Source of the DNA: a virus | Lineage: Duplodnaviria; Caudoviricetes | DNA length: 64,000 nucleotides | Strand: one strand, 5' to 3' | Virus record (IMG/VR): IMGVR_UViG_3300033498_000048 | Coordinates: 241,783-305,782 of that record | Shown here: positions 1 through 64,000 of the stretch, one piece after another | How positions within the stretch are numbered: position 1 is the first letter of the stretch | How the letters are laid out: each line of letters opens with the position of its first letter | The notes under the pieces: model-generated | The model's input: only the letters and a program-made list of their open reading frames with translations | What the model was told of the DNA's origin: nothing | Database searches by the model: none | Made by a program: the position numbers and the translations under genes

Positions 1-392
1 CTAATCCTCTGAATCACATAATTAAAAGTTTCTTGCCTATTCAAATTTAATATCTCATAAAATATTGTTATGTCATATGCGTTTCCATCTGGTAATAAAA
101 CAACCGTAACATCCATTACCTTAATTCTAGGTTCAACTGCACCAATTAACCATTCAATTCTTGATTTTAATGTCGATGCAATTAATACAGATGGATTCTC
201 AAATAACAATTCTTTGATGTAATTCTTATATTTGCTATTGAATGGAACATCCCATATTTCCCATAAAAATATCGTGCGTAAGCTCCGTCTAATTGCTTCT
301 TCATTTATTTTCGTTGTTATGTCTCCAGTTAATGGGTGTATCGTCAATGATAAATCTACATCACGATATATTATTAAATCTGTGTTTTTCAT
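1..392 (-). CDS. gp25: Baseplate wedge subunit gp25 (3' end runs off window)
   Basis: Not in ORF track; translated by hand from ATG 392: MKNTDLIIYRDVDLSLTIHPLTGDITTKINEEAIRRSLRTIF...ELLFENPS...EPRIKVMDV, the typical gp25 pattern; CATAAATA upstream at 424-431. Confidence 0.8.
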   Translation of the reverse strand, partial: MKNTDLIIYRDVDLSLTIHPLTGDITTKINEEAIRRSLRTIFLWEIWDVPFNSKYKNYIKELLFENPSVLIASTLKSRIEWLIGAVEPRIKVMDVTVVLLPDGNAYDITIFYEILNLNRQETFNYVIQRI

Positions 393-423
393 TTGGCATT
401 ATCTGGTTGTTATACTAATTTCA

Positions 424-431
424 TATTTATG
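424..431 (-). promoter_or_regulatory. T4-type late promoter variant (CATAAATA) for gp25
   Basis: Plus-strand tatttatg 31 bp upstream of the gp25 start. Confidence 0.45.
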
Positions 432-502
432 TGAATATAGTTGTTGACTAGGTATTTAATATTTTGTTATACTATTGACATTCAAATAGACTAGCTTATC
501 AG

Positions 503-802
503 GTGGGTGTTATGACAACTTCAAAAGAATTTTTAAAAGCTATAAAAACCGAAATGAAAAAAAATGGTGGAGATGATTGGTCGGCAATAAACAAAGTAAG
601 TTCCACAGTAAAACGTGGAGAAGAAGATGATTGGGATATTGCTAGACTGGCAATTATAGGATTAACATCAACACAAGCAGCACAAAAAGCTAAAGCAGCA
701 GCAAAAAGAATTGAGAAGGAATTTAATTCAAAAGAAGTTCAAGGCTATTTAAAAGTAATGCACGGCTCAAAAGATTTTTATTCTAATAACGCTGTAGCTT
801 AA
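503..802 (+). CDS. Hypothetical protein
   Basis: 99-aa ORF with phage-like composition; probable start at downstream ATG (MTTSKEF); TTGACT...TATACT promoter-like pair upstream. Confidence 0.55.
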   Translation: MGVMTTSKEFLKAIKTEMKKNGGDDWSAINKVSSTVKRGEEDDWDIARLAIIGLTSTQAAQKAKAAAKRIEKEFNSKEVQGYLKVMHGSKDFYSNNAVA

Positions 803-873
803 AAAACCCGTCCGTCAGTGGCATCATAACTGGTAAAAAACAAGTAAAATAATAATTTTTAGGAGTAAACATC

Positions 874-1059
874 ATGTCAATATTCATACCATCCATAAAA
901 CACACAAACGGTTACATTGAGGTTTTTACAACAAAATATGGTGGGATGTTCTTTGACGACATAGTACACGCATCACTATATGTAAGCGACCATACCAATG
1001 AATTTTGGCATTGCACATCAAAAGGAGTGGCTAAAAATAGAGCAAACGAAACTATTTAA
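874..1059 (+). CDS. Hypothetical protein
   Basis: AGGAG RBS upstream of ATG; 61 aa. Confidence 0.55.
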   Translation: MSIFIPSIKHTNGYIEVFTTKYGGMFFDDIVHASLYVSDHTNEFWHCTSKGVAKNRANETI

Positions 1060-1098
1060 AGCATTTTTTATTGAAGTTTAACATAAAGGAAATGTATC

Positions 1099-1263
1099 GT
1101 GGAAACATTTGAATATGTTGAAGGCTTTTTAGCAGCTAAAAATGATTTAATGTATGGTAGCAACCCATATCAAGACCCCGTAAAAAAATTGTCGTGGTCT
1201 AAAGGTCATAACGACTTTAGAGTAAAACAAAAAACAACAAAGTCGAAGAAAATAGCAAAATAA
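1099..1263 (+). CDS. Small protein resembling ribosome modulation factor (RMF-like)
   Basis: Not in track; GTG start with AAAGGA RBS; VETFEYVEGFLAAKNDLMYGSNPYQDPVKKLSWSKGHNDFRVKQK..., matching the RMF-like G-F-x-A...NPY...W-x-x-G pattern. Confidence 0.45.
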   Translation: METFEYVEGFLAAKNDLMYGSNPYQDPVKKLSWSKGHNDFRVKQKTTKSKKIAK

Positions 1264-1341
1264 GCAAACTAGTGATAGGTTTGCTTATTTGAATGGAAAT
1301 TGTATTCTGTCTAATACCAATCAAGCACACATAGCTCAAAA

Positions 1342-1776
1342 TTAAGGGCAAACAGCTCTCAGGATTCTCATTTGACCCGCAAGAATCTTGGGCGCACCAT
1401 CTCCATTGGAAACTGTTTTTGAAGTTGTAAGAAATGAAATATAATACAGATTTCCTGCTGTTGCTGCATCGTGTAACCCAGCCCCGACAATAGTTCCCCA
1501 ATTTGCGGAAGGAACACCGAAAACCAATTCTTGTAGGTTGCTATATTCAAGGTTAGCTCCAGATGGACCCTGCCAACCATTTGATGCTAATATTTGAACC
1601 CTAGCATAGTTAGTTCCAACAGTTGATACTTCAACTCCTCCAGTACCATCAAGTGACGGAGTTGAGGTGAATAGTGAAACCCACAACGATGTTGGAGGAG
1701 TGAATACGGGGGTATTCTTTAATAAGTAGTCCATAGACTTCTGATAATAAAAATTTGATGTGGTACTAGATGGCAT
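1342..1776 (-). CDS. Virion / tail-associated structural protein
   Basis: LWVSLFTSTP...GTGGVEVS...YARV...SN...F...ANWGTIVGAGLHDAATAGNL motif typical of phage tail-associated proteins; late promoter upstream. Confidence 0.65.
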   Translation of the reverse strand: MPSSTTSNFYYQKSMDYLLKNTPVFTPPTSLWVSLFTSTPSLDGTGGVEVSTVGTNYARVQILASNGWQGPSGANLEYSNLQELVFGVPSANWGTIVGAGLHDAATAGNLYYISFLTTSKTVSNGDGAPKILAGQMRILRAVCP

Positions 1777-1809
1777 TTTTTTTCTCCGTCATTAATAATA
1801 GTATTACTA

Positions 1810-1817
1810 TATTTATA
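1810..1817 (-). promoter_or_regulatory. T4 late promoter TATAAATA
   Basis: Exact match on minus strand 33 bp upstream of ORF 1776. Confidence 0.7.
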
Positions 1818-2446
1818 CAAACATTGACACGTTATATTTAATATTTTGGAGGTCCGATACGAGTTATTTAACAGAGGAAAGTTTGGGTTTACATTTGCAT
1901 GAAATGTTCGGTGTAGACTTTATACACAACAGAATAGTACAAAAATCGACCTGATTATAGGAATGACGCATTAAACCTAATAATTGAATTTGATGGATAT
2001 AGACATTTTAATTCTACTGAAGTGATAACTTTAAAGATTCTGTATATGTGTAAATTTAGGTTACACTATAGTAGTAAAGTCATACTGGTATTAAAACGTT
2101 CTTTGAAAATACTTCATAGCTCATGTTGTCTGGAACAACATCTTTTGTTAATTGTGAATAGTATTTCACCGAGTTGTACACTTTATATACACTATTCCAT
2201 TTACAGTTACAACTTTCATGTTTTTACCATCAGCACCTTTAAACATTTTAGTCCGAACGCTATTATTTGTTGACATTTGTATTATCTCCACGTTTCGTTT
2301 TAAGATTGGAATTACATTGTAGTGCTTATTTTACACTAAACATTAAAACGATGTCAAATTTATTTTATCTAAATTAATGGACGTGTATCAAGTTCGGGTT
2401 TAATCACATGGAACAGTTATCACCCCTTTGGAAATATGGTGAAATC

Positions 2447-2638
2447 TCATACTTGTTTACCATAATCAACATATCGTTGTTCTAAGTCAGATTCCCAATC
2501 TTTAATTGTTTCAACAAGTAAAGAATTATGACTTCTTTTGATGTCACGTTTTGCACCGTCAATTGCTTTAATAAGACCAGATTGTCTACGTTTTTCTTGG
2601 GCTATCAAATTAGCAATTTGTTGTTTGTTAGTTGTCAT
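2447..2638 (-). CDS. Hypothetical coiled-coil protein
   Basis: 63-aa ORF in minus-strand run. Confidence 0.5.
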   Translation of the reverse strand: MTTNKQQIANLIAQEKRRQSGLIKAIDGAKRDIKRSHNSLLVETIKDWESDLEQRYVDYGKQV

Positions 2639-2694
2639 GTTGTTTCCAGGTATTGTAATTGATTCAAGTTATTGGAACATATAATAAAGTACCA

Positions 2695-2883
2695 CTACTC
2701 CTCGAAATATTCGTTTTTAACCACATTGTGGACCAATTGTCTGTTGATTGCACGTTCACGCTGCCTTGATAATAACTTATTAATGGAGCAATAGGCTTGC
2801 TGTGATAACGGTCTACGAGACCATAAATCACGCCCTTGATGTTGCGTTTTTTGATTTCTATGGTGTAATGTCCTAGCCATCAA
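2695..2883 (-). CDS. Hypothetical basic protein
   Basis: 62-aa ORF, GGAG upstream. Confidence 0.5.
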   Translation of the reverse strand: MMARTLHHRNQKTQHQGRDLWSRRPLSQQAYCSINKLLSRQRERAINRQLVHNVVKNEYFEE

Positions 2884-2946
2884 GTTTTCTCCTAAATTAT
2901 TCGTTTTTTGTCAATTATAATTTGGTATAATGAAGCGTGGTTTCCA

Positions 2947-4479
2947 TCATTTGATTCTTTCTATCAAATTGATATATTCGGTTGTTTTGTTACCAACTAC
3001 TAATCCCTTTGTTCTATTGTATAACAACGGCATTACTGGTTCTAAACATTCAATAAGGAATAAAAATAATCTAAAACAATCCGAACATACTTCATGGCTA
3101 TTATCACTCAAATTCCAAGGTTTGTTGTTATCTATGTAACAATTGATAATGGTAGCATTACCTAATATTATTTTTATTGCCTCAGAGTATTTTAATTCTG
3201 TGTATTTATCGAATATGATTTGTCTATCATTAATTATATGTTCATAAAACACAGTATCAGATATTTCTGATAATTGACTACCGAACTTATTATTTAATAA
3301 CGCAATTGTTCGACTACCAATATTAATTAACTTTCCAATTAATTCATTGTTTATTTTAACAACAAAATCATCATAAGTAAAGTCTATATCATTAATAGTA
3401 TCATCCAATTTATAAGCAAAATAAAAACGTAATAATTCTGGGTCATACTTATCACCGAATTTCTTCCCTGTAATAAAAGAGCCTTTTGATTTACTCATTT
3501 TATTTTTATTAACGGTTAAAAATCCATGCGTTGCTAATTTTGTTGGTAATCTATAATTATTACCTTTTAGTATAGCTACCCAAAATAATGCGTGAAAGTA
3601 AATAATATCTTTACCTATAAATTGGATCAACTCAGTCGACTCTTCTCTCCAATCATTTTTATAATCCAGTCCGATGCCATCAAGATATTCCTTATGGCTT
3701 GAAATATATGCTATAGGAGCGTCAAACCACACATAAAAACATTTATCCAAATCTGGAATATCAAATCCAAAATATGGTTTATCCCTAGTCAAGTCCCAAT
3801 CAAGTAATGGCTCATCAAACCATTCTAATAATTTATCTTTTAATTGATTACTAATCGCTTTACTATCAATAAACTCCAATAAGGTATCTCTGAACGATTC
3901 AATGTTTAAGAAACAATGACTACTTGATTTGTTGATAATACTATGAGTGCTTTCTTTGACTACAATCGGATTAATCAAATCAATAGCAGAATAAACACTT
4001 TGGCAGTTGTCGCAACCATCACCCCATTGTGAATGACTCCCACATTTTGGGCATATCCCCTTGACTTCTCTATCAGATAAAAACTTCTTATCATACTCAT
4101 CAAATAATTGTTTTACTTCTTTTTCTATGATATATCCGTTTGCTTTTAACGTATTGAAAAAGTCAATAGTTAATTTTTCATTTTCTTTAGAATTTGTACT
4201 AGAGAAAATATCAAAATTTACACCAAATTTTTCTAAATCAAATAAATGTTCATTTCTAATCTTATCAATATAATCAACTTCTGATAAGTTTTCGTTTTGA
4301 GAGCTGATAGTAATTGCTGTTCCATGTGAATCGGACGCACATATAAAATCAACTTCATATCCATCTAATCGTTTAGCTCTAACAAAAATATCCGATTGGA
4401 TATATTCCAGTAAATGACCCAAATGAATATCACCATTTGCATAAGGCAATGCGCTGGTTACAACTATTTTATTTTTCAT
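2947..4479 (-). CDS. metG: Methionyl-tRNA synthetase (class I; lacks C-terminal tRNA-binding appendix)
   Basis: VTSALPYANGDIHLGH (HIGH), zinc knuckle CPKC...CDNC, YVWFDAPIAY, FIGKDIIYFH, KMSKSKG, DNNKPW; probable start MKNKIVV at 4479 (track extends to 4497). Confidence 0.95.
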   Translation of the reverse strand: MKNKIVVTSALPYANGDIHLGHLLEYIQSDIFVRAKRLDGYEVDFICASDSHGTAITISSQNENLSEVDYIDKIRNEHLFDLEKFGVNFDIFSSTNSKENEKLTIDFFNTLKANGYIIEKEVKQLFDEYDKKFLSDREVKGICPKCGSHSQWGDGCDNCQSVYSAIDLINPIVVKESTHSIINKSSSHCFLNIESFRDTLLEFIDSKAISNQLKDKLLEWFDEPLLDWDLTRDKPYFGFDIPDLDKCFYVWFDAPIAYISSHKEYLDGIGLDYKNDWREESTELIQFIGKDIIYFHALFWVAILKGNNYRLPTKLATHGFLTVNKNKMSKSKGSFITGKKFGDKYDPELLRFYFAYKLDDTINDIDFTYDDFVVKINNELIGKLINIGSRTIALLNNKFGSQLSEISDTVFYEHIINDRQIIFDKYTELKYSEAIKIILGNATIINCYIDNNKPWNLSDNSHEVCSDCFRLFLFLIECLEPVMPLLYNRTKGLVVGNKTTEYINLIERIK

Positions 4480-4547
4480 ATCTCTTTGTCCAAACATTAA
4501 CTCGTTATTTATTGTTAATAATAGCTTTAAAAATTTGCATTATTAAG

Positions 4548-4976
4548 CTAAGACTTAATTAATTTATCAATTATATTGGTAAATTCTGATATTTTATTGT
4601 CACAGTCAGTTACCACAGCTTTTTTATAATCTTCCAATCTAGCCATTACTCCATTCAATAATTCAACATACTTTAACACACATTCTTCACGATTATCAAA
4701 CACATAAACTGGATTACCAGTACGACTCTTATATCCAGTGTTATCGAATGGAGCGTGTATGGTTTTTGTCAGTTTGTCATTTTTTAATACAACAAAGTGA
4801 CAAGAAGAATAATAAATAGTTTTTTTAGATAACGAATTATCTTGTATCAAAACTTGAACTGGTAAAACATTTCTTGCTGCATTTATGATACTTAAATCGG
4901 TTTTTCTATAATCACATATCCAAACCTTTTCACCAGTCATTTTTCCACTGGTAATGTCTTCAATTTTAATTTGCAT
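4548..4976 (-). CDS. Hypothetical protein
   Basis: 142-aa ORF in minus-strand operon. Confidence 0.6.
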   Translation of the reverse strand: MQIKIEDITSGKMTGEKVWICDYRKTDLSIINAARNVLPVQVLIQDNSLSKKTIYYSSCHFVVLKNDKLTKTIHAPFDNTGYKSRTGNPVYVFDNREECVLKYVELLNGVMARLEDYKKAVVTDCDNKISEFTNIIDKLIKS

Positions 4977-5117
4977 TATTTACCACCAACTTTGGAGTTT
5001 GGTTAGTTAGAGACTTAGCACATTTTGATATTAAATCAACAGGTGTATTTCCAACTAGCGAAATGTAATCACAAATCCAAATATATTTACCCTGCTTATG
5101 TGTTGTGGTATCGCACA

Positions 5118-5477
5118 TTATTTAGTCCTATTACGAAGTTGCTTTAACCTAATTACTTCTAATTCAGCTTGTTTGATTTTACTATCAAGATTTTTTACTT
5201 GTTTCCTTGCAAGTTTATAATCGCGCATAATGTCAATATATTCACTATACAATTTTGACATAGTATCACTCATATTACTGTGGAACGGGTCGATAACCAA
5301 TCTATGTTCAAGATGTAGGTCAATATCTTTGTTGGTGTTTTGGATGAGTTTTGATGCAACAGACCCATCTTTAATGGCAGCTTCATACAACCTATATGCA
5401 AATCTCAACAACATTGCTAGCTTTTTATCAACCGTTTCTACGGATGTAACTCCTCTAATGGTTTGGGCTTTACTCAT
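5118..5477 (-). CDS. Hypothetical coiled-coil protein
   Basis: 119 aa, AAGGA RBS. Confidence 0.6.
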   Translation of the reverse strand: MSKAQTIRGVTSVETVDKKLAMLLRFAYRLYEAAIKDGSVASKLIQNTNKDIDLHLEHRLVIDPFHSNMSDTMSKLYSEYIDIMRDYKLARKQVKNLDSKIKQAELEVIRLKQLRNRTK

Positions 5478-5495
5478 ATCATTATCCTTTTTGTG

Positions 5496-5837
5496 TTAGT
5501 CTTCAATGTTCCAATTATCAATAAAGTTTAATATTACCTTAACGAAGTCTTTAGTTTCATTGTATCTAAAACTCCGTGCTTTAATAGCGTACTTAATATC
5601 CCGTACTAAATTGCTTGCATTGTGTTGGACTTCTTCAAGTAATTCAATTCGCTTTTCAAGTTTAGTAACCTCAGTTTGCACTTGCTCGAAATCTTCTAAT
5701 TTACCCTCTAATTCTTCAATCAAAGTACATTTCAATTGGTCTGGCAAATCTGCGTATTTGATGATTTCATCTATAGTGAAATTTACTGGCACATAAGTTG
5801 TCATGTCTATCCTAATTTTAAATATTGCACATTGCAC
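5496..5837 (-). CDS. Hypothetical coiled-coil protein
   Basis: Acidic coiled-coil ORF; probable start at MTTYVPV. Confidence 0.55.
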   Translation of the reverse strand: MQCAIFKIRIDMTTYVPVNFTIDEIIKYADLPDQLKCTLIEELEGKLEDFEQVQTEVTKLEKRIELLEEVQHNASNLVRDIKYAIKARSFRYNETKDFVKVILNFIDNWNIED

Positions 5838-6034
5838 AATAACAGTTTTCCAATAGCAGTCAGTTCAATACTTCCGAATGGACCCCTAATAATATAACCT
5901 TCTAATTCAAGTTGTTTTGCTTGTTTTATTGGCATTGTATAGCACGGAATATTACCTCTTTCCATCCCAGCTATTTGTTTTTTAAGATTTTTTATTGCTG
6001 ATTCAGTTGCCATGTGATTGACACTCGACTTCAC
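5807..6034 (-). CDS. Hypothetical protein
   Basis: 75-aa ORF, tightly packed with neighbours. Confidence 0.5.
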   Translation of the reverse strand: MKSSVNHMATESAIKNLKKQIAGMERGNIPCYTMPIKQAKQLELEGYIIRGPFGSIELTAIGKLLLCNVQYLKLG

Positions 6035-6230
6035 ATTGTTGTGCTAAAAAATATCTCAATTCTGCTGCAATTTTATCAGCAGGATAACCAAGATTCCTTA
6101 GCCTGTTAAATTCGGTCATTGCTGCGTGTGAGTCTATTGCTTCATCTAGCATTGTTTCAATTAAAATTTCTTTATTCGACATTACTATAACTCCATTTAA
6201 AAATATACTTGGATTAAACCGTAGTACCAC
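6003..6230 (-). CDS. Hypothetical protein
   Basis: Probable start MSNKEIL with GGAG RBS. Confidence 0.5.
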   Translation of the reverse strand: MVLRFNPSIFLNGVIVMSNKEILIETMLDEAIDSHAAMTEFNRLRNLGYPADKIAAELRYFLAQQCEVECQSHGN

Positions 6231-6312
6231 CCACTTTCATCTTGACTTGCCACCTTAAACCCAGTTTAACAAGCTCTTTTTTAATTCTTCTAGTTCATAT
6301 TTTGACATTATA

Positions 6313-6531
6313 TTATCCAGTAACTAACCTTGACATATCAGAAACTATTGCGTTATTGCGAATAAAATCAATAACATTGAATCTTTCGTTTGTGTCGTTA
6401 AATTCCAATGCGTCTTTACGATTAAAAGTCCAGTAAACCTTTAAACATACAATACTTTTGACATATTTATAAACAGCACCACCAATTCCATGCTCGTCTT
6501 TCTCCAACACAGCATAACCTATAATTGCCAT
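6313..6531 (-). CDS. Hypothetical protein
   Basis: 72 aa, AAGGTG RBS. Confidence 0.5.
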   Translation of the reverse strand: MAIIGYAVLEKDEHGIGGAVYKYVKSIVCLKVYWTFNRKDALEFNDTNERFNVIDFIRNNAIVSDMSRLVTG

Positions 6532-6620
6532 CTTATCACCTTTATTATTGTTAGCGTTTCAATATTTGTGTACTATAACATGATATACAGTCTTAACGCA
6601 AGCTTTTATTTTCAAGTTAA

Positions 6621-6628
6621 TATAAATA
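6621..6628 (+). promoter_or_regulatory. T4 late promoter TATAAATA heading the 6665-8465 operon
   Basis: Exact match in divergent intergenic gap. Confidence 0.75.
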
Positions 6629-6664
6629 AATGTATCAATATGATTATTTTAAGGGGAACTACAA

Positions 6665-6838
6665 ATGGAAGGACAATGGCTTGGAGGTAAGGGTTCAACA
6701 ACTAGACCTATGCAAGTAAACCGACAACAGTTTGAAGATAACTGGAACAAGATTTTCAACAAGAAACTGGATAATGCGAATAAATTAATTCCAGTAAATG
6801 AAACCATAGTGGAGATTGTAACAAATGACACAGTATAA
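6665..6838 (+). CDS. Small conserved-looking phage protein
   Basis: Not in track; MEGQWLGGKGSTTRPMQVNRQQFEDNWNKIF..., 57 aa, AAGGGG RBS. Confidence 0.55.
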   Translation: MEGQWLGGKGSTTRPMQVNRQQFEDNWNKIFNKKLDNANKLIPVNETIVEIVTNDTV

Positions 6839-7076
6839 AACATTTAAATCCTTTTGTGAGTCTGTAACAGCGTTGCCTATCTATTTTCTATGTGAAAAGT
6901 GTAAAGAATCAGGTATTCAGGAGTCTGATGAATTTGATATGGAGACTAAAACCTCTAGGCAAGAATATATTACAAAGGGACAAGATAAAATATTTTTAAA
7001 GAAAGTTTGTTATGAATGCAAATCTGAAAGTGGTGTAGACGAGAATTATTTAAAAGGGATACAATATAGTGGTTAA
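6825..7076 (+). CDS. Zinc-ribbon-like protein with capsid-targeting-like leader
   Basis: N-term YKTFKSFCE; CEKC...CYEC pairs. Confidence 0.55.
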   Translation: MTQYKTFKSFCESVTALPIYFLCEKCKESGIQESDEFDMETKTSRQEYITKGQDKIFLKKVCYECKSESGVDENYLKGIQYSG

Positions 7077-7671
7077 TGTTAAAAACATTAGGGTAAAATC
7101 ATTTAATGAATATTTAATGGAAAACAGTCCAATAATTAGAACTGAGTTAGACAAAGAAATACATTCTAACACAGCAACAAGCCAATTAAATGATATTCCA
7201 ATTCCATCAATGAAAGATGCAAAAAGTGGAGATTATAAAAAAAGCAGAATTAAAATAAATGGACTAATCATTGATATTGAAAATCCGTATGGTTCAGTTA
7301 GAAAAGGCATTAGCTCAAATGGCGAATCGTGGGAAATTACGTTATCAGATAATTATGGTGAAATTAAGGGGTATGATGCTGCTGATGGAGATTATTTAGA
7401 TATTTTCATTCGTCCACATATGACACAAAAACAAGCAGATAATTTAAATGTCATTTATGTGATAGACCAATTGGATCCAACTACACATGGATTTGATGAA
7501 CATAAAGTCGTATTTGGGTATGAAACAATCGAGGAATCTAAACGTGCATATCTAGCCAATTATAAATCAAATTGGACTGGATTAGGATATATCACTCCAT
7601 TAACTATGACGATGTTTAAATATTGGATTAAAAATGAAGACTTAACACAACCATTAGTTTGGGGTAAATAA
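7069..7671 (+). CDS. Inorganic pyrophosphatase-like (InPase) domain protein, putative internal virion protein
   Basis: IDIENPYGSVRKG...W...NYGEIKG..AADGDYLDIF...VIDQ...FDEHKVVFGY...AYLANY is the polyvalent-protein InPase pattern; KSFNEYLME leader. Confidence 0.8.
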   Translation: MVNVKNIRVKSFNEYLMENSPIIRTELDKEIHSNTATSQLNDIPIPSMKDAKSGDYKKSRIKINGLIIDIENPYGSVRKGISSNGESWEITLSDNYGEIKGYDAADGDYLDIFIRPHMTQKQADNLNVIYVIDQLDPTTHGFDEHKVVFGYETIEESKRAYLANYKSNWTGLGYITPLTMTMFKYWIKNEDLTQPLVWGK

Positions 7672-8052
7672 ATGTTTAAATCATTCAATGACTTCATACG
7701 ATTAGAAGATACGAGCTTTCATTCAATAATGGCAAGGAACATAAAACCCACCAAACAAAAAACAGTTGATTTTGATGATATTAGCACTGGTTCAACCGTT
7801 AGATTAGTTGATATTGGAAATTACTTTTTATTAACTGGATTAGAAACACCTCCAGAAAATAGGGGTAAAGGTGGTGCTAAAAAAGTTATGCAACAGGCAA
7901 TTCAATATGCGATTGATAACGAAAAGAACATAGAATTATCGGTTATTCCTGACGATGATACAGACACTGAAACCTTAATAAAATTGTATTCTAGTTTTGG
8001 ATTTAGAAAAACAGGACAACCACATAACCATATGCGTTATATTACAATATGA
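7672..8052 (+). CDS. GNAT acetyltransferase, putative internal virion protein
   Basis: PPENRGKGGAKKVMQQAI (acetyl-CoA motif A), LIKLYSSFGF; MFKSFNDFIRLE leader. Confidence 0.8.
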   Translation: MFKSFNDFIRLEDTSFHSIMARNIKPTKQKTVDFDDISTGSTVRLVDIGNYFLLTGLETPPENRGKGGAKKVMQQAIQYAIDNEKNIELSVIPDDDTDTETLIKLYSSFGFRKTGQPHNHMRYITI

Positions 8053-8465
8053 AATCATTTAAAGAATATACAAACAATCCGATATTATATCACGGAACAA
8101 CATCAAACTTCGATTTTGATAAAGGTTTAATGGCAGGTGGAAATAAACAAACAACGTCCAACTTTAATGCCAGTAATGGTGAAATTTGGCTAACTTCAAA
8201 TAGGGAAGTTGCGTTTGAGTATGCTATGATTGCATGGAAAACACTACAAAACTTTTCATTAACGCCGATTTTGATACAAGTTGATATTGATGTTAGCTTA
8301 TCAGCAGACCAACCTATAGAACATGACCAAGTAGCGTTTTGTTTTGAATTAGATGTTATTCCAAAAAGTAAACTAAAGATGGTAAAGTTGACTCAAGCAG
8401 AATTAGCTAATTTCAAAAAACGATATGACCGAGAACTTAAAAATGGAAAATCAAAATTCAATTGA
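8049..8465 (+). CDS. ADP-ribosyltransferase-fold protein, putative internal virion protein
   Basis: ILYHGT...IWLTSNREVAFEYA pattern of ART-fold enzymes; MKSFKEY leader. Confidence 0.6.
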   Translation: MKSFKEYTNNPILYHGTTSNFDFDKGLMAGGNKQTTSNFNASNGEIWLTSNREVAFEYAMIAWKTLQNFSLTPILIQVDIDVSLSADQPIEHDQVAFCFELDVIPKSKLKMVKLTQAELANFKKRYDRELKNGKSKFN

Positions 8466-8520
8466 TTTTCGTATGGTGTTTGTGTTATAGTACATAAAAC
8501 ATCATACTAATCACAACATT

Positions 8521-8754
8521 ATGAAATCAAAACTAACCCAAGCTAAAGAATTATTTGACACAGGAAATTTGAATGGATGTTTAAAGATAGTTAAGACTTT
8601 TAGGTTAAGTTTAACTAAAGATGATTTGAAGGTGGTTTCCAGAACATATGAAATGCTGACAGGAAACCACAATTTTTACAATTCATTGGGCTTTGATGTG
8701 GACACTGAATTAGCTAAAGCTAACCAAATTTTGACCACAGTATTTAAATTGTGA
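8521..8754 (+). CDS. Hypothetical protein
   Basis: 77 aa downstream of TTGATT-N18-TATAGT promoter-like element. Confidence 0.55.
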   Translation: MKSKLTQAKELFDTGNLNGCLKIVKTFRLSLTKDDLKVVSRTYEMLTGNHNFYNSLGFDVDTELAKANQILTTVFKL

Positions 8755-8991
8755 TTATTTGTCAACTTTATTTTCAATGAACTTTTGTACAGCTTTAGGT
8801 GCGAATGCTGCTAATAAGAACCCAAATGTCAAATATAATCCAACATCTGAATTGCTAGTGATGTGAACAATCGACATTTTCAAGGTTAAATATCCGAAAA
8901 CGATTGATGCGATTAATGAAATAAACGACATCAGCCTCATTGAACTGTGGTTTCCGTTATCTTCTTGGAAGAATCCAATCTTTCTATACAT
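8755..8991 (-). CDS. Small two-TM membrane protein (holin-like)
   Basis: SSMRLMSF followed by two hydrophobic helices and a charged C-terminus. Confidence 0.55.
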   Translation of the reverse strand: MYRKIGFFQEDNGNHSSMRLMSFISLIASIVFGYLTLKMSIVHITSNSDVGLYLTFGFLLAAFAPKAVQKFIENKVDK

Positions 8992-9037
8992 AAATAGAGT
9001 TCCGTTAATATATTATATAATTTTATTATTTATTATA

Positions 9038-10237
9038 TTAACTATTTAACTTTTGAAAAAATTGCAACAAATCTTCTTGTAATACTGAACATGGAATAGG
9101 ATATTCAATATTATCAAGAAAATTGAGTTTAATATCTTGATTACAATCTGGTATAACTAAATCGAATAGTTTTCCAGCCAATACATAATCGAAATATTTA
9201 AATTCCAATGTATAATCAATCCTACCTTTACGCAATAGGGCATCATCTAACTTAGTGTGGAAGTTGCTAGTCATTATAACTATAACATCTTCTTTACTAT
9301 ACAATCCGTCCAACACATTCAATAGTGTAGATAAACTAACTGAATTGGTTAGACCAGCATTAGTTGAATTAATGTCCCGTTTTAATACACTATCACACAC
9401 GGCATCAATGTCTTCTAACAAAACAATTGAATCAGATGGAATATCAATAAACGCTGTAATAATTGACGAGTCAGTTAATGTTTTCAAATTGATTGAATAA
9501 ATTGATTTTTTATATAATGATGCTAATGCTAACACTAAACTCGTTTTACCAGTTCCAGGTGGACCAGTAAACAAATATCCCCTTTTATATAAAATTCCTC
9601 TATCTAAGTACCATTGTTTATTAATGTAGAAGTGTTCTATATCATCAAGCAACGATTGCTTATCATTATCTGGTAATACAATTGATTTAATATTGCGATA
9701 GTTCCTAGATGCAATTATTCGCCATTCAGTAACATATGTGTGTATTGAAACTTGATTTCGACTTTTAGTTAAAACAGCAGCAACGAAATCATCAACTATA
9801 TTTGGATCCCTACGAAATAGAAAATACATTGTTATATCTTCAGGAGCTTTAAACATTCCAGTAGTTCGATTCGCCAATACTTTATAAAACAAAACTGGAC
9901 GGTGTTTATACCAAAACCAATGTAACCCAGTTGAAAATGTAATATTACCAACATTTCCATGATAACCTGAAACATAATAATCATACAATTGAAGCCTTCT
10001 TGTATTAGATAGTAATCTATTTTTTTCAATCCACAAACAAATATCATCAAACATATCGGTATTATTCCTAACCAACACTTCAACAGATAAAAAGTAAATT
10101 ACCATTCGTTTTATTTGTGTTGGAATACCTTTTAACACATAAATCGCATATCCACATAGTGTAGCAACAACAGCACCAGAACTAAACATATTTGTTTGTA
10201 CTTGATAGACTATCCATTCATAAACTTGTATCACCAT
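9038..10237 (-). CDS. BCS1-like AAA+ ATPase with N-terminal TM anchor
   Basis: Hydrophobic N-term; WYLDRGILYKRGYLFTGPPGTGKTS (Walker A), IVLLEDID (Walker B), LSTLLNVLDG, LDDALLRKGRID. Confidence 0.9.
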   Translation of the reverse strand: MVIQVYEWIVYQVQTNMFSSGAVVATLCGYAIYVLKGIPTQIKRMVIYFLSVEVLVRNNTDMFDDICLWIEKNRLLSNTRRLQLYDYYVSGYHGNVGNITFSTGLHWFWYKHRPVLFYKVLANRTTGMFKAPEDITMYFLFRRDPNIVDDFVAAVLTKSRNQVSIHTYVTEWRIIASRNYRNIKSIVLPDNDKQSLLDDIEHFYINKQWYLDRGILYKRGYLFTGPPGTGKTSLVLALASLYKKSIYSINLKTLTDSSIITAFIDIPSDSIVLLEDIDAVCDSVLKRDINSTNAGLTNSVSLSTLLNVLDGLYSKEDVIVIMTSNFHTKLDDALLRKGRIDYTLEFKYFDYVLAGKLFDLVIPDCNQDIKLNFLDNIEYPIPCSVLQEDLLQFFQKLNS

Positions 10238-10791
10238 TAGTAATTCCGTTTCTTTATTTTAATAATATCAATATCATTACCACACGATACGATGTGATTT
10301 CCAGCTGCTAATATTGCCATTTTTAATTTATCATTTGTATTCAATTGTGTTTCAATATTTGTTAATACAAATAAAGCTCCTTCGGCAGTGATACCTCCAC
10401 TACCAATTGCAGTGTAGGGTGAATTTAGTTCACATACTGACCAATCATCTTGGATTTCAAATATCTTTGACCGATAACAAATTATATAGTTACCACAACG
10501 CCCTTTACTATCGTTTTCAGTATATTTGTGTAATTCCAAACACCTGCGAATTTCTGGAATTAAATCTTGTATCATATAATCAATTGGGTTGCCTCTTGTG
10601 TCTTTTGGTAGTTCTAAATGGTGGCTAATAATTTGTGTTGCTCTTAATGAACCCATAGAGCCTATTAACATTTTTCCTATTTTAAATACCTTTGAATGAA
10701 CTAAAGTTGACCCAACATGACCATTTGATATTAGTCGGTCTCCACCTAAATATAAGTGTGTTTTGTCCATTAATGCTGCTATACACGTCAT
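10237..10791 (-). CDS. HslV/proteasome-beta-like Ntn-hydrolase peptidase
   Basis: MTCIAA (Thr nucleophile after Met removal), LGGDR, SKVF, TAIGSGG. Confidence 0.8.
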   Translation of the reverse strand: MTCIAALMDKTHLYLGGDRLISNGHVGSTLVHSKVFKIGKMLIGSMGSLRATQIISHHLELPKDTRGNPIDYMIQDLIPEIRRCLELHKYTENDSKGRCGNYIICYRSKIFEIQDDWSVCELNSPYTAIGSGGITAEGALFVLTNIETQLNTNDKLKMAILAAGNHIVSCGNDIDIIKIKKRNY

Positions 10792-10820
10792 ATAATCTCC
10801 TTATAATTGTTTTAAAATAA

Positions 10821-10875
10821 TAGCACTTGGAACAGTCTTATAATTAACTAACTGTTCCAAGTGCTAACCTGTTGA
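10821..10875. repeat. Palindromic repeat family, single unit (locus 1)
   Basis: Perfect 16-bp IR tagcacttggaacagt (10821-10836) / actgttccaagtgcta (10851-10866), then acctgttga. Confidence 0.9.
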
Positions 10876-10878
10876 TAT

Positions 10879-12012
10879 TTACTTAATTAGTCCACGAATT
10901 AAAGATTCAAACTTACGAATTTCTAGCTTTCTCAAATAAGCTGGAATATCTGTAATAGCACCCTTTTGATATGCAAAAACTATTCCAGATAAGTTTTGAT
11001 TATCTTTCATTTTTAAGCCAAGTTCTTTTCCAGTTAATGTTTTAGTGTATTCAATAAGCGTGTCTAGTTTCTGTTGTAATCGCTTGTACGCTGTTTTTAT
11101 GGTTGAGTGTAGCACTGTATGCTCTTTGTACTTATCGAGCGATAGGAACGATTTGTGTGAGTTTGTACGCACTATTTCACACATTCTACGGAAATTGTCT
11201 TTATCTATTTGTGATTTTCGTTTGATGTATTCCTCATTTGATATGAATTTAGAAGTCCGCAACAGATTAATATTGTCGTATTGTGGACTCTTTATTTTCA
11301 ACCGATTAAAATTAGAATCACACGCAACATAACCTTCCATCTTAATTGGGTCAACCTCATTTAATTCCAATAAAATATCATTCAAGGTTGATTTTTTACC
11401 AGTTGCACATTCCCATGAAATACACAATTCACGTTTAGCACGTTCAATTGACACCTCTTTAAAAGTTTTAAGATTGCGAACACCAATAAGGGTAATGTTA
11501 GGTTCTGATACTTTAACCAAAAAGTCTTCTGATGGACGTTCCATTTCAAACATATAACAATGGTCTGTAAACTTTGGTAATTCGTATTTTTTCAACTTCC
11601 AAACTTTCCAGAAATAATCATTCATTGTAATATCTAAACCCTTAATTTGTCCAGACGCATCAGGCATACCTTTAGATGCTACATTCCATTTTCCATCATA
11701 CCAATACAATGTCATCAATGAACCATCTAACTTTTTCCAATATGTACAATCATCAAAATCGAAAGTTTGTTTTCCCATTGGATTATAATCACTAAACCTA
11801 GTAAACGGAAATGATACAACCTTCATTGTATTAGTATCAATTATTAATCCCCTACAATTATTAGTTATGTCATTCTTTGGTGTTTCCAATTGGTCATACA
11901 TCAATTGTACTAAATTTGGATATAATATATGTCTACGCATTTTTAATGAATATGTAGCAACTAATGTTTCCAATGAATTTTTAATAATGTAATCAATAAC
12001 GTTTAACATCAT
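10879..12012 (-). CDS. rnlA: RNA ligase, T4 Rnl1 family
   Basis: CRGLIID, FPFTRF, KKLDGSL (motif I KxDG), MFEM, EGYV, LKIKS. Confidence 0.85.
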   Translation of the reverse strand: MMLNVIDYIIKNSLETLVATYSLKMRRHILYPNLVQLMYDQLETPKNDITNNCRGLIIDTNTMKVVSFPFTRFSDYNPMGKQTFDFDDCTYWKKLDGSLMTLYWYDGKWNVASKGMPDASGQIKGLDITMNDYFWKVWKLKKYELPKFTDHCYMFEMERPSEDFLVKVSEPNITLIGVRNLKTFKEVSIERAKRELCISWECATGKKSTLNDILLELNEVDPIKMEGYVACDSNFNRLKIKSPQYDNINLLRTSKFISNEEYIKRKSQIDKDNFRRMCEIVRTNSHKSFLSLDKYKEHTVLHSTIKTAYKRLQQKLDTLIEYTKTLTGKELGLKMKDNQNLSGIVFAYQKGAITDIPAYLRKLEIRKFESLIRGLIK

Positions 12013-12184
12013 AACCTCGTTTAGTTTGTTTAGGAAGGAACAGCACCTAAGCTATTACAGTCTTTGTAAAATATCTCAATGCGTTTTTTATTTGCATAAT
12101 CATCTGCAACGTATAATAACAATACTACACACAAATTAGTTCTACCAACTCTTGTTTTCTATATACCACATAACACCTCTTTAA

Positions 12185-12409
12185 TTAAAGTCTTCTAAAG
12201 TTGGAACATTTAACTGCGTGTGTTCCATCCAAGTAATGCTTTAGAACTGGCTTCATTTTTTTAAATTCTAAATGACTACAATTCACAATACTATCAATAC
12301 AATTACAACACATTTCACCATCTGGAAAATACTCAGGTAGTGTTCTATCAATGTAATTACCATCTCCAATTGTTTGATTACCCTCAAACACAAATTTAAG
12401 TTTTCTCAT
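12185..12409 (-). CDS. Hypothetical Cys-rich protein
   Basis: 74 aa directly downstream of consensus early promoter. Confidence 0.55.
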   Translation of the reverse strand: MRKLKFVFEGNQTIGDGNYIDRTLPEYFPDGEMCCNCIDSIVNCSHLEFKKMKPVLKHYLDGTHAVKCSNFRRL

Positions 12410-12438
12410 AATGTAATTCCACGAATATCAATTTAGTA

Positions 12439-12467
12439 ATTATAAATGTACACACTAACAATGTCAA
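12439..12467 (-). promoter_or_regulatory. Consensus sigma70-type early promoter
   Basis: TTGACA-N17-TATAAT on minus strand; -35 box abuts the first repeat arm at 12468. Confidence 0.8.
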
Positions 12468-13046
12468 TCAATAAGTTAGCATTAAGTAATTAATAATAGC
12501 GTCCAAGTGCTATCTTATTGATATTATTAGTGTATGACTACTCCAACTAAATCAACGACTTAGCACTTGCATAGAGTATTAGTTATATAACCGTTCTAAA
12601 TGCTAACCTATTGATTTTGTTACATATCACCTAAAATATTAAGAATCAACAAGTTAGCACTTGTAGCCATTAGGTAATTAATAACACCATCCAAGTGCTA
12701 AGTCATTGATTTTGTATAATTGACAAGAATGTATGGATTTAACCGTAAATCAACAAGATAGCACTTGCAGCTTGGTATTAATTATATAACTGTTGCAAGT
12801 GCTAACTTATTGATTTTGTTATTGGCTATTAAAACAATTAAGAATCAAGTGGTTAGCACCTATTGGTATCAAGTGGTTACTATTGTCAATAAATTGAGTA
12901 AAATGACCTAGTAATTACAGTTACACTACAAACAATAGGTTAGCACTTGCAGTGTGTTATTAATTACTTAATGGCTACAAGTGCTAACTTATTGTTTTAT
13001 ATACAACACATAAACACACCTAAATCAATGACTTAGCACTTGGACG
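12468..13046. repeat. Palindromic repeat array (locus 2): five two-armed units plus two half-sites
   Basis: Units at 12468-12521, 12552-12614, 12646-12709, 12750-12813, 12932-12995; halves at 12845 and 13025; period about 85-105 bp. Confidence 0.95.
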
Positions 13047-13069
13047 GATTAGCTGAAATTGGTAAACAA

Positions 13070-13077
13070 CATAAATA
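13070..13077 (+). promoter_or_regulatory. Late promoter variant CATAAATA
   Basis: 30 bp upstream of ATG 13108. Confidence 0.5.
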
Positions 13078-13107
13078 CCATTTTAGTTAAATTAGGGGAT
13101 ACAGATT

Positions 13108-13687
13108 ATGTTACTAAGTTTTAATGAATATTTGTTATCTGAGGCATACATTAACCTGATAGGTGATGACGCTAAAAAACAAAACTACGTTGATGCTGTT
13201 TGGAATATGTTACAAATATCTTATGAGAGGATTGGTGGAATACATGATTATGGGTTTAAAGATAAACAGAATATGATTACCAATATAAATTTTTGGAAAT
13301 AGCTACTAAAGATGGTAAACCTGTAGCAGTTGCAATGTATAAAGATTCTGGAGGCAGAAAAAATTAGTTGCGTATGGAACTGATAAGTCCACAGTAGGAA
13401 AAGCAAAGATAGTTGATATTATTAAGGCAGATATGACCAGAAGTTATATGGAACTATCTGGTGCAACTGTGACAATATTAATGAATAACATTGAGTGGAA
13501 TCAATTGAAAGATTATACATTCACTCCAGAGCAAGCTGAAAAATTGCTAGGAAAGGATATTACACCAATAAGTCAACTACCATCAATTCCATAAGATGCG
13601 AAATTAACGTTGGCATTGTTTGAATATGGGTACATAAGAAAGATTGGTAGTGATTTACATTTTAAAGTTATGTTTGGTAAAATCTAG
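13108..13687 (+). pseudogene. Interrupted putative internal virion protein
   Basis: MLLSFNEYLLSE leader; adding one A at about 13299 and one in the A-run 13358-13363 gives a continuous reading (...FWK-IATKDGKPVAVAMYKDSGGRK-KLVAYGTD...YIRKIG...KVMFGKI) with one in-frame TAA at 13592. Confidence 0.65.
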
Positions 13688-14208
13688 CATCTGTCCGATG
13701 GTATATTCCAGTGTTTCATAAAAGTCTTTAATGATATTTAATACGGGTGAAATGTTACTAAACCTATGGTTTCCACCATTAAATACAATTGTTCTAAATG
13801 AATTGCTATATCTGTTGTTTGTAGTAATTGAATTAATTAACTCATCACCTAGGTTTAGTAATAAAAGACCAATTCCAGTTGATTTAAATTGGTCTTTATA
13901 AAATTGTATCTGGTATGCACAATTCAAACAAAGTAATATTAGGTTCAATTGCTGGATTTAACATAACAAATGGAATATCTAAAATATTACCTAATCTGTT
14001 TGCATAGAATCCCACCCATTGAAGTTCCGACCAACAAGTCGGGCTTCATGTCTATTATTGCAGATTCAAGCATTGTTGTAATGTGTTCTATGGAATTAGA
14101 ATAATCTATTGTAACTCCACAAACATCTCCAATAGCCATTAAAGACTTCACTTTATCGCTACTTTGGTCATAAAACGAACCATAGCCATGAATGTACATT
14201 ATTTTCAC
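13655..14208 (-). pseudogene. Frameshifted YqiA/UPF0227-type alpha/beta hydrolase (esterase)
   Basis: MYIHGYGS...VGTSMGG; removing one G at 14011-14013 gives GGFYANRLG...LNPAIEP; a second shift (13898-13945) leads to LLLLNLGDEL...GGNHRF in track ORF 13655-13948. Confidence 0.8.
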
Positions 14209-14260
14209 TTAAAACTCGATGTTAGTTGACATTTTAACTACCTTTATAATTTAAGTCAAA

Positions 14261-14452
14261 CTAAAAGTTTTTGTCTTGAACTTTAATGTTACCACTTTTT
14301 AATATCTGTAAAGCCTTTGTAGCATCACTAGATGTTTTGAAATGGAACTTTAAATTATCACGTTCAAATTCAATATTATTTTTATATTTCAATTCCCGTT
14401 CGGCATCAATAATGTTCCCTGGATTAGACAAATACAACCAATATTCATACAT
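14261..14452 (-). CDS. Hypothetical protein
   Basis: 63 aa, AAAGGAG RBS. Confidence 0.5.
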   Translation of the reverse strand: MYEYWLYLSNPGNIIDAERELKYKNNIEFERDNLKFHFKTSSDATKALQILKSGNIKVQDKNF

Positions 14453-14613
14453 TCATATTACTCCTTTAATTACTACGATTAATTTATCTGTGTATTTTGT
14501 TATTTCATTTTGTATTAAATATTCCCGCTGTTCGATGTTGGTACATCTTTCACAAATACTTAACACTTTACGAGTTAATTCATTTTTTAATGATTGCAAA
14601 TATTCAGTATCAT

Positions 14614-14988
14614 TCATAACCTTTTACCTTTTAATGCTATATACCTTTCCATGGACTGTTCCATATTCCTAATATGATTGAAGTAATTTAATCTATCCAA
14701 CCAAGATAGGCTATGTGAACTACATAGGAATAGCTCATGGGTGTGTGGGTTATTTCCGCGATATAACACACCAGAAGCTTCTCTAATATAAACTAATTCC
14801 ATATTAACCGAATTAATATCAAACCGAATACAGGGTGAGAACTCACCATTACAAACTCGAATCAAATACAATATGCTTAATATTATATTAGTGTTTTCAT
14901 CTGAACCAAATAATATTATGTTTCTATCCATATATTCAGATATGACTATTTGCATTACAACACACCATCCAAGAAAACAAATTTCCAA
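14614..14988 (-). CDS. Hypothetical protein
   Basis: Probable start MQIVISE. Confidence 0.5.
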   Translation of the reverse strand: MEICFLGWCVVMQIVISEYMDRNIILFGSDENTNIILSILYLIRVCNGEFSPCIRFDINSVNMELVYIREASGVLYRGNNPHTHELFLCSSHSLSWLDRLNYFNHIRNMEQSMERYIALKGKRL

Positions 14989-15413
14989 TTATATTTCTCT
15001 TTCTGATGCTTAATCATACTATCAACAATTGTATGGCTAAACTTTACACTTCCAGTGTCAATGCCAGTTGTTAAAATTACTAGGATTACATTGTTTGGAC
15101 GTGCTTGTTCTTGCATAGATGCGAACTTTAATCCAAGCATACTAATTGTTTTACCTATAGCATCATATAAAGCTGAAACACCACTTGGGTTATACATCAT
15201 ATCATTCAATATCAGTATTGGTGAATCCAATCTAAATACGACCTTTGAATTGAATGTCGCTAGAATATTTGGATGGTTGTTTTTAATGTATGCGTTATAT
15301 GTGTCAATTACATTTTGTTTTATTCCAATCATATTATCAGACTCGTCTAATATGAATGTAGTGTATGTAGAATCTTTCATGTTTGTGTTCCTTAATAGTG
15401 AAGTCGAAGTCAA
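14955..15413 (-). CDS. von Willebrand factor A-like domain protein (degenerate/short)
   Basis: FILDESDNM, SALYDAIGKTI, VILTTG, WKFVFL resemble the phage vWA family; MIDAS motif imperfect. Confidence 0.6.
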   Translation of the reverse strand: MTSTSLLRNTNMKDSTYTTFILDESDNMIGIKQNVIDTYNAYIKNNHPNILATFNSKVVFRLDSPILILNDMMYNPSGVSALYDAIGKTISMLGLKFASMQEQARPNNVILVILTTGIDTGSVKFSHTIVDSMIKHQKEKYNWKFVFLDGVL

Positions 15414-15421
15414 TATAAATA
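15414..15421 (+). promoter_or_regulatory. T4 late promoter TATAAATA
   Basis: Exact match 23 bp upstream of 15445. Confidence 0.7.
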
Positions 15422-15444
15422 ATTACATTTATAGGTATTAACTT

Positions 15445-15828
15445 ATGATGTTATTTGAACAATTTTTATATGAGAATGTTGGAAGTGTCAATCTGGCAAC
15501 TGACCTTTTTTATATGGCTAGAAACTCTGCTACCATTGCACACAAGCAACACTTAAATTCCAAATCTAGGTCAGAACACGAAGCACTCCAAGAATATTAT
15601 GATGGAATAATCACATTAACTGATAGGCTTATGGAATGTTTCATTCAAAGATTTGGTAGAATGTGCGACTCTCCAGAAACGATTGACTTTTTGTCTGTTG
15701 AGGGGTTTGCTAAATGGTTGGAAACATATCGCTACGATATTACGGATGTTCCACATATCCAAACTATTATAGATGAAATGCTCATTTTATGTGATTCGGT
15801 ATTATATAAGCTTAGATACCTAAATTGA
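15445..15828 (+). CDS. Ferritin/Dps-like four-helix protein (DUF5856-like) with capsid-targeting-like leader
   Basis: HKQHLNSKSRSEHEALQEYYDGIITLTDRLME...G; C-term LYKLRYL; MLFEQFLYE leader. Confidence 0.7.
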   Translation: MMLFEQFLYENVGSVNLATDLFYMARNSATIAHKQHLNSKSRSEHEALQEYYDGIITLTDRLMECFIQRFGRMCDSPETIDFLSVEGFAKWLETYRYDITDVPHIQTIIDEMLILCDSVLYKLRYLN

Positions 15829-16198
15829 GCCTATAAGCTAATTCATTATGCAATACCTTTTCAGTGTGCTGATTCAATGTTTGGGTTTCTAAAATCGCAT
15901 TGATGTGTGATTCTTCTAAGTCCTTTAATATTACATATTTAAGGGGTGAGTTTCCAGTTTTACCATACGTTCCCCATACGAAATATTCACGGATTTTATC
16001 GTGTGAGTCTGAATTAAATATATCAACGATTTTTGGCTTTTCATTGTTTACTGAACTTCTAATATAATCATTGCCACCGTCAATATAATACGACTCGCCA
16101 TTTTTATCTACATGGGATGCCACATCATGGCGATGGTGACTAATTAATCTAGTTCCATCTGGAGTAATCATTACAGTTAATAGTTTGTGTTTTTTCAT
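15812..16198 (-). CDS. Conserved phage hypothetical protein (paralog 1)
   Basis: ITPDGTRLISHHRHD...YYIDGGNDYIRSS...WGTYGKTG. Confidence 0.7.
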   Translation of the reverse strand: MKKHKLLTVMITPDGTRLISHHRHDVASHVDKNGESYYIDGGNDYIRSSVNNEKPKIVDIFNSDSHDKIREYFVWGTYGKTGNSPLKYVILKDLEESHINAILETQTLNQHTEKVLHNELAYRLNLGI

Positions 16199-16251
16199 AT
16201 TCTTAATCCACTCGTATTTTTATAAATTATTGTATATGCTTAGATACCTAC

Positions 16252-16569
16252 TCAAGTTAGGTTTTTCTTTCTATATTGCAATTCATCAACGAATACCTTT
16301 TTAATATGTTGTGGTAATGTTGTTTGTTTTTTTAAAACATCAATGATGTTTGATTCTTCCATATTCATTAATTGAGTGTATTTAGTTGGTACGATTCCAT
16401 ATCTTCCAATTTCACCACAAGAACACCACTTAAACCACTCTCGAATTTTACCGTGCGAGTTGGTATCAAAAACATCAATTAATGTAGCTGGAAAATCATT
16501 ATCGTCAATGTGCCTAACCATTTCATGTCGATGTTGACTAATTAACCTAGTACCATCTGGAGTAATCAT
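16252..16569 (-). CDS. Paralog 2 of 15812-16198 with internal deletion
   Basis: ITPDGTRLISQHRHE...SHGKIREWFKW...LMNMEESNI aligns with neighbour. Confidence 0.6.
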   Translation of the reverse strand: MITPDGTRLISQHRHEMVRHIDDNDFPATLIDVFDTNSHGKIREWFKWCSCGEIGRYGIVPTKYTQLMNMEESNIIDVLKKQTTLPQHIKKVFVDELQYRKKNLT

Positions 16570-16643
16570 TGTAAAAACCTTGTTCCCTTTAAGTAAGTGA
16601 TTTGTATATATTACAACATTTACAATGTTGTTGTCAATAGATG

Positions 16644-16651
16644 TATAAATA
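16644..16651 (+). promoter_or_regulatory. T4 late promoter TATAAATA
   Basis: Exact match upstream of RyR-domain gene and gp16. Confidence 0.7.
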
Positions 16652-16679
16652 CTATTTTAAAACAAGGTATGGAACTGCG

Positions 16680-17057
16680 ATGACAACAAAACAAAAACCT
16701 AAATTGACAATAGAAGAAGTTGCTAAATTAGCACGGAATATTAATCGTATGTATAGTGCTTCAATCAATGATGAAGTGCCAGAAATATGGGAACGTAGCA
16801 CTGAGGCTGAAAAGGAAAGTATGATTCGGGGTGTAAAGTTTCATTTAGCCAATGATTTTACTCCAGAAGAATCACACATGATATGGGTTAAACAAAAAAT
16901 TACAGATGGATGGTGTTATGATATGAATTATGATGCTGTATTAAAATTGAGTCCACATTTAATTCCATACAACCAATTACCAATTGAGCAAAGAGTTAAA
17001 GACCACATATTCAGAGGATTAGTAATTGGATTAAAACAATTTATTGACCTCGATTGA
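16680..17057 (+). CDS. RyR-domain protein
   Basis: SHMIWVKQKITDGWCY...LKLSPHLIPYNQLPIEQRVKD; start placed after the late promoter (track start 16641 overlaps it). Confidence 0.8.
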   Translation: MTTKQKPKLTIEEVAKLARNINRMYSASINDEVPEIWERSTEAEKESMIRGVKFHLANDFTPEESHMIWVKQKITDGWCYDMNYDAVLKLSPHLIPYNQLPIEQRVKDHIFRGLVIGLKQFIDLD

Positions 17058-17070
17058 ATGGTAAAATATA

Positions 17071-17571
17071 ATGCTTGACACAATATCAGAAACTATAGGA
17101 ACTGCGAGTGGAATAACACAAGAAGATATTGAAAAACATAGTAAAGATATGTCTGTATTCCACAAGGAAGTAACATCACAATTAAGACAGGAACAATATG
17201 AAGAAGATTATGATTATGTTCGTGATAATTTAAAGACTGCAATTGGATATGGAATGGATATGATTCCAGCAATAATTAGTTTAGCTAAAGATTCGGAGAA
17301 TGCTAGATGTTATGAAGTTGCTGCTGGATTGTTAAAATCTTTATCTGAAATCAATAAGGACTTATTAGCAGTATCTAAAGTTAATGCTCCAGCTAAACAA
17401 ACAGCTATAGGGTCTGAATTGGTAGGAATAGATAATTCCACAACACACAACCAAACTAACGTATTCGTGGGTACATCTGAGGACGTATTCGCAAAGATAT
17501 TTCAACAAAGAAATTTTGAAAAGGTGATAGATAATAATGATAATGAGCAATGTCCAACATCAAGTATTTGA
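17071..17571 (+). CDS. gp16: Terminase small subunit, T4-like gp16
   Basis: DYDYVRDNL...A..SENARCYEVAAGLLKSLSEINKDLL...TNVFVGTSEDV. Confidence 0.8.
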   Translation: MLDTISETIGTASGITQEDIEKHSKDMSVFHKEVTSQLRQEQYEEDYDYVRDNLKTAIGYGMDMIPAIISLAKDSENARCYEVAAGLLKSLSEINKDLLAVSKVNAPAKQTAIGSELVGIDNSTTHNQTNVFVGTSEDVFAKIFQQRNFEKVIDNNDNEQCPTSSI

Positions 17572-18427
17572 ACGAATTGAATTTAAGATTTGTATCTTAA
17601 TTGTATTCGCAATATGTTCGATACTTGTTAGTTACAATGTGGTACTAGGTGAAATTGAAGTAATGAATACATTTGCTACTACACAATGGCAAAAAGATTT
17701 CTTTAAAGGTGTATTCACTGCAATCGCTATAGTAACTCCAATAATAATTCCAGCAACAGTAATATTGAAAAAAGCTGGATTAAGTAGGTGGAAGTCAGTT
17801 GGAATTACATTATCAATATTATTAACAATATATGAATTTGTAGCAATAGACCATATTGTACTTAGAGCTGGTATGGATAATAGTAACACAACTAAAGAAA
17901 AATCTTTGACCCAAGCCACACTTAGCTCAAATTTAACACTATTGAAAACTACTGGACAATCAATACAAGTTAATGATAAACACACATCATTAGTATCATT
18001 ACAGGATAATTTAACTAAAGAAAAAACGTCATTGAAATCTTGTGGAAGGTTTAACCAATCTTGTAAGAGAATCCACAAATCAAAAATAGTAGAACTAACG
18101 AGTCAAATAAGTGCTAGGCAAGATGAAAACAAGCATATTGATGAAACTTCAACATTACAATTACAGCTTTTAAATGCTAATAATCAACTATTGGAAATAT
18201 CAAAGAAACAAGATGAAAAAGTCGTAGCTGCCTCTGGATTTAGAATGTTATATCCAAATGACCCAGATAAAGCATTATTTGTCCAACTTATTTTTTCACA
18301 CTTCGTGGCACTATTGATTACAATATTTAATACACTATCACTATTGGTTGTTGGAGGTGTCGCAGCATCATTAGGTGTTTTGAATCACAAAAAGACAGAT
18401 AAAATCATAGTTACAGGTAGAACGTAA
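17537..18427 (+). CDS. Multi-pass membrane protein with central coiled coil
   Basis: Three N-terminal hydrophobic segments, coiled coil, C-terminal TM. Confidence 0.6.
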   Translation: MIMSNVQHQVFERIEFKICILIVFAICSILVSYNVVLGEIEVMNTFATTQWQKDFFKGVFTAIAIVTPIIIPATVILKKAGLSRWKSVGITLSILLTIYEFVAIDHIVLRAGMDNSNTTKEKSLTQATLSSNLTLLKTTGQSIQVNDKHTSLVSLQDNLTKEKTSLKSCGRFNQSCKRIHKSKIVELTSQISARQDENKHIDETSTLQLQLLNANNQLLEISKKQDEKVVAASGFRMLYPNDPDKALFVQLIFSHFVALLITIFNTLSLLVVGGVAASLGVLNHKKTDKIIVTGRT

Positions 18428-18457
18428 CCTAATAAAATGGTACTGGATGATATATCA

Positions 18458-18769
18458 TCAATACCATCCAGTAATTGTTTTAGAGGTGTATAATTTTACA
18501 TCACAACCTTCTGGTAATGACATACCTATAAATTGAGTCTTGTTGAATGTGAATAAGATGTTGTTGAGTGTGTTTCTAATAGTATTGTCCCTATAACACA
18601 AGTAACCTATAGGTTTACCGTTAGATTCTTTGGAATATAAATATCCTTTCCTGATTGTGTATAAGACATTAATCAACTCTTTATCATTACTAGCATACAC
18701 TCTACCATTATAAACATTATAGAATTTATGATTTTTATCCAACATCTTATCAATTCGCATAGTCGCCAC
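18458..18769 (-). CDS. Hypothetical protein
   Basis: 103-aa ORF. Confidence 0.5.
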   Translation of the reverse strand: MATMRIDKMLDKNHKFYNVYNGRVYASNDKELINVLYTIRKGYLYSKESNGKPIGYLCYRDNTIRNTLNNILFTFNKTQFIGMSLPEGCDVKLYTSKTITGWY

Positions 18770-18775
18770 CTAAAA

Positions 18776-19033
18776 TTATCTTCTTGATTTACTCAACCTA
18801 ATCAATCGTTGTTGTAATAATGTTCCGCGTTCAACTGGTTTTTTGGTTAGTAAACATACTGTTCCAACCTCATCAATTTTGTATATGGTATAGTCTGGAG
18901 TAAAATAATGTCTATTGTACCCCTCCTTTGGAATTAAATCACCAACACAAACTGCTTTAAACTCAACGCCTTCACATTGTAAAATTCTCATTAGTGTTTC
19001 CAGTTGTTTTAAGATGTTGGGTATTATAAACAA
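18776..19033 (-). CDS. Hypothetical protein
   Basis: 85-aa ORF. Confidence 0.45.
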   Translation of the reverse strand: MFIIPNILKQLETLMRILQCEGVEFKAVCVGDLIPKEGYNRHYFTPDYTIYKIDEVGTVCLLTKKPVERGTLLQQRLIRLSKSRR

Positions 19034-20280
19034 GTTTGTATAGTGTTGTCAATGGTTAATTCTGATAATAATTTTTCTTTCATAATGTGGAGTGTCAGTC
19101 TACGTCCACCGTCCCTAGTCTCAATGTAAAAACTAATCAGTGGCATATTATCAGAGGCATTTTTAAAAAATATTCTAGGGTTCTTTGACTTGATGTTATC
19201 ATATTCAGCAATAATATTTAATTGATTCAATTTAATAAACAGATTCTTATATAGATATACACCAAAATTATTATCGTTAATGTGTACTTGGATTGTGTTT
19301 TTACAATTTCTAGTAGCAGCATTAATAATACCATTCGCTAATCCATAATGCCGTTCATAAGGGTTTAATGAATTAAATTTTGTCACTATTTCATTAAATA
19401 ATTGAGCATACCATGTAACTGTTTTTTCGTATTCGGTCATAATATCTTCTAAATAGATTCCAAATGAGTTCACTACTTTATGTGCAAAGATTTCGGACGT
19501 TCCAGCTTGTTCTAAGTTTTTGGTATTTCCGCATTTCAAACTAATATATAACTTTCTTGAATTGGACGACAATTCAATATCAGCTTTTATGTTTTTGTTT
19601 CCATTATAACCTATTGTTTTTATTTCAACATTGTTATCGTTATAAAATTGTGATATGTAACTTGTTTGTGCAAATTGGATTATAGCATTATATATTCCAG
19701 TAAGAATTACATGATTACCAATATTCACTAAGTTACATATTGCGATTTTATTCAATTTAACTTCACTAGATAAATGGAACTCGTTATATTGTAGTGTACA
19801 ATCATCAACTTGGTTATATTCCAATATTAATTGTTTTATAGTTTCAATTGTCAAGTTATACTTTAATAACTTAGCTATCATTGCAATTGTTAATAGTCCC
19901 TCGGCAATTTCACCTTTATTATATTGTCTTCCATTAATACTTGGTTTTCTAATACTTGATATTAAAACATATCCAATATCAACATCATAACAAATCGAAA
20001 CATAACATCTCCCATTAATTAATACAACATCACGACATATTATTTTAAATGTGTTTCCTTTTAATACATCTGTAATATGATTACCAAACTCATCAACCAT
20101 TTTAGTGTCACATTCAAACTCAAAAACCGTTTCGTTTATATTGCACAACTCAATGTAATAATCATATATGCTTACATTTGTGTCCCTATACTTTTTTGTG
20201 GCAGATAATCTAGCCATATCAACTCCTTTTATTAATAACTTCACTGGACTTATAGTAGTATCTAATATAGATATTGTCAA
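19024..20280 (-). CDS. Hypothetical protein, possible PD-(D/E)xK nuclease
   Basis: 418 aa; EIAEG helix and KADIELSSNSRKLYISLK resembling restriction-enzyme-like active sites. Confidence 0.45.
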   Translation of the reverse strand: MTISILDTTISPVKLLIKGVDMARLSATKKYRDTNVSIYDYYIELCNINETVFEFECDTKMVDEFGNHITDVLKGNTFKIICRDVVLINGRCYVSICYDVDIGYVLISSIRKPSINGRQYNKGEIAEGLLTIAMIAKLLKYNLTIETIKQLILEYNQVDDCTLQYNEFHLSSEVKLNKIAICNLVNIGNHVILTGIYNAIIQFAQTSYISQFYNDNNVEIKTIGYNGNKNIKADIELSSNSRKLYISLKCGNTKNLEQAGTSEIFAHKVVNSFGIYLEDIMTEYEKTVTWYAQLFNEIVTKFNSLNPYERHYGLANGIINAATRNCKNTIQVHINDNNFGVYLYKNLFIKLNQLNIIAEYDNIKSKNPRIFFKNASDNMPLISFYIETRDGGRRLTLHIMKEKLLSELTIDNTIQTCL

Positions 20281-20323
20281 TTAATAAATAGATATTAGCA
20301 ATTAAATAATAAATTAGGAGATA

Positions 20324-21115
20324 ATGGTGAAACTACCAATAGTAGAACACAGATTACATAGTATAACAGTACCATCATCTAAACAGGAAGTTAAGTTTAG
20401 GGCGTTTAGAGTTAAAGAACATAAGTTGTTACTAGAAGCATTAGAAATGCAAGATGGACAATCATTAATTAATACAATTGGAGTCATTGTAGAATCATGT
20501 ACTGTTCCACAATTAAATGTTAATACATTATCAATGTACGATATGGATTATATCTTTTTACACATTAGAGCTAAAAGTTTAGGTGAGATAGTTCCTGTAG
20601 AATATACTTGCATGGCTCAAACAAAGAAATTAGTGAAACAAGCTCCAGATTATACTGGAGAACCAATACATGAAACTGGAGCTTGCAATTCTAAAGTCAT
20701 TGTAAATTTAGACTTAAATGCTGTTGATGTTTATTATCCAATTGATTATGATAAAAAACGATTGATAATGATTAATGATACTATTGGAATTAAATTGAAA
20801 TGTCCATCATTTTATCAATTTAAAGAATTGGATAAGATTGACAATGTTAAATCATTATTTTCGGTAACTGAACGATTCATTTATGCTTGTGTTGATAGTA
20901 TATTCGATGGAGATAACGTTTCTGTTCCAGATATTGATTTCAATTTCAATGATATGGTTGAGTTTTTAGAAAATCTACCAACCGATATTATAGATGAAAT
21001 CAATTTGTTTTTTGATGAAATGCCATACACTGCATTAAAAATGAATATTGAATGTCCATATTGCAAAAACAAAGGAATGATAGAGGTTAAGGAACTTGAA
21101 GATTTTTTCGTTTAA
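20324..21115 (+). CDS. gp26: Baseplate hub assembly protein gp26
   Basis: KLP...VPSSKQEVKFRAFRVKEHKLLLEA...DMDYIFLHIRAKSLGE...CPYC...ELEDFF. Confidence 0.9.
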   Translation: MVKLPIVEHRLHSITVPSSKQEVKFRAFRVKEHKLLLEALEMQDGQSLINTIGVIVESCTVPQLNVNTLSMYDMDYIFLHIRAKSLGEIVPVEYTCMAQTKKLVKQAPDYTGEPIHETGACNSKVIVNLDLNAVDVYYPIDYDKKRLIMINDTIGIKLKCPSFYQFKELDKIDNVKSLFSVTERFIYACVDSIFDGDNVSVPDIDFNFNDMVEFLENLPTDIIDEINLFFDEMPYTALKMNIECPYCKNKGMIEVKELEDFFV

Positions 21116-21300
21116 TGGTTTCGGATGGTGAATTAATTGATTTATACAAAACAAACTTTCTAATTACAAAAAATCATGGAATTTCATTAACAGAAATTGA
21201 AAATATGATTCCCTACGAAAGAGAGATTTATATTATGATAATTTTAGATTACTTAGAACGCGAAAAACGCGCCCGTCAAAAACACCACATCACTGACTGA
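21115..21300 (+). CDS. gp51: Baseplate hub assembly catalyst gp51
   Basis: LYKTNFLI...HGISLTEIENMIPYEREIY; directly follows gp26. Confidence 0.9.
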   Translation: MVSDGELIDLYKTNFLITKNHGISLTEIENMIPYEREIYIMIILDYLEREKRARQKHHITD

Positions 21301-21310
21301 GTATAAATCA

Positions 21311-24300
21311 ATGTTAAAATCAATAGTAAATGCTGCTAAAAAAAACTTACCTTCAACTTTAGCAGCTACTGAAAAAATACAAAACCTCAATCCGAAACCA
21401 TTACTCAATAAACCCGAATCTAATGTAGAACCAAAAACAACACTATTATCTAAAATAACTGGAGGTCTTAAAGGAGATACCCATAAACGCATAATAGATG
21501 CGTCTAAACCAATTCCACAAACTGAATCCAGTGCTAGTAGTACAATCACACGAGTTCCAAATCCACAAAAAAGTGGTGTTCAGCAACCATTCGTAAAAGA
21601 GCAAGCTAGGGAAATGCTCCAAAATAAACGAAAACAACTTGCAAATGAAGTTAAAGAACGACATGATGCTGCCCATGAAAGGGCAATGAGACGGACAACA
21701 AAATCCGATTCCATATCTGTATCTGCTGAATCAAATTCGATAGGCTACTTGGAAGAAATTGCTAAAAATTTAAGGGACATTAAAAAGTTTTTATTCGATA
21801 AAGAAGATGATAGTTGCTCATGTAAAACAATCGGTGATAATATCATGGACAAATTCAAAAGAAATGAACCAGATAAATTGAGAAAGAAATCTCCATATCA
21901 AAAAACAATTAATAGGGTTAAAGATAAAGTTTTTAGTAAAAAAGACTCGTTTGGAAAAATGGCTAAAAAGTCCAGTTCTAAAATGGGGTCTTTATTTGAA
22001 AATGTCGGGAAAGCAAAAAAACTACCAAGTGCCAATTTAGCTAAAGGCGTAACATCAATTGCCACTAAGAGTCCAGTGTTGGGTACAGCAATGCAATCTG
22101 CAAAGGGGTTATTTTCTAGTGGAGGTGCTATTGCTAGAGCAGCTGGAACGATATTGAGATTATCAAGTCCTGCTATGGCTGTTGCAGCAGCTGGATATGC
22201 TGGATGGGAATTAGGCAAGTATATTAACAAATCAATCGAAGGAACTGATATTGGTAAAAAGAAAGATGATTTATTTGATAGTATTTTTGCTGGAATTGAT
22301 AAAGTCACAGATGGTCTAATTGGAGGTGGCTCTGAAATCGCTAAAGGTATGGAAGTCGTTCCATATAAACCAAAAAACAAACCCAGTGTTGTTCCAATAG
22401 CTAATCCACAACCAGTAGCTAGTACACCACCAATTGAACAAAACGAAGTACCTAACACAACACAAACTGAATCCATTAAAGTAACACCGATTGAGCAAAA
22501 TGGAATACAATCTACTGAACAAAATGAAACTCCAGTAGTAAAATCTACTAAAGAAGTGTATAGCTCGGCTAAAAGTTCTTTAGCAAATGTGATTAAGGGA
22601 GGTGAAAGTGGTAAAGAGGGTTATGATGCTTATAATCGTGGAACATCGGGGAATAAAGTTTTAGGTTCGGTTGGACATAGAGATTTACAAAGTATGTCCA
22701 TTGGTGAAGTTATGGCTGACCAAAAACGGAGCAAAGCTGACACTAAACGATTATTTGCTGTTGGTAAGTACCAATTAATTCCAGAAACATTACAATCTGG
22801 TGTAAAAGCCCTTGGAATGAGTTCCGATACCAAGTTCGATGCTGCAACCCAAGAGAAATTGTTTAGTGATTATTTACTAGACAAAAAAAGACCACAAATA
22901 TCATCATACATTAAAGATAAGGGAGGTTCAGCACAATCAGCACAAATAGCAGCAGCACAAGAATGGGCATCAATAGCTGACCCAAGAACTGGTAAAAGTT
23001 TTTATGATAAATCTGGAGGCAATCATTCATCTATATCGTCCGATAAGATATTAAGCTCAATGAATGCAGCCAAAACTAAGTATAAAGAATTTATAGCTAA
23101 GGGAATGTCAGATAACGAAGCTTATAGTAAAGCTGTTAATAGTACAATGACACAAGATGCTACTGGAGGTGGTACTGTCGCAGGTGGTGGAAACGATGTT
23201 ACAAAAAAGACAAGTCCAGATGTTACCACACTAACGAATAAAAGTAAACAAATAAATTCAGATATAAAAGCTCCAAAGCAAGGTGTAAGTCCAGTAACGA
23301 CTCAACTAACGAATAAAAGCAATAAAATAAAATCAAATAAAGGTGGATTTGATGTTATGTCTGCTGCACTAGGTTATACTGGAAACACATTAACAGGATT
23401 AACTGAAGCTGAAACCAGAGCGTTAGCTGCTGAAACACAAAGAACTGAATCACAGGGAAAAATAAGTGCTGAAAATGCAAATGGTTATATCGGAAAATAC
23501 CAATTTGGTTCTGAGGCATTAGCTGAGTCTGGGTTAGTTGATAAAGAAAAGGCTATCCAAGCAAAGAAAGCAGCTGGAAATAAAAACTGGTACAATCAAG
23601 GTGGACAAAAAGCTTTTTTAGAAAACGATGCTAATTGGACAATAGCTGGTGGGAAAAAAGCTTTTATGAGTAATTCAGACATACAAGATAAAGCATATTC
23701 AGTTTATACAAATAAAAACATAAAAGCTGGAATGAAATCTGGAGCAATATCAACTTCTGATTCTCCTGAAAAAATAGCAGCATACACAAAGGCAGCACAC
23801 TTAAAAGGTGTTGGTGGAGCTAATAAACTATTCAAACAAGGTGTAGATAGTCAAGATGGTAATGGAACAGGTGCGAAAAAATACGCAACCGATGGAACAA
23901 ATGCAATAAAAAACTTAGCTCCACTTGTCCAACAAACGCTTAATACTGGTGGGAAAGTTAGTCCAGTAAAACCTGTAGTATCAGATGGTGCTACACAAAT
24001 GGGAGATGCTACAACCTTTACAAAAAATACTAAGGCTAAAGTAACATCTCCAGATAGTCCTAAAAATGGAGGTACAGGTGCGCAAAATGTTGGTAACGTT
24101 TCAACTGCAAATTCAATGGGTTTACGAGTTAAGGGGCAACAAGCAGTTGATGGCGGAAACACTAAAGCTGGTACATTAGCAATGGCTAAAGTTCTACAAG
24201 ATAATGTTAGTGGAATTAAACAATTCACAGCATTTGATGATGGTTATCATCATAGTGCAAAGTATATGGGTGGTAATCCCAAAAAACATTCAGCTCATCA

Positions 24301-25645
24301 CGATGGACGTGCAATGGACTTTACACTACAAAATCCAACAAATGCTGCATACGCTAAAGCTGCTGGAGAAGTTAGGGGATTATTAGAAAAAAACAACATC
24401 AATGCTAAAGTTATAGATGAGGCAAACCATCCATCATCTAAAGCTACAGGGGCGCACATTCATGTCCAACTTGCTACAGATGAAGATGTTGCTAAGGCAC
24501 ACGCTTTATATTCTGGACAAGACCCTAGCACAGTTGGAAATAAGGGTGATAAGGGAGCAGTGGAAGCAGCGAAAAAAGGGGAGGACGTTGCTGGTGTCGC
24601 TAATAAGGCTATGAACGCTGATGCACTGGTAACAAATGCAAAAACGGTTACAAGTGATGATAAACTAGGTGAAACAAAAACTAAAAAGCCTAGTGGAACA
24701 TTAACTAAGACAAAGAATAAAAAGAGTGTAATTCCAGGAGGTATAACAAAGAACATAGACACCATAAGTCCAATAGGTGATATGTCAAATATGATTCCAG
24801 ACGATTTAGGTGAAATAGACACACAAATGGCAACAGTCGATTCTGAGCCAATTATTAACAATGTTACACAGGAAGGGTCTGTTACCGAAATTGCTGGTTC
24901 TACAAATGTATCAGACTTAATTGGTAATTCGTCAACATTAGGTATAGACCCAACATTAGGAACAATACAACATCCACTATTTGTTAAAACATTAGATGGT
25001 AAATCTGAACCATTAACAGAAAATGCAACATATAATGATTTAACACGGTCATTTAATCCAAGTCAAAATAACAATTCAGTGATTGGTAACATTACTAAAA
25101 TGTTTAGTGGAGATAGTAATTCAGTAATTGGTGATATTACTAAAATGATTGGGGGTATTGGAGATAGTAACACATTAATCAAATCTATTGGAAATGTAAT
25201 AACTGATACATCGAATCCATCATTAAATGGAATAACACGACCATTTTCACCTGAAAACAATAACATCTTTGAGAAGTCCAATTCAACAATAATAAACTCA
25301 GTTAATAAGCCTAGTAATGGATTATTATCTAATATTGTTGATGGAGATAGAATGGGTAGAGCTAATAAAATGGAATCACTATCAATTAATAATAGTTTAG
25401 AAAGAATAGACAAACCTAAAACGAGTGATATTGTTGGAAATGTGACATTTGAATCAGAAATGGAAAAATCTAAATCTGGTAATAACAAACCTATTGTAGT
25501 CCCAATTCCAATACAGCAACAGGTGTCTAGTGGACAACAAAATCCAACCACACAAGGACATTCAAAACCTCCGTTGATAGTTAGAACACAAGATAGTGCA
25601 ATACGAAGGTTGACCGATGGAATTTTAAGTTATGGATTAACCTGA
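21311..25645 (+). CDS. gp29-like hub/tape-measure protein with three peptidoglycan-hydrolase domains
   Basis: Position after gp26-gp51; lysozyme-like (GGESG..GYDAYN...AVGKYQLIPETL...QEKL), second lysozyme/SLT-like (TESQG...GYIGKYQFG), M15-like peptidase (SAHHDGRAMDF...HIHVQ). Confidence 0.8.
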   Translation: MLKSIVNAAKKNLPSTLAATEKIQNLNPKPLLNKPESNVEPKTTLLSKITGGLKGDTHKRIIDASKPIPQTESSASSTITRVPNPQKSGVQQPFVKEQAREMLQNKRKQLANEVKERHDAAHERAMRRTTKSDSISVSAESNSIGYLEEIAKNLRDIKKFLFDKEDDSCSCKTIGDNIMDKFKRNEPDKLRKKSPYQKTINRVKDKVFSKKDSFGKMAKKSSSKMGSLFENVGKAKKLPSANLAKGVTSIATKSPVLGTAMQSAKGLFSSGGAIARAAGTILRLSSPAMAVAAAGYAGWELGKYINKSIEGTDIGKKKDDLFDSIFAGIDKVTDGLIGGGSEIAKGMEVVPYKPKNKPSVVPIANPQPVASTPPIEQNEVPNTTQTESIKVTPIEQNGIQSTEQNETPVVKSTKEVYSSAKSSLANVIKGGESGKEGYDAYNRGTSGNKVLGSVGHRDLQSMSIGEVMADQKRSKADTKRLFAVGKYQLIPETLQSGVKALGMSSDTKFDAATQEKLFSDYLLDKKRPQISSYIKDKGGSAQSAQIAAAQEWASIADPRTGKSFYDKSGGNHSSISSDKILSSMNAAKTKYKEFIAKGMSDNEAYSKAVNSTMTQDATGGGTVAGGGNDVTKKTSPDVTTLTNKSKQINSDIKAPKQGVSPVTTQLTNKSNKIKSNKGGFDVMSAALGYTGNTLTGLTEAETRALAAETQRTESQGKISAENANGYIGKYQFGSEALAESGLVDKEKAIQAKKAAGNKNWYNQGGQKAFLENDANWTIAGGKKAFMSNSDIQDKAYSVYTNKNIKAGMKSGAISTSDSPEKIAAYTKAAHLKGVGGANKLFKQGVDSQDGNGTGAKKYATDGTNAIKNLAPLVQQTLNTGGKVSPVKPVVSDGATQMGDATTFTKNTKAKVTSPDSPKNGGTGAQNVGNVSTANSMGLRVKGQQAVDGGNTKAGTLAMAKVLQDNVSGIKQFTAFDDGYHHSAKYMGGNPKKHSAHHDGRAMDFTLQNPTNAAYAKAAGEVRGLLEKNNINAKVIDEANHPSSKATGAHIHVQLATDEDVAKAHALYSGQDPSTVGNKGDKGAVEAAKKGEDVAGVANKAMNADALVTNAKTVTSDDKLGETKTKKPSGTLTKTKNKKSVIPGGITKNIDTISPIGDMSNMIPDDLGEIDTQMATVDSEPIINNVTQEGSVTEIAGSTNVSDLIGNSSTLGIDPTLGTIQHPLFVKTLDGKSEPLTENATYNDLTRSFNPSQNNNSVIGNITKMFSGDSNSVIGDITKMIGGIGDSNTLIKSIGNVITDTSNPSLNGITRPFSPENNNIFEKSNSTIINSVNKPSNGLLSNIVDGDRMGRANKMESLSINNSLERIDKPKTSDIVGNVTFESEMEKSKSGNNKPIVVPIPIQQQVSSGQQNPTTQGHSKPPLIVRTQDSAIRRLTDGILSYGLT

Positions 25646-26016
25646 TTAACCCAATCAGTATTTCGTATATTGTGAATTGAAGATTGTAGGAGTGAGTATA
25701 ATTCAGTTGAAATATTATCATCTTGGATTTCACACACTCCTATAAAACTTAATATTGTGTACAGTATTCTAAACTCTTCAACGTCCAATAATATATCAAA
25801 CAATTTCAACACAGTATCTAATTCAAAGACATTAATTGAAATTATCACATTATTCAATAATAACCTTTCGTTTATTACATTTTTATCAATATATCTCCTA
25901 ATCATTTTTCGTATTATGAATAAGTGGTATATGTCTCGTTTACACGTTGCTTCAAACACCACACAATTCTTGGACATAATTGCAATCTGAAATAAGTTTT
26001 CCCGTACACTAGACAT
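25630..26016 (-). CDS. Conserved T4-like myovirus hypothetical protein
   Basis: IRKMIRRY...INERLLLNNVIISINVF pattern. Confidence 0.7.
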   Translation of the reverse strand: MSSVRENLFQIAIMSKNCVVFEATCKRDIYHLFIIRKMIRRYIDKNVINERLLLNNVIISINVFELDTVLKLFDILLDVEEFRILYTILSFIGVCEIQDDNISTELYSLLQSSIHNIRNTDWVNQVNP

Positions 26017-26382
26017 TTAATTTTTTGCTTTTGATTTAGGTTTTGTTATTGATTTCACTGCATCTATTGCAATATCTGACGTTGGCATTGTAATAATGTT
26101 ATTGTCTGCTAAAAAGTTCAATTTAGCATCATCATCCTCAACTATAGGTCGTGTTGTTACCTCAATTATTTCAACAGCATTGGACGTTGGTTGTTCATTA
26201 ATCTCAACAGCTTCAACAGTAACAGAATTGGACGTTGTTTGTATTAAATATGGACGATTTGGAACATATCCAACAACAGGGTTTGCAAGCCCCCTAATAC
26301 TAACTAGCAATTCACCAGTTTTTGGCAAAAACCATCCAAACTCACTTGGTAACGCATCTTTATGTGGTTTTCTTTGTAACAT
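26017..26382 (-). CDS. Hypothetical late protein
   Basis: 121 aa downstream of late promoter. Confidence 0.55.
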   Translation of the reverse strand: MLQRKPHKDALPSEFGWFLPKTGELLVSIRGLANPVVGYVPNRPYLIQTTSNSVTVEAVEINEQPTSNAVEIIEVTTRPIVEDDDAKLNFLADNNIITMPTSDIAIDAVKSITKPKSKAKN

Positions 26383-26419
26383 ATTTGTTTCCTATAGTAA
26401 TTGATTCATTATTAATGTA

Positions 26420-26427
26420 TATTTATA
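26420..26427 (-). promoter_or_regulatory. T4 late promoter TATAAATA
   Basis: Exact match on minus strand. Confidence 0.7.
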
Positions 26428-26485
26428 CAGTCACTTAATAGTATAAATTGACAACTCTACTAATAAATAATATAATATTTTATTT

Positions 26486-27562
26486 ATGGTTGGAAATGAT
26501 ATGGACCATGTTGATGTTAAATATGTTTTGCTATTAAGCTCAAGGTTAGATAGATTCAAAGAAAGTGGAAACAATGTTTATAATTTTAGGTGTCCATTTT
26601 GTGGTGATAGTAAAACCAACAAAGTTAAAGCAAGGGGGTACATATATCCCAATAATGGAAACTTGTCATATCGGTGTCACAATTGTGGATATTCAATAAA
26701 ACTACAAACATTCATCAAAGAGTTGGACATTGGATTATATACAGAATACAAACTTGAAAAGTTCGGCAATTTCAAAAGAATTATTACTAAGCCAGAGCCT
26801 ACAAGAATTGAGTTCAAACGTAGTGATAATCAATTAAGGTTGGAACGAAATATGATATTAACCGATTGTGTTGCAATATCAAATATTGGAGATACACATC
26901 CATTAAAACCAATTAAAGATTATGTTATTAACAGAAAAATACCTGAGAAGTATTACAGTCAAATATTCGCAACATCAAGCATTTCAAACATTTCTAAAAA
27001 AATTGAAAAGTATCAAAATATAATGTTCCCAGAATTTCCATCATTGGTTATTCCGTTTTATAGTGAAACTGGAATGATAGACTATATCCAATGTAGGAGG
27101 CTTGATGTTGTTGATGATGGATTAAGATATACTACATTTGAACTAGATAGTATCGCTATGAAAATATGGGGATTGAATAGTGTTAATTGGAACAATAGAA
27201 TTTATTTATTTGAGGGTCCAATTGATGCTATGTGTGTTGATAATGCGTTAGCAATGGCAGGTGTATCACAATCTATCGTATTAAGTTATTTATTATCTAA
27301 ACAACCAAACAAACATAACATTTGCATTTGCTACGATAGTGATTATAAAACAAATTCTGATATATTGCGGGAATTACATCGTAGAATTGACTCTGGATAT
27401 TCAGTAATCATTTATGATAAACAATTTATATGGAAAGATATTAATGCTGCTATTGAAAAGGGCAACTGGACACATAATGAAATCAAAGAATATTTAGAAA
27501 ATAGAACATTTAAAGGTATGAAAGCTAAACTTGAATTATCTAAACAATTAAATAGGAAATAA
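26486..27562 (+). CDS. gp61: DNA primase gp61
   Basis: NFRCPFCGDS...KARGY...CHNCG zinc finger; LVIPFY; YLFEGPIDAM TOPRIM; probable start 26501. Confidence 0.95.
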   Translation: MVGNDMDHVDVKYVLLLSSRLDRFKESGNNVYNFRCPFCGDSKTNKVKARGYIYPNNGNLSYRCHNCGYSIKLQTFIKELDIGLYTEYKLEKFGNFKRIITKPEPTRIEFKRSDNQLRLERNMILTDCVAISNIGDTHPLKPIKDYVINRKIPEKYYSQIFATSSISNISKKIEKYQNIMFPEFPSLVIPFYSETGMIDYIQCRRLDVVDDGLRYTTFELDSIAMKIWGLNSVNWNNRIYLFEGPIDAMCVDNALAMAGVSQSIVLSYLLSKQPNKHNICICYDSDYKTNSDILRELHRRIDSGYSVIIYDKQFIWKDINAAIEKGNWTHNEIKEYLENRTFKGMKAKLELSKQLNRK

Positions 27563-27619
27563 CAAGGGTGTTCACACATCAATAAAAATATTCCAAATGA
27601 TATGTGAACACCAGAATAA

Positions 27620-28648
27620 CTAATTAAATATCCGACTTGGACGATATTTGATACCATCAATACATATTGATATATTGACATTGCGAATCGAATCACAATT
27701 CAAGGTTGGAGTAATTGAAGTTGCCACAAGTATTTTATTACAACCTATTACTTTATAGTGATATTTTGAATTGTTAGTATATCTAATAGACCCATCTTTT
27801 AATTCTTTGTAATAGCCAATAGTATTTTCATCGCCAATTATTGAATATTTTACATCGTGTTTATTTGATGTACAAAATCCAATAATATCATATGTCGATA
27901 CATTACCATAATAACAAATGTCTTTTGCTAAATTAACAAATTTTAGTGGGTCTTTAATATCAGGTACAACAACGTTTGAATCCGTATATTCAATAACATT
28001 CGGCTTTGTGAGTATTAATATATCGCCATTTGATGATGCCTTATGTAGTTTGCCATCTTCAACAATTACAAATATGTAATACTTTTTAGGTGTAATTGTT
28101 AATTCCATAGTACGGTTGTGATAATTATCAGATTTACATTCTTCTCTAATAATATGAAATGCACCAAGATATTGTAATATCTTTTCACTAGAATCTACAT
28201 ATAACTTATTTACTGTTAAAACCGTATTTTTAGATGTGACTGAAATAGTTGTGGATTTAACTGCATTTAAATATGGCTCTGACCCCTCTGGTAACAGCAC
28301 TGGTTTACCTGAATCAAAAGACAATATACACCTACCCTGGATTGTGCCATTCTTGATGGAAGCGTTTTTAATCACTTCCATCATATTACCTGAATATATC
28401 TCAAATTCAAAGCCTCTTGGGTCCAAGACTCTCCAAACAACATTTGATGTTGTCCATCGGGATATATTGTCTCGTATGATATACCCATCTAACAATTCAT
28501 TTAAATAAGTGACACCTTCAGAAATTTCAGCCCAATTTAATCCAGTTGATTTTCGTTTTTGGAAAGCAGAATTATCTTCTTGATATGTCACATAAGCCAA
28601 ACCCGATGTTTCACGCATGGCTACGAATATTTCTTTTGGTATTTTCAT
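27620..28648 (-). CDS. Conserved jumbo-phage hypothetical protein
   Basis: 342 aa; WRVLDPRGFEFEI...I.NG.I.G.CI motif. Confidence 0.6.
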   Translation of the reverse strand: MKIPKEIFVAMRETSGLAYVTYQEDNSAFQKRKSTGLNWAEISEGVTYLNELLDGYIIRDNISRWTTSNVVWRVLDPRGFEFEIYSGNMMEVIKNASIKNGTIQGRCILSFDSGKPVLLPEGSEPYLNAVKSTTISVTSKNTVLTVNKLYVDSSEKILQYLGAFHIIREECKSDNYHNRTMELTITPKKYYIFVIVEDGKLHKASSNGDILILTKPNVIEYTDSNVVVPDIKDPLKFVNLAKDICYYGNVSTYDIIGFCTSNKHDVKYSIIGDENTIGYYKELKDGSIRYTNNSKYHYKVIGCNKILVATSITPTLNCDSIRNVNISICIDGIKYRPSRIFN

Positions 28649-28734
28649 AATATTAAATCCAGGATTGAGTTAAATTCATGCCAACACCAGCAATTTGAGG
28701 TTGGTGTGTCTGCATAATTGCTTTGTTTGATTAA

Positions 28735-29592
28735 TTACCATAAGCTATCTTTTAATATTTTAACTAATTGGTGTTTAACTAAATATTTGTAAGTTTTAGA
28801 CCTATTTGATTGTGTAATTAAATAGGTTTCCAGTATATCGGTTACAATAGCCTCTGGAATCCTTTGTAAGTCAATTAGTGTTTGATTCCGTTGTAACTTT
28901 ACAATTTCATCAATTGAACAACAAAATTCTTCAGGTTTATTTAAACCATACTCACGCCACACCTTAAGTTTTAATGCTGATATTGGTTTACACCTTTTAC
29001 CTTCAACCAAAAATACGTCATCATCAGATAAGAAGTTTGGTATTCCATCACTCGCATCGCCTTTTACAATATGCTCAAATAAATCATATTTACTATCCAC
29101 AACGTTAATAAAATCTTTTCGTTTTAATGAAAATTGTTTGATATTTGGATTGATGTTTTGTAATTGTAAGAAGTCGTTGTCCGATGATATGATTACAATA
29201 TCTTTAGTATTACCGTAAGCAATAGATAAGGTGGCAATTATATCGTCAGCCTCAGCTTTATTTATTTCAATTACTTTAAATGGAGACGACTCTTTAAATT
29301 CTTCTTTTAATTGGTTAAAATGTATAAAAAATGAATCCCAATCAAATGATGATTCTTGCCTAGCCTGTTTTCGATTTCGCTTATAATTTGGAAACACATT
29401 ATGTCGCCAGTATGAACGACTGTCCAAGCACAGTACAATTTCATCTGCTTGTTTTGATAATTTAGATTTCACACTAAGGATATAACTTAAGACTATGTGC
29501 CTTAATAAGTTCATATCAATTTCTTGTTTTGTTTTTGTCGAATAATCAATTGCAGAACTCATTGCAATTTGACTAAAATCAAATAATAGCAT
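28735..29592 (-). CDS. rnh: T4 RNase H (5'-3' exo/flap nuclease)
   Basis: LLFDFSQI, YWRHNVFPNYKRNR, EADDII, ISSDNDFLQL, KGDASDGIPN. Confidence 0.95.
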   Translation of the reverse strand: MLLFDFSQIAMSSAIDYSTKTKQEIDMNLLRHIVLSYILSVKSKLSKQADEIVLCLDSRSYWRHNVFPNYKRNRKQARQESSFDWDSFFIHFNQLKEEFKESSPFKVIEINKAEADDIIATLSIAYGNTKDIVIISSDNDFLQLQNINPNIKQFSLKRKDFINVVDSKYDLFEHIVKGDASDGIPNFLSDDDVFLVEGKRCKPISALKLKVWREYGLNKPEEFCCSIDEIVKLQRNQTLIDLQRIPEAIVTDILETYLITQSNRSKTYKYLVKHQLVKILKDSLW

Positions 29593-29777
29593 TTGTAAAT
29601 AACCTTATAATAGTTTATGTTGTATGTTCCATTGTAACAGCTACATTGTGTTTAGTCAAAATGATATTCTTAGCTTTAAACCAATAGAACTCTGGAACTT
29701 CTTTAAATCCATCACTTTTAGCTAAATTATATGCTGTTAATTTAATTTGCTCAACAAATGAGATTAATCCACATCGT

Positions 29778-30017
29778 TTACTCATCCATTACTTCCTGTA
29801 ACATTTTAATACCAGTTACCAATTTAAACTTCATAATTTCGTATTCACCTGGACTTAATTGTTTAGCATTTAATTCCAAATCAGTCAAGTTCAAATATAA
29901 TAAATCTAAATTGTATCTACTGTGATTTAATATCAATTCTGGATAACCATTCGTGTTACTTACAATCCACTTACTATGTAAAATGTTTAATAAATGTATA
30001 GTCCATAAATTTATCAT
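29778..30017 (-). CDS. Hypothetical protein
   Basis: 79-aa ORF. Confidence 0.45.
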   Translation of the reverse strand: MINLWTIHLLNILHSKWIVSNTNGYPELILNHSRYNLDLLYLNLTDLELNAKQLSPGEYEIMKFKLVTGIKMLQEVMDE

Positions 30018-30179
30018 TCACAATTCTATCTCGTCTTTATGTGCATATACCCGTTTTTTACCATCAATGGAAACTATTATATAATTTCCAGAACCATTAA
30101 ATGTTAATAACACCGTTACTGATTCACCTTGTTTAAATGTACCTTTAGTCCCATTTATTTCAACTAATACCTTTGCCAC
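30018..30179 (-). CDS. Small hypothetical protein
   Basis: Not in track; GTG start with AGGAG RBS; VAKVLVEINGTKGTFKQGESV..., 53 aa. Confidence 0.5.
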   Translation of the reverse strand: MAKVLVEINGTKGTFKQGESVTVLLTFNGSGNYIIVSIDGKKRVYAHKDEIEL

Positions 30180-30211
30180 TATTGCAGTCTCCTTAATTTT
30201 GTTATTTTATC

Positions 30212-30535
30212 CTAATTTAAAATCATTGATGGGTCTAAAAATGTACCATCATCATCTTCAACATCACAATACTCTGCTGGCATTATTATCACAAGGATTG
30301 TAGTATCGTGAATTATCTTTTCAAGTGGAATTTTAATAAATTGTTTATTTAGTATTGCTTGTTCCAATAGTTGTATCACTTTATGCCTATGTGATGTTGG
30401 AACATCATCTAAACTGGTTAAAATCTCATGAATCAATATCGGTTTCGATGTGTTCCAATATTTTAACCAAATCAAGATTACTAACATACAACAACAAATT
30501 ATTAAAGGTGGATTAGCTATTATCATATTCAACAT
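30212..30535 (-). CDS. Hypothetical protein with N-terminal TM
   Basis: 107 aa. Confidence 0.5.
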   Translation of the reverse strand: MLNMIIANPPLIICCCMLVILIWLKYWNTSKPILIHEILTSLDDVPTSHRHKVIQLLEQAILNKQFIKIPLEKIIHDTTILVIIMPAEYCDVEDDDGTFLDPSMILN

Positions 30536-30959
30536 AAGTAACGTCCTTTAAATGCTTATCTATTAATGTTGATATGTATCTCCAATCACCACCACCTAAG
30601 CCAGCTCCAATTTTCGGAATACCAATTCGCATATTTCCAAATTCTTTAGCAACAGCGATTAAACAATTCTCAATTGCAGTATAATTCGTTTTGGAGTGTT
30701 TTCCATTCCAATGATATTGTGTATAACAATTTACAATTGTTAATTCATGTTTATCTATATTTGCTAATGAATATGACCCCAACTTGGACTTATCACCTTT
30801 AATGGTTTTACAATCAGCTCGGTATGCTTTTGGAAACTCATTTTTTATTGTCAATGCAATTCCAGCCCCAAAATTACAAAAACAATTACATCCATGTAAT
30901 ATGACATCAAATTGTTTTTGTTTCGCTAATGTAATTAAATTCCCTTTGATAGTTTTCAT
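30513..30959 (-). CDS. Macrodomain (ADP-ribose-binding/hydrolase) protein
   Basis: IKGNL, HGCNCFCNFGAGIA, NCYTQY, PKIGAGLGGGDW. Confidence 0.9.
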   Translation of the reverse strand: MKTIKGNLITLAKQKQFDVILHGCNCFCNFGAGIALTIKNEFPKAYRADCKTIKGDKSKLGSYSLANIDKHELTIVNCYTQYHWNGKHSKTNYTAIENCLIAVAKEFGNMRIGIPKIGAGLGGGDWRYISTLIDKHLKDVTYVEYDNS

Positions 30960-31040
30960 TTTTAATGTTCACTCCCATTGATAATTCGTATTAAACGTAG
31001 ACAAGTAATAATCTATTTGCATTATATTCTCCATAGGTTA

Positions 31041-32435
31041 TTAACTTAAAATTGTACCTTGTTTGATTCCTAGTTCAATGGCTAACACTTCATCAAGAGT
31101 ATTGGCTTTGTTTTTATCGGGTCTTGATTCATCCCATCTAGGATGTAATAGTCCATATCCATCCTTTGACACTGATATACCAGAACATTCAACTTGTAAT
31201 ATGGTATCAATTAAGGAATCCATTTCATTAGTTATTTGTGTCATTAATTTTTCATTAATACCTGCTGCTGCTGCAACTAATTTACCATCTTCAGTTTCAA
31301 CTATAACAGAACTAATAACGTGTTCATTTTTAGTTCCCTTTGTTCCATATTTAAAACCTTTGATTTTCATATCAACAACAAAATCAAGTTTGAATTTAAT
31401 TTGATACGATGGTTTTCCATCTTTCCAAGCACCTGACAACCCTTTTAATATTGTACCTTCTTTCCCACTAGAAATCTTGTCTTGGAAATCAGCATTAGCT
31501 TCTTCCAACGATTTAACAACTTTTGAGTCAACTAATTTCAACTTAGGTGAATTTACTCTTGTTACAATGTCAGACAAAAGTTCAAATCGTTCTGAATAAG
31601 GTGTGGAACTATATGTCTTGTCATATTCGTCTAAAGTTATAATATCCCAACAAACATATACGATTTTAGATTGGGCATCTGAAATAGACATTCCATATTC
31701 TAATTCAAATTCAGAAATCTCTTTTACAACTGAAATTCCAGATGTAATCTTTTTATTAATTGAAATCACACTTGCAATTATTCCATTTGAAGTGTAACGT
31801 GAAATCCCTTCGATTATCAATTCACCATTAAGCACGATGTTATCAACAAACTTTGTTAAAAAATCGAATTGATTGCCTATTAGGGTTTCTTCGCCTCCAC
31901 GACTTTCAATCAATACATCGTTAGGTGTTACAATACAATTTCCATATCGTCCATCTATTTTCTCTTGACTGACAGCTCCTTGTTTGTCGTTTTTAATAAG
32001 GTTTAGAATCTTTTTAACATTGTATGGAATTGCACCCATATATGGAGTTTCTTCTATTAAATCTTTCCAAACCTTATTTACTATTGATACACCAACACCA
32101 CATTTCAAATCACCTTTAATAATCAATTCCAGCACCTGAGCATCGTCTGAACTAACAGATGCTAATAGTGTGTGAAGATGTGCTAGTGCTTCATTTCCAG
32201 TCTTTTGTCTTGAACTTAAAACATTTAATTCAGACATAGCATATTTTAATGAAATTGGATTAGTTAAGGTTCCAGCAACATATTCTGGAACCTTTCTAAT
32301 ATAAAACTTAATCCGTGGACTTAAGGCTAAATAAACAACTTCTTTAAGTAGCTCATTATTAACTTCAAGCTGAACCCTAGCAAGTTTTTTCTTAATTGAA
32401 CTTATCGACTTTAACTCTTTAAATATTTGTAACAT
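31041..32435 (-). CDS. gp30: ATP-dependent DNA ligase gp30
   Basis: QEKIDGRY (KxDG), LNGEL, EGTILK, IKFK, LHPRW, RPDK. Confidence 0.95.
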   Translation of the reverse strand: MLQIFKELKSISSIKKKLARVQLEVNNELLKEVVYLALSPRIKFYIRKVPEYVAGTLTNPISLKYAMSELNVLSSRQKTGNEALAHLHTLLASVSSDDAQVLELIIKGDLKCGVGVSIVNKVWKDLIEETPYMGAIPYNVKKILNLIKNDKQGAVSQEKIDGRYGNCIVTPNDVLIESRGGEETLIGNQFDFLTKFVDNIVLNGELIIEGISRYTSNGIIASVISINKKITSGISVVKEISEFELEYGMSISDAQSKIVYVCWDIITLDEYDKTYSSTPYSERFELLSDIVTRVNSPKLKLVDSKVVKSLEEANADFQDKISSGKEGTILKGLSGAWKDGKPSYQIKFKLDFVVDMKIKGFKYGTKGTKNEHVISSVIVETEDGKLVAAAAGINEKLMTQITNEMDSLIDTILQVECSGISVSKDGYGLLHPRWDESRPDKNKANTLDEVLAIELGIKQGTILS

Positions 32436-32591
32436 ATTATTATCCTTTATTGTAAAATCTAACTCTTTTGTGTGAGTCTAACCATCTACATACAAACTTC
32501 CAGAAATACCAGATGTATGCTTCTTTAATTTCCTGCATATTTACTTCGACAAAGAAGATGAATGTTTGTTACTGTTTTCCATTATGATTAC

Positions 32592-32963
32592 CTAATTTAA
32601 ATGTTGTTGTTGTGTTAATAAGATTATTTCACATTTGATGACTTTATATCTTAGGCTCGTAAACATATCAACGGATTGCCTAGCCAACTTAGCAGTTTGA
32701 CTAATCGACTCTAATATTACATTACCACTAAGCTTGTGGACTACACAATATAAATTTCTAGCTAATATGGTTGGAGTTTTGTGTTGGTTGTTCCATGATT
32801 TATATTCAATTGGTATGAATAATTGTAATCCAACCTTAACAACATTGCTCGTATGTGCAAAACACGTTTTTTTATGTTTTGATATTGAATTTAATATTGG
32901 GTATGAAACTTCATTCAATGCACAATAACACTGTATAGGGTCTATATATTGTTTTAATTCCAT
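32592..32963 (-). CDS. Hypothetical protein
   Basis: Start moved to MELKQY because the track start (33026) lies in the -35 box of a consensus promoter. Confidence 0.5.
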   Translation of the reverse strand: MELKQYIDPIQCYCALNEVSYPILNSISKHKKTCFAHTSNVVKVGLQLFIPIEYKSWNNQHKTPTILARNLYCVVHKLSGNVILESISQTAKLARQSVDMFTSLRYKVIKCEIILLTQQQHLN

Positions 32964-32997
32964 TTCAAATCCTAAAATACTATTATGTAAATGGTGT

Positions 32998-33026
32998 ATT
33001 ATAATAGCACAATGTACAAATGTCAA
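32998..33026 (-). promoter_or_regulatory. Consensus sigma70-type early promoter
   Basis: TTGACA-N17-TATAAT, 33 bp from repeat array. Confidence 0.8.
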
Positions 33027-33059
33027 AATATATTTTTAACACATCAAGTCGTGGAAGAA

Positions 33060-33339
33060 TCAATAAGTTAGCCCTTACAGGTGTTGGTTAATTAGTAAAC
33101 GGTTCCAAGTGCTAGCTTGTTGATATTGTTAATGTTTATTATACTCAATTATATCAATAAGTTAGCACTTGGAACGTGGTATTAGATATATAACCGATGC
33201 AAGTGCTAAGTCATTGATTCTTAATAATTGACAGTAAAAATTTAGCACTTATGGAGTGGCATTAGTTACATAACTGTTCCAAGTGCTAACCTGTTGACAT
33301 TATTAGGACACAATCATTACCAGTTAAATCAATAAGTTA
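33060..33339. repeat. Palindromic repeat array (locus 3)
   Basis: Units 33060-33123, 33154-33217, about 33242-33297; half-site 33329. Confidence 0.95.
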
Positions 33340-33362
33340 TAGCATTGTAGCAAGTATTTGGT

Positions 33363-33962
33363 TCACATATTCCAAGCATCTTTATTAGTACCACCTTTCC
33401 ATCGTTGGGTTGGAAGAAATGCAACTATTTCAAATGATTCATCTGGAATATTAACAAACTTTGATTTTATGTGGTCGAGTCTATATGAATGTAGTGCGTG
33501 TTCAAAGAATTTAACTTCTGACATTTTTCTTAAAATTGACCACGATAATGATTTTTTTGCTTTTAGGTTTATGATAGCCATTAATGCCTTGGCTCTAATG
33601 ACTGGAGCTAAATAATGGAAATTTAGTCCAACCATAATAGGTACACCTTGTTTAGATGTGTATGCTCCACATGGAATAACTAAAGGTAATGTGTCGTATA
33701 TGTTTAGTTTGTCTTTCCATTTTGGGTCATATTGAAACAAAACCATATCCCCTGGATTAAACTTATTAGTAACTAAATTACTATCTTGTAATAGCCTAGG
33801 TAAACGAACACTCTTATAGTTTTTTGATATGAAATTCCTAAACCAGTCCATCGACTCATCCGTATTTCTTTTCTGTTTAGTTGGATTCAAATCAAAAAAC
33901 TTTTGTTCTAACCGTTTAACTAAATCAATTTCTGTTCCTGTTGTGTTTTTTATATTTGCCAT
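33363..33962 (-). CDS. gp2: DNA end protector protein gp2
   Basis: SMDWF, GDMVLFQYDPKWK...YDTLPLVI...GLNFHYL...R...HSY...LPTQRW. Confidence 0.9.
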   Translation of the reverse strand: MANIKNTTGTEIDLVKRLEQKFFDLNPTKQKRNTDESMDWFRNFISKNYKSVRLPRLLQDSNLVTNKFNPGDMVLFQYDPKWKDKLNIYDTLPLVIPCGAYTSKQGVPIMVGLNFHYLAPVIRAKALMAIINLKAKKSLSWSILRKMSEVKFFEHALHSYRLDHIKSKFVNIPDESFEIVAFLPTQRWKGGTNKDAWNM

Positions 33963-33976
33963 GATGTTAAAAAATG

Positions 33977-34004
33977 TTGACGTTTAAAAAAATGTGTGTA
34001 TACT
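33977..34004 (+). promoter_or_regulatory. Early promoter (extended -10)
   Basis: TTGACG-N16-TATACT with TGTG upstream of -10. Confidence 0.6.
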
Positions 34005-34045
34005 GAAGTCCACAATTAAGTAAACCACATAACAGAAGATAAATC

Positions 34046-34342
34046 ATGTACTATAAATTTACAAATCCTACTAAAAAACACACATTGATAATTGAAGCTA
34101 AATCTAAACTACAAGCCATGGCAAAAGCTGAATCACATGGCGAGGTATTTGAATCAACAAGTGAAGTGTGTGATTATGATTGTAGTTCTACTGACACAAT
34201 AGGTTTTGAATATGTGGATGGATTTATTGAAGAAGTCCATTCTAACAAACCAAAATTGCGTGATTTTATAATAAAAGGTTATTGTGAAACTGTATCACTA
34301 ATTCCATTAAACGGTACACGCATATACACTGAAAAACTTTAA
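34046..34342 (+). CDS. Hypothetical protein
   Basis: 98 aa after early promoter. Confidence 0.55.
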   Translation: MYYKFTNPTKKHTLIIEAKSKLQAMAKAESHGEVFESTSEVCDYDCSSTDTIGFEYVDGFIEEVHSNKPKLRDFIIKGYCETVSLIPLNGTRIYTEKL

Positions 34343-34393
34343 TTGGTCCAATAAAATAGGGAGCTACTATATTGACTTAGTAGCTCCCATTTA

Positions 34394-35350
34394 TTATATT
34401 TCAATTGGACCAACAACTTCTGGTTTATACATACTACCTTCTGGTCCATAAGCAACAATATCATAAACCTTGTCTTTTGTTCCATAAAATTCCCAATATG
34501 CCGAGCTATCGGGAACAATTTTATGTGTTTTTCCATCTGGTAATTCTCGAATCAATACTACACTTGCTGGACTGTATGGGTGTGTACTATCTTTTGCAAT
34601 TCCAGATAACATCTCATTATATGCTGATAGCGTGTATATGGTATTAACACAACTTAATCCCACGTCAAAATCGAACATAACCACGTCTTTAAACAACGAA
34701 GTTGAATTAGCTATAGTAGCATCAAGACTCTTACCAATATGGCAATAGGGGCGATTTAACGCAGCTATTTGTGCAATATTGATGGTATTGTCTTCAATCA
34801 ATATTCCATTTAGGTAAACTGAAAACTTATTAGTTGTTGGATTTAACGTAAGAGCAATGTGATACCATGTGTTGTCTAATAAATTCACAATTGAGGTAAT
34901 TGATAAATCACCATAAATTAAATTTGTTAGTCTACAAAATATTGTATTATAATTGGTGTCTTTAATTATATCAATTGAGTTTTGTATTCCATTGGAATCT
35001 GATGTCAATGAAAATAAACAATATTGATAATCCCTAGATGATATGTCTTTACTATTAAACCAAAACATGATAGTAATTCCAGTTGAATTGATGTTATTTA
35101 ACAAATTATTAGTTGGAATTGTTAAATAACTATTAATAGATTTTTCTAAAAATAATCCACCGAATTGTGTATTCGCATTGCTTTTAGGAATTGTAGTTAA
35201 TGTTGCGTCATGTCCGTTAAAACCTTCATCCATGATATTAGTTGATAAGTCCCCTTGCAATCGGTAAAAAACAACAGGCTTATTAACCAAAACCTGTTGT
35301 TTTACTGGACTACAATTCCTAGCAAAAGGACTTTGTGTTAGTTGTATCAT
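34394..35350 (-). CDS. LamG/concanavalin-A-like domain virion protein
   Basis: ITIMFWFN...NTWYHIALT...SVYLNG...IGKS...FKDV. Confidence 0.8.
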   Translation of the reverse strand: MIQLTQSPFARNCSPVKQQVLVNKPVVFYRLQGDLSTNIMDEGFNGHDATLTTIPKSNANTQFGGLFLEKSINSYLTIPTNNLLNNINSTGITIMFWFNSKDISSRDYQYCLFSLTSDSNGIQNSIDIIKDTNYNTIFCRLTNLIYGDLSITSIVNLLDNTWYHIALTLNPTTNKFSVYLNGILIEDNTINIAQIAALNRPYCHIGKSLDATIANSTSLFKDVVMFDFDVGLSCVNTIYTLSAYNEMLSGIAKDSTHPYSPASVVLIRELPDGKTHKIVPDSSAYWEFYGTKDKVYDIVAYGPEGSMYKPEVVGPIEI

Positions 35351-35827
35351 TTAAACATCTTTCACGAAATCTTCTATCCAATCTAGTCCTAAGCTTGGAT
35401 AATTCACTTCTATATTCTTTTTAATTAAACTTAAAGTTTCTCCTGATTTAGTTAATTTTTTAACATCCTTTTTTGCAGCATTTAATAACTTATAGTTTAC
35501 TCCACCATTGTAGCTGTTTACAATTTCTTTTAATGATTGTTCCATTCTATTTTTTATAGATTTAGTACAGTTTTTTTGGTGTTTAATAATTGTTTGTTGT
35601 AGTGATTTTAGTTGTGTTATACACATATCATCAACGCGATTTGGATATGTTAAAAAATATCCAAATCGCCCTTGCTCACTATCAAATAAAAATAACACCA
35701 ATTCAACCGATGTTAGTGTTTCAGTGTTTAGGATTGATATTATGGAACGGCATGACATTCCTGTTTTTATATAAGTTTTCATGTAACCCAAGGATTCGAT
35801 TAATTGTGGAACTAGACTTACATCCAA
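35351..35827 (-). CDS. Hypothetical protein, paralog of 36511-36822
   Basis: ETLTSVELVLFLFD...F.YFL..P...DD..I.QLK.LQQT.IK.Q.NCT shared. Confidence 0.65.
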   Translation of the reverse strand: MDVSLVPQLIESLGYMKTYIKTGMSCRSIISILNTETLTSVELVLFLFDSEQGRFGYFLTYPNRVDDMCITQLKSLQQTIIKHQKNCTKSIKNRMEQSLKEIVNSYNGGVNYKLLNAAKKDVKKLTKSGETLSLIKKNIEVNYPSLGLDWIEDFVKDV

Positions 35828-35862
35828 TATAAACCATGTAAGTCTTTAGTTGAGTTATTGTG

Positions 35863-36159
35863 TTATTTAATTACCGTTGATATAGCTCGCTCAAAAGCTG
35901 ATTTGAAATTATCAAAATTGTCTAAAAACTCTTTAGTTTTACCTTTATCTGGCTTTCCATTTGAATAGAAATGTAATGAATCAGATGATGGAATACTATC
36001 GAATATGTCAACTTGGTTAATTGATGTTAATGATATTAAGTAATCAAAAAACGGTTGTACCATATCGTCCGTAAGTTGTGAATCTATTTTATCCCAACTG
36101 TTACGAATCCAATTAGAAATGTGGTCAAAGTCTGATAGTTGTGGATTATCTGTTGTCAT
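35863..36159 (-). CDS. Hypothetical acidic protein
   Basis: 98 aa, GAGG RBS. Confidence 0.55.
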   Translation of the reverse strand: MTTDNPQLSDFDHISNWIRNSWDKIDSQLTDDMVQPFFDYLISLTSINQVDIFDSIPSSDSLHFYSNGKPDKGKTKEFLDNFDNFKSAFERAISTVIK

Positions 36160-36182
36160 GTTTAAGTCCTCATTGTTTATTA

Positions 36183-36414
36183 TTAAAGCGTGTGTTGTAT
36201 CGCAGTTAATTTTGAAATATCATAGTCGATATAATCTTTGTTACTTCCAAGGTAAAGTTTACTCACTCCAGCACCTATCAACCTCGCATACACTTTTAAT
36301 ACAGATTTTTCGTCTCCGTTTGTTGGGATATACACGTTTAACCATGAGTTTTTCAATCACAAGATTTCCAATAGAAGGTTGGTGATTGATAACAACTGTG
36401 TCATTGCGTTTCAT
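36183..36414 (-). pseudogene. Possible frameshifted small gene
   Basis: MKRNDTVVINHQ...RVY; removing one C of CCC (about 36326) extends it to PTNGDEKSVLKVYARLIGAG...QHTL. Confidence 0.35.
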
Positions 36415-36510
36415 AATAAATTCTCACTTTGTGTCGATTTTCGATGGAACAAATTATAATGATATTCAAAACTAAAGTCAAACTATTTATTATAAACAAG
36501 TCTAACAAAA

Positions 36511-36822
36511 TTAGGTGTTATAGTTAGATTCAATTTCAGCTAAGGCTTTTTTCATTTGCCGTTTAATTGCAGGAGTGCAATTTGGTTGATATTTGATAAC
36601 AGTTTGTTGTAATACTTTTAATTGTTCTATTACTTTGTCATCGGTAATATCAGGATTCACTAAAAAGTATTCAAATTGTCCTGAAGCATCATCAAATAAG
36701 AATGAATCCAACTCACCTGTTGATAAAGTTTCAGATTTTAGTATTGAATTTATCTTTTCAACTGACATTCCAGGTTTTATAATGGTTTCAGATTCACTTA
36801 AGAATTGTCCAAATGTTTTCAT
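36511..36822 (-). CDS. Putative internal virion protein
   Basis: MKTFGQFLSES leader closely resembles T4 IP capsid-targeting sequences. Confidence 0.7.
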   Translation of the reverse strand: MKTFGQFLSESETIIKPGMSVEKINSILKSETLSTGELDSFLFDDASGQFEYFLVNPDITDDKVIEQLKVLQQTVIKYQPNCTPAIKRQMKKALAEIESNYNT

Positions 36823-36831
36823 GTTTATTCC

Positions 36832-37533
36832 TTATTTGTTATAAAATGGGTTATCGTCAATTTCACTTAAAGGGTTTTCTTTAAGCATACTTTTAACCAT
36901 GTCTAATATCTTTGTATCCAAATGGTTTTTTAACCAAGGGTTAGATGTCATATTTATAGACGAGTCAACATTCATATCCATCAACTTTTGTATTTTTTTA
37001 TTGGCTTCTTGTCCCAATTCGTTAATGATAACATCGTCTAACTTTTTAACACCTTGATAAATTGCATTAGAAATATCATTAAACGAATCAGCTCGTGATA
37101 ACCAAGACATTCTTCTTGAAAATTCACGTTCAGCTTTCCCAGTTTCAGTGTTAATAGACCATTGTGGAACTGAACCATTATTTATTCTACGCAATATTTC
37201 AACTCGGTCTTTTTGAACTTTAACAGCGTTTTCCCATATTGTTGGATAATCACGTCTTAATTCAGATATATCATCTTGTTGGACTAATGCAATAATAGCT
37301 TGCATTTTATCGAAAATTATTTTATCAATTTCAACCTTTTCAGGTGATTCTTGATATATGTCTTGTTTTATTTTATTGATTTTTTTATGTAAACTGGGAT
37401 TACCTCCAGCTAAGATGTTTCCATCATGGTCAACATATATTGACCCACCTCTGCCCATTCGTTTCCAAGTTCCACCAGATAATGCCTTTTGGTCAGCCTC
37501 TGACAAAACCATAAAATCTTTAATGCTTATCAT
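36832..37533 (-). CDS. Putative internal virion protein
   Basis: MISIKDFMVLSEA leader; GTW...GSIYVDHDGNILAG motif. Confidence 0.6.
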   Translation of the reverse strand: MISIKDFMVLSEADQKALSGGTWKRMGRGGSIYVDHDGNILAGGNPSLHKKINKIKQDIYQESPEKVEIDKIIFDKMQAIIALVQQDDISELRRDYPTIWENAVKVQKDRVEILRRINNGSVPQWSINTETGKAEREFSRRMSWLSRADSFNDISNAIYQGVKKLDDVIINELGQEANKKIQKLMDMNVDSSINMTSNPWLKNHLDTKILDMVKSMLKENPLSEIDDNPFYNK

Positions 37534-37668
37534 ATTAATTTATCCTATATTATGGTTGGTTTTGTTGTATTTATTATATTTGAATACTAGGCTATAGAGT
37601 CATTTATTACTAATGGTCCAGTTTCTTTTCGTATCATCATGGACATTAGATTCAACTTAGATACGACT

Positions 37669-37742
37669 CATCTTATGTCCAGTGTGTTATATTAAGTTTA
37701 GTATAAATACAAGAAATCAAATAACACACTGGACATAAGATG
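37669..37742 (+). promoter_or_regulatory. 22-bp perfect inverted repeat sequestering RBS/ATG with late promoter in the loop
   Basis: catcttatgtccagtgtgttat (37669-37690) / ataacacactggacataagatg (37721-37742); TATAAATA at 37702-37709. Confidence 0.8.
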
Positions 37743-38543
37743 GCAAAATTAATAAACGACAAGTATTACACTCCATTAGAATTGGCTCAATATTGTATAG
37801 ATAAAACGCATCAAATTATAGGGAATAAAAATATCACTGAATATATTGAACCATCAGCTGGAAATGGGTCATTTAGTTTATTATTACCTGATTGTATTGC
37901 ATTTGATATTGAACCTGAGCATCCATCAATTATCAAACAAGACTTTTTAATGATTGATATACCACATAAATCTGGACGATGTGTTATTGGGAATCCTCCA
38001 TTTGGAAAAAACAATTTATTATATAGGAGGTTTTGTGATAAAAGCTTTAATATTGCTGATTATGTTGCTTACATTTTACCTATCAGTCAATATAATAACA
38101 GAAATCTAATTTACAAATTTGATTTAATTTATAGTGAAAAGCTTAATCAGGTGTTGTTTAGTTCGGCTAAACAAGTTCCAGTTTGTTTTAACATTTATAA
38201 AAGACCATTAAGTGGAATTTACAATAAACGTCCTAAATTATACCACAAATATATTAAGTTTATATATAAAACTAGGCACTCGAACGAAATCATCAATGAT
38301 TTTGATGTGATAATATGTGCATGGGGGAGTAATGTTGGTAAACCAATAACAGATTTAAATGCTCCTAGATGGACATCAAGTATGTACATTAAATTTATTG
38401 ATGGACTAGATACTTCAATTAAAAGCAAACTAATAGAATCAATATCAAATGTTGATTGGAAACTCAAATATAGTATGCCTAGAAATGGGTCAATATCATA
38501 TTGGCATATTTATAATTATCTAAATGAAATTGTTAAGGAGTAA
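37740..38543 (+). CDS. N6-adenine DNA methyltransferase
   Basis: DKYYTP, IEPSAGNGSF (motif I), VIGNPPFG (motif IV). Confidence 0.85.
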   Translation: MAKLINDKYYTPLELAQYCIDKTHQIIGNKNITEYIEPSAGNGSFSLLLPDCIAFDIEPEHPSIIKQDFLMIDIPHKSGRCVIGNPPFGKNNLLYRRFCDKSFNIADYVAYILPISQYNNRNLIYKFDLIYSEKLNQVLFSSAKQVPVCFNIYKRPLSGIYNKRPKLYHKYIKFIYKTRHSNEIINDFDVIICAWGSNVGKPITDLNAPRWTSSMYIKFIDGLDTSIKSKLIESISNVDWKLKYSMPRNGSISYWHIYNYLNEIVKE

Positions 38544-38549
38544 CATTAT

Positions 38550-39038
38550 ATGGCTAAAAGAAAAACAGCACAAGATAAAGAAGCTGAATACCAAAACAAC
38601 CCTTGGATGTTTAATAATGAACCGTTCAATGATTGCAAACAATATGCTGGATTTGTTTATGAAATAATAGACTTAGAAACCAGTAAACGCTATATTGGAA
38701 AAAAGTTTTTTTGGAGTATGAAACGGGTTCCAGGTAGAAAAAACCGAATCACTGTAGAATCTACATGGAGAGAATATTATAGTTCCAGTGTTGAGATTAA
38801 GGCACTGGTTAAAGAATTTGGAAAAGCTAGATTTAAGCGAACCATATTATCAATACACGAATTAGAAAGGGATGTTAATTATGAAGAAACAAGGCAATTA
38901 TATACTAAAAAGGTATTATCAGAAGTGAATGGTGATGGTGAATTGGTTTATTATAATGGAAACATTGAAGGTAAACGATTTTCTAATCTTTGTATTGGAA
39001 TAGAAAATCGTAGTTTATTTGCAATGGAAGCAATTTAA
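38550..39038 (+). CDS. GIY-YIG family nuclease
   Basis: GFVYEIID...RYIGKK...W..YYSSS...RTIL...E...YYNGNI. Confidence 0.8.
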   Translation: MAKRKTAQDKEAEYQNNPWMFNNEPFNDCKQYAGFVYEIIDLETSKRYIGKKFFWSMKRVPGRKNRITVESTWREYYSSSVEIKALVKEFGKARFKRTILSIHELERDVNYEETRQLYTKKVLSEVNGDGELVYYNGNIEGKRFSNLCIGIENRSLFAMEAI

Positions 39039-39052
39039 TAAAGTTTTTATTA

Positions 39053-39289
39053 TTAGTCCACAATAAAAGATATGTTATCATAGCCACTAAAATGGTGTAA
39101 CTTTGGAAACACCGAAATGGTAAACCAACAACCAAACTCAAAGTAGTCGTTCATCATTTTGTCTTTAGAACACCCAAATTTATTCTTTACATTAACACCA
39201 GTTGATAAATCCAAACTCGTAGAGGTAAATTCGCACCCATTACTAGAAGTGTGTTGGATAACAATTATTGATTTTATAGATGTGGACAT
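39053..39289 (-). CDS. Hypothetical early protein
   Basis: AAGGA RBS, consensus promoter upstream. Confidence 0.55.
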   Translation of the reverse strand: MSTSIKSIIVIQHTSSNGCEFTSTSLDLSTGVNVKNKFGCSKDKMMNDYFEFGCWFTISVFPKLHHFSGYDNISFIVD

Positions 39290-39321
39290 AATGATTCCTT
39301 TAAGTTCTCAATGATGGTTAT

Positions 39322-39350
39322 ACTATAATGTGTTGGAGTTATAATGTCAA
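39322..39350 (-). promoter_or_regulatory. sigma70-type early promoter
   Basis: TTGACA-N17-TATAGT; -35 box abuts repeat arm at 39351. Confidence 0.75.
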
Positions 39351-39589
39351 TCAATATGTTAGCATTTGCAACGGTTAAGTAACTAACACATTCATTGATT
39401 GTGTTGTCATAAATACTTGCTGTAATAGAATCAATGAGTTAGCACTTGGAGCTATTACATAATTAATAACAATGTCCAAGTGCTAACTCATTGATAGTTA
39501 TACTATTCACATCAATTATGAAAAATCAATGGGTTAGCACTTGGAACTATCATATAATTACTAACACGCTGCAAGTGCTAACTTATTGA
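39351..39589. repeat. Palindromic repeat array (locus 4)
   Basis: Half-site 39351; units 39431-39494, 39526-39589. Confidence 0.95.
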
Positions 39590-39593
39590 TAGG

Positions 39594-40277
39594 TCAACCA
39601 ACACCAATAAGGTTTTGAACTGGGTCAATGATTACTAATTCCTTTGTGCTTGGACGTATCATAAAATTATCACTATGTAAATCACTCATAAAGTTTTTAA
39701 ACAAAGGCTCGATTAATCGCAAAGCTTTTATTAAATTATCATCTGTAATTCTGGATTTAAGTTTCAAACGTCTAGTTGGGTTTGCAAATTGTTGTCTAAT
39801 ATCAAGATACAAGTCATTTAAGTTTCTGTAGCTATTAAATGGGTCAAAAAAACCCAATGATTTAAACATATTCCATACAAATTTAGCATCTTCATGGAAT
39901 AACGGCATTAAACGTTCTACTACCATGACCAGCATATATTTTTCTTGTGTTGGTTGTATCAATGTTCTATATTTTAAAAAGTCAATATCATCTTCTGTTA
40001 ATTCTGAATTGTCATACATCTTATAGGTATAAACTTTTGGAAAATATGGATTATTTTCGTGATTAACACACAATCTTAAAAATTGAACAGAAGCATCATT
40101 CTCACCTGTTACATTAACAACCTTTATAATCTTGTTAGCATCTTTAGTGTGAGCATATACCAAGGCTTGAACTCCAGACCCTAATAGCTTTTTATCTTTC
40201 ATTATACCATTGAATTTTGTATCAGATTTAGGGAGTTGTAATTTAACTTCCCTAATATAGTTTTGATAGGACAACAT
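39594..40277 (-). CDS. Ser/Thr-type protein kinase, putative internal virion protein
   Basis: LLGSGVQALVY (Gly loop), IIKV, PYFPKVY, VVERL, DLHSDNFM, VIIDP; MLSYQNYIRE leader; CATAAATA at 40375-40382 (minus). Confidence 0.85.
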   Translation of the reverse strand: MLSYQNYIREVKLQLPKSDTKFNGIMKDKKLLGSGVQALVYAHTKDANKIIKVVNVTGENDASVQFLRLCVNHENNPYFPKVYTYKMYDNSELTEDDIDFLKYRTLIQPTQEKYMLVMVVERLMPLFHEDAKFVWNMFKSLGFFDPFNSYRNLNDLYLDIRQQFANPTRRLKLKSRITDDNLIKALRLIEPLFKNFMSDLHSDNFMIRPSTKELVIIDPVQNLIGVG

Positions 40278-40298
40278 TTATTATCTCCATGTAGTAGT

Positions 40299-40651
40299 GA
40301 GTTAGCACTTGCGATAGGTATATAATTAACAACACTGTTTCCAAGTGCTAACTCGTTGATTTAATTATAGTAAATATTTATGGTAATGGAATAAATAGGT
40401 TAGCACTTGGAACGGTTATACAATTAACTAACACCTGCAAGTGCTAACCTATTGATTCTTAGTAATTGACAATGATTGTAACTTAACCAACTATCAATGA
40501 CTTAGCACTTAGACACATTAGGTAATTACTAACAATGCCCAAGTGCTAACGCATTGATTTAATTGAGTTTAGTGAATGTTATTATAATCAACAAGTTAGC
40601 ACTTGGAACGGTTATATAATTAAGACCACACTGCAAGTGCTAACTTATTGA
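40299..40651. repeat. Palindromic repeat array (locus 5), four units
   Basis: Units ending 40359, 40455, 40557, 40651. Confidence 0.95.
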
Positions 40652-40685
40652 TTCTTATACACAACTTTACATAATAAGGAACAAA

Positions 40686-40835
40686 ATGAACATAATATAT
40701 TTAATGTGGGTTATTCACAATGTAATTATTCATCCATTAATGATGCTTATGTCTGTTAGTAAGGCTAACGCATTACACGATGCGAATGCAATTTGGGCTT
40801 TTAAATTGAACACGAAGGTAATCAACGATGCTTAA
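40686..40835 (+). CDS. Small hypothetical protein
   Basis: Not in track; AAGGA RBS; MNIIYLMWVIHNVIIHPLMM..., 49 aa. Confidence 0.5.
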   Translation: MNIIYLMWVIHNVIIHPLMMLMSVSKANALHDANAIWAFKLNTKVINDA

Positions 40836-41453
40836 CTTTAAACAGTTTTGTTTATTAGAATCTACATTAAGTGATAATGAAATTATTGAATTGGGAAACC
40901 GAATAAGAAATACTTTTAAAACAAATGATGTTGAAATGAACTATAATTTATTATCAACATTCATATCTTAATATTGGAAATAGATGTCCAAGTTTTTTCA
41001 TTAAACACTAAGAAAAAAGTTGTGAAAACTAATGTCACATTTGGAAATGTTCAAATTGAAAATCAATCATCGCTGAGTGAAAAACGATTTATTGAATTGG
41101 CTGGAATGGTAACTGATTTATTGAGTAAGTTTCAATGTGAATATAAAAAGGCATTATCTGGAAAATTAAAATTCGTATTCAAACCATCATCCGAACAAAA
41201 GGCAAAAGCAACTTACAAATCAGAGCTTGATGAAATATGGATAAGCAATTCAACAGAAACTTTAAAATTATTTACAAAAGAGTTATATGGATTGCCAAAT
41301 TGGTTTAATTCAAGTTACATAACATCTAAGTATTCGGTTAGTGCTGGATTCGCAGATGAAGAAAATTGGGCTGAATGTTTCGCAATTGCTTTCTTTGGTC
41401 AATCAATTCATCCCAGATTATACAAATTGGCAAAATGTAATAAACAAATTTAA
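40828..41453 (+). pseudogene. Interrupted internal-protein gene with zincin-like remnant
   Basis: MLNFKQFCLLE leader ORF stops at 40971; downstream frame (40974-41453) has ATY...DEIWI and S.Y...EENWAECFA but no HExxH. Confidence 0.5.
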
Positions 41454-41477
41454 AATAGGCTTAGGTTGTTTCTACGT

Positions 41478-41710
41478 CCAAGTGCTAATTCATTGTCAAT
41501 TACTATAATCAACAAGTTAGCACTTACAGCTTGGTCTTAATTATATAACTGTTCCAAGTGCTAAGTCATTGATAGTTAGTAATTGACATAAATAGTAACT
41601 TAACCAACTATCAATGACTTAGCACTTGGTCATTGTTAGTAATTACCTAATGTGTCTAAGTGCTAACACATTGATTTAATTGAGTATAATATTAACAAGT
41701 TAGCACTTAG
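41478..41710. repeat. Palindromic repeat array (locus 6)
   Basis: Half 41478; units 41509-41572, 41611-41674; half 41692. Confidence 0.95.
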
Positions 41711-41762
41711 ACGATGTTAATGATTATGGTGTATTGAACAAATCTCGACATACGCAATAGAA

Positions 41763-42221
41763 TCATTGTTTGCGTTTTTTAATACCTAAATCATATTCAT
41801 TCATAATTTGGAAAGTAAAGTTGTGTAATCTAGCCCATTCGATAGCTGCTTTCCACTTATCCTGATTTACTTGCCATGTAATACATTCATTAATAAAAGT
41901 TGTTTGTCGTTTACGTCCTTTAACTGGAGGTATAGTTTGGTCATGTGGTTTAATTTCAATAATAATGTCTTTTAATGAACCATCTTTCATTTTCACTTTA
42001 ATAAAGAAGTCTGGAAAATACCTTCTTAATTTCTTATCAGCTTGACTATAATATTGTATTGCTTGAATTTCACTACCCCATAATTCAACAGATGGATTCA
42101 TATCACACCAACGCATAAACTTAGTTTCCCATGAACTCCTAGATATAACATTGGTACTGTCTCCAACATATTTCTCTTTGTTTTTAACCACATATTTAAT
42201 TGGTGTCGGAAATCTTTTCAT
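41763..42221 (-). CDS. gp4: Head completion nuclease gp4 (TnsA-like)
   Basis: KNKEKYVGD..N..SRSSWE.KFM.WCD.NP....WGSE...RRYFPDF...IEIKP...NQDKW. Confidence 0.95.
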   Translation of the reverse strand: MKRFPTPIKYVVKNKEKYVGDSTNVISRSSWETKFMRWCDMNPSVELWGSEIQAIQYYSQADKKLRRYFPDFFIKVKMKDGSLKDIIIEIKPHDQTIPPVKGRKRQTTFINECITWQVNQDKWKAAIEWARLHNFTFQIMNEYDLGIKKRKQ

Positions 42222-42265
42222 TTGTATTACATTTATAAATATAATATTTATGTGAGATTAATACT

Positions 42266-43078
42266 ATGTCAATATTAGATGTATTTGATTCTGCTGTTAG
42301 TTCTGTAGCTAATACGGTTTTAAAATCAGTAACATCATTTGAAATTGGAAAATCATTTGGAATTCTTAAATATCCAGCCACAGTTGGGGAAGGTGTTTTT
42401 CCATCATGTATTCAATTTCAAGAATATAAACGGAGCAGTCCAATGGAAAGCTTACCTTGGACTACAATTTATATGTATATGCCTGAAAAGGTATCTAATC
42501 CATCACAAATTTCATGGGAAGGAAATGACACATTAGCAGCAAGTCAAATGAAAAAAATGAATGATGGGCAGTTTACCAGTGCTGCTGGGGCGTGGGCTTC
42601 AAGTTCTATTGCACAAATATTAAATGAAAAGGCTAGTATGTTGGGTACAGATTTGGACACTGTATTAGGTGCTGGTGGAAATATGATACAGAATCCATAT
42701 TTAACTATGATGTTTAAGGGTGTAGACCAACGTGATTTTTCATTTGAATTTAAGTTGTTTCCACATTCTAGGTCTGAGTGTGATAATATTCACAATATCG
42801 TAACTGCATTTAGGGCTGCTGCATATCCAACTGGAAATTCAAATGATGCGTTATTAGGTTATCCTAGCGAATTTGAAATCCAATATCTATTTAACGGACA
42901 ACAAAATAAATGGTTAAATAAGTTCAAACGAAGTGTAATAACTAATGTGGATGTAGATTATACAGGTTCAGGTGGATGGACAGTTACACGAGATGGTTTT
43001 CCATCAGAAATATCACTGACAATAGAATTTAAAGAAATGCAAGTATTAACATCATCTGATATACAAGCAGGATATTAA
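42266..43078 (+). CDS. gp48: Baseplate tail-tube cap gp48
   Basis: NPYLTMMFKGVDQRDFSFEFKLFP...YPSEF...KFKRSVITNVDVDY...LTIEFKE. Confidence 0.9.
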   Translation: MSILDVFDSAVSSVANTVLKSVTSFEIGKSFGILKYPATVGEGVFPSCIQFQEYKRSSPMESLPWTTIYMYMPEKVSNPSQISWEGNDTLAASQMKKMNDGQFTSAAGAWASSSIAQILNEKASMLGTDLDTVLGAGGNMIQNPYLTMMFKGVDQRDFSFEFKLFPHSRSECDNIHNIVTAFRAAAYPTGNSNDALLGYPSEFEIQYLFNGQQNKWLNKFKRSVITNVDVDYTGSGGWTVTRDGFPSEISLTIEFKEMQVLTSSDIQAGY

Positions 43079-43642
43079 ATGGGAATGTTTAATAAGTTTG
43101 AAAGATACAAATACACATTAGATGGAATAATAACAAATGTTACTAATATTGGAATGTCAATATTAATTGATACAGTTAGAAATGTAGACAATCGTTTTGC
43201 ATTTCAAAAGTATGTAATGTCTGAAAATGAGATTCCAGAAAGTATTAGTGAAAAAATGTATGGTGATGCTAAGTATTATTGGACTATATTGGTTGTAAAT
43301 GATATTATCAATCCATTTCACGATTTACCATTAGACTCAGAAACATTGATTGATTACATTAAAGACAAATATGTTGATATATATGAAATCCACCATTATA
43401 TTAATATGTCAGACAATTCATTGGTTGATGATTATAATACTGATATTATTAGAAATAGTAATGACCCGATACCAGATACCATTCGAGCAATTACTAATTA
43501 TGAATATGAATATGAATTAAATGAAAGTAAAAGGAACATTAAAATTGTTAATCCAGTATTTATAAAGGACTTTACCTATTCATATATGAAAGCATTGGAC
43601 ACAAAAATAGAATCTACAATTCAAGAGGAAGACATATTATGA
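43079..43642 (+). CDS. gp53: Baseplate wedge subunit gp53
   Basis: PESISEKMYGDAKYYWTILVVNDIINP...IHHY...TNYEYE..LNE.KR.IK. Confidence 0.9.
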   Translation: MGMFNKFERYKYTLDGIITNVTNIGMSILIDTVRNVDNRFAFQKYVMSENEIPESISEKMYGDAKYYWTILVVNDIINPFHDLPLDSETLIDYIKDKYVDIYEIHHYINMSDNSLVDDYNTDIIRNSNDPIPDTIRAITNYEYEYELNESKRNIKIVNPVFIKDFTYSYMKALDTKIESTIQEEDIL

Positions 43643-44883
43643 TTAGTGACAAGGGTATATTACCAACAGACTTATCACAATTTCAAGTGACGATTAATGG
43701 AAAAGATGTATCACAAGCTATTAGTGGAGTTATAATCTATCAAGATGTTTTATCTCCTATATGGACTTGTGAATTGCAAGTTGCTGATACCAACAATTTA
43801 ATTATGAATGTTCCAATAGCTCCAGGTTCAACTATTGAAATTGAAATAGAATCTAATCAGGGATTCTCATTAAATGGTAGTAAATCTTATGAGTTTGTGG
43901 TATTTGGAATTAATGATAAAAAGTTTATTAATTCAAAGTTCCAAACCTATATGGTTAGTGGTGTTAGTCCAGAAATAATAAAGAATCAATCTATTAGGGT
44001 AAAAAAATCATATCAAGCACAAAGTCCAACCGACATTGCAACAAACATCATTAAGAACTCATTAGGAGCATCATTAGAAGTTGATTCAAGTGAAAATACA
44101 ATAACCACAATTGTATCTAATTTAAGTCCATTTACTGCTGTTAATAAAATGTGTAAAGTTGCCTTGTGTAATGGAGCAGCCGATATGATATTATTCCAAA
44201 TTGATACTGGAAAATTCGCCATGAAAAGTATCGAAAAAATGTATTCAGATACAGATTCTGGGGTTACTTTTATATTAAAACCTGCTGGAATAAAAGACAA
44301 TTCTGGTAATTCCACCACTGATTTGACATTAAGTATCGTTGATTATAATATGGAACATTTCAATGCTATGAGTAGTTTGGGTAGTGGAATGTTTGGTAAT
44401 AAAACCGTTTCATTTGATTTTATGTCTAAAGCATTTACTTCAAAAACGTTTAAATATGGTGATGATAATAAGCAGGACAATTCAAAAAAGTCTTGGGATA
44501 GTGAAACCTTTGAATCTCCAAATTCTAACATCACGTTTGTTCCTAAACACACCAATCTCCATACCGATGATACAGCTTTTACATCAATGGACAAATGGGT
44601 TGGGTCAAGGAAAAGTTCAATAATGAAGCTTGAGCAAGATAGGTTAATATTGCAAGTTCCAGGTGCTGTTAAGGCGTGGGAATTGATAGGTAAATCGTTT
44701 AATGTAGATATGCCATCACAACAATCTATGTCCGATGGAGAAGACTTAGACCTATATTATAAGGGTGCTTACCTATGTATAGCAATAGCTCATTTTTATG
44801 GTAAACATGGAGCATGGGTAAATATTGCTGGTGTTAAAAAGAGATTAGAAAAGTCAATGAATAGTAGCTTTTCTATTAGTTAG
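43639..44883 (+). CDS. Baseplate hub protein (gp27-like)
   Basis: Position after gp53; IYQDVLSP.WTCELQVADTNNLI..VPI; VPG...IG...NV; Y.G.YL..AI.H. Confidence 0.65.
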   Translation: MISDKGILPTDLSQFQVTINGKDVSQAISGVIIYQDVLSPIWTCELQVADTNNLIMNVPIAPGSTIEIEIESNQGFSLNGSKSYEFVVFGINDKKFINSKFQTYMVSGVSPEIIKNQSIRVKKSYQAQSPTDIATNIIKNSLGASLEVDSSENTITTIVSNLSPFTAVNKMCKVALCNGAADMILFQIDTGKFAMKSIEKMYSDTDSGVTFILKPAGIKDNSGNSTTDLTLSIVDYNMEHFNAMSSLGSGMFGNKTVSFDFMSKAFTSKTFKYGDDNKQDNSKKSWDSETFESPNSNITFVPKHTNLHTDDTAFTSMDKWVGSRKSSIMKLEQDRLILQVPGAVKAWELIGKSFNVDMPSQQSMSDGEDLDLYYKGAYLCIAIAHFYGKHGAWVNIAGVKKRLEKSMNSSFSIS

Positions 44884-44905
44884 TAAATTTATTTCCAAGA
44901 CAATT

Positions 44906-45613
44906 ATGCCAACCTTAGATACATCTTTAAAATATGAACGTGATGCTGCTTTACAAATTCATGGAAAAACAGCTTCTATTACACAAAATGGTTTACCAGT
45001 TACCAATGTTACCAATTTTGTTAATCTATTATCAATGGGGTTAGCCAAATCTAATAAATATTTTGTTGAATTTAGATTACCGAAGGGTTTTAGTGAATCA
45101 GCATTTAGTCCAGGTGTCAATGCCGAAAGTGCTTCAACACACATTAGAGCAGTTGAAAACATATTAAATAACAATAACACTATTGGATTAATGTGTCACA
45201 CTCTAAGTATGCCAGCTAGAGCCTTAGAATCATATTCACACAAACAATTAGTTTCACCATATAAAGTTCCAAAGGGAATTGAAGAATATGAACCAGTTAC
45301 GTTTAGCCTATATTCAAGTAGTGACTTAAACACCAGACATTATTTTGACGTGTGGCAGTCAACAGTTGTTAATGTTGGAAGTAATACCTTAAATTATTAT
45401 GATGAGTATGTTTCAGATGTGAACATTTATCTAATTGATGATGAAGGTAAATACTCTCCATATTTTATCACACTGTTCGAGGCATGGCCCATGAATATCG
45501 GTGAACTCCCATTATCTTATTCATCTAACAATACATTCCAAACAGTTACCGTTACATTAGCTTACAAACACTGGAAATCATCATTCGACACCACTAAAAT
45601 GGGTACTTTCTAA
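44906..45613 (+). CDS. gp54: Baseplate tail-tube initiator gp54 (tube-fold)
   Basis: GLAKSNKY, LMC..LSMP, VTFSLY...RHYF..WQ, YYDEYV, L.EAWP..IGE..LSY, VTLAYK.W. Confidence 0.85.
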   Translation: MPTLDTSLKYERDAALQIHGKTASITQNGLPVTNVTNFVNLLSMGLAKSNKYFVEFRLPKGFSESAFSPGVNAESASTHIRAVENILNNNNTIGLMCHTLSMPARALESYSHKQLVSPYKVPKGIEEYEPVTFSLYSSSDLNTRHYFDVWQSTVVNVGSNTLNYYDEYVSDVNIYLIDDEGKYSPYFITLFEAWPMNIGELPLSYSSNNTFQTVTVTLAYKHWKSSFDTTKMGTF

Positions 45614-45622
45614 AATATGTGT

Positions 45623-45795
45623 CCAAATGCTAACTCATTGATTCTAGTGAATATGTGTTTAAACAACCAAATGGTATGGGAATCAATAGGTTAGCATTTA
45701 CAACCATTAGGTAATTACTAACCCGTACCAAGTGCTAACGCTTTGATTTAATTGATAATAATATACACTAATAATATCAATTGGTTAGCACTTGG
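45623..45795. repeat. Palindromic repeat array (locus 7)
   Basis: Half 45623; unit 45683-45746; half 45777. Confidence 0.9.
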
Positions 45796-45823
45796 TACGG
45801 TTAGTTAATTAGTACACACGTTA

Positions 45824-46072
45824 TTAATCGGTAATATCAGAACATTGTGATGCGAAACAAGGTTGAATATCTCCAACAGAATAATACTTTACTGTATTGT
45901 GTGTAATAATCTGAGTTTTAGTTTCTTCTGGACTTTTACCATACAACCTAACAAACATATCAAATGGATAAAACATTACCATATCAACTACATGAAAATT
46001 ACCTGTAAATTGAGCCTTACCAATAGCCGAATCATCTAATACCAAATACCTTTTGTTTTTTCTGAAATACAT
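45824..46072 (-). CDS. Hypothetical protein
   Basis: 82 aa. Confidence 0.5.
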   Translation of the reverse strand: MYFRKNKRYLVLDDSAIGKAQFTGNFHVVDMVMFYPFDMFVRLYGKSPEETKTQIITHNTVKYYSVGDIQPCFASQCSDITD

Positions 46073-46084
46073 GATTATTCCTGA

Positions 46085-46468
46085 TTAATTGAAAATGTTA
46101 CCAATCACTTTAACTTTCTTTTTTGCTAAACTATATAGATTTTTTGGGTCATATGCAACAAAATCACTTTGTAAAAAGTAACCACATCTATCATTGTCCC
46201 AAACAATAGTTTTATTTAATTCTCCGTATGGAGTTTTAGCTTCCACAATATCATTTTCGTATATTGGATTCTTATCAACATCAAGTTTCCCAATATACTT
46301 ACAAACAGTTTTTAATAATACTTGTTCCGTTGTTATTTTTAAGTTTTCAAGCTTAATTAGAACACATTTACTATCATCGTTTAATACTGGATATACACCA
46401 ATACCATATACCCAACTTCCAGTTTTACAACTAATTGCCTTTACTTCATCTATTGTTTTTCTTATCAT
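46085..46468 (-). CDS. YopX-family protein
   Basis: G.WVYG...TVCKYIGKLDVDKNPIYENDIV...KVIGNIF. Confidence 0.8.
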   Translation of the reverse strand: MIRKTIDEVKAISCKTGSWVYGIGVYPVLNDDSKCVLIKLENLKITTEQVLLKTVCKYIGKLDVDKNPIYENDIVEAKTPYGELNKTIVWDNDRCGYFLQSDFVAYDPKNLYSLAKKKVKVIGNIFN

Positions 46469-46498
46469 ATTAACCTTTAAGTTGGTAGGTTGTTAGAC

Positions 46499-46903
46499 TC
46501 AGCTCTGTAATTTGTAATGAACAGGTGCAAGTTTCTTTCCCATTCTTAATTCACTATCCCAGCCTTTAATAATAGGTGTTAAAACAATTCTTGTGTTCGA
46601 TTTATTAATATGTTTAACGCTATTGATATACATTGGACACGATTCAAGCCTTTTATGTGAAATAATATCTTCAATGATACAACTATCATTATTAACAGAA
46701 ACAACTAGCCTATATAAAGTAGTAACATAAAGCACATATAGTTTTTCACCTAGTCCAGACGTAAATTCAGACAATGGTAGCTTAATGAAATCGTGTTGTG
46801 GACACAATTCTAATATTTCAAATACCATATTCAATTGACTTTGAGTTGTTTCATCTAAAAAGTCATATTGGATTATCGTTCTATTGGTTTTAGTAACTTT
46901 CAT
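46499..46903 (-). CDS. Hypothetical protein, weak RelE/HigB-like resemblance
   Basis: LYVLYVTTLYRLVVS...IIEDIISH. Confidence 0.4.
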   Translation of the reverse strand: MKVTKTNRTIIQYDFLDETTQSQLNMVFEILELCPQHDFIKLPLSEFTSGLGEKLYVLYVTTLYRLVVSVNNDSCIIEDIISHKRLESCPMYINSVKHINKSNTRIVLTPIIKGWDSELRMGKKLAPVHYKLQS

Positions 46904-47436
46904 CTAATTTTCCTGTCTTTAATTACAACAACATCTTGATATACCTGTAATATTGGCACTAATGCCGTTTGTGTAAAATTGTGTAATTCATCGGTATCAT
47001 ATTTTCTATGGAGCGTTTCGATTGCATATTCATAGAATTTATCTTCCAATAGGAGTGCTGTATTATCACAACCTTTACGAGTAGTAATATTGGTTACAAT
47101 ATCATACTTTAACAGTATAGGAATTTCAAGTAACCTTTCAGATTTAATAACTTTAAACTGTTTACCAACTTTCCAACCAATAACATAATGCACAATCAAT
47201 AAATCTACATTACTCCCTTTAGGTGATACTTTTTTGTGGGTAACATATTTTGTTTGGACATCAATTCCATTAGACCAATCTACAATTAACTGTGAAACTT
47301 TTATTACACTGTTGTTGATAGCCCATACAACATATGCCTTATCAGCATTCATAACATCTGATATAGTTCTTCCGACATACTTACCAAAAACAAACTTCTC
47401 GTCTGGGAAATCAAATCTTTGTCTCACGATATTCAC
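46900..47436 (-). CDS. Protein with exodeoxyribonuclease-X C-terminal-like (DUF3820) motif
   Basis: FVFGKYVGRTISDV...AYVVWA. Confidence 0.6.
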   Translation of the reverse strand: MNIVRQRFDFPDEKFVFGKYVGRTISDVMNADKAYVVWAINNSVIKVSQLIVDWSNGIDVQTKYVTHKKVSPKGSNVDLLIVHYVIGWKVGKQFKVIKSERLLEIPILLKYDIVTNITTRKGCDNTALLLEDKFYEYAIETLHRKYDTDELHNFTQTALVPILQVYQDVVVIKDRKIR

Positions 47437-47458
47437 CTAACCTAAAAATGTATGAGGC

Positions 47459-47488
47459 ATTATAGTTTAAGTTGCAACTCAGTGTCAA
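47459..47488 (-). promoter_or_regulatory. sigma70-type early promoter
   Basis: TTGACA-N18-TATAAT. Confidence 0.65.
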
Positions 47489-47490
47489 TA

Positions 47491-47498
47491 CATAAATA
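47491..47498 (+). promoter_or_regulatory. Late promoter variant CATAAATA
   Basis: 28 bp upstream of 47527. Confidence 0.5.
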
Positions 47499-47526
47499 AA
47501 AATATACCAAAACTAAAGATATTTTT

Positions 47527-49695
47527 ATGTACTTACCACCATCAGCAAAATCTACGAATTTTAAATGGGAATCACAAATTCTAAGTTCAATTGATAATGA
47601 CCCACTTGACAACCTAGTTACATTATCAATGCCATGTGAATCAATATATGATGAAAAAGGTCATACAATTACCATAGTGAATAGCGATTACCCTCCAGTA
47701 ATCAATATTGGAAACAGTCGAGATGGAACAGGCTGCTTGAGTTTAATTGGTGATGGTGTGAATACCAATTCAACATATTGTTATTTAATTGGAAATGAAT
47801 TTTTAATTGATGATAGTGTAAATTCTTGTATTGAGTTTTGGACAAAGTTTAATGCTATTCCAGCTAACACTAAACTAATATCAAATCAGAGTGGTGATTA
47901 TACCAATTGGAGTGTAGAAGTAAATGGAACAAACAATATTCAATTAGTATGTGGTAATTCAACTGGTAATACTCAAATTGTTATATTCGATTCAAATACA
48001 TTAGAATTAAATATCTGGAAACACCACGCCTTTATTAAAATAGACAAAGCATGGAAATACTTTTTAAATGGAATTGAACAACGATATTCACAATATACGA
48101 TTAATATGGGATATGTTCCAGTATTACAATCAAATGTTGTATTGAATATGAATTTCAATTCAAAGATTTCTGATGATAGTGGAAAAGCAATAACTGTAAT
48201 AGGTAACTCACAATTATCAACTTCAATAAAAAAGTATGGGAATAGTTCATTGTTTCTAAATGGAGGATATATCACAACACAATCAATGGACATAGTTCAA
48301 AATGAGGACTTTACATTAGAGTTTTGGGTATATCCATTAAACATTTCAAGCAATACAGCATTAATAATGGGGATTGGAAATAGAAGTGGGGTAATGTTTA
48401 ATTCAGGTGGAAATATACTTTGGTTAGGTGAAGACATTACAACAACTGGAACATTGATTATTAATAGCTGGAATCATATTGCAATATCTAGGACAACCAA
48501 CATAATAACACTGTTTTTAAATGGGAATGCAATTGGTACTGGAACATCAACCCAAGCACAAAGCTTAAATTCATTTGGAAACAATGTGTATGGTCAACAA
48601 TTAAATGGTTATTTAGATGATGTTAGGATAACGAGAGGACTTGGTAAATACAATACTAATTTCACACCAATAGAACTTCAATATCCAGTAACTAGCACAT
48701 ATAGATTAAATATTGGAAAACCAAGTCCAACATATACGGTAAAGTATGTGACATTGGGTTTAAATATGGAAGGTGTTGATGGTTCAACATCAATTATTGA
48801 CTCAACTGGAAAAACAATTTCAGTTGCAGGAAACACTAACATCAAAACAAGTAAATTTAAATATGGAACAAGCTCTGTTTATTTTGATGGTAGTGGCGAT
48901 TATTTATTTGCTGATAATAAAGGAATAGCTGCATTTGGATTAAACACATTCACAGTTGAAGTATGGGTGTATTTACTATCATATGGTGGAGGTGGGTATA
49001 GTGACTATTCTGGTACAATATTTGATTCAAGAACTTCTGGTGGTGATACTGGTGGATTATTAGTAATAACAACAACATCTGGCACACTTATATTGCATAG
49101 TATAGCAACAGGTACAATTGTATTACCATTAAACACATGGGTCCATATTGCAGTTTCTAGGGATAGTGGTTATATTAGAACATTCGTAAATGGAATTAAA
49201 GATATTGAAATAACAAACACAACAAATTATACTGGAGATATGGTTACTATTGGTAATGTTGTTGATGGGAGAACTAATAACACCTATTTAAAGTTCTATG
49301 GGTATATGGATAATTTATTTGTTTTTTCTGGTATTGGTAAATACACTTCTAATTTCACTCCAACTGAGCCTATTGAGTATTTTAGACCTTTAATGTATTT
49401 GGATGATATTAGAATAACAATCAATTCAAATAGATATTTAACTAACTTTAGTTTAGATGATTCAAAAAGGTATTTATTTACAAAATCTGGAATTGTGTAT
49501 GATAAATCTGGTATTCCATCGAAACGGTTAATTCGATTGTATAATAGAAAAACTGGCAATCTTGTTAATGAAACCTTTAGTGATGAAATGACTGGAATGT
49601 GGTCATTAACTACACCATATCCAGACACTCACTTTGTAGTAGCCCATGATAATACTGGAGCAATTAATACCAGTATCATTATTGACCGTGTTTAA
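47527..49695 (+). CDS. Tail fibre / receptor-binding protein with three LamG-like domains
   Basis: Repeated F(T/C).EFW, W.H.A..R......F.NG, YLDD.RIT; SS(L/V)(F/Y)...G motifs. Confidence 0.85.
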   Translation: MYLPPSAKSTNFKWESQILSSIDNDPLDNLVTLSMPCESIYDEKGHTITIVNSDYPPVINIGNSRDGTGCLSLIGDGVNTNSTYCYLIGNEFLIDDSVNSCIEFWTKFNAIPANTKLISNQSGDYTNWSVEVNGTNNIQLVCGNSTGNTQIVIFDSNTLELNIWKHHAFIKIDKAWKYFLNGIEQRYSQYTINMGYVPVLQSNVVLNMNFNSKISDDSGKAITVIGNSQLSTSIKKYGNSSLFLNGGYITTQSMDIVQNEDFTLEFWVYPLNISSNTALIMGIGNRSGVMFNSGGNILWLGEDITTTGTLIINSWNHIAISRTTNIITLFLNGNAIGTGTSTQAQSLNSFGNNVYGQQLNGYLDDVRITRGLGKYNTNFTPIELQYPVTSTYRLNIGKPSPTYTVKYVTLGLNMEGVDGSTSIIDSTGKTISVAGNTNIKTSKFKYGTSSVYFDGSGDYLFADNKGIAAFGLNTFTVEVWVYLLSYGGGGYSDYSGTIFDSRTSGGDTGGLLVITTTSGTLILHSIATGTIVLPLNTWVHIAVSRDSGYIRTFVNGIKDIEITNTTNYTGDMVTIGNVVDGRTNNTYLKFYGYMDNLFVFSGIGKYTSNFTPTEPIEYFRPLMYLDDIRITINSNRYLTNFSLDDSKRYLFTKSGIVYDKSGIPSKRLIRLYNRKTGNLVNETFSDEMTGMWSLTTPYPDTHFVVAHDNTGAINTSIIIDRV

Positions 49696-49711
49696 GCTTA
49701 CCTTACACAAA

Positions 49712-49923
49712 TCAATAGGTTAGCACTTACAGGTGTTAGTTAATTAGTACCAGTGTCCAAGTGCTAACTCATTGATAATTCAAACAACAGACACAACTTG
49801 GCTTGTGTGATAGTGGATATTAAACTGCTAACTTAGTCTTTCAGTATAATTGACAAGAATCAACAGGTTAGCACTTGGAACAGTTATATAACTAAGACCA
49901 GTCTGCAAGTGCTAACTCATTGA
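49712..49923. repeat. Palindromic repeat array (locus 8)
   Basis: Units 49712-49775 and 49860-49923 with a degenerate site between. Confidence 0.95.
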
Positions 49924-49953
49924 TTCGTAATAATTGACAATATTGTTACACGA

Positions 49954-50751
49954 TTAACCAACACACTTTGGAACGATACAATTAGGAGTTAATTTTAGGA
50001 TTTTTACATACTCGGCTATCAACAAATTGAAGTGGAACGTGTCTAAATTGCGTTCCAAGTGGTCATACAGCGTGAAAAAATTACTTGCCATACTAACGTT
50101 GAGCTTTAGGTTTAACGAGTCATTAACAAGCGTTAATGCTGTTTGTGGAGATGTTGTAACGATGTTGTTGGATTGATTTTTAATTCCAAGTGTGTGTACA
50201 AAAATCAATCCAATTATATTAAACAATGCAACTAATAATTGAGTTCTATGTAAACCCTTAATATTGTGGTCATCATACACATCTGAAAAATATGCAAATT
50301 GTAACCAATTTAAATTACCCACCATCCAATCTATTTGAACTATAGAATCATTGTTATATTGTGGAAAACTAGAAAATATTGTTCCAGTTGTTATTTTCTT
50401 TAGGTTGATATTAATCAATTTTGAACTTGAGTTAATAACATCAGACATTTCAATTAATATTGCTTTAAGTCTTAATTGTGATTCATTTGACGTTCTTGCT
50501 CTATTATTTAACTTTTCAATTCGTTTGTATAGTTTGGTTGGATTGATGTTTAGCTTAATTGGACATAATATCGTTTCAGATATACCTAAATCAATATCTC
50601 CAGATTCTGCTTTTTTACCAGTAGAACCTAATGGAATAAAGTTAAAATTAACAATAGGAAAAATCCTATTTAATTCACAAACATATTCGTTAATGGTTGG
50701 AGATATTAATTCCAGTTTAATTGGTGGTGTGTTGTATGTGTGACCACCCAT
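49954..50751 (-). CDS. Pol-beta-superfamily nucleotidyltransferase
   Basis: LGSTGKKAESGDIDLG (GS...DxD), VQIDWMVG. Confidence 0.75.
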   Translation of the reverse strand: MGGHTYNTPPIKLELISPTINEYVCELNRIFPIVNFNFIPLGSTGKKAESGDIDLGISETILCPIKLNINPTKLYKRIEKLNNRARTSNESQLRLKAILIEMSDVINSSSKLININLKKITTGTIFSSFPQYNNDSIVQIDWMVGNLNWLQFAYFSDVYDDHNIKGLHRTQLLVALFNIIGLIFVHTLGIKNQSNNIVTTSPQTALTLVNDSLNLKLNVSMASNFFTLYDHLERNLDTFHFNLLIAEYVKILKLTPNCIVPKCVG

Positions 50752-50972
50752 AATTATTCACCTTGTTTCTTAGGTAAACGGTTTGTTCCAATGAATATCA
50801 AAATATCAATCAATGTGTAAATTAATATACCAGATACCATATTGGATAGTTCTTTAATTGATTGCGATAACAAAAAACAAAATAATATTGTCAATACTAC
50901 TAATGATATTTCTTTTTTATAAGTAATTTCCATAATTTATATAACTCTCGTAAAATATTGTTGAATCAATGT

Positions 50973-51554
50973 TCAATTCATTGTAGATTTAATATATTTT
51001 TTTGATTCAATCCACTGTTTAGTTGTCAAATCAAAAACATGAGGAACAGATTTTATTAGTACCAACGAGTGGGTACTAATAATCACTTGATTGTTTTCAG
51101 ATGCAAGTTTTAATTCTCTAGCCAATTTATATTGATTTGATAAACACAATGCTGATTCTGGTTCATCTAATAATATAACTGAATTTTCAACTGTATTTAC
51201 TATATCAACTGTAAATTGTTTTAATATTTCACCATGAGACTTCCACCTAGATAATAGTGCATTTTTTACACCAATTCCAATATCAGTACCATCTGGACTT
51301 GAATACAATTGTGCATTTTTTGTCCTAGGGTTCATCGTTTCTGTATCAAAATAATATGATTTAACGCTATTACCATCACTATTTAAAACATAGTTGATAT
51401 ATCGTTTATCATGTCGCGATAATAAGTCTAATAAAGAACTTTTACCAGTTCCCTGTCCACCGACAAATACAACCAAGTCTTGTAATTTAATGTTCAAATT
51501 GACTGGAAGACTTCGATATGGAGCTATGATTGACACCTCACTTAGAAAAATCAT
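50973..51554 (-). CDS. ABC-type (AAA_21/SMC-like) ATPase
   Basis: GGQGTGKS, SHGE signature, LLDEPESAL, ISTHS. Confidence 0.9.
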   Translation of the reverse strand: MIFLSEVSIIAPYRSLPVNLNIKLQDLVVFVGGQGTGKSSLLDLLSRHDKRYINYVLNSDGNSVKSYYFDTETMNPRTKNAQLYSSPDGTDIGIGVKNALLSRWKSHGEILKQFTVDIVNTVENSVILLDEPESALCLSNQYKLARELKLASENNQVIISTHSLVLIKSVPHVFDLTTKQWIESKKYIKSTMN

Positions 51555-51904
51555 TTTACTATCCTCAAATGTGGTCGTTTCTTTGTTTTTTGTGGTTCTA
51601 TTGGTAAATCGTTAGGTTTGAAGTGTAATCCAATATCTGGATTATCTTTATCATAAATTGCTAAGACATCTTTATTAATATCAAATTCCAAATCATAATG
51701 TTTACGATTAAATGATACTCCTATTTTGACCAATCCATCGTTGAAATTGACATACCCAACAGCATGGTCTGATAAGTTTAATGTGATATTACCATTATCA
51801 GAAAGGTAATTCAAATACGGAGGACAATTTGAACATACAATATGTGGAGTCAATTTATGTTTAATACAATACAAATACATACCTTCAACTAAAACATTTT
51901 TCAT
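51551..51904 (-). CDS. sspB: SspB-like ClpXP specificity-enhancing factor
   Basis: Y.YC...LTPHIV...GNITLNLSDHAV...VLAIY.KDN..IGL.F and C-terminal RPHLRIVK (cf. E. coli RPALRVVK). Confidence 0.85.
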   Translation of the reverse strand: MKNVLVEGMYLYCIKHKLTPHIVCSNCPPYLNYLSDNGNITLNLSDHAVGYVNFNDGLVKIGVSFNRKHYDLEFDINKDVLAIYDKDNPDIGLHFKPNDLPIEPQKTKKRPHLRIVK

Positions 51905-51920
51905 TACAATACCATCCTTA

Positions 51921-52464
51921 TTATCGTTTCATATAAATTACTACTCTAACATCGTCTTCATGGACAACTTCATTATCATCCACATACGAGCTAATCCCAT
52001 TAATTACACTATAGGCTTCTCCTGGAATACCATCATTCATATTGGTATCAATTTTGAATCCATATTTACCATACAGTTTAAATAGTCCACCATCTCCATC
52101 ACGGAATGCGAAACAATCTAATCGTTTTGCTCCATTCTCGATTGCACTTTGCATTATAGCATTTCCAGACGAACCCTGTGAACTGAATACTGATACCAAT
52201 TCATTACCATGTAAAGCATATCCAGAGCTATTGTTATCACCTAAATAACATTCCATCTCATTATACTCACGCACTGAATATATTGTTAGTGTGTCCAATC
52301 CTTTTCAGCATCACCCCTAGCAATATCATTGGACTTTATCTTACTAATTGCAGTGGCAAATGTCCTACCATCGGTTTTGTTAAAACTATCTCCACTCGTT
52401 AAAGCTTGTCCTTTTTTAAGTTCCATATCAGCAAAGTCTCTTTAATGTATTCAGAAAAACTCAT
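51921..52464 (-). pseudogene. Frameshifted GNAT-like internal-protein gene
   Basis: MSFSEYIKE leader at 52464; two one-base shortfalls (about 52440 and about 52302) link it to the track ORF with ELVSVFS...AIENGAKRLDCF...LYGKYGF. Confidence 0.6.
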
Positions 52465-52476
52465 ATAGTTCATTTA

Positions 52477-53145
52477 TTACATTCCATTTGATTGTTCATA
52501 TTGGTATATCACATCAAGTACCTTGGACAATATACACTTTGTTGATATGAAATCATTGTTAGATTTCATATACAATCGCTTATTCACTTCTATCATAATA
52601 GACATGACAGCAATATTATTTATATACTGTGTTGGAATGATACTTCCAGAATATGGGACATTAATTCCAATAGTGTAATTTGAATCAAGCAATACCCCAA
52701 CAACATCACAAACTAATTCTGGAGGTGTTTGATTAGTTGTTCCAATACGAATATCTGGCGAATTATTATCTCCAGTAAATGAGTGACAATCTACAACAAC
52801 AACGATTGGAAAATAACATAATGCCTTTGCTACAAGTTTGTTTAATTCATTGTGCCATTTGTTGTAAATGTTTTCGATAATCCAATCTTTATCAACGACT
52901 TCAATTGGATTATCATTAGCACCCTTTGTATAACAAATTCCATGTCCATCCTTGTATAGTGGCTCTATATCATCTGGGAAACGTTCAACATCACATACGA
53001 ATCTTGAAACATCTTGGACCATAAGGTCAGCACCTTCGTGATGGAATAATAACTGTGTTGACCAGTCGGTTAATGCGTCAATATCACTTGATTCAATGTT
53101 TCGTCCCAATGTATTTACACCTGAATGTGGAATGTGTAATATCAT
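52477..53145 (-). CDS. N-formylglutamate amidohydrolase-family protein
   Basis: ILHIPHSG, SRFVCDVER, VVDCHSF, PDIRIG, NVPYSG, IMIEVNKRLY; start moved to MILHIP. Confidence 0.85.
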   Translation of the reverse strand: MILHIPHSGVNTLGRNIESSDIDALTDWSTQLLFHHEGADLMVQDVSRFVCDVERFPDDIEPLYKDGHGICYTKGANDNPIEVVDKDWIIENIYNKWHNELNKLVAKALCYFPIVVVVDCHSFTGDNNSPDIRIGTTNQTPPELVCDVVGVLLDSNYTIGINVPYSGSIIPTQYINNIAVMSIMIEVNKRLYMKSNNDFISTKCILSKVLDVIYQYEQSNGM

Positions 53146-53155
53146 ATCATTAATC

Positions 53156-53389
53156 CTATTTTGTGGTTGGAATGTTAATACAGCATAATCCATATATGAA
53201 ACCAAACAGTTCACAATACGAATCGACTGGATGTATAAACTTATTACTATTGCGTAGCTGATACAACCAAACAATAAATCCTATAACTAATATGTATTGT
53301 AATGTTAATATTATTAATATTGTTACAACTAAACATATAAAACAATTAATTAAAATTTCTTTTGATACTTTGAATTTAGGTTTTATCAT
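53156..53389 (-). CDS. Small membrane protein
   Basis: Long hydrophobic segment. Confidence 0.45.
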   Translation of the reverse strand: MIKPKFKVSKEILINCFICLVVTILIILTLQYILVIGFIVWLYQLRNSNKFIHPVDSYCELFGFIYGLCCINIPTTK

Positions 53390-53573
53390 ATGATTCCAAT
53401 GTTTTTAAGTATTCAGTAGCAAACTGAATCTGCTCATAGCAATATTCAATGTATGCTTCAATTGCTTGTTGACTAGCCGATTCATTAAACTCTGTAAAGT
53501 CGCCAAACCCATCTCCTACAAATAGAATACCATTTTCGCTTTTTTGTATTGAGTTAATCCAATTGGTTATCAT
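53376..53573 (-). CDS. Hypothetical acidic protein
   Basis: 65 aa, coupled to neighbours. Confidence 0.5.
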   Translation of the reverse strand: MITNWINSIQKSENGILFVGDGFGDFTEFNESASQQAIEAYIEYCYEQIQFATEYLKTLESYDKT

Positions 53574-55075
53574 ATAATGTCCCTCGATAGTTTTAATAAA
53601 GTATCATTAATTGGTTGTGTGTCGTCTGGGAGCCAGTTTCTTATGCGACCAACTGCGATATTGAGTTTTTGTAACGTGTTAATGTCCTTAAAATACAAAT
53701 GAATTGTACCCTTCATGTATATTTTGACTGTAAAATGTTTTGATTCCATTTTTATGCCAGCAAAAAAGTTATTAGCTTTAATCGAATTTACAATTCCATT
53801 AGTTAAATCTGGAATATTGCCTAGCAATCTGTCTAGTACCATATCAACATCATTGAGTGTGGATTCCCCGTGATAATCAAAATCTAATTTGTTATTATAA
53901 CTCAATTTTACAATATTTGGTAATACAACTCGCCTTTTCGTGAATATTGGTTTATCGGTAGTTTTATTCCATCCAATTTCACCAACAACTGTTTTAGTAT
54001 TACTTTTCCAACCTTCATAATGATTTCTATTATCTGGATAATACTTTGTGAACGTATCAAATATATCCAATAACGTGTGATTAAAAATTGCAATTGAATT
54101 ATCAAGTAATTCTTGTAAGAAGTACCTAATATTGTGTTCTGTAAATTCAAGTTTTGATATGTTGGTTCGTTTCTTTTCAAACTCACTCCTAACTGCACCA
54201 GTCATCAATTTTGAAAACTCTGAAACAGTCCACACGCCACCCCATGCAGAATCACGCAACGAGTCTAACTCGCTATTCAATTCTCGTTTAATATCATATT
54301 GTATTTCATATGCTGGAGATTTATATTGCGATGTTATCATTAAAGATTTGTAATATGTTGCTTTAGCTTTAGCAATACAAGCTTCCCTAGCCGAATTGAC
54401 TGCTAAGTTGTAATAGTTGACTAATTCAGATATTCTTGATTGTTTTATTGCTAATTGGTTTTGTAAGCTTGAATCCATTGCAGAATATTCAGGCTTAGAT
54501 TCTGATAATGAACTCAAATCAAAGAAGTCTTCAGCATAATTAGCAACTTTAACTAAATGTATTAACACAACTTCAACATCTGTAGAACGTTCACTATCGG
54601 TAAACGCATTTTCAATGTATTCAATTGTGTTTGTTGGATTAGATTCAATGATTGAAATTAATAACTTCCGTTCTTTTGAATATGGGTTTCGTATAGATTC
54701 CGCGTTTAATAATGCAATGACTTGTCCAGAATAAATCAAATTATACGCTCGCAATACATGATTAACCCCAACACTAAATGGAGGATTCATAACAATACAA
54801 TCATATAAAGTTGGACTCGAAAAATTCATAAAATCAAAACCAACGACATTACAACCCATTCCCCTTAATGAGTTTTGTAATACTGGTTCAATTTCTATAC
54901 AATCTATTGTTATTGTGTAATTGTTATATCTTTTAAATTCCTTTATTGCTTTAACAAGATTACCTGACCCAGCACTTGGTTCCAATATCGTTTTAGACTG
55001 TGGTTGTATTAGTTTAGCCATCTTTGTAGCTAACCAATCTGGAGTTGGGTAAAATTCAGTATCATTAATCGACAT
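53570..55075 (-). CDS. Adenine methyltransferase with DUF4942-like C-terminal domain
   Basis: EFYPTP, ILEPSAGSG, IVMNPPF, ALLNAESIRNP; C-term HYEGWKSN, YMKGTIHLYF. Confidence 0.85.
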   Translation of the reverse strand: MSINDTEFYPTPDWLATKMAKLIQPQSKTILEPSAGSGNLVKAIKEFKRYNNYTITIDCIEIEPVLQNSLRGMGCNVVGFDFMNFSSPTLYDCIVMNPPFSVGVNHVLRAYNLIYSGQVIALLNAESIRNPYSKERKLLISIIESNPTNTIEYIENAFTDSERSTDVEVVLIHLVKVANYAEDFFDLSSLSESKPEYSAMDSSLQNQLAIKQSRISELVNYYNLAVNSAREACIAKAKATYYKSLMITSQYKSPAYEIQYDIKRELNSELDSLRDSAWGGVWTVSEFSKLMTGAVRSEFEKKRTNISKLEFTEHNIRYFLQELLDNSIAIFNHTLLDIFDTFTKYYPDNRNHYEGWKSNTKTVVGEIGWNKTTDKPIFTKRRVVLPNIVKLSYNNKLDFDYHGESTLNDVDMVLDRLLGNIPDLTNGIVNSIKANNFFAGIKMESKHFTVKIYMKGTIHLYFKDINTLQKLNIAVGRIRNWLPDDTQPINDTLLKLSRDII

Positions 55076-55114
55076 TTGTGTTTCTCGGATAGTTGACTTG
55101 GTTGTTCCAATAAA

Positions 55115-55225
55115 TCAATAAGTTAGCACTTGGAACAGTTATATAACTAATACATCCATGTAAGTGCTAACTTATTGATTTAATTGATAATGATTACAAT
55201 GTAACAAAATCAATAAGTTAGCATT
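55115..55225. repeat. Palindromic repeat array (locus 9)
   Basis: Unit 55115-55178; half-site 55210. Confidence 0.9.
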
Positions 55226-55226
55226 G

Positions 55227-55436
55227 TTATTGTCCAGAAGAACTGACAACATTTACCTTAACGTTTGGAAAATTAACACTGCAATATTTTTCTGCATCAA
55301 CAGCATAGAAGGTCATTATTAAGTTAGTATTATTAGTTGGAATTGAGTCAGGTAGATTTGTTTTAACATAAACTTTACCTGACTTAGATTTTTCAGTGTC
55401 TTTAATTATTGTTATTTCAATCACATTAATACTCAT
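55227..55436 (-). CDS. Hypothetical protein
   Basis: 69 aa. Confidence 0.5.
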   Translation of the reverse strand: MSINVIEITIIKDTEKSKSGKVYVKTNLPDSIPTNNTNLIMTFYAVDAEKYCSVNFPNVKVNVVSSSGQ

Positions 55437-55483
55437 TTAAGTTCACCTTTGTGTTAATTAAAAACTGTATTTTATATTGAATC

Positions 55484-56119
55484 TTAACCAGTTGTCAATA
55501 CATTTTTTACTATTTTTTGAGTTCTCCAATGTTTGTCATTAATAGCCACATGGTTGTTTCTAACGAACTTAGCAACACAGTCTTTAAAACTGTTGTAGTT
55601 AAATCCGTCTGCTAATCGAATGACATATCCCTCGTTTACCGTAAAGTCCATATTTGATTCAATGTCTCTAATTTTCTTAATATTGAATATACCATCATAT
55701 AAGATTGGAACTGATTCAATATTAAATAACTGAAACCACTCCAATGTTTCATCCCAACTTAAGCAATTGTTTTTGTCGTTCCAAATTGATATTCCGTTAA
55801 TATATGAACTTAAGTTGTTATAGTGAATTGAATGCTTTGCATACAAATTCTCAAAACAAACACGCCAATCTGTTGGTATGTCTTGTTGAAAACTTGCACA
55901 ATGTTTTTTAGCCCAATTCCTACTCTCGTGATTTTGCGAATCTAAGCTTCTAGCATGAAAGTAGTTTTTGTATGTTGTATTATTTTCACCGTCCATCTTC
56001 AATGTAACAATTACTCTTTTATTTTCAAAACTATCAACACTTTGCAGCACTTTATCATCACTACTGACTCCAAGACTCCAAGGTAGGTGGAAAGTTCTTG
56101 GATATTTAACTAATTTCAT
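55484..56119 (-). CDS. RNA ligase, Rnl2-like adenylyltransferase domain
   Basis: KYPRTFHLPWS, LKMDGEN (motif I), FENL, EGYVIR, AKFVR. Confidence 0.85.
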   Translation of the reverse strand: MKLVKYPRTFHLPWSLGVSSDDKVLQSVDSFENKRVIVTLKMDGENNTTYKNYFHARSLDSQNHESRNWAKKHCASFQQDIPTDWRVCFENLYAKHSIHYNNLSSYINGISIWNDKNNCLSWDETLEWFQLFNIESVPILYDGIFNIKKIRDIESNMDFTVNEGYVIRLADGFNYNSFKDCVAKFVRNNHVAINDKHWRTQKIVKNVLTTG

Positions 56120-56448
56120 ATTATCTCCATTAAATTTATTTGATTGTTTGGAATGACAATTAACGATTTGATGTATTTAATTAGTTTGTTTTTTGTTTCT
56201 GTAGACTTGAAATACATTGTATTATCATAACCCGTAACAAGTAAGAATCCAATCAACTCAGTGTCAATGAATATGAATACACCATCTTTGTAATCATAGG
56301 CTTTTAGTTTACCCTTTGAGTCATTTACTGTTAAGTTTATTCCAAGTGATTTGATTAACCTATTGACATTGAATCGGTCAGACGTTTTAGTTTTATGGAC
56401 TGAATCAATTGTAGCTTGTTTTATTTTCATATTCAATATATTCCTCAT
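56116..56448 (-). CDS. Hypothetical protein
   Basis: 110 aa. Confidence 0.5.
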   Translation of the reverse strand: MRNILNMKIKQATIDSVHKTKTSDRFNVNRLIKSLGINLTVNDSKGKLKAYDYKDGVFIFIDTELIGFLLVTGYDNTMYFKSTETKNKLIKYIKSLIVIPNNQINLMEII

Positions 56449-56770
56449 AGATTTTATTCATATCTAAATTTGACCCACTAAAATGGAATACCGTTAATGA
56501 CAATTTGAATTTACCATAAACGAATATCTTTGGAACAAATTTATACCTAAAATTTTTAAAACCAGTTCCACGTCTTTTCATTGAATATGGGACTTTGACT
56601 TTTGAATATACAATTCCCATATCATTTGTACCAACAATTAAAACCAAATCTTGGGCTATTTGTATTTGTGGATTTCGACTAAATCTAGTTTCAAATCTAC
56701 CTTGTTTAAAATTCCAAACAATACTCTCAAATCGTTTCTCAATACTAAACGATGTAAACTTATCTTTCAT
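56405..56770 (-). CDS. Hypothetical protein
   Basis: 121 aa. Confidence 0.5.
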   Translation of the reverse strand: MKDKFTSFSIEKRFESIVWNFKQGRFETRFSRNPQIQIAQDLVLIVGTNDMGIVYSKVKVPYSMKRRGTGFKNFRYKFVPKIFVYGKFKLSLTVFHFSGSNLDMNKIYEEYIEYENKTSYN

Positions 56771-57311
56771 AATATACCCTCAATTCGTTCCACATTTCAT
56801 TGATTAATTTAATGTCAATTCCAATTGGCATACAATCACAAAATTTATCAAACTTATTTTGTTTTACATAACTCCTAGCTAATGTTGCTGATATTGACTC
56901 TATTCCAATTGTATCGTTTCTATAACCACAATTTACAACCTGTATATCTTCATATTGATATTCAATCCCATTATACTTATTAATCAATTCTTTCAATTGA
57001 ATTAATCTATCTCCTCCAACAACCAAAATCACACTTGAATATTCTGTATTTAATAATTTTAATATGGTTATAATTGTTGGACATTCAATAGATGTTTGCT
57101 TAAAGCCAATGTGATTAAACATATTAGTTAAATAATACAACTTTCTTAATATCGGTAGTGGATTATTCACATTTATAGTATGTGATACCCAAGCTTGATA
57201 TTGAATATTTTGTTTAATTGAAATTGCTATAGCTGAATTGAATAACAATTGATGTCCAATTGTTGGAGGATTATACCTTCCATAAGTAATAACTATTTCA
57301 CTCTGATTCAT
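56760..57311 (-). CDS. HxGH-family cytidylyl/nucleotidyltransferase
   Basis: ITYGRYNPPTIGHQLL, NPL, VVGGDR, SATLAR. Confidence 0.85.
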   Translation of the reverse strand: MNQSEIVITYGRYNPPTIGHQLLFNSAIAISIKQNIQYQAWVSHTINVNNPLPILRKLYYLTNMFNHIGFKQTSIECPTIITILKLLNTEYSSVILVVGGDRLIQLKELINKYNGIEYQYEDIQVVNCGYRNDTIGIESISATLARSYVKQNKFDKFCDCMPIGIDIKLINEMWNELRVYYER

Positions 57312-57579
57312 ATCGTTTTAAAAAAGCATTAATATCATTAATAGCAGTTTTGAATTGATTGTCAGTCACTATCCCTCCAAATGTGAATAATCCACTTTCA
57401 CGAAGGCATGAGAACAATATGTGGAAATTTAATAAGTAATTGCCACTGAATAAGAATATCATATCCTTGTTTGTTGAATCTATTATACCATATAATATTT
57501 TTTCATATTCAATCCTATCTTGTTTGGATATTGTATAGAAGTGTTGTTTTAATTTTAAAAGTGCTTGATTGAGTTCCAT
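57298..57579 (-). CDS. Hypothetical protein
   Basis: 93 aa. Confidence 0.5.
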   Translation of the reverse strand: MELNQALLKLKQHFYTISKQDRIEYEKILYGIIDSTNKDMIFLFSGNYLLNFHILFSCLRESGLFTFGGIVTDNQFKTAINDINAFLKRYESE

Positions 57580-57597
57580 AATGTGTCTCCAAACGTT

Positions 57598-58266
57598 TTA
57601 ATATTGAAATTCAGTAATATTGTTTGATGAAATTACCATACTAATTAAATCATCATCTTCAATGAATGTTGGATATAAGGTTAGTTGTCCAGATTCAAAC
57701 ATTGAATTTGATATTGTTCGCAATCGTTCTAATTTAATTGTAATATTAGTCCTATCAATTGTGGTTAAGTTTGCAATATCACTTAAGTTTGGTAATCTAT
57801 TTTCTATCAAGCATTCAGCAATGTACAATCCTCTAATACAATGCCTTTGTTTACTTGGATTCTTATCATAATATCTAAGGTCTCGTTTTACTAAACCCAA
57901 GTACCCTTTGATGTTTTTATAGGTTCTACACAAAAACATTGCATTATCGAACTTTCCACTTAACAACACAACATCTGATAATATGTGTCCATCACCAGAT
58001 AATAGGTTAGAATAAAATTGCCTTTCTGTCATCCAAATATATTGATGATTTGAATCGGTATCATCAAATTGCCATGTGTGTATATTTGGACAATACACTC
58101 CAATAGTTTTACATCGTTCAATTATAATGTCGTGTTTTAGAACACGAATTATGTCAATGTCGGACTCGTTAGTTGCTAATCCATGTAATTGTGAACCAAA
58201 TAAGTATTCATCAAACTCTAATAAGCATAAAGCTGTATGTTGTTTTCTAGTAATTTTAATATTCAT
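57598..58266 (-). CDS. Pol-beta-like nucleotidyltransferase (RlaP/NrdC.11-like)
   Basis: LFGSQLHGLATNESDIDII; C-term HCIRGLY.A..L. Confidence 0.8.
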   Translation of the reverse strand: MNIKITRKQHTALCLLEFDEYLFGSQLHGLATNESDIDIIRVLKHDIIIERCKTIGVYCPNIHTWQFDDTDSNHQYIWMTERQFYSNLLSGDGHILSDVVLLSGKFDNAMFLCRTYKNIKGYLGLVKRDLRYYDKNPSKQRHCIRGLYIAECLIENRLPNLSDIANLTTIDRTNITIKLERLRTISNSMFESGQLTLYPTFIEDDDLISMVISSNNITEFQY

Positions 58267-58544
58267 TTTTTGATTAGATTAAACTTACCTAATGTTTTGT
58301 AATTGGTAATCATTGGTGCTGTTATTAAATCTAAATATTGTTCACTTAACAATCTGTGTATTAAAGCATAGTAAATTTCCAACTCAAATGAGGATAACTC
58401 TGGATTAAGTTTATCATCCACTTTAGCATCATTATAATATGAACGTTGAAATGAATTGAATGAACCATTTGCATTTCTAAAAATTGTGATTAAATAATCG
58501 ACCATCGAAAACACTGTTTGTCCAACATACAACATAATTTCCAC
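58263..58544 (-). CDS. Hypothetical protein
   Basis: 93 aa. Confidence 0.45.
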   Translation of the reverse strand: MEIMLYVGQTVFSMVDYLITIFRNANGSFNSFQRSYYNDAKVDDKLNPELSSFELEIYYALIHRLLSEQYLDLITAPMITNYKTLGKFNLIKK

Positions 58545-58616
58545 CCACTGTAATTTAATATTTTTGTATTATAGTTACTCAAATTTGTAATGTCAAGTAG
58601 TAAATACAATATACAA

Positions 58617-58624
58617 TATAAATA
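58617..58624 (+). promoter_or_regulatory. T4 late promoter TATAAATA heading the structural operon
   Basis: Exact match 30 bp upstream of 58655. Confidence 0.75.
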
Positions 58625-58654
58625 CTTTATTTAACAAATTATTAAGGTTATATT

Positions 58655-59680
58655 ATGCCAGAACCAACATTAATCCACCATGACTATACGATAATTGAAT
58701 CTGTACCTGAAAGTCCAATGGTATTAATTCAATTAGGTGTTGGTCAACAGGGTCCACCTGGAAAAGATGGAACGAATGGCACAAACGGAACAGATGGAAT
58801 CAATGGAACTAACGGTACAAATGGAACAGACGGGAAAGATGGAATTAATGGTACGGATAGCATATTCACAGATACGAAGCCAGTTAGTATTTCAGTTGGT
58901 GGCATACAAACTGGAACGGTAATTGCAAATAAAAACGCACTTGAAATATTTGAAATGATGTTGTTTCCAGAATTGTTTGGTTCGATTGTTAATCCAACGT
59001 TAATATTTACTTTTAATGTTCCAATACTCCAAGAAGTTGGAACAATATTAAATTCTATTAGTTTTGTTAGTGTGTTTAATCGTGGTTCAATTACCCCACA
59101 ATATGGAAGTGAAAGTCAATATAGGTCTGGACTCCCAATCTCATTTGAATATCAAGGTTCTGGATTACAAACAATAAACACCACTGAATTAACTATAACA
59201 CAAAGCTTACCGAGTTATGTTGTCCAAATAGATAAACAAGGCTGGACAGCAAAAGTTAATTATTCAGGTGGAATACAACCAAAAGGTAGCAATGGAACAA
59301 ATTACAATACACCGTTACCTAGTGGAAACATATTAAGTAGTGAATTGGTTATATATGGGGTATATCCTGTTTTTGCTTCCGTGATTAATATTAACTCAGC
59401 AACAAAGCTTTCATTGAGTAGACACGGAAGCATTATATACACCGATATGCAAGCTGAGACTATTAGTGCTAAACAACATATACAAGTTCCAGTATTGTAT
59501 GGAACAGTTACTTCATTATCGCAATATAATACGTTATCAGGAAAGTACGATATTATTGATTTAAATACATTTAGTCTTAACACAATTACAAAAACAATAA
59601 ATAATATTTTAGTTGATTACAATCAATATACACATAATGGTCCAACAATCTCTATTAGAACTTTAAAATGGAGCTTTTAA
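58655..59680 (+). CDS. Virion structural protein with collagen-like G-X-Y stretch
   Basis: GQQGPPGKDGTNGTNGTDGINGTNGTNGTDGKDGINGTD. Confidence 0.75.
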   Translation: MPEPTLIHHDYTIIESVPESPMVLIQLGVGQQGPPGKDGTNGTNGTDGINGTNGTNGTDGKDGINGTDSIFTDTKPVSISVGGIQTGTVIANKNALEIFEMMLFPELFGSIVNPTLIFTFNVPILQEVGTILNSISFVSVFNRGSITPQYGSESQYRSGLPISFEYQGSGLQTINTTELTITQSLPSYVVQIDKQGWTAKVNYSGGIQPKGSNGTNYNTPLPSGNILSSELVIYGVYPVFASVININSATKLSLSRHGSIIYTDMQAETISAKQHIQVPVLYGTVTSLSQYNTLSGKYDIIDLNTFSLNTITKTINNILVDYNQYTHNGPTISIRTLKWSF

Positions 59681-59685
59681 TTTAA

Positions 59686-60228
59686 ATGAGAAGTCGTGGA
59701 TTATTAAATGTATCAGCAAATTTTGAACCTGGAATAGCAGATTCGTTAGATGCTAGGTTGCGAGTTAATACAATATCTGATTTGATACATCCAGATACTT
59801 ATGGCATTTTATGTTATGTTGGTATGATTGTTTCTGTGAATGCAGATACAATTGATAATAATGGAATATACAGATTAACAACACTTCCATATACCGATAT
59901 ATCAAATTGGGAAAAGTATGGTGGAATACAATCATATCAAAGAATACAATCAAAACAAATTCCAATTACAGAAACAGTTTTGATTGATGATTCTGAGGTA
60001 AATGCAATTGATGCTATGTGGAATGTAACAATTACATCTTCACTGTCCCAATTGAGAATGACTATTGCAATATCCAATAATGAATATTCAATATATTCAG
60101 TTTTAGGTGATTGGAAGTTACAATGTACAATCTATGCAGATATTGTAAATGATAAAATATCATTATTCGCAACAAATAATACAAATGATGTGTTGACTGT
60201 TTCAGCTTTACTTATTAGTTCTTTTTAA
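59686..60228 (+). CDS. Virion structural protein
   Basis: SANFE...LDARL.V...DL...YVGMIVSV...NNGIY.L..LPYT...W motif of phage fibre/baseplate proteins. Confidence 0.65.
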   Translation: MRSRGLLNVSANFEPGIADSLDARLRVNTISDLIHPDTYGILCYVGMIVSVNADTIDNNGIYRLTTLPYTDISNWEKYGGIQSYQRIQSKQIPITETVLIDDSEVNAIDAMWNVTITSSLSQLRMTIAISNNEYSIYSVLGDWKLQCTIYADIVNDKISLFATNNTNDVLTVSALLISSF

Positions 60229-60240
60229 TTCGAGGGTAAC

Positions 60241-61287
60241 ATGGCTATAGTGCAAAAAATGTTTGGTGTACAAAAAGGTGTAATGATTGATGGGACAATT
60301 GCACTAACCACAACAATTGGAATTCCATCTGGTAATGATTATAATATATTAGGTATCGGTTCATACGCATTTGATAGTTCCAATGGATTATCATACCAAA
60401 AAATAACAGACACTAATAGTAGTGCAGATTGGGTTACAATTGCAACAACAGCAGATATTACAAATGCTATGGCTTCAATTGTCCACGTTTCACCTTGGTT
60501 AGAAAATGCACTGGTTTATGATTCAACATATACAACTTTACCAACTACAACTCCTGGAGATATTATCACCTTAACAACAGGTGAAGATGTAGTTAATGAT
60601 TCGCGTGTAATATTTTCAGCATTAACAACTGATAAAGGTGTTTATAAATATGACCAATTAAATGGTGTATTCATTCCAGTTAATATTGGTTCAAGTTCAA
60701 ATGGATATAGAATTTTAGTTCCATTAACGTGGTCATCTGGAACATCAACTTTTGTATCTGGTAATCCTAAAACATATTTGAATCTTGGAAATAATACTTG
60801 GGTCTTAGATGATGATGTTGTTAGAACTGTCTTATCATCTTTAACTTCAACTAATTATATTTCAACTACTGATACTACTCAAGAAGCATTTTCCAAATTA
60901 GATTTAACACTAGCGGGAATTGCAGCTAAAACTGTATTAAACTCTGTTGATACCGTTACAACTATTACCAATTGTGCTTCATTCTTAACATCACAATATA
61001 AACGAGTAACGTTAATAGTCGAAGCTATATTAGCCTCAGACCCTACAAAATTTGATACGTTTTATGTCGATGTTACTCACGATGGAATTAATACTGGTGG
61101 AGCAGTTAATATTAATGAAAGTGGTCGATATAATGACCAATTAGGTTTTTCTACTGAATCCCTTACTGGAATCACTTATTCATTCACTTTAACTGGAACT
61201 GGTCTATCACAATCAGTTAATTTTAATGTTTCAGCTACAGTTCCAGTTAATGTTAGAGTAATTAAAACCAATTTATTAACACACTAA
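60241..61287 (+). CDS. Virion structural protein
   Basis: Thr/Ser-rich 348 aa in late operon. Confidence 0.65.
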   Translation: MAIVQKMFGVQKGVMIDGTIALTTTIGIPSGNDYNILGIGSYAFDSSNGLSYQKITDTNSSADWVTIATTADITNAMASIVHVSPWLENALVYDSTYTTLPTTTPGDIITLTTGEDVVNDSRVIFSALTTDKGVYKYDQLNGVFIPVNIGSSSNGYRILVPLTWSSGTSTFVSGNPKTYLNLGNNTWVLDDDVVRTVLSSLTSTNYISTTDTTQEAFSKLDLTLAGIAAKTVLNSVDTVTTITNCASFLTSQYKRVTLIVEAILASDPTKFDTFYVDVTHDGINTGGAVNINESGRYNDQLGFSTESLTGITYSFTLTGTGLSQSVNFNVSATVPVNVRVIKTNLLTH

Positions 61288-61293
61288 TATATC

Positions 61294-61794
61294 ATGGCTG
61301 TTAATACTAAACGATTTATTAACTCACTCGTATATCGTGGAACTTTTAATTCATTAAATCAAATTAATGCAATTACTAATCCAATTGCTGGAGATACTGC
61401 CGACCTTGATGTTGGTAATAATTATCCATCTATTAGATATACATACGATACCCAAGATGGATGGCATCAACAATCAACATCAATAATCAACTTTGCACTT
61501 AATCCTGCTCCAATCGTAGGCAGTGTTCCATCAATTGTCGGAACACTTCTACTCCAACCTGGAGTCTATTTACCCAAAGCAGATTTTGGTTGTGGTGTCC
61601 CAACCGATGTTCCAACACTAGAAATTAGAACTAACGATGGGACAATATTAACATCATTAGGTGGTGTTCCTAGTGGGTTATCGTGGAAAACTGCTAGTCA
61701 ATCGTTTACTTTAAATGTAGACACTAACATTTTTTTAGTTTTATATGCTGATAAACCTACTGCTATTAGCTTTATCAGAGGCTTTAAAACCTAA
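61294..61794 (+). CDS. Virion structural protein
   Basis: YRGTFNSL...NPIAGDTADLD...YTYD...W. Confidence 0.6.
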   Translation: MAVNTKRFINSLVYRGTFNSLNQINAITNPIAGDTADLDVGNNYPSIRYTYDTQDGWHQQSTSIINFALNPAPIVGSVPSIVGTLLLQPGVYLPKADFGCGVPTDVPTLEIRTNDGTILTSLGGVPSGLSWKTASQSFTLNVDTNIFLVLYADKPTAISFIRGFKT

Positions 61795-61811
61795 TATTAG
61801 GGGAATTTAAT

Positions 61812-63563
61812 ATGTATGCTGAATATGCTTACAAATCAAACGCAAATCTTAATGACATCTATGAAGATATTAAGAAAATATTAACAGGAACTACAGATAA
61901 ATTAACATTGTCTCCAAGTTGTGATGGTGTTAAAACCACAATCAACACTGCCTATAATGTCGCTGGGTGGACTTTTATGTCCTCTCCAAAATCATTCGAT
62001 GAAGTTTCAAATCAATCAACAATCGGTTATCCATCAACATCTTATGGATTATTCTATAGTCCAACCCTTAATATGTTTTTATCAAACTATTCTAGTTCAA
62101 CATATAGGTCAACCGATTCAATTACATGGACAGCGTGTAATACATTGTCTAGTGTGCCATATAACGCATATGCCGATAATGGAGTTGTGTGTTTTGCCAC
62201 TTACCAATCTTCAAATGCTGGATGGTGGTCATCTGATGGAATCACATGGACAGCTCCAACATCACAACCAACTGGGTCACAGTGGTATTGTATTGCAGCC
62301 GTTCAAAATGGGCTGTTTGTAATCGCGGGTAATTCTTGGACGTGTGCTACGAGTGTCAACAACGGTGTTACTTGGGTAAACAAGCCATTGTCTAGTTATA
62401 CTGGTGCTACAGGTGTGGCATACTCAATCGCGTGTGGTAACGGCAAAATAATGGTAGTTGGCTCAACAAGTATATCTGCTATCTCAGCAGACAATGGTGC
62501 AACTTGGACAACAAAATCTGTTCCAACAACATTTCACCAAGTTGTATATGGAAATGGAATGTTCCTTGCTATGTCTAGCAGTTCAACAACAGCCTGTATA
62601 TATGAGGATTCAGCAAATGCTTGGACAACTATATCACTTCCATTCACATACCAATCTGGAACCAAATTAATATTTGATAGTACCAATAGCATTTTTATTG
62701 CTACAATTAATACCACAATACTAGCATTCTCAGCAGATGGTAGAACATGGTTGACAAAAGCATTTACAAGCACTTTTGAAAATGGGTCAATGACAACTAA
62801 GTTAGGTGTGTTATATTGTCTATATGGTGGTGGAAATAGAATTACCAAGTATCTGTGTAATTATATGAGTGGAGCATTTAGGTCTTCAAACTTATTAACT
62901 AACACATACAAATATATGCACATTGACCTTGGAAATGGAGCTGGAACTAGAGTCATAATGAGGGGATTTGAAACATTGGAAAATGGTTCGTGGACAAATA
63001 TGATGTATAGTTCAGATAACCTTTCACTAAACCAACAGATTGATTTAACATATGGAGGAATGATTTACATTAGTGCATCTAATCGACATTGTGCTATGTA
63101 TTCGTACAAGCCTAATTCAACAACGTGGGGTAGTTCTAATGGTCAAGGCTGGACAGCAATATACGAATATACTCGTGATGATTTATGGAATGATGAATCA
63201 TATCCAACACATTTATGGGTAAATGGTACTTTCCATGCAAATGCAATATATGTTAGTAGACTTAAAACTGGTATCGGAGTAGATTCAATTTCAAGTAATG
63301 CTTCATTAACGCTAGTATCTGATTATGCGATTACAAAACCGTTATTAGATAGTTCTGGAACAGGTTTAGCACAATCTATGCGTGAAATGAGGGTATATTC
63401 AAATAGTTATACAACGTATTTAGTTAATGGTGGAAAGGTTCTAGGTGATGTTTGGGAAACAACAAATGGTTATGGTGTAAATCTACAAGAAGCTATAGTT
63501 GGATTAAAAACATATGTTGTATGGGCTAATAGCTCATATAGATACTTATACCCAAAAGGTTAA
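61812..63563 (+). CDS. Tail fibre/receptor-binding protein with BNR/Asp-box-like propeller repeats
   Basis: Repeats STDSITWT, SSDGITWT, SVNNGVTWV, SADNGATWT, SADGRTW. Confidence 0.8.
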   Translation: MYAEYAYKSNANLNDIYEDIKKILTGTTDKLTLSPSCDGVKTTINTAYNVAGWTFMSSPKSFDEVSNQSTIGYPSTSYGLFYSPTLNMFLSNYSSSTYRSTDSITWTACNTLSSVPYNAYADNGVVCFATYQSSNAGWWSSDGITWTAPTSQPTGSQWYCIAAVQNGLFVIAGNSWTCATSVNNGVTWVNKPLSSYTGATGVAYSIACGNGKIMVVGSTSISAISADNGATWTTKSVPTTFHQVVYGNGMFLAMSSSSTTACIYEDSANAWTTISLPFTYQSGTKLIFDSTNSIFIATINTTILAFSADGRTWLTKAFTSTFENGSMTTKLGVLYCLYGGGNRITKYLCNYMSGAFRSSNLLTNTYKYMHIDLGNGAGTRVIMRGFETLENGSWTNMMYSSDNLSLNQQIDLTYGGMIYISASNRHCAMYSYKPNSTTWGSSNGQGWTAIYEYTRDDLWNDESYPTHLWVNGTFHANAIYVSRLKTGIGVDSISSNASLTLVSDYAITKPLLDSSGTGLAQSMREMRVYSNSYTTYLVNGGKVLGDVWETTNGYGVNLQEAIVGLKTYVVWANSSYRYLYPKG

Positions 63564-63569
63564 AATGTC

Positions 63570-64000
63570 ATGTTTGTTCCTATTGTCCATAGATTGGTAT
63601 CATCATTTGAGAATGATGTATTCAAAGCTATTGTTAATAGGAACGTATCATCATTTGAGTTGAGTCCAGTTGAATATGGAATTATTAATGAAAGGATAGT
63701 ATCACACACAAATGTCGAGCTAAGTAATAGATTTAATCAAACTAACACTAGATTGGTATCATCATTTGAGAATGATGTATTCAAAGCTATTGTTAATAGG
63801 AACGTATCATCATTTGAGTTGAGTCCAGTTGAATATGGAATTATTAATGAAAGGATAGTATCACACACAAATGTCGAGCTAAGTAATAGATTTAATCAAA
63901 CTAACACTAGATTGGTATCATCATTTGAGAATGATGTATTCAAAGCTATTGTTAATAGGAACGTATCATCATTTGAGTTGAGTCCAGTTGAATATGGAAT
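63570..64000 (+). CDS. Repeat-containing protein (open to window end)
   Basis: ATG 63570; MFVPIVH then 53-aa repeat RLVSSFENDVFKAIVNRNVSSFELSPVEYGIINERIVSHTNVELSNRFNQTNT with no stop. Confidence 0.6.
   Translation, partial: MFVPIVHRLVSSFENDVFKAIVNRNVSSFELSPVEYGIINERIVSHTNVELSNRFNQTNTRLVSSFENDVFKAIVNRNVSSFELSPVEYGIINERIVSHTNVELSNRFNQTNTRLVSSFENDVFKAIVNRNVSSFELSPVEYG
63590..64000 (+). repeat. Perfect 159-bp tandem repeat (at least 2.6 copies)
   Basis: Unit starts tagattggtatcatc at 63590, 63749 and 63908; identical by eye. Confidence 0.95.

What the first reader, a model, noticed from the sequence alone, without database searches (positions are those of the whole stretch)
2947..4479. Phage-encoded methionyl-tRNA synthetase
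Seen: all class I MetRS motifs are intact, with a proteobacterial-type zinc knuckle; the protein ends after the anticodon-binding helices with no dimerisation/tRNA-binding appendix. Established: aminoacyl-tRNA synthetases are rare in phages and found mainly in very large genomes. Inference: it sustains initiation under host shut-off, bypasses toxins targeting MetRS or tRNA-Met, or charges phage tRNA-Met encoded elsewhere.
Basis: partly seen in the sequence, partly recalled or inferred. Interest (0 to 1): 0.7.

Follow-up and report, generated by a model that had tools for sequence, protein, structure and literature searches.

The report
Jumbo phage carries minimal methionyl-tRNA synthetase
A complete 306-kb phage genome from a microbial mat encodes an intact, stripped-down copy of the enzyme that loads methionine onto tRNA. 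Such genes are already known from huge phages, so this is a well-documented new example and not a new kind of system.

Summary
Window 2947-4479 (-) is a 510-aa open frame (alternative start at 4497) that is a bona fide E. coli-type methionyl-tRNA synthetase (MetRS). It has HIGH, KMSKS, a single four-cysteine zinc knuckle, and the methionine-pocket and anticodon-reading residues. Its model overlays E. coli MetRS at TM 0.94. It stops two residues after the conserved C-terminal L..R peptide and has no tRNA-binding/dimerisation domain.

The gene is truly phage-encoded. It lies inside a complete 305,782-bp T4-like jumbo phage, among phage genes. It recurs on a separately built contig of the probable source sample. 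Its composition and codon usage match the phage.

Its closest relatives are only 42-47% identical. It sits in the proteobacterial MetRS clade on a long branch, so no donor can be named. It is the only synthetase found with eight family models.

The genome also carries an initiator-type tRNA(CAU), a tRNA-Ile2-like tRNA(CAU) and a peptide deformylase. Freshwater relatives of the phage include a form in which the MetRS gene and its upstream ORF are cleanly absent, so the gene is accessory.

Huge-phage synthetases are already described (PMC7162821). This is a new member of a known kind, of moderate interest. The scan had flagged this same stretch before in other windows (e1-5321542, e1-5321533).

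The parts
2947..4479 (-). MetRS coding sequence, 510 aa plus stop (an in-frame ATG at 4497 would add 6 residues)
   Evidence: The independent gene call P0002 uses the 4479 start.
4414..4425 (-). HIGH signature (H19-L-G-H22, equal to E. coli H21-H24)
   Evidence: Alignments (invariant H19, G21, H22).
4003..4053 (-). Single zinc knuckle, C143-P-K-C146 ... C156-D-N-C159 (equal to E. coli C145/148/158/161)
   Evidence: The isolated knuckle peptide 1mea also matches residues 141-166 of the 516-aa frame.
3487..3501 (-). KMSKS loop (K327-S331)
3115..3324 (-). Anticodon-reading part of the helical bundle (N386, R390 ... N446, D450, P454, W455, equal to E. coli N391, R395, N452, D456, P460, W461)
   Evidence: (alignment to 1qqt).
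2950..2967 (-). C-terminal peptide L-I-E-R-I-K holding the invariant L505 and R508; the protein ends here, with no tRNA_bind domain
   Evidence: alignment A1; NF001100 profile matched only to position 501 of 676.
4548..4976 (-). 142-aa ORF of no known family directly upstream; it is absent together with MetRS in freshwater relatives
   Evidence: no Pfam hit; joints 4586->4978 and 4604->4992.
2880..4977 (.). About 2.1-kb variable cassette (MetRS plus the 142-aa ORF), replaced by about 43 nt in related phage DNA from freshwater metagenomes
   Evidence: One 350-nt contig in X2/X3, and a similar one in X4, covers 2737-2879 (about 95% identical). It then runs through 16 nt, 24 nt resembling 4563-4586, and 3 nt, and continues with 4978-5142 (2 differences in 165 nt).

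Best explanation
The gene encodes a catalytically competent, probably monomeric MetRS belonging to the phage itself. It activates methionine with ATP (HIGH/KMSKS Rossmann core, zinc-knuckle insertion). It selects tRNAs by their CAU anticodon (N391/R395/W461-type pocket) and forms Met-tRNA.

During infection it most likely adds charging capacity for CAU tRNAs. These would be the host's tRNAs and the phage's own initiator-type tRNA(CAU); the phage tRNA-Ile2-like species would also qualify while its C34 is unmodified. The effect would be to keep initiation and Met decoding going when host gene expression is shut off. The phage peptide deformylase then processes the formyl-Met ends.

The missing C-terminal domain means a minimal enzyme without the avidity and dimerisation module. 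The gene is an old, codon-adapted resident of a variable cassette and is dispensable in some close relatives.

Shown: identity, fold, conserved residues, phage location, partner tRNAs, cassette polymorphism. Inferred: enzymatic activity, monomeric state, which tRNAs it charges, and the benefit to the phage.
For: Identity and intactness:
- establish family, residues and fold.
- 122 of 147 columns that are invariant in 17 bacterial homologues are kept, although overall identity is only 42-47%; most of the 25 changes are conservative.
- The three differences listed inside the gene that lie in fragments 82-92% identical from other metagenomes are all synonymous (3064 F>F, 3097 S>S, 4375 A>A). This is a very small sample.

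Phage residence.

Partner tRNAs:
- tRNA A (genome c22447-22519) has A11-T24 and G12-C23. PMC1635315 calls these complete discriminators of tRNA-fMet.
- tRNA A also has G2-C71, C3-G70, G4-C69, A73, G29-C41, G30-C40 and a weak A1-U72 pair. That paper finds a weak 1-72 pair in 1.5% of tRNA-fMet genes.
- tRNA B (c26125-26197) has C4-G69, C5-G68 and U12-A23, and the lower three pairs and loop of its anticodon arm are identical to E. coli ileX.
- AUA makes up 33% of the phage's Ile codons.

Other points:
- An intact 131-aa peptide deformylase carries the GxGxAAxQ, EGCLS and HExxH motifs.
- MetRS is the only aaRS detected with PF00133, PF09334, PF00579, PF00749, PF00750, PF00152, PF00587 and PF01409.
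- The C-terminal domain promotes dimerisation and tRNA binding and is absent from the monomeric crystallised E. coli form (PMC13215547; PDB 1qqt).
- Precedent: huge phages carry up to 15 aaRS together with tRNAs and PDF (PMC7162821), and mimivirus MetRS has been functionally characterised (PMC6375957 citing Abergel 2007).
Against: - No activity or expression data exist.
- 25 of 147 otherwise invariant positions differ (for example W32F, P55A, P135S, H286Q, P301V), so altered kinetics or specificity cannot be excluded.
- The protein is 28-43 residues shorter than the short bacterial forms (538-553 aa), and the last five residues of the model are low-confidence.
- A close relative lacks the gene, so it is not essential.
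- tRNA A departs from the conserved R29G30G31/Y39C40Y41 rule at pair 31-39 (U.G). It also has a paired 1-72, so it may serve as an elongator or in both roles.
- No phage formyltransferase or TilS gene was found. Formylation and lysidine formation would depend on the host, which is unknown.
Confidence: 0.78

Rival explanations
1. Counter-defence bypass. The phage MetRS, with the phage initiator-type tRNA, is kept because it is insensitive to host toxins or inhibitors that block initiator tRNA or MetRS during abortive infection. It would then be a private replacement and not simply extra capacity.
For: - MetRS is the sole aaRS kept.
- It is highly diverged from all cellular copies.
- It co-occurs with an atypical initiator-type tRNA (A1-U72, U31.G39).
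- The window holds a T4 Rnl1-like RNA ligase. An earlier unchecked scan note describes a wider tRNA-repair toolkit.
- The gene sits on a variable cassette, like many defence and counter-defence genes.
Against: No toxin, target or host is known. Nothing in the sequence shows resistance. All substrate-contacting residues are canonical. The neighbouring genes have no recognisable defence-related domains.
Confidence: 0.1
2. Neutral passenger. A captured cellular gene persists without benefit and is on its way to loss.
For: It is absent from a close freshwater relative together with the upstream ORF. 25 of 147 invariant columns are changed and the protein is unusually short.
Against: - The 510-codon frame is open with every catalytic and anticodon residue intact at only about 45% identity.
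- Codon usage is fully phage-like.
- Homologous fragments 82-92% identical persist in other metagenomes, and the listed differences in them are synonymous.
- Three other complete 184-186-kb phages also keep short MetRS genes.
Confidence: 0.07
3. Non-translational use. Met-tRNA or Met-AMP made by this enzyme feeds an aminoacyl-tRNA-dependent transferase, for example a GNAT-type enzyme that modifies DNA, protein or cell wall.
For: Phage Mom uses Gly-tRNA to modify DNA (PMC13219725). A weak GNAT-like ORF lies at 7672-8052 (+), about 3 kb away.
Against: The GNAT hits are mostly below the Pfam cut-offs and lie on the other strand. No co-variation with MetRS was seen. The enzyme keeps full tRNA anticodon recognition and co-occurs with translation-related tRNAs and PDF.
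Confidence: 0.03
4. Host contamination or a chimeric assembly places a bacterial metG inside a phage contig.
For: Many 'viral' database records with MetRS hits are really E. coli metG in host flanks.
Against: - The gene lies more than 59 kb from the record's end and has phage genes on both sides.
- A separately built contig of the probable source run has the same arrangement.
- GC, GC3 and codon usage equal the phage's.
- No cellular protein is more than 47% identical.
- Relatives show clean gene-boundary presence or absence within phage flanks.
Confidence: 0.02

Closest known systems
E. coli MetRS monomeric core (PDB 1qqt, 1pfu; M547/M551 fragments)
   Same: Same domain order: Rossmann fold, CP insertion with one four-Cys zinc knuckle, KMSKS stem, helical anticodon bundle, and a C-terminal peptide returning to the core. 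All catalytic, methionine-pocket and anticodon residues are conserved. TM 0.94, rmsd 2.1 A.
   Different: Only 38-41% identical. It is naturally truncated, whereas the E. coli core is cut from a 676-aa dimeric protein. It has a shorter linker before the C-terminal peptide and a 6-residue deletion after the PW motif. It is encoded by a phage.
Aminoacyl-tRNA synthetases of huge phages (Al-Shayeb et al. 2020, PMC7162821)
   Same: An aaRS in a phage genome above 200 kb, alongside tRNA genes and a peptide deformylase. It is related to but distinct from cellular copies.
   Different: Here MetRS is the single aaRS found, in a T4-like phage with 17 detected tRNAs. It is in minimal form and lies on a cassette that a close relative lacks.
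Short MetRS of three complete 184-186-kb phages in IMG/VR (loci L030, L031, L036)
   Same: Short-form (554-557 aa) E. coli-type MetRS without tRNA_bind, in complete phage genomes. A tree constraining them with this protein into one clade is not rejected and scores 26.3 log-likelihood units better than the unconstrained quick search (p-AU 0.82).
   Different: Only 38-43% identical. No shared rare residues. The neighbours differ, apart from an RNase H gene shared elsewhere in the genomes. The tail protein tested is absent from them. Long-branch attraction could explain the grouping.
Mimivirus MetRS (Abergel et al. 2007, as cited in PMC6375957)
   Same: A virus-encoded MetRS; the mimivirus enzyme has been functionally characterised.
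   Different: It comes from a giant virus of eukaryotes, a different viral realm and host.

Membership tests
Methionyl-tRNA synthetase (class Ia aaRS; Pfam PF09334, TIGR00398) | Score above the curated family thresholds | tested here: met
   PF09334 scores 417.5 bits against a cut-off of 20.1; TIGR00398 scores 437.1 against 336.35.
Methionyl-tRNA synthetase (class Ia aaRS; Pfam PF09334, TIGR00398) | HIGH and KMSKS ATP-binding signatures | tested here: met
   HLGH and KMSKS are present and aligned to E. coli 21-24 and 332-336.
Methionyl-tRNA synthetase (class Ia aaRS; Pfam PF09334, TIGR00398) | Methionine pocket (E. coli L13, Y15, D52, W253, A256, P257, Y260, H301, W305) | tested here: met
   All are identical in the pairwise alignment to 1qqt. 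The roles of these residues are recalled from the E. coli MetRS structural literature, not re-derived here.
Methionyl-tRNA synthetase (class Ia aaRS; Pfam PF09334, TIGR00398) | CAU-anticodon recognition residues (E. coli N391, R395, W461 with P460, N452, D456) | tested here: met
   All are conserved.
Methionyl-tRNA synthetase (class Ia aaRS; Pfam PF09334, TIGR00398) | Overall MetRS fold | tested here: met
   Model pLDDT is 90.4. Foldseek's top 17 hits are all MetRS; the best is TM 0.94.
Methionyl-tRNA synthetase (class Ia aaRS; Pfam PF09334, TIGR00398) | Methionine activation and tRNA-Met aminoacylation | not testable with these tools
   Needs an enzyme assay or complementation.
Full-length dimeric gammaproteobacterial MetG (NCBIfam NF001100 equivalog) | C-terminal tRNA_bind (PF01588) dimerisation domain; score at or above 587 bits | tested here: not met
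   It scores 562 bits. The profile is matched only over positions 3-501 of 676, and no PF01588 hit was found. It is therefore a core-only MetRS, not a full-length MetG equivalog.
Single-knuckle zinc MetRS (E. coli type) | One CXXC...CXXC knuckle with four cysteines in the CP insertion | tested here: met
   CPKC...CDNC aligns to C145/148/158/161. Zinc binding itself was not tested.
Huge-phage translation genes (PMC7162821) | Encoded in a bona fide phage genome above 200 kb that also carries tRNAs | tested here: met
   305,782 bp, rated complete, with structural and replication genes and 17 tRNAs.
Huge-phage translation genes (PMC7162821) | Related to, but distinct from, the host's own synthetase | tested here: inconclusive
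   The host is unknown. The protein falls in the clade holding all labelled Pseudomonadota MetRS (SH-aLRT 99). Its nearest tree neighbours are AT-rich tiny-genome endosymbionts, a likely composition artefact.
Bacterial initiator tRNA-fMet (criteria of PMC1635315), for phage tRNA A | A11-T24 and G12-C23 in the D stem; G2, C3, G70, C71 | tested here: met
   Alignments A2 and A3 with E. coli metZ, metT and ileX; criteria.
Bacterial initiator tRNA-fMet (criteria of PMC1635315), for phage tRNA A | C1xA72 mismatch, or a weak 1-72 pair, which occurs in 1.5% of cases | tested here: met
   A1-U72. This is the rare weak-pair variant.
Bacterial initiator tRNA-fMet (criteria of PMC1635315), for phage tRNA A | R29 G30 G31 / Y39 C40 Y41 in the anticodon stem | tested here: not met
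   G29-C41 and G30-C40 are present, but pair 31-39 is U.G. I therefore call it initiator-type and do not file it as a proven tRNA-fMet.

The most novel reading that the evidence does not exclude
MetRS, the atypical initiator-type tRNA(CAU) (A1-U72, U31.G39) and the peptide deformylase form a phage-private initiation channel. Its MetRS part is carried on a mobile cassette. The channel keeps phage translation starting when the host's initiator tRNA or MetRS is disabled by shut-off or by an abortive-infection toxin, and the tRNA's unusual pairs make it a poor target for such toxins.
Probability: 0.12. Interest if true: 0.7.

Novelty: new member of a known kind. Interest (0 to 1): 0.36.

Why it matters
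Phage-encoded synthetases are catalogued but, as far as I found, not characterised biochemically. PMC6375957 notes that the single synthetase of Bacillus phage G lacks experimental confirmation.

This case is a compact test object. It is a naturally minimal 510-aa MetRS and the only synthetase found in the genome. A candidate cognate initiator-type tRNA sits in the same genome. A natural variant lacking the gene exists among relatives.

It could show whether phages add charging capacity, run a private initiation route, or evade tRNA-directed defences. The natural truncation also marks the smallest E. coli-type MetRS core seen among the roughly 200 homologues aligned here. None of this changes the class: it is an expected kind of gene in a huge phage.

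Tried and rejected
- Megablast of window 1-20000 against 50,697 phage records: no match.
- Single-protein scans of IMG/VR with MetRS and with the AAA neighbour: no close relatives.
- RNA evidence: no RNA holder listed, so nothing can be said on expression.
- Most 'phage' records with MetRS hits (Escherichia, Listeria, Staphylococcus and similar) and most IMG/VR hits are cellular metG. The E. coli-derived ones have the full 677-680-aa E. coli sequence. I rejected them as phage relatives.
- Search for short fragments of close relatives in the protein collection: none above 64% identity. dN/dS could therefore not be computed. The 82-92% identical DNA fragments seen are not retrievable as sequences.
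- Phylogeny: the careful search did not finish in time and quick mixture-model trees were used. The sister relation to P0173 (a 15-kb contig, GC 23%, sharing only MetRS with this phage) joins two long branches.
- The next neighbours are endosymbiont or reduced-genome bacterial chromosomes. I rejected them as donors.
- Cluster look-up gave no organism names.
- Shared rare residues with the other phage MetRS: none.
- blastn of the two CAU tRNAs against E. coli genomes: no match. Reference tRNAs were fetched by coordinates instead.
- Promoter and terminator scan: not clearly above shuffled expectation (41 against 32.2 +/- 5.3; 2 against 2.1).
- No long repeats flank the cassette.
- No fmt, TilS or methionine aminopeptidase gene in the phage.
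- Not tested: AlaRS, GlyRS alpha/beta, CysRS-specific and class I LysRS models.
Full report
**Observation.** The only long frame across 2947-4497 is on the minus strand (516 aa). (510 aa). An independent gene call in the public protein collection uses this same start (P0002), and homologues begin to align there. Both ATGs have only weak purine-rich stretches upstream, so I adopt 4479 and note 4497 as an alternative.

Family scores are unambiguous. Pfam tRNA-synt_1g gives E 6e-125 over profile positions 1-390 of 391. TIGR00398 gives 437 bits against a cut-off of 336. The full-length equivalog NF001100 falls short (562 against 587) only because its last 175 positions, the C-terminal domain, have no counterpart.

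The alignment to E. coli MetRS (1qqt) shows these residues conserved:
- HLGH (21-24) and KMSKS (332-336)
- D52
- the single knuckle C145/C148/C158/C161
- W253/A256/P257/Y260/H301/W305
- the anticodon residues N391, R395, N452, D456, P460 and W461

An AlphaFold2 model built on 18 sequences is confident (pLDDT 90.4, pTM 0.89). It superposes on E. coli MetRS at TM 0.94 and 2.1 A.

**The C-terminus.** In alignment A1 the phage protein keeps the invariant L505 and R508 of the peptide that follows the helical bundle, and it stops two residues later. Compared with bacterial short forms (538-553 aa) it also lacks about 19 linker residues and a 6-residue loop after the PW motif. It has no PF01588 tRNA_bind domain. 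That domain promotes dimerisation and tRNA binding in some MetRS (Crepin 2002, as cited in PMC13215547). The crystallised E. coli core without it is monomeric (same paper; PDB 1qqt). A monomeric minimal enzyme is therefore the natural inference, though I did not test it.

**Is it really phage DNA?** Yes.
- The window is bases 241783-305782 of a 305,782-bp IMG/VR record rated 100% complete. A 127-bp terminal overlap is consistent with a circular assembly.
- Surrounding genes are phage genes: Gp80 fibre, gp25-like protein, inorganic pyrophosphatase, BCS1-like AAA ATPase, T4 Rnl1-like ligase, DNA ligase, primase, and tail and baseplate proteins.
- A 67.9-kb Logan contig of the run that probably yielded this DNA, built separately, carries the identical protein in the same neighbourhood (run X1).
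- The gene's GC (28.9%), GC3 (22.4%) and synonymous codon usage (r 0.88 to the pooled phage ORFs) lie within the range of the phage's other genes.
- No cellular protein exceeds 47% identity in searches of 5.8 billion clustered proteins and 1.84 billion cluster representatives. The protein is its own 50% cluster.

**Origin.**
- The best 80 species genomes are almost all Gammaproteobacteria, including Burkholderiales, at 39-46% identity.
- In mixture-model trees the phage protein lies inside a well-supported clade (SH-aLRT 99) that holds every labelled proteobacterial sequence. It sits on a long branch of 1.5-2.1 substitutions per site.
- Its apparent neighbours are short, compositionally skewed sequences. 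Context look-ups show most of these to be chromosomes of reduced-genome, very AT-rich bacteria. One is a 274-kb genome that reads TGA as Trp, and the loci have GC of 19-30%. I read this grouping as a composition or long-branch artefact, and the donor stays unresolved.
- Three complete 184-186-kb phage genomes in IMG/VR also carry short MetRS genes. Forcing them into one clade with this protein gives a better likelihood than the free quick search (by 26.3 units; p-AU 0.82).
- Against a common origin, they share no rare residues and no conserved neighbours. A single old capture by phages is possible but not shown.

**Selection.**
- 122 of 147 columns invariant in 17 bacterial homologues are retained. 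Most of the 25 changes are conservative.
- Contigs from freshwater metagenomes of other studies include fragments 82-92% identical to parts of the gene, including its poorly conserved 3' end (2934-3331).
- The three differences listed in those fragments are synonymous. This is consistent with purifying selection, but three sites are too few to prove it.

**Genome context of methionine and translation.** ARAGORN finds 17 tRNAs at 17.7-29.4 kb of the genome, two of them with a CAU anticodon. I compared both with E. coli metZ, metT and ileX fetched from NC_000913. I applied the discriminators of Silva et al. 2006 (PMC1635315).

tRNA A has features of an initiator:
- A11-T24 and G12-C23, called complete discriminators of tRNA-fMet in that paper.
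- G2-C71, C3-G70, G4-C69 and A73.
- The initiator's variable loop, plus G29-C41 and G30-C40.
- A1-U72, the weak-pair variant seen in 1.5% of tRNA-fMet genes.

It departs from the rule at pair 31-39, which is U.G where the paper finds G31 and Y39 conserved. Similar D arms occur in other phage tRNA-Met genes, and the phi-pp2 and crAss-like examples also share the U31.G39 pair. I therefore call it initiator-type, with its role (initiator, elongator or both) open.

tRNA B has C4-G69 and C5-G68, which E. coli TilS requires (same paper). It also has U12-A23, and the lower three pairs and loop of its anticodon arm are identical to ileX. AUA is 33% of Ile codons in the phage. It is best read as tRNA-Ile2. 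The general rule, from established knowledge of this tRNA class, is that it is a MetRS substrate until C34 is modified.

The phage also encodes an intact 131-aa peptide deformylase. It has no formyltransferase, TilS or methionine aminopeptidase. No other aaRS was found with eight catalytic-core models.

**Presence/absence polymorphism.** I laid contigs of freshwater metagenome runs on window 1-9000. Flanking genes appear at 95-99% identity. One contig form, seen in X2/X3 and similarly in X4, joins position 2879 to about 4563-4586 and then to 4978. That removes the MetRS gene and the 142-aa upstream ORF. The joined form keeps a GGAG box and a TTG start in frame for the downstream gene; this is my reading of the 16 inserted letters.

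The short middle piece (24-30 nt) is below the tool's comfort limit. However, the two outer flanks of the X2/X3 contig (143 nt and 165 nt) are long and nearly identical to the phage. MetRS is therefore an accessory gene on a 2.1-kb variable cassette. I cannot tell gain from loss.

**Mechanism and comparison.** The most likely function is ordinary MetRS chemistry in the service of phage translation. The enzyme would supply extra or host-independent charging of CAU tRNAs, including the phage's own initiator-type tRNA, with PDF acting downstream.

This is the pattern described for huge phages, which carry tRNAs, up to 15 aaRS and PDF (PMC7162821). It has a functional precedent in mimivirus MetRS (PMC6375957). 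It is a member of the MetRS family by every sequence and fold criterion tested. It is not a full-length MetG equivalog, because the C-terminal domain is absent.

The rivals are a counter-defence bypass, a neutral passenger, a non-translational use of Met-tRNA, and contamination. I weigh each in its own section. Contamination is effectively excluded.

**Verdict.** This is a new member of a known kind. Its added value lies in four things: the minimal architecture, MetRS being the only synthetase found, the initiator-type partner tRNA, and the natural MetRS-minus relative. Together they make a clean experimental system. The biology is not surprising, so interest is moderate.

Earlier first-reader notes of this scan flagged the same stretch in other windows (e1-5321542, e1-5321533).

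Noticed in passing
L134:5448-5520 (genome c22447-22519; outside the window): Besides its initiator-type D stem, the initiator-type tRNA(CAU) has a T loop reading TTTGATT (T at position 56, where C is nearly universal) and a 7-nt D loop without GG. An A19-U56 pair may replace G19-C56. Phage tRNA-Met genes with similar D arms occur in Vibrio phage phi-pp2 and a crAss-like phage, which also share the U31.G39 pair. The related hit in a 735-kb phage has a different anticodon loop and is not a CAU tRNA in the alignment.
   Followed up: partly
window 4520-4550 and 4965-4990 (-): The motif ATAATGCAAATT occurs at the start of the 142-aa ORF and again just after its stop, where it opens an 11-codon mini-ORF. 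It looks like a duplicated gene start left by insertion or deletion of the ORF.
   Followed up: no
window 10879-12012 (-): T4 Rnl1-like RNA ligase (phrog_562, E 8e-26). It fits the tRNA-repair toolkit described in an earlier unchecked scan note.
   Followed up: no
window 7069-8052 (+): An inorganic pyrophosphatase (PF18823, E 5e-42) is followed by a weak GNAT-like ORF whose hits are mostly below the Pfam cut-offs. Pyrophosphatase would pull aaRS and other PPi-releasing reactions forward, but I did not test a link to MetRS.
   Followed up: no
L005:1516-1911 (-) (genome about 116.2-116.6 kb): Intact short phage peptide deformylase (131 aa) with all three motifs.
   Followed up: partly
L030, L031, L036 (IMG/VR 3300045988 contigs, 184-186 kb, complete): Other large phages carry a short MetRS next to genes with a Ro60 vWA domain, a NAPRTase and an AAA ATPase, and share an RNase H with this phage.
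   Followed up: partly
L008, L009, L023, L033 and GenBank hits H3-H6: Several IMG/VR 'viral' records, and probably the roughly 108-kb 'Escherichia phage' records hit, contain a full-length E. coli-type metG. Its N-terminus contains the MTQVAKKILV... start, preceded by a few extra residues in the read-out frame. Either host flanks are included in prophage calls, or phage-plasmids carry metG. This is worth a check because it inflates counts of phage MetRS.
   Followed up: no
L131 (Logan contig, 15 kb, GC 23%): The tree sister P0173 (519-aa short MetRS) sits among ORFs with phage-family hits (DHH phosphoesterase, Band_7-like protein, vWA) and a HipA-like gene. It may be another large AT-rich phage or plasmid with its own minimal MetRS.
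   Followed up: partly

Follow-up and report, generated by a model that had tools for sequence, protein, structure and literature searches.

What is known of the capsid targeting sequence (CTS) of phage T4 comes largely from engineered fusions and from three proteins, all small and basic. This peptide, MKTYQEFIAE (PMC8442874), depends on residues 4 and 7 for targeting and on residues 8 and 10 for processing, and the gp21 protease cuts after L/I-x-E (PMC9026906). Polyvalent proteins carry two to fifteen effector domains on one polypeptide (Iyer et al. 2017, PMC5512222), and head packaging has been predicted for the domain classes considered here (Iyer et al. 2017, PMC5512222, and 2022). Here we describe a five-gene operon that we consider fairly likely to be a late unit of a T4-type jumbo phage, making separately translated head cargo that would be injected with the DNA.

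The operon lies in a stretch of 64,000 nucleotides, referred to as the window (positions 241,783 to 305,782 of IMG/VR record IMGVR_UViG_3300033498_000048), and all coordinates given below are those of the window. The record of 305,782 bp (306-kb) has direct terminal repeats and a completeness rating of 100%, and is the complete genome of an uncultured T4-type (T4-like) jumbo phage. Its gp23-like capsid protein shares 59-62% identity with the gp23-type proteins of T4-like phages (phrog_138, E 2.5e-140), and a gene encoding a gp21-type prohead protease (Peptidase_S77, PF03420, E 4.9e-39) adjoins scaffold-like and capsid genes. The propeptide region of the capsid protein contains F-L-N-E, which we take to be the position of the T4 gp23 cut. 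The locus comprises the following features:

6313-6531, - strand: divergent gene upstream of the operon
6621-6628, + strand: predicted late promoter box TATAAATA, 36 nt upstream of the ORF1 ATG
6665-6838, + strand: ORF1, 57 aa, strong RBS AAGGGGA, without leader
6825-7076, + strand: ORF2, 83 aa, putative zinc-binding protein, leader KTFKSFCE at residues 5-12
7069-7671, + strand: ORF3, 200 aa, GTG start behind AAAGGGA, InPase domain at residues 50-188
7672-8052, + strand: ORF4, 126 aa, predicted minimal GNAT acetyltransferase, leader MFKSFNDFIRLE
8049-8465, + strand: ORF5, 138 aa, probable ADP-ribosyltransferase, leader MKSFKEYTNN, core from P11 (PILYHGT)
8462-8491, + strand: sigma-70-like promoter TTGATT-18-TATAGT with TG, a consensus match only, at the ORF5 end and downstream boundary
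8521-8754: 77-aa phrog_18237 gene, after the sigma-70-like promoter

The five ORFs overlap or abut between 6665 and 8465 behind one TATAAATA box, which confirms the tight coupling behind a single box that the sequence-only reading had described. ORF2 overlaps ORF1 by 14 nt and ORF3 overlaps ORF2 by 8 nt, the ATG of ORF4 directly follows the ORF3 stop, and ORF4 and ORF5 share an ATGA overlap. The operon holds no terminator-like site on the + strand, and late transcripts may run past its end, since a terminator was not found there either. DNA similarity searches with the operon gave no match among cultured phages. ORF1 matched no family in Pfam, PHROGs or NCBIfam and nothing in cultured phages by tblastn, and the NCBIfam search of the operon proteins returned nothing further. 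Metagenome scans for the loci of the close InPase, GNAT and ART relatives discussed below (P0002, P0005-P0007, P0011) were likewise without a match.

The TATAAATA box shows no enrichment by number in the window (15 copies, 19.2 expected); it is strongly positioned. In the genome 24 of its 45 copies are intergenic, 11-52 nt ahead of a same-strand gene, whereas permuted 8-mers with an identical composition are intergenic in 21% of cases (P ~2e-6 for the difference). Other genes headed by the box encode the gp23-like capsid protein, gp48/gp53-like baseplate proteins, a head protein and a holin. Late transcription of the operon, which had been proposed earlier and now gains support, is predicted because of the box itself and because of its genome-wide association with structural genes. 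In its sequence and placement TATAAATA is a credible T4-type late promoter, and it would behave as the late promoter of this phage.

ORFs 2 to 5 start with K-[ST]-F-x-x-[FYS], so that four of the five ORFs carry a leader: MTQYKTFKSFCE in ORF2, VKSFNEYLME preceded by further residues in ORF3, and the peptides listed above in ORF4 and ORF5. When K-S-F-N-E-Y-L-M-E of ORF3 is aligned with K-T-Y-Q-E-F-I-A-E of T4, and the others likewise, the leader proves at the primary-structure level to be a close match to the T4 CTS. The targeting-like character claimed for four ORFs was thus substantiated, and a gp21-family protease is present in the genome. Aromatic residues spaced three apart occupy T4 positions 4 and 7 in F-K-S-F (ORF2), F-N-E-Y (ORF3), F-N-D-F (ORF4) and F-K-E-Y (ORF5), and [LIV]-x-E usually comes next. 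The ends are more variable: L-M-E of ORF3 fits the gp21 site L/I-x-E, I-R-L-E of ORF4 and F-C-E of ORF2 are variants, and the ORF5 leader ends in T-N-N, without a Glu cleavage site, while leaders of orthologues end in L-A-E, F-D-E, V-S-E, I-N-E and L-S-E. If the GTG start is correct, the ORF3 leader, with its core at K10-E18 (KSFNEYLME), sits behind 9 residues.

The N-terminal placement of the leader is beyond chance. Among the 467 crude genes of the genome, K[ST][FY]x[EQDS][FY] has 10 occurrences, eight of these within the first 13 residues, a zone that holds 6.8% of all residues (binomial P ~2e-8), and [FY]xx[FY][LIVF]x(1,2)E falls in the N-terminal zone in 14 of 44 cases (P ~8e-7). Genome-wide the leader is found on about 18 genes, including those of an Acb1-like 2H phosphodiesterase and two T7 gp0.7-like kinases, and at least 12 of the ~18 belong to TATAAATA-headed units. 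Furthermore, it is kept on orthologues while the cargo differs (InPase in P0006 and P0007, GNAT in P0011, ART in P0002), and the same peptide is found between apparently fused modules in the relatives P0005 and P0011. The N-terminal part of P0005 was considered as an ORF2 homologue and rejected, the alignment covering the leader alone. Because the leaders resemble the T4 head-loading peptide, the ORF2-5 proteins are probably packed in the virion and injected.

A number of observations speak against packaging. The pI values of ORFs 2 to 5 are 5.14, 5.42, 6.28 and 7.80, which makes them acidic to neutral (pI 5.1-7.8), unlike the basic internal proteins of T4, and they do not answer to the description of a small, highly basic protein. 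ORF1 has no leader, ORF5 has no Glu, the leader ends of ORF2 and ORF4 are variant, and ORF3 has its 9-residue extension. The short AT-rich codon patterns at the N-termini could also partly reflect selection for translation initiation.

Such features suit the alternative that these are late cytoplasmic enzymes which are never packaged, with a shared N-terminus that reflects translation initiation or cassette recombination. The InPase, for example, would then pull late DNA/RNA synthesis forward, and host or phage proteins would be late-infection targets of the GNAT and ART; ModA and ModB of T4, which act after injection, provide a parallel. Proteins that are not basic, an ORF5 without a cleavage Glu, an ORF1 without a leader, and leaders encoded by similar AT-rich codons all fit this explanation. 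We nevertheless regard it as rather unlikely. Orthologues of 60-69% identity preserve the motif as a protein sequence, with the cargo-proximal boundary kept in P0002; the motif fits the experimentally mapped targeting and processing positions of T4, and it co-occurs with late promoters and a gp21-type protease. In addition, other phages carry these domains as covalent parts of virion proteins.

By its profile match ORF3 is certainly an InPase, the type I pyrophosphatase-like domain of polyvalent proteins. The match to PF18823 scores 143.4 bits against a cut-off of 26.8 (E 5.2e-42) and covers positions 3-135 of the 135 in the profile, so the earlier InPase assignment stands; a six-frame search of the genome recovers the domain at 144.1 bits. 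Residues E71, D106, D108, D143 and E144 are invariant across six ORF3 homologues, all of which have the D-x-D-x-x-D string, and four conserved acidic metal-binding residues are described for InPase (Iyer et al. 2017, PMC5512222). Orthologues in which the leader is retained are 60-67% identical to ORF3. In other phages the InPase is almost always found inside giant polyvalent proteins or on the portal. In 79 of the best 80 viral loci the domain lies within ORFs that range from 322 to over 3,600 aa, together with LPD and Kinase-PolyVal domains, and the sole stand-alone-sized InPase among these 80, from a high G+C locus, is without a T4-like leader. InPase and ART-PolyVal also occur in one polypeptide in other phages, and the portal protein of Pa193 has, at residues 633-762, an InPase homologous to ORF3 (E 1.4e-36).

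The attachment of the InPase of PB1-like phages to the portal, a part that is not injected, would agree with yet another explanation, in which the proteins are packaged as prohead-core or assembly parts, or as enzymes working in the head, and are then degraded or retained instead of being injected. Most T4 core proteins are indeed degraded and expelled (PMC9026906). However, transferases that depend on NAD+ or acetyl-CoA have no obvious substrate in the capsid, ejection has a precedent in T4 Alt and the internal proteins, and other genes with the leader encode typical host-directed enzymes (the Acb1-like 2H phosphodiesterase and the T7 gp0.7-like kinases). We therefore find a non-effector role quite improbable.

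ORF4 can be identified on sound grounds as a GNAT acetyltransferase, with a fold taken from a predicted model. Nine GNAT Pfam families match at residues 51-118 with E values of 1e-4 to 0.05, Acetyltransf_1 passing its cut-off marginally (20.9 against 20.7), and phrog_1249, an acetyltransferase, matches with E 1.3e-6. The acetyl-CoA motif A (Q/R-x-x-G-x-G/A) is present as R64-G-K-G-G-A69 and reads Q-G-K-G-G-A in the orthologue P0011, the leader of which is KTFKEFINE. The ESM Atlas model (pLDDT 0.73) resembles GNAT clusters over residues ~24-126 with TM 0.65-0.71, and has a feature score of 0.95 with 189 features in common. The marginal Pfam pass, motif A and this structural similarity (TM ~0.69) together sustain the GNAT call made from the sequence. 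ORF4-like GNAT segments, which share 29-44% identity with ORF4 (E 6e-5 to 3e-4), are embedded in two giant virion proteins. One is a 2,482-aa structural protein of Tenacibaculum phage Gundel_1, where the segment itself also matches GNAT Pfam families weakly; the other, from Stenotrophomonas phage Pokken, is a 3,522-aa virion RNA polymerase of the N4 type.

These locations of InPase (79 of the best 80 viral loci) and GNAT (giant virion proteins) uphold the suggested link with polyvalent proteins as far as the domains are concerned. It does not extend to the operon itself, which is not a polyvalent protein, though it may work like one, because every domain is encoded by an ORF of its own, with separate start and stop codons. 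In the single polyvalent ORF with both InPase and ART that was examined, a GNAT was sought between the two and none was there. An origin of the operon by evolutionary splitting of one polyvalent protein is not established.

ORF5 is probably a minimal ADP-ribosyltransferase, to judge from its N-terminal motifs and from structural models. The match to ART-PolyVal (PF18760) scores 17.9 bits, under the cut-off of 31.2 (E 0.0056, profile positions 8-62 of 140), and 17.1 bits in the genome search, and hhalign against five ART-PolyVal domains gives a probability of 62% (E 7.6e-5). Y14-H15-G16-T17 and W47-L-T-S50...A55-F-E-Y-A59 align with invariant or nearly invariant columns of the five domains, Y-H-G-T corresponding to the first N-terminal ART-PolyVal motif and G-E-I-W-L-T-S-x-x-x-V-A-x-E-Y-A to the second. 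The C-terminal half aligned unreliably, and D79, D81 and E100 are candidates for the third catalytic residue. The ESM Atlas model has TM 0.53-0.62 to Arr, DUF3990 and Tpt1 clusters, with a feature score of 0.94 (Arr by features), and the ESM Atlas also contains viral clusters of ORF5-like proteins 107-148 aa long. AF2 models were unusable, with pLDDT 43 from the single sequence and 53 from a seven-row alignment with ART-PolyVal domains, and Foldseek on the pLDDT-53 model returned noise only. Among the structure predictions called for by the sequence-only reading, the ESM Atlas gave a GNAT fold for ORF4 and ART-clan matches for ORF5, the AF2 models of which were poor.

A word-based search found one homologue of ORF5, P0002, which is 69% identical and has the leader MMKFTQFLSE, with FLSE directly before PILYHGT. 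A second match, from an exhaustive HMMER search of 1.8 billion representatives, was a PA14 repeat protein matched through its repeats and was rejected. No relatives were found by pattern search of IMG/VR, by PDB sequence searches or by tblastn against cultured phages. ORF5 could instead be an unrelated small alpha/beta protein, which would reduce the polyvalent set to InPase and GNAT. The Pfam score of 17.9 against 31.2, PDB sequence searches without a match, a single real homologue among 1.8 billion representatives, low AF2 confidence with nothing from Foldseek, and a third catalytic residue that is not pinned down are all in keeping with that view. It is contradicted by the alignment of both N-terminal ART-PolyVal motifs and by the ESM Atlas, which is independent of the alignments made here and whose structural matches come from three ART-clan families, with Arr as its feature match, and we judge it unlikely, if by no means negligible. 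The earlier ART call thus retains the YHGT motif, the hhalign match and the ESM Atlas similarities in its favor, and has the Pfam cut-off and both AF2 models against it.

ORF2 is plausibly a four-Cys, putative zinc-binding protein. It has two repeats of the knuckle [LV]-C-x-x-C-K-(x)-E-S-G, with C22/C25 and C62/C65 as a duplicated motif, and its profile matches (BSD2_CRD in Pfam, E 0.0017; phrog_9494, E 0.0026) are sub-threshold only. The two CxxC knuckles could together bind one zinc ion, as the zinc ribbon initially assigned to it would require.

If the operon makes injected head cargo, the leader would dock each protein onto the scaffolding core of the prohead, and the protease would cut it off after the Glu, clearly in ORF3, at variant sites in ORF2 and ORF4, and probably not in ORF5. 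The mature enzymes would remain beside the DNA and pass into the host with it on injection. There, host macromolecules would become substrates of the probable ART, with NAD+ as donor, and of the GNAT, with acetyl-CoA; T4 Alt (PMC9503650) and phiKMV Rac (PMC7824862), both acting on RNA polymerase, are models for this. The InPase would hydrolyze pyrophosphate or a nucleotide-derived signal. The set, part of the ~18-gene leader set, could then do the work of a polyvalent effector, with each module delivered under its own address. A broader proposal, which we put forward tentatively and with less conviction, is that the CTS is a general address label. About 18 separately tagged, ready-made proteins would replace one polyvalent protein, the copies between modules in P0005 and P0011 would be protease-cleavable linkers, and tagged modules and fused effectors would be interconvertible.

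Should the packaging of these enzymes be true, a natural phage that tags many enzymes would indicate that evolution has used the CTS as a general device for loading cargo. It would also provide a simple sequence rule for predicting phage genes whose products are at work within the first seconds of infection, before phage expression. T4 head assembly and polyvalent effector proteins, which the literature has so far treated apart, would become linked, and InPase, GNAT and mini-ART are nominated as candidates for pre-made enzymes of host takeover or counter-defence.

[quoted passage not shown] Late promoters, a gp21-family protease and diverse, fast-changing cargo are common to both. The T4 proteins are small, basic and non-enzymatic, whereas the predicted cargo here consists of recognizable enzymes with pI 5-8. 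Tagged genes number ~18 here and three in T4, and some of the leaders here end in a variant cleavage site or lack one.

The role proposed for ORF5 is that of T4 Alt (PMC9503650, PMC9026906), an ART made late that is loaded in the prohead core and, after gp21 cleavage, ejected to act on host proteins. Alt, however, is a large ART of the Alt/VIP2 family (R-S-E type) with its own N- and C-terminal propeptides, while ORF5 is a 138-aa protein resembling a mini-ART of the H-Y type, nearest to Arr, DUF3990, Tpt1 and ART-PolyVal and without detectable similarity to Alt. With Arr (PF12120) and ART-PolyVal (PF18760) it has in common a size of ~140 aa, an H-G-T first motif, an ESM Atlas TM of 0.55 and a weak ART-PolyVal match; it has no significant sequence match to Arr and falls below the Pfam cut-off of ART-PolyVal.

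The portal-InPase fusions of PB1-like Pseudomonas phages (Pa193 gp19, PDB 9B41, PMC11456595) and of BcepF1 (PMC5512222) also tie an InPase to the inside of the capsid. In Pa193, unlike here, the domain is covalently part of the portal rather than free and lacks a leader, and residues 529-765 are unresolved in the map. Similarly, the GNATs of Gundel_1 and Pokken are embedded in giant virion proteins whereas ORF4 is free-standing and CTS-tagged, and the similarity is modest. ORF4 has a theme in common with phiKMV Rac (PMC7824862), that of phage acetyltransferases which target the host as infection begins. Finally, polyvalent proteins (PMC5512222) have an InPase of the same family (PF18823) and a repertoire of InPase, GNAT, ART, kinase and 2H phosphoesterase that recurs here, and their predicted delivery with the DNA is the one proposed for this operon. 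What differs is the address, which in polyvalent proteins is a MuF, portal or LPD fusion and here would be a T4-type CTS on each gene.

The viral record (305,782 bp, G+C about 31%) carries direct terminal repeats and is rated complete, and the window is its final 64 kb. The operon of coupled ORFs claimed by the sequence-only reading proved solid, with five plus-strand ORFs behind one TATAAATA box, consecutive members overlapping or abutting, and a divergent gene as upstream neighbour. The features are (window coordinates):

6621-6628, plus strand, promoter box TATAAATA, 36 nt ahead of ORF1
6665-6838, plus strand, ORF1, start behind AAGGGGA
6825-7076, plus strand, ORF2
7069-7671, plus strand, ORF3, GTG start behind AAAGGGA
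7672-8052, plus strand, ORF4
8049-8465, plus strand, ORF5
8462-8491, sigma-70-like promoter with extended -10 TG, overlapping the ORF5 end and stop, ahead of the phrog_18237 gene
8521-8754, phrog_18237 gene, encoding a basic 77-aa protein (pI 9.2)

No terminator was found, so late transcripts may continue past ORF5; given the promoter that overlaps the ORF5 stop, the phrog_18237 gene may be expressed early as well as by late read-through.

The box is not enriched by number in the window (15 copies against 19.2 expected). Its placement is non-random: genome-wide, 24 of 45 copies are intergenic and lie 11-52 nt 5' of a same-strand gene, as against 21% intergenic for permuted 8-mers of the same composition (P about 2e-6). 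Genes behind the boxes encode, among others, the gp23-type major head protein, a head protein, a holin, and gp48- and gp53-like baseplate, baseplate-wedge-like and tail-fibre-like proteins, and the capsid protein is 59-62% identical to its counterparts in T4-like phages. Because of this placement, these structural genes and the T4-like capsid protein, a predicted T4-type late promoter is a reasonable reading of TATAAATA, and the earlier claim of a late-type promoter is rated solid.

At their N-termini ORFs 2-5 carry K-[ST]-F-x-x-[FYS], bearing out the claimed targeting-like leader. In the T4 capsid targeting sequence (CTS), MKTYQEFIAE (PMC8442874), residues 4 and 7 chiefly govern targeting and residues 8 and 10 processing; gp21 cleaves after L/I-x-E, and Asp at position 10 blocks cutting while targeting is kept (review, PMC9026906). 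Each position of the ORF3 leader (K-S-F-N-E-Y-L-M-E) is identical or similar to this sequence. The ORF4 and ORF2 leaders have the same aromatic pair with a Glu nearby, in a variant register; that of ORF5 has the pair but lacks the Glu, so that ORF5 may be loaded uncut. Across the genome the motif is restricted to N-termini (P about 2e-8). About 18 genes bear the leader, at least 12 of them in TATAAATA-headed units, and among the tagged genes are two for T7 gp0.7-like kinases and one each for an Acb1-like 2H phosphodiesterase, a P-loop protein and a DUF5856 protein. The leader is retained on orthologues from other samples, although it diverges faster than its cargo (MKQTFKEYFDE and MNQTFEEYLAE on InPase, KTFKEFINE on GNAT and MMKFTQFLSE on ART-like orthologues); conserved on unrelated cargo, the pattern behaves like a signal. 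At the sequence level, the CTS-like leader on ORFs 2-5 is a solid assignment.

A 206-aa protein outside the window (G000:C1:1068-1688 in whole-genome numbering, locus L109:69-686, plus strand) has the leader MFKTFKSFIME and a TATAAATA box 22 nt upstream. It matches anti-CBASS Acb1 (PF23474) at 29 bits (cut-off 27) and also 2'-5' RNA ligase/2H phosphoesterase profiles. It is a candidate for a pre-packaged protein that would degrade cyclic-nucleotide signals, and the gene after it (1698-2195) has the leader MLSYTEFILE. Two paralogues of about 227 aa (window 39594-40277 and G000:C1:192615-193301, both minus strand) carry MLSYQNYIRE and MLTFNTFLKE and match phrog_15752, a T7 gp0.7-type protein kinase (E 3e-12 and 5e-8); kinase is a further domain class of polyvalent proteins, the giant multi-domain proteins of phages and conjugative elements. 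Proteins encoded at 37740-38543 (plus strand, TATAAATA at the gene head) and 53570-55075 (minus strand, DUF4942 after the module, E 2e-32) have in common an N-terminal methyltransferase-like module that occurs in giant phage proteins (phrog_799, 9133, 11358).

The gp21-family protease gene adjoins scaffold-like and capsid genes, and the capsid protein has F-L-N-E upstream of its conserved core, equivalent in position to the F-L-T-E after which T4 gp23 is cleaved. This T4-like head gene block (locus L013, G000:C1:198246-201689, minus strand) runs from the portal C-terminus through a 269-aa protein that starts MLLQFKDYV and is preceded by a TATAAATA box, the protease and an acidic, coiled-coil scaffold candidate of 344 aa to the capsid gene. 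The protease, F-L-N-E, the N-terminal restriction, the TATAAATA-headed units and the conserved orthologue leaders lead us to take the leader as a working signal. From T4 and the comparative context we infer that the tag would load the operon enzymes into the capsid, that a gp21-type protease would cut the leaders (ORF5 possibly being loaded without cleavage), and that the enzymes would be ejected with the DNA to act on host targets. We lean towards this packaged-and-injected reading, although the operon proteins are not basic and part of the set has deviant leaders, both of which count against it.

Of the domains originally proposed, InPase is beyond doubt by sequence: ORF3 matches PF18823 at 143 bits, and its acidic residues are invariant among homologues. 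The GNAT call for ORF4 is likewise solid by sequence and predicted structure, with weak matches to nine GNAT families at residues 51-118, Acetyltransf_1 barely at its cut-off, motif A (R-G-K-G-G-A), and grouping with small viral GNATs in the ESM Atlas (features 0.95, structure TM about 0.69). ORF2, in which a C-x-x-C-K-(x)-E-S-G knuckle occurs twice, is probably a small zinc-binding protein with a putative ribbon fold. ORF1 had no relatives among Pfam, PHROGs and NCBIfam profiles or by tblastn of cultured phages.

The weakest domain call is ORF5, whose ART identity is probable. Against Pfam ART-PolyVal it scores 17.9 bits, below the cut-off of 31.2; in a profile-profile comparison with five ART-PolyVal domains taken from viral polyvalent ORFs it reaches 62% probability across 36 columns, which span the Y-H-G-T and W-x-[ST]...A-x-E-[FY]-A motifs. 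Its ESM Atlas model is similar to clusters of three ART-clan families, Arr, DUF3990 and Tpt1; two AlphaFold models were too poor for use, and one real homologue was found among 1.8 billion representatives. An ART fold is rated as fairly likely.

The proposed link to polyvalent proteins holds in part: 79 of the best 80 IMG/VR InPase loci belong to ORFs whose length is 322 to more than 3,600 aa, with a median of about 2,800 aa. The idea that one ancestral polyvalent protein was literally split is unsupported. Scanned examples carry LPD38, LPD1, LPD3, LPD5 and Kinase-PolyVal domains. Nine of 50 InPase records also have ART-PolyVal, in ORFs of 2,055-6,221 aa, and one has InPase and ART in one chain, 290 residues apart and in the order of ORF3 and ORF5. 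In Pseudomonas phage Pa193 an InPase forms the last domain of the portal (PDB 9B41, whose map does not resolve that domain); the domain explains 293 Pseudomonas phage matches. ORF4 relatives in cultured phages are only segments within larger proteins, namely a structural protein of 2,482 aa in Tenacibaculum phage Gundel_1, with weak GNAT profile matches there too, and N4-type virion RNA polymerases.

Two relatives from ENA metagenomes, known as proteins only, carry the leader internally. In P0005 (324 aa) a Cys-rich stretch of about 130 aa at the N-terminus precedes MKIKTFKSFVSE, which is followed by InPase, and P0011 (207 aa) joins a homologue of the 77-aa window protein (8521-8754), six residues, LKTFKEFINE and GNAT. 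Either the modules are genuinely fused and the tag is a linker that can be cleaved, or the gene calls ran across alternative starts. Vibrio phage 150E35-1 (161 kb; L107, OX241562.1 8951-9799) has another non-fused InPase within a head module, a free-standing protein of 282 aa without a T4-like leader, three genes 3' of the major capsid protein.

No description of natural CTS-tagged enzyme sets was found in the literature searched. Elsewhere, InPase, GNAT and ART domains are habitually attached to components that travel in the capsid. By definition the ORF2-5 set is not a polyvalent protein; whereas polyvalent proteins rely on covalent fusion, a T4-type tag would replace fusion here.

Follow-up and report, generated by a model that had tools for sequence, protein, structure and literature searches.

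Leader-bearing genes of the window and their promoters

The window, a 64,000-nt stretch of DNA from the 306-kb genome of an uncultured T4-type phage, carries a series of genes that begin with a short, similar leader (Table 1). The first-pass annotation had claimed about ten such genes here, and all 11 of the N-terminal segments were located as quoted. Four of them are on the minus strand, with true starts at 36822, 37533, 40277 and 52464; for the first three the low end of the gene had been given. About 13 further leader genes were found outside the window in the 305,782-bp genome, giving a total of about 24.

Table 1. Leader genes, late boxes and associated features (the slash marks the end of the leader).
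Feature	Position	Strand	Remarks
Perfect T4-type late box TATAAATA	6621..6628	+	heads unit 6665-8465
Small conserved gene without leader	6665..6838	+	first in unit 6665-8465; homologue in relative L090, E 2e-12
Leader gene MTQYKTFKSFCE/S	6825..7076	+	8-kDa Cys-rich, zinc-ribbon-like cargo
Leader gene ...KSFNEYLME/N	7069..7671	+	InPase domain, Pfam PF18823 at 5e-42
Leader gene MFKSFNDFIRLE/D	7672..8052	+	GNAT acetyltransferase; several GNAT Pfam families at ~1e-4
Gene starting MKSFKEYTNN	8049..8465	+	orphan cargo; both aromatics, targeting half only, no I/L-x-E
One-mismatch late box CATAAATA	13070..13077	+	31 nt upstream of 13108
Leader gene MLLSFNEYLLSE/A	13108..13594	+	two frameshifts, at T5 run and A6 run
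Perfect late box TATAAATA	15414..15421	+	upstream of 15445
Leader gene MMLFEQFLYE/N	15445..15828	+	exact T4 register; DUF5856 cargo, Pfam PF19174 at 5.6e-12
Leader gene MKTFGQFLSE/S	36511..36822	-	closest to T4 MKTYQEFIAE, probe score 27; 10.5-kDa cargo
Perfect late box	36951-36958	-	within gene upstream of 36511..36822
Leader gene MISIKDFMVLSE/A	36832..37533	-	25-kDa cargo
Variant late box AATAAATA	37568-37575	-	precedes 36832..37533
Leader gene MLSYQNYIRE/V	39594..40277	-	T7 gp0.7-like protein kinase, PHROG 15752 at 3.3e-12; exact T4 register
Leader gene MLNFKQFCLLE/S	40828..41453	+	one frameshift near 40970; no family match
Leader gene MSFSEYIKE/T	51921..52464	-	two frameshifts; pieces 52464-, 52286-52426, 51921-52298
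Perfect late box	52617-52624	-	at leader gene 51921..52464
Tagged core gene, start MLLQFKDYVKKHLRE	between portal and protease (gp67/68 position)		

In the unit headed by the first late box, the L090 homologue of the 6825 gene retains a leader (MRFRTFQAFNE/N, 53% identity). The 7069 gene has a GTG start, and its leader begins at residue 10. The InPase, the GNAT and the 8049 product are each encoded by an ORF of their own, 126 to 200 aa long.

Counting both strands, the genome has only 45 perfect TATAAATA boxes; for 24 of them an ORF, the capsid gene among others, starts no more than 60 nt away. Of the 24 ORFs led in this way, 7 are leader genes (Fisher p = 4e-5), and the SAM-lyase gene is a further case. 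The view that most leader genes follow late boxes was found to be loosely right: in the window, seven of 11 follow a perfect TATAAATA (in the same unit or within 160 nt), but three have only one-mismatch boxes and one has none. The ip genes of T4 possess early-type promoters and no late box, whereas many leader genes here have late boxes. Since the T4 genes themselves stand behind early-type promoters, the frequency of the motif in early genes, put forward earlier as a refuting observation, is not a valid test of the reading. A sigma-70 promoter scan returned fewer sites than shuffled sequence and is therefore uninformative on early promoters.

Three leader genes in the window (13108, 40828 and 52464) are frameshifted. 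Logan contigs, assembled independently from the source run, are identical over positions 40505-41560 and 49866-52600, without a single difference. The pieces of the broken genes, like the other cargo of no known family, gave no Pfam match. Given that three to five members of the set are broken, the set turns over fast. Among sequencing runs, the full genome was found only in the probable source metagenome, as contigs, and no RNA run was listed.

Enrichment of the leader and its likeness to the T4 capsid targeting sequence

A genome-wide motif scan with shuffled N-termini as control had been proposed together with the first list of genes. Based on the strict pattern [FY]xx[FY][ILMC]x(0-2)E, required to start within the first 14 residues, 18 of 482 scanned ORFs matched, compared with 2.06 +/- 1.44 in 1000 shuffles of residues 2-25 (maximum 8); the rate of the same pattern at internal, non-N-terminal positions predicts 2.4 matches. 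A second, independent probe, the T4 capsid targeting sequence (CTS) scored by BLOSUM62 against ORF N-termini, gave 8 matches at a score of at least 22 (0.56 expected) and 14 at a score of at least 18 (2.4 expected). The same probe on 135 T4 ORFs (85 kb of T4) matched ipI, ipII and ipIII only. These enrichment statistics exclude chance resemblance. The leader genes are also clustered: 22 of 24 are within the arc that holds the head module, versus 2 of 301 ORFs elsewhere (p = 2e-8).

The tagged proteins had been described as unrelated, and this is borne out by an all-against-all BLASTP of the cargo parts, in which only two paralogue pairs were related. The leader is the only element common to these otherwise unrelated proteins. 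In this they are like the T4 internal proteins, which are also unrelated, occupy variable genome regions and share the leader alone.

At the DNA level, the leaders (30 nt) have a mean identity of 52% and differ in their synonymous codons, which indicates that the peptide is the conserved level; purifying selection on the protein has already been seen in small samples of relatives. The leader could in principle be a DNA-level recombination handle for cassette swapping, with a peptide of no role, or a resemblance arisen by chance. The gene content of relatives does differ exactly at tagged genes, and several members are decaying. Nevertheless, we regard this explanation as very improbable, because identity is just 52% over 30 nt with synonymous change free, the Glu-ended junction is kept across homologues with different leaders, and the chance variant is excluded by the statistics given above.

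Twenty-three leaders were aligned. An F/Y is found at position 4 in 22 of them and at position 7 in all 23; I/L occupies position 8 in 18, and Glu position 10 in 14, most of the others having a later Glu. The F/Y pair falls exactly at residues 4 and 7 in 14 leaders, the others being offset by -1 to +8, and 8 leaders keep to the T4 register throughout, with I/L at residue 8 and Glu at residue 10 as well. The P3 residue is I/L in 18 of 22 leaders and another residue in four; the terminal Glu is present in all leaders except that of the 8049 gene. In T4, the leaders as read from the sequence are MKTYQEFIAE (ipII and ipIII, as quoted earlier) and MKTFKEF...ITE (ipI). In the T4 CTS, targeting depends on residues 4 and 7, and processing on residues 8 and 10 (PMC9026906). 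By alignment, the conserved leader positions (aromatic 4 and 7, I/L 8, Glu 10) are thus the functionally mapped T4 positions. The likeness to the T4 system extends to the length of about 10 residues and to a gp21-type protease.

The shared N-terminus might also serve some purpose unconnected with the head. It could reflect translation initiation or the mRNA, act as a degron, address the protein to a membrane or a chaperone, or be recognised by a modifying enzyme (a radical-SAM maturase, for instance). The leaders have AT-rich codons, the genome is itself AT-rich, and it contains one radical-SAM gene, at 25.5 kb. An explanation of this kind appears improbable to us: shuffles that keep the composition gave about 2 matches versus 18, the order of residues fits the mapped T4 positions (PMC9026906) while synonymous codons vary, and the association with late boxes and with the head arc suits a virion role. 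The radical-SAM tag in particular was rejected, the gene being unlinked to the leader genes: the nearest of them is 6 kb away, and most are at a distance of more than 150 kb.

Based on the above results, we consider it likely that these leaders are functional and related to the T4 CTS. Against a CTS reading, several leaders are 1 to 8 residues off the T4 register and one is without the cleavage part, and the pI of the mature cargo is mixed (4.1 to 9.2), not uniformly basic like that of the T4 internal proteins. A perfect late box is also missing from about a third of the genes, as it is from the ip genes of T4.

Cargo families and the exchange of leaders

The predicted cargo set includes an InPase, a GNAT, two T7 0.7-like kinases, a 2H/Acb1-like phosphoesterase, a SAM-lyase-family protein, a P-loop NTPase and a DUF5856 protein. 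The cargo labels proposed initially held for the kinase (PHROG 15752, 3e-12), for the InPase (5e-42) and for one GNAT, the 7672 product, which is at threshold (Acetyltransf_1 20.9 bits, cut-off 20.7). A paralogue of the kinase with the leader MLTFNTFLKE is present in the head module (36% identity, 5e-41; PHROG 15752 at 5.5e-8). Other labels did not hold. The supposed ferritin-like protein matches DUF5856 only, and a PDB sequence search with this product (15445) found no solved relative. The supposed peptidase remnant is without support; a truncated leader with a metallophosphatase start is present elsewhere in the genome.

The 8049 product had been labelled an ADP-ribosyltransferase (ART). Its ART-PolyVal score is 17.9 bits against a cut-off of 31.2, no real homologue was found among 1.8 billion representatives (the lone match was a chance one inside a PA14 domain), a PDB sequence search found nothing, and the single-sequence AF2 model (pLDDT 43) was too poor for use. 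An ART identity, whether ART-PolyVal or Alt-like, is therefore not supported, and the protein is treated as an orphan. The cargo of 36511..36822 and 36832..37533 matched no known family in Pfam and PHROG searches, and the ESM Atlas gave nothing usable for 36832-37533 or for genome positions 184897-185601.

In the 2H protein, H83-x-T85 and H161-x-T163 are invariant. Its AF2 model consists of disordered residues 1-43 followed by a folded domain, and the top Foldseek matches were all 2H enzymes; PDB 7t26 ranked 26th with the highest target TM-score, 0.68. The assignment among 2H families is weak, with Pfam Acb1 at 29.0 bits (cut-off 27) and 2_5_RNA_ligase2 at 27.3 bits.

Three cargo families (2H, SAM-lyase and InPase) carry leaders on close homologues and lack them on distant ones. 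Close homologues of the InPase start with MKQTFKEYFDE and MNQTFEEYLAE, and distant ones have no leader. The 2H cargo is preceded in three phages by MFKTFKSFIME/DGE, MLSFKQFLME/DDG and MQLITE/DGE, and distant homologues have no leader. In the SAM-lyase family the leaders vary and end in xE directly before a conserved SSLSR. Different leaders terminate at the same cargo junction in these modular families. At a syntenic place in L090, a different tagged gene (MKSFKQHLAE) was found. The arsenal had been called swappable, and the diversity of the cargo, together with the variation of leaders and cargo between relatives at syntenic places, agrees with this; judged by such homologues, leaders and cargo are exchangeable modules.

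In the head modules of 80 relatives (52-58% capsid-protein identity), the strict motif was found 3 times versus 2.6 expected; the lack of enrichment there, a further point against a CTS reading, indicates that this form of the tag is lineage-restricted. Two stretches of the window, compared with cultured phages by megablast and blastn, matched none of them, and the capsid protein of this lineage is only ~60% identical to those of the nearest cultured phages.

Head assembly, predicted delivery and known systems

The genome encodes a gp21-type protease (Peptidase_S77, PF03420, 131 bits), a gp23 capsid protein (Gp23, PF07068, 425 bits) and a scaffold (PHROG 237, 3e-24). FLNE/VS of the capsid protein aligns with the T4 gp23 maturation site FLTE/AE, and the predicted maturation site FLNE/V resembles the leader ends. 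The protease itself begins with MKLLRE (MKLI[TRK]E in relatives). In many relatives, small genes between portal and protease start with MKTFKELREE, MKTFKDFRNG or MKKFNEFRSG; BLASTP of the tagged core gene found no homologue in the head modules of the 80 relatives.

We suggest the following pathway for the tagged proteins. They would be made during head assembly, about half of them from genes with a T4-type late promoter. The first part of the leader, with two aromatics three apart, may dock the protein into the prohead scaffolding core, after which the gp21-type S77 protease would cut behind the Glu of the leader-ending [I/L]-x-E. The mature protein would then be retained in the head with the DNA and exit with it at infection. 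By analogy with T4, we propose docking and cleavage, followed by virion retention, injection and then early action.

Alternatively, the tagged proteins could be assembly or scaffold accessories of the prohead core, which are degraded and expelled or kept as structural parts and never act as injected effectors. In T4, gp22, gp67 and gp68 of the core are cleaved to fragments and mostly lost (PMC9026906); here, one tagged gene occupies the position of gp67/68, and three tagged paralogues follow the capsid gene. We consider such a role unlikely for the set. Most cargo proteins are predicted to be folded enzymes whose catalytic motifs are intact (H-x-T twice in the 2H protein; InPase at 5e-42), and such proteins have no obvious use within the head; domains of the same families are predicted to be injected in polyvalent proteins (PMC5512222), and T4 delivers foreign enzymes fused to its CTS (PMC9026906). 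With a T4-like head-loading tag on about two dozen unrelated genes, several of them for predicted enzymes, the phage probably delivers an assortment of enzymes to the host along with its DNA.

Delivery of this type is a known mechanism; the predicted payload here is unusually large and enzymatic. T4 has three internal-protein genes (at least 10 kinds across the T-evens), compared with about 24 here, and T4 cargo consists of small basic GmrSD inhibitors, whereas the cargo here is mostly predicted enzymes of 10-58 kDa and mixed pI. A further parallel is T4 Alt, a head-borne ADP-ribosyltransferase that gp21 trims and that is injected to act ahead of phage gene expression, as is predicted for the present set. 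Unlike these proteins, Alt has a short leader, MELITE, and no CTS, and the ART-like gene of the window is unconfirmed; the leader MQLITE/DGE of the 2H gene in a relative resembles that of Alt. In giant phages of the phiKZ and SPN3US type, propeptides of ejection proteins are removed by a gp21-related protease (PMC5694885, PMC7411985). Many head-internal proteins of these phages are cut after Glu by the prohead protease and ejected into the host, which is likewise predicted here, but the cleavage motif and the lineage are different, and no shared 10-residue N-terminal tag has been described for them.

The polyvalent proteins (Iyer et al. 2017, PMC5512222) share with the leader set a domain vocabulary (InPase of the PF18823 type, GNAT beside InPase, ART-PolyVal-like) and the predicted strategy of sending enzymes in along with the DNA. 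An InPase of this Pfam type has been predicted to be packaged in the virion and injected, and it is linked to GNAT (PMC5512222). However, polyvalent proteins unite 2 to 15 disparate domains in one giant polypeptide, and the genes here are separate and small, with leaders of their own. The leader set works like a polyvalent protein in this respect, yet it is no member of that class. As a tentative proposal, it is possible that a polyvalent-like arsenal has been split into about 20 CTS-tagged enzymes, among them the InPase, the acetyltransferase, the T7 0.7-like kinases, the SAM-lyase-family enzyme and the 2H/Acb1-like protein, which are delivered with the DNA and blunt signalling-based or SAM-dependent defences and host transcription before phage genes are expressed.

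Proteins that arrive with the DNA act before newly made phage proteins could counter a defence, and few of them are known; the known injected set of T4 consists of small inhibitors of one nuclease family. If the tag does mark what is packaged, the injected set would gain a 2H/Acb1-like phosphodiesterase, a SAM lyase and a T7-type kinase, classes so far known only as early-expressed counter-defence or take-over factors. The leader set would also offer natural examples for the T4 protein-delivery platform. Two routes to one end are suggested, a single giant polyvalent protein in one case and a number of small proteins, each with its tag, in the other. On the same condition, the proteins that uncultured T4-type phages inject may be read from the genome.

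Leader conservation and the T4 capsid targeting sequence

All eleven N-terminal leaders that the first-pass annotation had listed in the window are present, and the observation is confirmed; for the four minus-strand genes the coordinate quoted there was the gene's low end. For position counts, 23 leaders from the whole genome were aligned on the first aromatic residue. Position 3 is T/S in 17/23, position 4 F/Y in 22/23, position 7 F/Y in all 23, position 8 I/L in 18/23 and position 10 Glu in 14/23; most leaders without this Glu have one 1–8 residues later. Eight keep the exact T4 register (MKTFGQFLSE, MKTFKQFLGE, MLSYQNYIRE, MLSYTEFILE, MLSFKQYLAE, MLTFNTFLKE, MLKFKDYISE and MMLFEQFLYE).

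In T4 (NC_000866), ipII and ipIII begin MKTYQEFIAE, as had been stated, and ipI begins MKTFKEFTS...ITE. Amber-suppressor work on IPIII assigned targeting to residues 4 and 7 and processing to residues 8 and 10, and Asp at position 10 blocked cutting with targeting unaffected (PMC9026906). These four functional positions are the ones conserved in the leaders studied here. Set beside this correspondence, another role for the N-terminus appears quite unlikely.

A regular expression derived from the set matched 18 of 482 ORFs, compared with 2.06 ± 1.44 in composition-keeping shuffles of the N-termini and 2.4 predicted from its internal rate. As an independent probe, derived without use of this genome, T4 KTYQEFIAE was scored ungapped with BLOSUM62; it found 8 N-termini at a score of at least 22 (0.56 expected) and 14 at 18 or more (2.4 expected). 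At the latter threshold, only ipI, ipII and ipIII were recovered among 135 T4 ORFs. Based on these results, a chance origin of the leaders is excluded. The 30-nt leader stretches share a mean DNA identity of 52%, with differing Ser, Leu and Thr codons, so conservation resides in the peptide; that the leader is a DNA-level handle, or chance, is very improbable. A half-site, TTAGCACTTGGA, of a dispersed palindromic repeat family precedes two leader genes (Table).

Cargo, promoters and gene loss

The cargo proteins (the parts after the leader) are indeed unrelated, except for the kinase pair and one further paralogue pair. The InPase and kinase labels held, the GNAT match lies only at threshold, and the supposed ART is an orphan. 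Several further leader-bearing proteins outside the window belong to no known family. The 2H phosphoesterase retains both H-x-T motifs intact, and residues 44–206 of its model fold like 2H enzymes, Acb1 (7t26) among them. T4 57B, annotated as an RNA ligase in the T4 record and known as Acb1, directly adjoins ipI; it begins MMEFKDFS, with the aromatic spacing of the IPI leader MKTFKEFT, and the 2H/Acb1-like gene of the studied phage has a full leader.

Leader-bearing genes and other features. Window positions are marked as such; genome positions refer to the whole record.
Feature	Position	Match or remark	Late box
Cys-rich 8-kDa protein	window 6825		perfect, 6621 (one unit)
InPase	window 7069	PF18823, 5e-42	same unit
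GNAT	window 7672	at threshold	same unit
Orphan	window 8049	sub-threshold ART-PolyVal match	same unit
Leader gene	window 13108	two frameshifts	one mismatch
DUF5856	window 15445		perfect, 15414
No known family	window 36511-36822 (-)		perfect, 36958(-)
No known family	window 36832-37533 (-)		one mismatch
T7 gp0.7-like kinase	window 39594-40277 (-)	PHROG 15752, 3e-12	one mismatch
Leader gene	window 40828	one frameshift	none
Leader gene	window 52464 (-)	two frameshifts	perfect, 52624(-)
2H phosphoesterase	genome 1068-1688	Pfam Acb1, 29 bits; 2_5_RNA_ligase2, 27 bits	
SAM-lyase-family protein	genome 31798-32427	PF23780, 2e-15	
Region upstream of SAM-lyase gene	genome ~32.4 kb (-); L008:1380-1445	TTGACT-17-TATAAA, sigma-70-like	perfect, overlapping
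54-aa stump	genome 54315-54479	MLSFKQYLAE|SKK, then DFVVGDIHGAF (metallophosphatase start, GDIHG), then stop	
Second kinase	genome 192615-193301	directly in head module	
P-loop protein, 530 aa	genome 218717-220309		
Paralogue trio after capsid gene	genome 193.3-194.8 kb (-); L005:9305-10828	C-terminal EPSRVKLYDR	upstream of first member
427-aa ORF	genome ~196-197.2 kb; L005:11958-13241	resembles homing endonuclease	
Half-sites	window 13030-13060 and 40300-40330	before genes 13108 and 40277 (kinase)	
Methionyl-tRNA synthetase	window 2947-4497 (-)	PF09334, 6e-125	
ATP-dependent DNA ligase	window 31041-32435 (-)		
T4 57B; T4 ipI	T4 record, L093:23952-24410; 23591-23878		
Inserted domains	relative's contig, L090:1127-1800	two, ~90 aa	

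Across both genome strands there are only 45 copies of the T4-type late promoter octamer TATAAATA, and because 24 of them precede an ORF by no more than 60 nt, the capsid gene among these, we take it to act as the late promoter. Leader genes or leader-operon heads account for 7 of these 24 ORFs (Fisher p = 4e-5); the SAM-lyase gene, read from its true start Met14 with a good ribosome-binding site, is one further case. The statement that most leader genes follow late boxes is loosely right for the window: seven of eleven have perfect boxes, three have boxes with one mismatch, and gene 40828 has none. An absent box is no evidence against the targeting reading, since the T4 ip genes have early-type promoters and also lack one. 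The overlap of a sigma-70-like promoter with a perfect box suggests that the SAM-lyase gene is expressed both early and late.

Of 24 leader genes, 22 lie in an arc that runs from 184 kb to 2.3 kb and contains the head module and the window; outside it they number only 2 of 301 ORFs (p = 2e-8). Frameshifts, most of them in short A or T runs, interrupt three window leader genes. For two of these loci, independently assembled contigs of the same sequencing run show no base difference, at ~20- to 25-fold depth; the frameshifts are therefore not slips of a single assembler, although both assemblies draw on the same data. With the phosphatase stump counted in, remnants make up 4 to 5 of the ~24 members, in line with a set that turns over fast. 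In relatives, full-length Metallophos genes adjoin tagged genes.

Head genes and leader exchange among homologues

The record (305,782 bp, 31% G+C, the window being its final 64 kb) ends in a shared 127-bp repeat, an assembly overlap, so the genome is circular or permuted. The sole sequencing run containing this DNA is a microbial-mat metagenome, probably the source sample. Head genes identified in the genome specify a major capsid protein of T4 type (Pfam Gp23, 425 bits), a prohead protease of gp21 type (Peptidase_S77, 131 bits) and a scaffold (PHROG 237); by capsid protein, the closest cultured phages (Acidovorax ACP17 and the Stenotrophomonas Smp14 group) are only ~60% identical. Capsid FLNE|VS aligns with the T4 gp23 site FLTE|AE, and the predicted shell maturation site therefore resembles a leader end. 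At the protease N-terminus stands MKLLRE (MKLI[T/R/K]E in 60 relatives), which resembles the LIE site close to the start of T4 gp21. In the gp67/68 place, flanked by the portal and protease genes, lies a gene that begins MLLQFKDYVKKHLRE, and small genes at this place in many relatives begin MKTFKELREE, MKTFKDFRNG, MKKFNEFRSG or MKSFQQIRES; in this superfamily the head core has therefore long carried the tag's first half. These head genes fit the T4 device. Given such core genes, the tagged proteins might themselves be core accessories that are not delivered, but we regard this as unlikely.

Directly after the capsid gene stands the 427-aa ORF, as segD does in T4. Two members of the capsid-downstream trio carry leaders (MMKTFNQFILT...LDE and MLKFKDYISE), and the third has none.

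Leaders vary among homologues of the same cargo. The three closest InPase homologues have them (MKQTFKEYFDE, MNQTFEEYLAE and an internal MKIKTFKSFVSE), and two distant ones do not. On the 8.2-kb contig L090, syntenic with window 6.5–12 kb, the InPase gene is preceded by two inserted domains, paralogous and leaderless; one is fused in frame, which makes MKIKTFKSFVSE internal in the called 324-aa ORF. There InPase is followed by a single 87-aa gene starting MKSFKQHLAE, where the studied phage has the GNAT and ART-like genes. The 2H homologue with 61% identity begins MLSFKQFLME|DDG, and that with 35%, on a 140-kb T4-type contig and preceded by a late box, begins MQLITE|DGE. The leader differs between these proteins while its junction, E|DGE, is conserved; two distant homologues lack a leader. 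In 18 SAM-lyase homologues, the N-terminal piece is highly variable (MKTTFDEFLTE to MKKLNE) and in nearly all ends x-E right ahead of the conserved SSLSR. On a relative's contig, L094, the SAM-lyase and 2H genes are adjacent to each other and to a small gene that begins MIKTLDEFLLE.

Proposed delivery and its significance

A T4-like route probably explains the leaders. Docked by its leader in the scaffolding core, the protein would be cut by the S77 protease after the leader Glu, and would then stay in the head and be ejected together with the DNA. We infer all steps beyond the presence of the tag and its match from T4, and the first-pass interpretation is in this sense supported in part. Only the targeting half of the leader is present in the 8049 protein, which would be packaged uncut if it behaves like the E10D mutant of T4. 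In PF23780 homologues from many uncultured phages (P0008–P0024), the variable piece nearly always ends [L/I/V]-x-E before SSLSR, and the entire family may be protease-trimmed head cargo.

The principle is already published: T-even internal proteins are diverse, with only the targeting sequence in common (PMC3012670; PMC12373910; PMC9026906), and this sequence was suggested as a means by which T4-like phages load various proteins (PMC9026906). InPase domains of the same type were predicted to be virion-packaged and injected, and their link with GNAT was remarked (Iyer et al., PMC5512222); that domain vocabulary recurs here as separate small tagged genes. Our literature search, incomplete in coverage, found no description of natural sets of enzymes bearing the targeting sequence. 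T4 has three tagged genes per genome, whereas this phage, of a distant jumbo lineage, has ~24, and its cargo, unlike that of T-even phages, includes predicted enzymes whose classes are otherwise known from factors of counter-defence or take-over that are expressed early.

Follow-up and report, generated by a model that had tools for sequence, protein, structure and literature searches.

A repeat family with invariant arms occupies intergenic gaps genome-wide

The last 64 kb of a 305,782-bp record (a T4-like phage genome of ~306 kb), hereafter the window, carry arrays of a 64-bp inverted-arm repeat at nine intergenic loci, and raise the question of what these repeats are and how they came to be placed there. 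The sequence-only reading had counted 21 two-armed units and about nine half-sites, a tally that holds up: a profile HMM made from the units finds 26 places in the window, every one at these nine loci, ~20–21 of them two-armed units and the remainder half-sites. The arm motif TTAGCACTTG, allowing ≤1 mismatch, matches the window 47 times against 4.41 expected, a number reached in 0 of 100 shuffles.

The scan of the full genome with such an HMM, which that reading had called for, shows a genome-wide family that extends beyond positions 10821–55225 and comprises ~102 full units grouped into 39 arrays, so that one strictly built element makes up ~3% of the 306-kb genome. The outer ends of the two 10-mers lie 48 bp apart in 85 of 96 good units genome-wide, corresponding to 64 bp once TCAAY-NNN is counted, the length that had been assigned to most units. 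Arrays are similarly frequent in tandem, convergent and divergent gaps (8–13% of each type), in agreement with the gap types first described; the largest sit in divergent gaps, and gene-free arrays reach 14 half-sites. The loci in the window and the promoters next to them are as follows, with strand given where a feature has one.

10811..10876, one 64-bp unit between tandem genes, 2 bp away from the preceding stop codon and 19 bp away from the following start
12439..12467, minus strand, perfect TTGACA-17-TATAAT early promoter directly at the left border of the large array (12459..13051), driving the minus-strand gene that starts at 12409
12459..13051, array of ~6 units plus half-sites in a divergent gap
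32998..33026, minus strand, perfect early promoter TTGACA-17-TATAAT just downstream of the post-gp2 array
33058..33345, array immediately behind the gp2 (DNA end protector) stop codon, with 3 units and a lone arm
39322..39350, minus strand, early promoter TTGACA-17-TATAGT touching the end of the array at 39350..39590
39350..39590, array immediately behind the stop codon of a kinase-like gene, with 2 units and a further, degenerate one
40293..40653, array of 4 units filling a divergent gap and abutting ribosome-binding sites on both sides, with no sigma70-type promoter found at it
41470..41718, array of 2 units plus half-sites in a convergent gap by the gp4 (head completion) gene
45615..45803, array in a convergent gap after the gp19 (tail tube) gene, a position that is array-free in the relative contigs L012 and L013
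49710..49925, array of 2 units in a convergent gap after the gene for a 722-aa Laminin_G_3 protein
55114..55225, one unit and some degenerate sequence in the tandem gap that precedes a DUF4942 gene

Contigs from public sequencing runs break at the arrays, and their joints reflect other copies of the family, so they are uninformative on variants at these loci; no RNA run was found to contain the phage. Arrays of this kind break short-read assemblies of this phage group.

The unit is two inverted arms around a conserved asymmetric core

Each unit consists of two invariant inverted arms (ATCAAT-NNN-TTAGCACTTG) around a single asymmetric, AT-rich core of 28 bp. The arms show no compensatory change across ~100 copies, and they fold, with energies calculated as DNA of −10 to −22 kcal/mol. 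Complementarity of the three NNN positions between arms is 0.44, 0.55 and 0.71, against 0.46, 0.55 and 0.64 expected, bearing out the earlier remark that these positions do not covary. The two halves of the core are anti-correlated, differing more than chance allows; mismatches on the transcribed strand show no G·U preference (70 G·U against 57 A·C); and no direct flank repeat of 2–8 nt, as expected of a target-site duplication, was found at any boundary offset. Since the NNN positions do not covary, the halves differ, G·U and A·C mismatches are about equally common and target-site duplications are absent, the unit is not a true hairpin palindrome. The absence of covariation and of a G·U preference also upholds the view of a cis-element family without selection for an RNA stem. 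The AT-rich core is no neutral spacer but one conserved module, oriented at random relative to transcription, and the units as such show no dependence on the direction of transcription.

The linkers are reused sequence families in which a few motifs recur, as had been noticed, with two main families of 28–30 nt occurring in either orientation. The constant 95-bp spacing follows from this reuse of linker modules, and therefore provides no evidence for helical phasing. The arm sequence is conserved perfectly, in relatives too, which suggests that a protein additionally recognises the arms; the fixed arm together with the fixed core length, a point against the PeSL-type reading discussed below, is better accounted for by a protein recognising specific sequence than by a generic hairpin or by mere homology.

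Arrays tend to follow stop codons, and some precede early promoters

In tandem gaps, the median distance of an array is 13.5 bp to the stop codon upstream and 58 bp to the start codon that follows, and 23 of 28 arrays are closer to that stop, in line with the closeness to stop codons reported for the window. On their other side they are associated with early promoters: in 24 copies, exactly 9 nt separate an outer arm read as ATTGAT from the TTGACA that follows, and in 6 more the distance is 8 or 10 nt. A usable −10 is present in only ~5–8 of 37 such composites, most copies being without one. Of the 24 perfect intergenic sigma70 early promoters, 7 follow an array within 50 bp; counting promoters that match at ≥11 of 12 positions, 13 of the 39 arrays have one in this downstream interval.

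Thirteen arrays abut the ribosome-binding site of the next gene and hence cannot be efficient terminators. T-tails are weak (≥5 T in the 8 nt after 21% of arms, against a 10% background), and no terminator-like sites were found in 39000–42300. Together with the arrays that abut ribosome-binding sites, this led us to reject an intrinsic terminator, with its GC-rich stem, small loop and U-tract. A sigma70 promoter inside the unit was rejected for its wrong spacing and for its 25 sites against 23 expected; TTATATAA in the core is not a late promoter, that of this phage being the T4-standard TATAAATA; and GTGCTAA is not a MotA box, given its wrong spacing and the lack of a credible MotA or AsiA.

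Small genes stand between arrays more often than expected. In ten cases a single gene has an array on either side (4 expected, p = 0.004), and in 18 pairs of arrays no more than 2 genes intervene (7.6 expected). Arrays also adjoin the core structural genes gp2, gp4 and gp19.

Copies record reshuffling at the arms, and synteny breaks fall at arrays

Variation among the copies falls into blocks, namely flank plus NNN, core, and NNN plus flank, which have been reshuffled at the arms. The flank is linked with NNN (z = 3) and the core positions are strongly linked with one another (z of 8–18), while NNN is unlinked to the core. This linkage analysis places crossovers inside the arms. For 70 of 85 units the nearest relative of the core is found in a different array, with unrelated flanks. 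In two segments of the window, a core is flipped between identical flanks:

40478..40570, plus strand, left copy of a direct repeat bracketing a 1.1-kb gene cassette
41595..41690, plus strand, right copy of this repeat, with its core flipped

Their flanks match, and the 30-bp core is reverse-complemented (29 of 30 positions).

Comparative evidence comes from four short contigs (L008, L009, L012 and L013) from three samples. The gp2 proteins of relatives are 77–78% identical to that of the window, and homologous units (nhmmer E ~1e-7) are present; those beside gp2 share TTAGCACTT arms and are flanked by A/T runs. The array at 33058..33345 is syntenic with a single unit in L008 and L009. In L008 the unit is a stem-loop followed by a T-run and then a perfect TTGACT-17-TATAAT promoter and a gene; the homologous single units in relatives look like terminator-plus-promoter cassettes. 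The gp4–gp2 distance is ~210–380 bp in L008 and L009, with at most one unit between the genes, against 7.8 kb and three arrays here. The gene that follows gp2 and its unit in L009 is the gene that follows gp19 and its array here, and synteny breaks relative to L008, L009 and L012 coincide with arrays. The option of recombination or shuffling, one of those raised by the sequence-only reading, thereby gains direct sequence support from the linkage breaks at arms, the flipped core, the enclosed small genes and the synteny breakpoints.

Beyond these relatives, no comparable repeat family was seen at 80 distant gp2 loci from IMG/VR (≤37% identity), and a contig with a homologue of the kinase (L097) holds no units. 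An exact-pattern scan of IMG/VR, JGI metagenomes and 185,579 species genomes gave a single orthologous intergenic locus of Acinetobacter as its sole match, which was rejected as a family member, as it is without outer arm and core and resembles an unrelated attenuator. Two matches to a looser arm pattern in IMG/VR were judged to be chance.

No partner protein among the families searched

The earlier statement that the window holds no RAYT or recombinase is correct and extends to the whole genome, in which RAYT (PF01797) and tyrosine (PF00589) and serine (PF00239) recombinases are all absent. A cognate protein had been expected elsewhere, but genome searches for recombinases, RAYT and HU/IHF identified none, and the phage encodes no HU/IHF protein (PF00216). 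With no cognate tyrosine or serine recombinase encoded, the units differ from dif-, lox- or attC-type sites; they have the terminal inverted repeats of MITEs without the target-site duplication. A link to homing endonucleases was rejected because the genome holds only a single SegE gene, and a CRISPR-like array was rejected, as the repeat is 64 bp long and the linkers are reused families instead of unique spacers. An Rfam search of the window returned no match which, together with the missing covariation and the 70 G·U against 57 A·C mismatches, sets the units apart from structured RNAs.

A proposed junction element for cassette exchange, and its alternatives

At about even confidence, we propose that the units are the stem-loop/linker module of a cassette system of the PeSL (promoter-early stem-loop) type, enlarged in this lineage to a strict 64-bp element that has proliferated as mosaic arrays. 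PeSL cassettes had been set aside as differing in architecture; the 24 copies of arm-N9-TTGACA, the 7 of 24 promoters downstream of arrays and the L008 unit contradict this. The arms, at 10–19 bp, would serve the very active homologous recombination of the phage as short patches of homology. Cassettes could then be inserted, deleted or swapped when arms of different units recombine, and tandem arrays could be built by unequal exchange; a core would be flipped when recombination or template switching takes place between its own two inverted arms. In transcripts, the hairpin probably acts as a marker of the borders between cistrons, be it an attenuator, a 3′-end hairpin or a processing site, and not as a strong terminator.

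Two alternatives give proteins the leading part, and we regard each as possible though rather doubtful. The arms may be recognition sites of a dedicated phage protein, possibly acting with host IHF, that actively catalyses exchange and core flipping, with the arrays as programmed recombination or architectural hubs; if so, this would be a site-specific cassette-exchange system of a lytic jumbo phage and not a set of passive homology patches. The other would make the units double-stranded DNA platforms, with host IHF on each arm (WATCAANNNNTTR) and another phage or host factor on TTAGCACTTG and/or the 28-bp core, jointly bending or organising DNA upstream of early promoters or compacting the genome. 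The exact consensus WATCAANNNNTTR is present in 164 arms, against 57 matches in the rest of the genome where 54 are expected, and the low-information NNN coincides with the free positions of IHF; the enrichment in arms is real, and binding of IHF to them is putative. Arms that stay invariant without compensatory changes, a core length fixed in 85 of 96 units, anti-correlated core halves, as if perfect hairpins or cruciforms were avoided, independence of transcription direction and the location of the largest arrays in divergent gaps all suit such a platform. Against it, the box is missing or imperfect in the L008 and L009 units, which have only TTAGCACTT in common with those here; with no PF00216 protein in the phage, any IHF would have to be that of the host; the 95-bp spacing is explained by reused linkers and gives no evidence of phasing; and a match to one famous consensus is a post-hoc coincidence test.

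That the units are selfish non-autonomous repeats of REP/BIME or MITE type, spread by a nuclease, transposase or gene conversion and tolerated unless they separate a promoter from its gene, appears unlikely. Inverted arms at the termini, cores almost the same at loci far apart whose flanks are unrelated, BIME-like mosaics of units and few linker types in either orientation, context-independent placement and the array after gp19 at a position empty in L012 and L013 would all be expected of such elements; but target-site duplications were not found, the genome encodes no RAYT, tyrosine or serine recombinase and only one SegE homing endonuclease, the 185,579 bacterial species genomes hold no copies bar the unrelated Acinetobacter locus, and the arm is conserved among relatives with gp2 only 77–78% identical. 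More unlikely still seems a primary function in RNA, in which a lower stem, an internal loop of non-pairing NNN and an upper stem would make each unit a site for RNase III processing, as in T7, or a hairpin that stabilises 3′ ends between cistrons. The 13 arrays abutting ribosome-binding sites have to be part of polycistronic transcripts, the two-stem geometry with its internal loop is present (−10 to −22 kcal/mol, folded as DNA), arrays come right behind stop codons, and one phage protein is weakly homologous to the T7 0.7 kinase, an enzyme that stimulates RNase III. Such a role is at odds with the absence of covariation and of an Rfam match, the G·U to A·C ratio of 70 to 57 on the transcribed strand, the random orientation of the core and the arrays in divergent gaps, and a duplex substrate needs no conservation of arm sequence. 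Multiple replication origins, or enhancer/origin regions like the hrs of baculoviruses, are very improbable: the idea, also raised by the sequence-only reading, draws on the analogy of dispersed imperfect-palindrome arrays with an AT-rich centre, while no iteron-binding initiator gene and no skew signal points to replication origins, and ~40 loci far exceed what a T4-type phage needs.

Comparison with known systems

The mosaic arrays resemble the BIMEs (REP mosaics) of E. coli, which combine inverted palindromic units with a small repertoire of linker motifs (here, two main families of 28–30 nt), are extragenic, often follow stop codons and have a connection with the IHF consensus, an IHF site being contained in BIME-1/RIP. 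REP elements are GC-rich, tagged palindromes of 20–40 bp linked to a RAYT, whereas the phage unit is AT-rich, 64 bp long and twice the length, without the GTAG/CGTC tag and without PF01797 in its genome; its IHF box is in the arm rather than the linker, and it resides in a lytic phage. Baculovirus hrs, too, are arrays of imperfect palindromes in repeats of ~70–95 bp, scattered over numerous loci of a large viral genome and connected with its rearrangement; the likeness is one of sequence layout alone, the sequences and host domain being unrelated and the phage having no IE-1-like binder. In the non-coding hairpin-loop micro-inversions of chloroplasts, the spacer between short inverted repeats occurs in both orientations while the flanks are identical, as at 40478–40570 and 41595–41690; the phage flip differs in lying within a multi-copy family and in that the flipped segment is itself a conserved module.

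The closest parallel is with PeSLs, which have been described in only a few cultured phages and are, to our knowledge, the sole mechanism proposed by which T4-type phages could swap accessory genes without breaking regulation. In PeSL and PmSL elements, a conserved stem-loop lies between genes and is closely followed by an AT-rich stretch and an early promoter of sigma70 type (Arbiol et al. 2010, PMC2839356; Comeau et al. 2014, PMC4122927); here the arms fold, and TTGACA follows at 9 nt in 24 copies. Both occur in multiple copies per genome, clustered around small accessory genes and located at indel and replacement junctions between relatives, which in this phage is seen in the 10 enclosed genes against 4 expected and in the synteny breaks. 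The PeSL papers set out this logic too, down to decayed copies of which only the −35 is left, and in them the elements are proposed as short homology patches for modular shuffling (PMC2839356, PMC4122927). The phage family departs from this pattern in several ways: PeSL stems as described are short and often GC-rich, in contrast to a 64-bp unit whose 18-bp arm is strict and whose asymmetric 28-bp core is invariant in length; an IHF consensus is part of its arm; PeSLs are not described as forming gene-free tandem arrays, which here reach 14 half-sites; most copies are without a −10; T-tails are weak; and arrays also stand beside core structural genes (gp2, gp4 and gp19). On the PeSL-type reading, the genome would represent an extreme form of the system, whose own copies record reshuffled blocks, a flipped core and cassettes bracketed by direct repeats. 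The PeSL authors speculated on a protein that targets such stem-loops (PMC2839356, PMC4122927), and the invariant arm, common to relatives, would provide a concrete bait for it.

Intergenic arrays of a 64-bp unit in a T4-like phage

The virus record, from a microbial-mat metagenome assembly, is 305,782 bp long with terminal repeats, and the window is its final 64 kb. The phage is T4-like, having homologues of gp2 (DNA end protector), gp4 (head completion), the tail tube and RnlA, together with a late promoter of the T4 type, TATAAATA; its early promoters follow the pattern TTGACA/TATAAT and are accompanied by Shine-Dalgarno sites. It encodes an ATP-dependent ligase and a BCS1-like ATPase, which is unusual in a phage, and its nearest cultured relative by gp2 is the Pseudomonas phage pf16 (42% identity). 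Gene calls come from a crude ORF model made for this analysis.

Features of the window
2947-4497, minus strand: methionyl-tRNA synthetase (MetRS)
9038-10237, minus strand: BCS1-like AAA ATPase, BCS1_N and AAA domains
12439-12467: array-associated early promoter
32998-33026: array-associated early promoter
34046-41710: accessory-gene stretch between gp2 and gp4, ~7.8 kb
38550-39038: SegE-type GIY-YIG homing endonuclease gene, the genome's only one, in the accessory stretch
39322-39350: array-associated early promoter
39594-40277, minus strand: weak match to the T7 gp0.7-type protein kinase family (phrog_15752, E=3e-12); gene between two arrays
41763-42221, minus strand: gp4 head-completion homologue (Pfam Tn7_TnsA-like_N match, E=9e-20)

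Each unit consists of two inverted arms around an AT-rich core. The arm TTAGCACTTG, with at most one mismatch, has 47 matches in the window against 4.4 expected, and these occur at all nine loci where a sequence-only reading had placed arrays. The full-genome HMM scan proposed there gave ~102 full units, with 26 places in the window. Exactly 48 bp lie between the outer 10-mer ends in 85 of 96 good two-armed units, which, with the ATCAAT-NNN extensions, makes 64 bp. All credible copies are intergenic; intragenic matches are lone 10-mers, mostly imperfect, as chance predicts. As anticipated, arrays occur in tandem, convergent and divergent gaps, in similar shares (8-13%). In tandem gaps, the array lies a median of 13.5 bp from the upstream stop and 58 bp from the next start; 23 of 28 such arrays are closer to the stop. 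Small genes are enclosed by arrays more often than chance.

Arms are constrained as sequence

Compared against shuffled pairings of halves, the three NNN positions are complementary from arm to arm at 0.44, 0.55 and 0.71 (expected 0.46, 0.55 and 0.64), bearing out the lack of covariation noticed earlier. The palindrome described in the same reading holds for the inverted arms but not for the core, whose halves are strongly anti-correlated (position 18 is identical in 9% of units versus 46% expected), so that a degenerate palindrome does not describe it. Once oriented, 71 of 85 units conform to a single asymmetric 28-bp consensus, GAACNGTTA-KR-TAA then YTAATA-CCAC-NN-TG. Mismatches on the transcribed strand of the 59 units in tandem gaps show no preference for G·U (70) over A·C (57), compensatory change is absent at stem positions 1-5, 7 and 8 in every copy, and an Rfam search of the window gave no match. 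Together, this argues that the arms are constrained as sequence and not as pairing partners; the fixed length of the core agrees with this.

TTGACA follows the outer arm ATTGAT by exactly 9 nt in 24 copies, and a further 6 have it at 8 or 10 nt; only ~5-8 of these composites have a proper -10. Of the 39 arrays, 13 have a near-consensus promoter ≤50 bp downstream; among perfect intergenic promoters, 7 of 24 lie in such a position. For the ORF at 32592-33026 (minus strand), the TTG listed as its start belongs to a TTGACA -35 box, so the true start must be further downstream; the ORF's homologue in L008, a relative's contig, has 125 aa. Thirteen arrays directly adjoin the next gene's ribosome-binding site, leaving no space for a promoter, and T-tails after arms are weak. 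Hence most units cannot be efficient terminators, which speaks against the intrinsic terminators weighed in the sequence-only reading, and many must be transcribed inside longer mRNAs.

Units are mosaics

Among 170 unit halves, NNN is linked to the flank (z=3) and the variable core positions are all tightly linked, across both halves too (z 8-18), with no linkage between NNN and core, which places the reshuffling points in the invariant arms. The closest core lies in a different array for 70 of 85 units, often in opposite orientation and with unrelated flanks. Units 40478-40570 and 41595-41690, direct repeats bracketing a 1.1-kb cassette, share flanks, and the 30-bp core of one, once reverse-complemented, agrees with that of the other at 29 of 30 positions. 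Adjacent cores in an array are mostly co-oriented (22 vs 8), which fits array growth by unequal exchange; orientation relative to genes is near random (29 vs 20). Linkers form two main families of 28-30 nt, in both orientations, explaining the constant ~95-bp period. Genes for RAYT and for tyrosine or serine recombinases, already reported missing from the window, were not found in the phage, nor were HU/IHF genes.

Related units adjoin gp2 in relatives

The exact pattern was not found in IMG/VR and had one match in bacterial genomes, apparently by chance. Comparison with relatives covered four short contigs. In metagenome contigs L008 and L009, gp2 is 77-78% identical to that of the window and is adjoined by homologous units with the same TTAGCACTT arms and an AT-rich core (17-27 nt); their ATCAAT box is missing or imperfect, and A and T runs flank them. 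In L008, the unit precedes a perfect TTGACT-17-TATAAT promoter and then a gene. The gp4-gp2 distance is ~210-380 bp in these contigs, with at most one unit between, versus 7.8 kb in the window, with accessory genes and three arrays. Given the Tn7_TnsA-like_N match of the window's gp4, the relatives' 'TnsA-like' genes beside gp2 are gp4, and a transposon identity was rejected. In L009, gp2 faces a convergent gene that in the window comes after gp19 (tail tube) and its array; in L012, the accessory block at window ~36.8-39.3 kb adjoins gp19 in opposite orientation, and neither L012 nor L013 has a unit in the gap after gp19.

A further short intergenic repeat, ACTTCAATTAAATCGTTACG, is present in L009 (915-950 and 1820-1855). 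Its CAATTAAATC part is the commonest outer flank of the phage units, with 29 exact copies genome-wide, most running directly into an arm.

Between two TerD-like genes of Acinetobacter, an orthologous intergenic locus (L005:5440-5520, L006:3495-3575, L007:1310-1385) contains (T)TAGCACTT(G) three times; these copies can form two alternative hairpins, which gives the locus an attenuator-like look. Its resemblance to the phage unit is limited to the 10-mer and a spacing of 28 nt. An unrelated viral contig of 60% GC (L010:3640-3730 and 9755-9840) has tandem copies of the 7-mer TTAGCAC in inverted blocks, whose overlap with the arm motif is due to chance.

A proposed PeSL-type junction element

The best-supported reading, with about an even chance of being right, is that the units are junction elements of the type of the PeSL (promoter-early stem-loop) cassettes of T4-type phages. 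The conserved arms would mark cistron boundaries and offer short patches of homology for the exchange, duplication and flipping of cassettes, linkers and cores.

As a rival or an addition to this reading, the arms may be candidate IHF sites, an unlikely proposal: 164 arms match the IHF consensus perfectly, with the rest of the genome only at chance level, but the relatives' units do not share the motif. A selfish REP/MITE-like repeat is a weaker, doubtful explanation, as target-site duplications sought at unit boundaries were not found. Also weaker, and improbable, are RNase III-type or stabilising RNA hairpins, against which the constraint on arm sequence speaks. The T7 gp0.7 kinase stimulates RNase III, and the kinase-like gene at 39594-40277 alongside many long intergenic hairpins is suggestive. 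Replication origins are likewise a weaker reading, and a very unlikely one.

PeSL cassettes had earlier been set aside as differing in architecture; the L008 arrangement of unit, promoter and gene, with A/T runs, is instead the published PeSL layout (PMC2839356, PMC4122927). Compared with those cassettes, the new aspect is how far the element has been elaborated, with a strict 64-bp unit, mosaic arrays that contain no genes, and a perfect IHF consensus in the arms.
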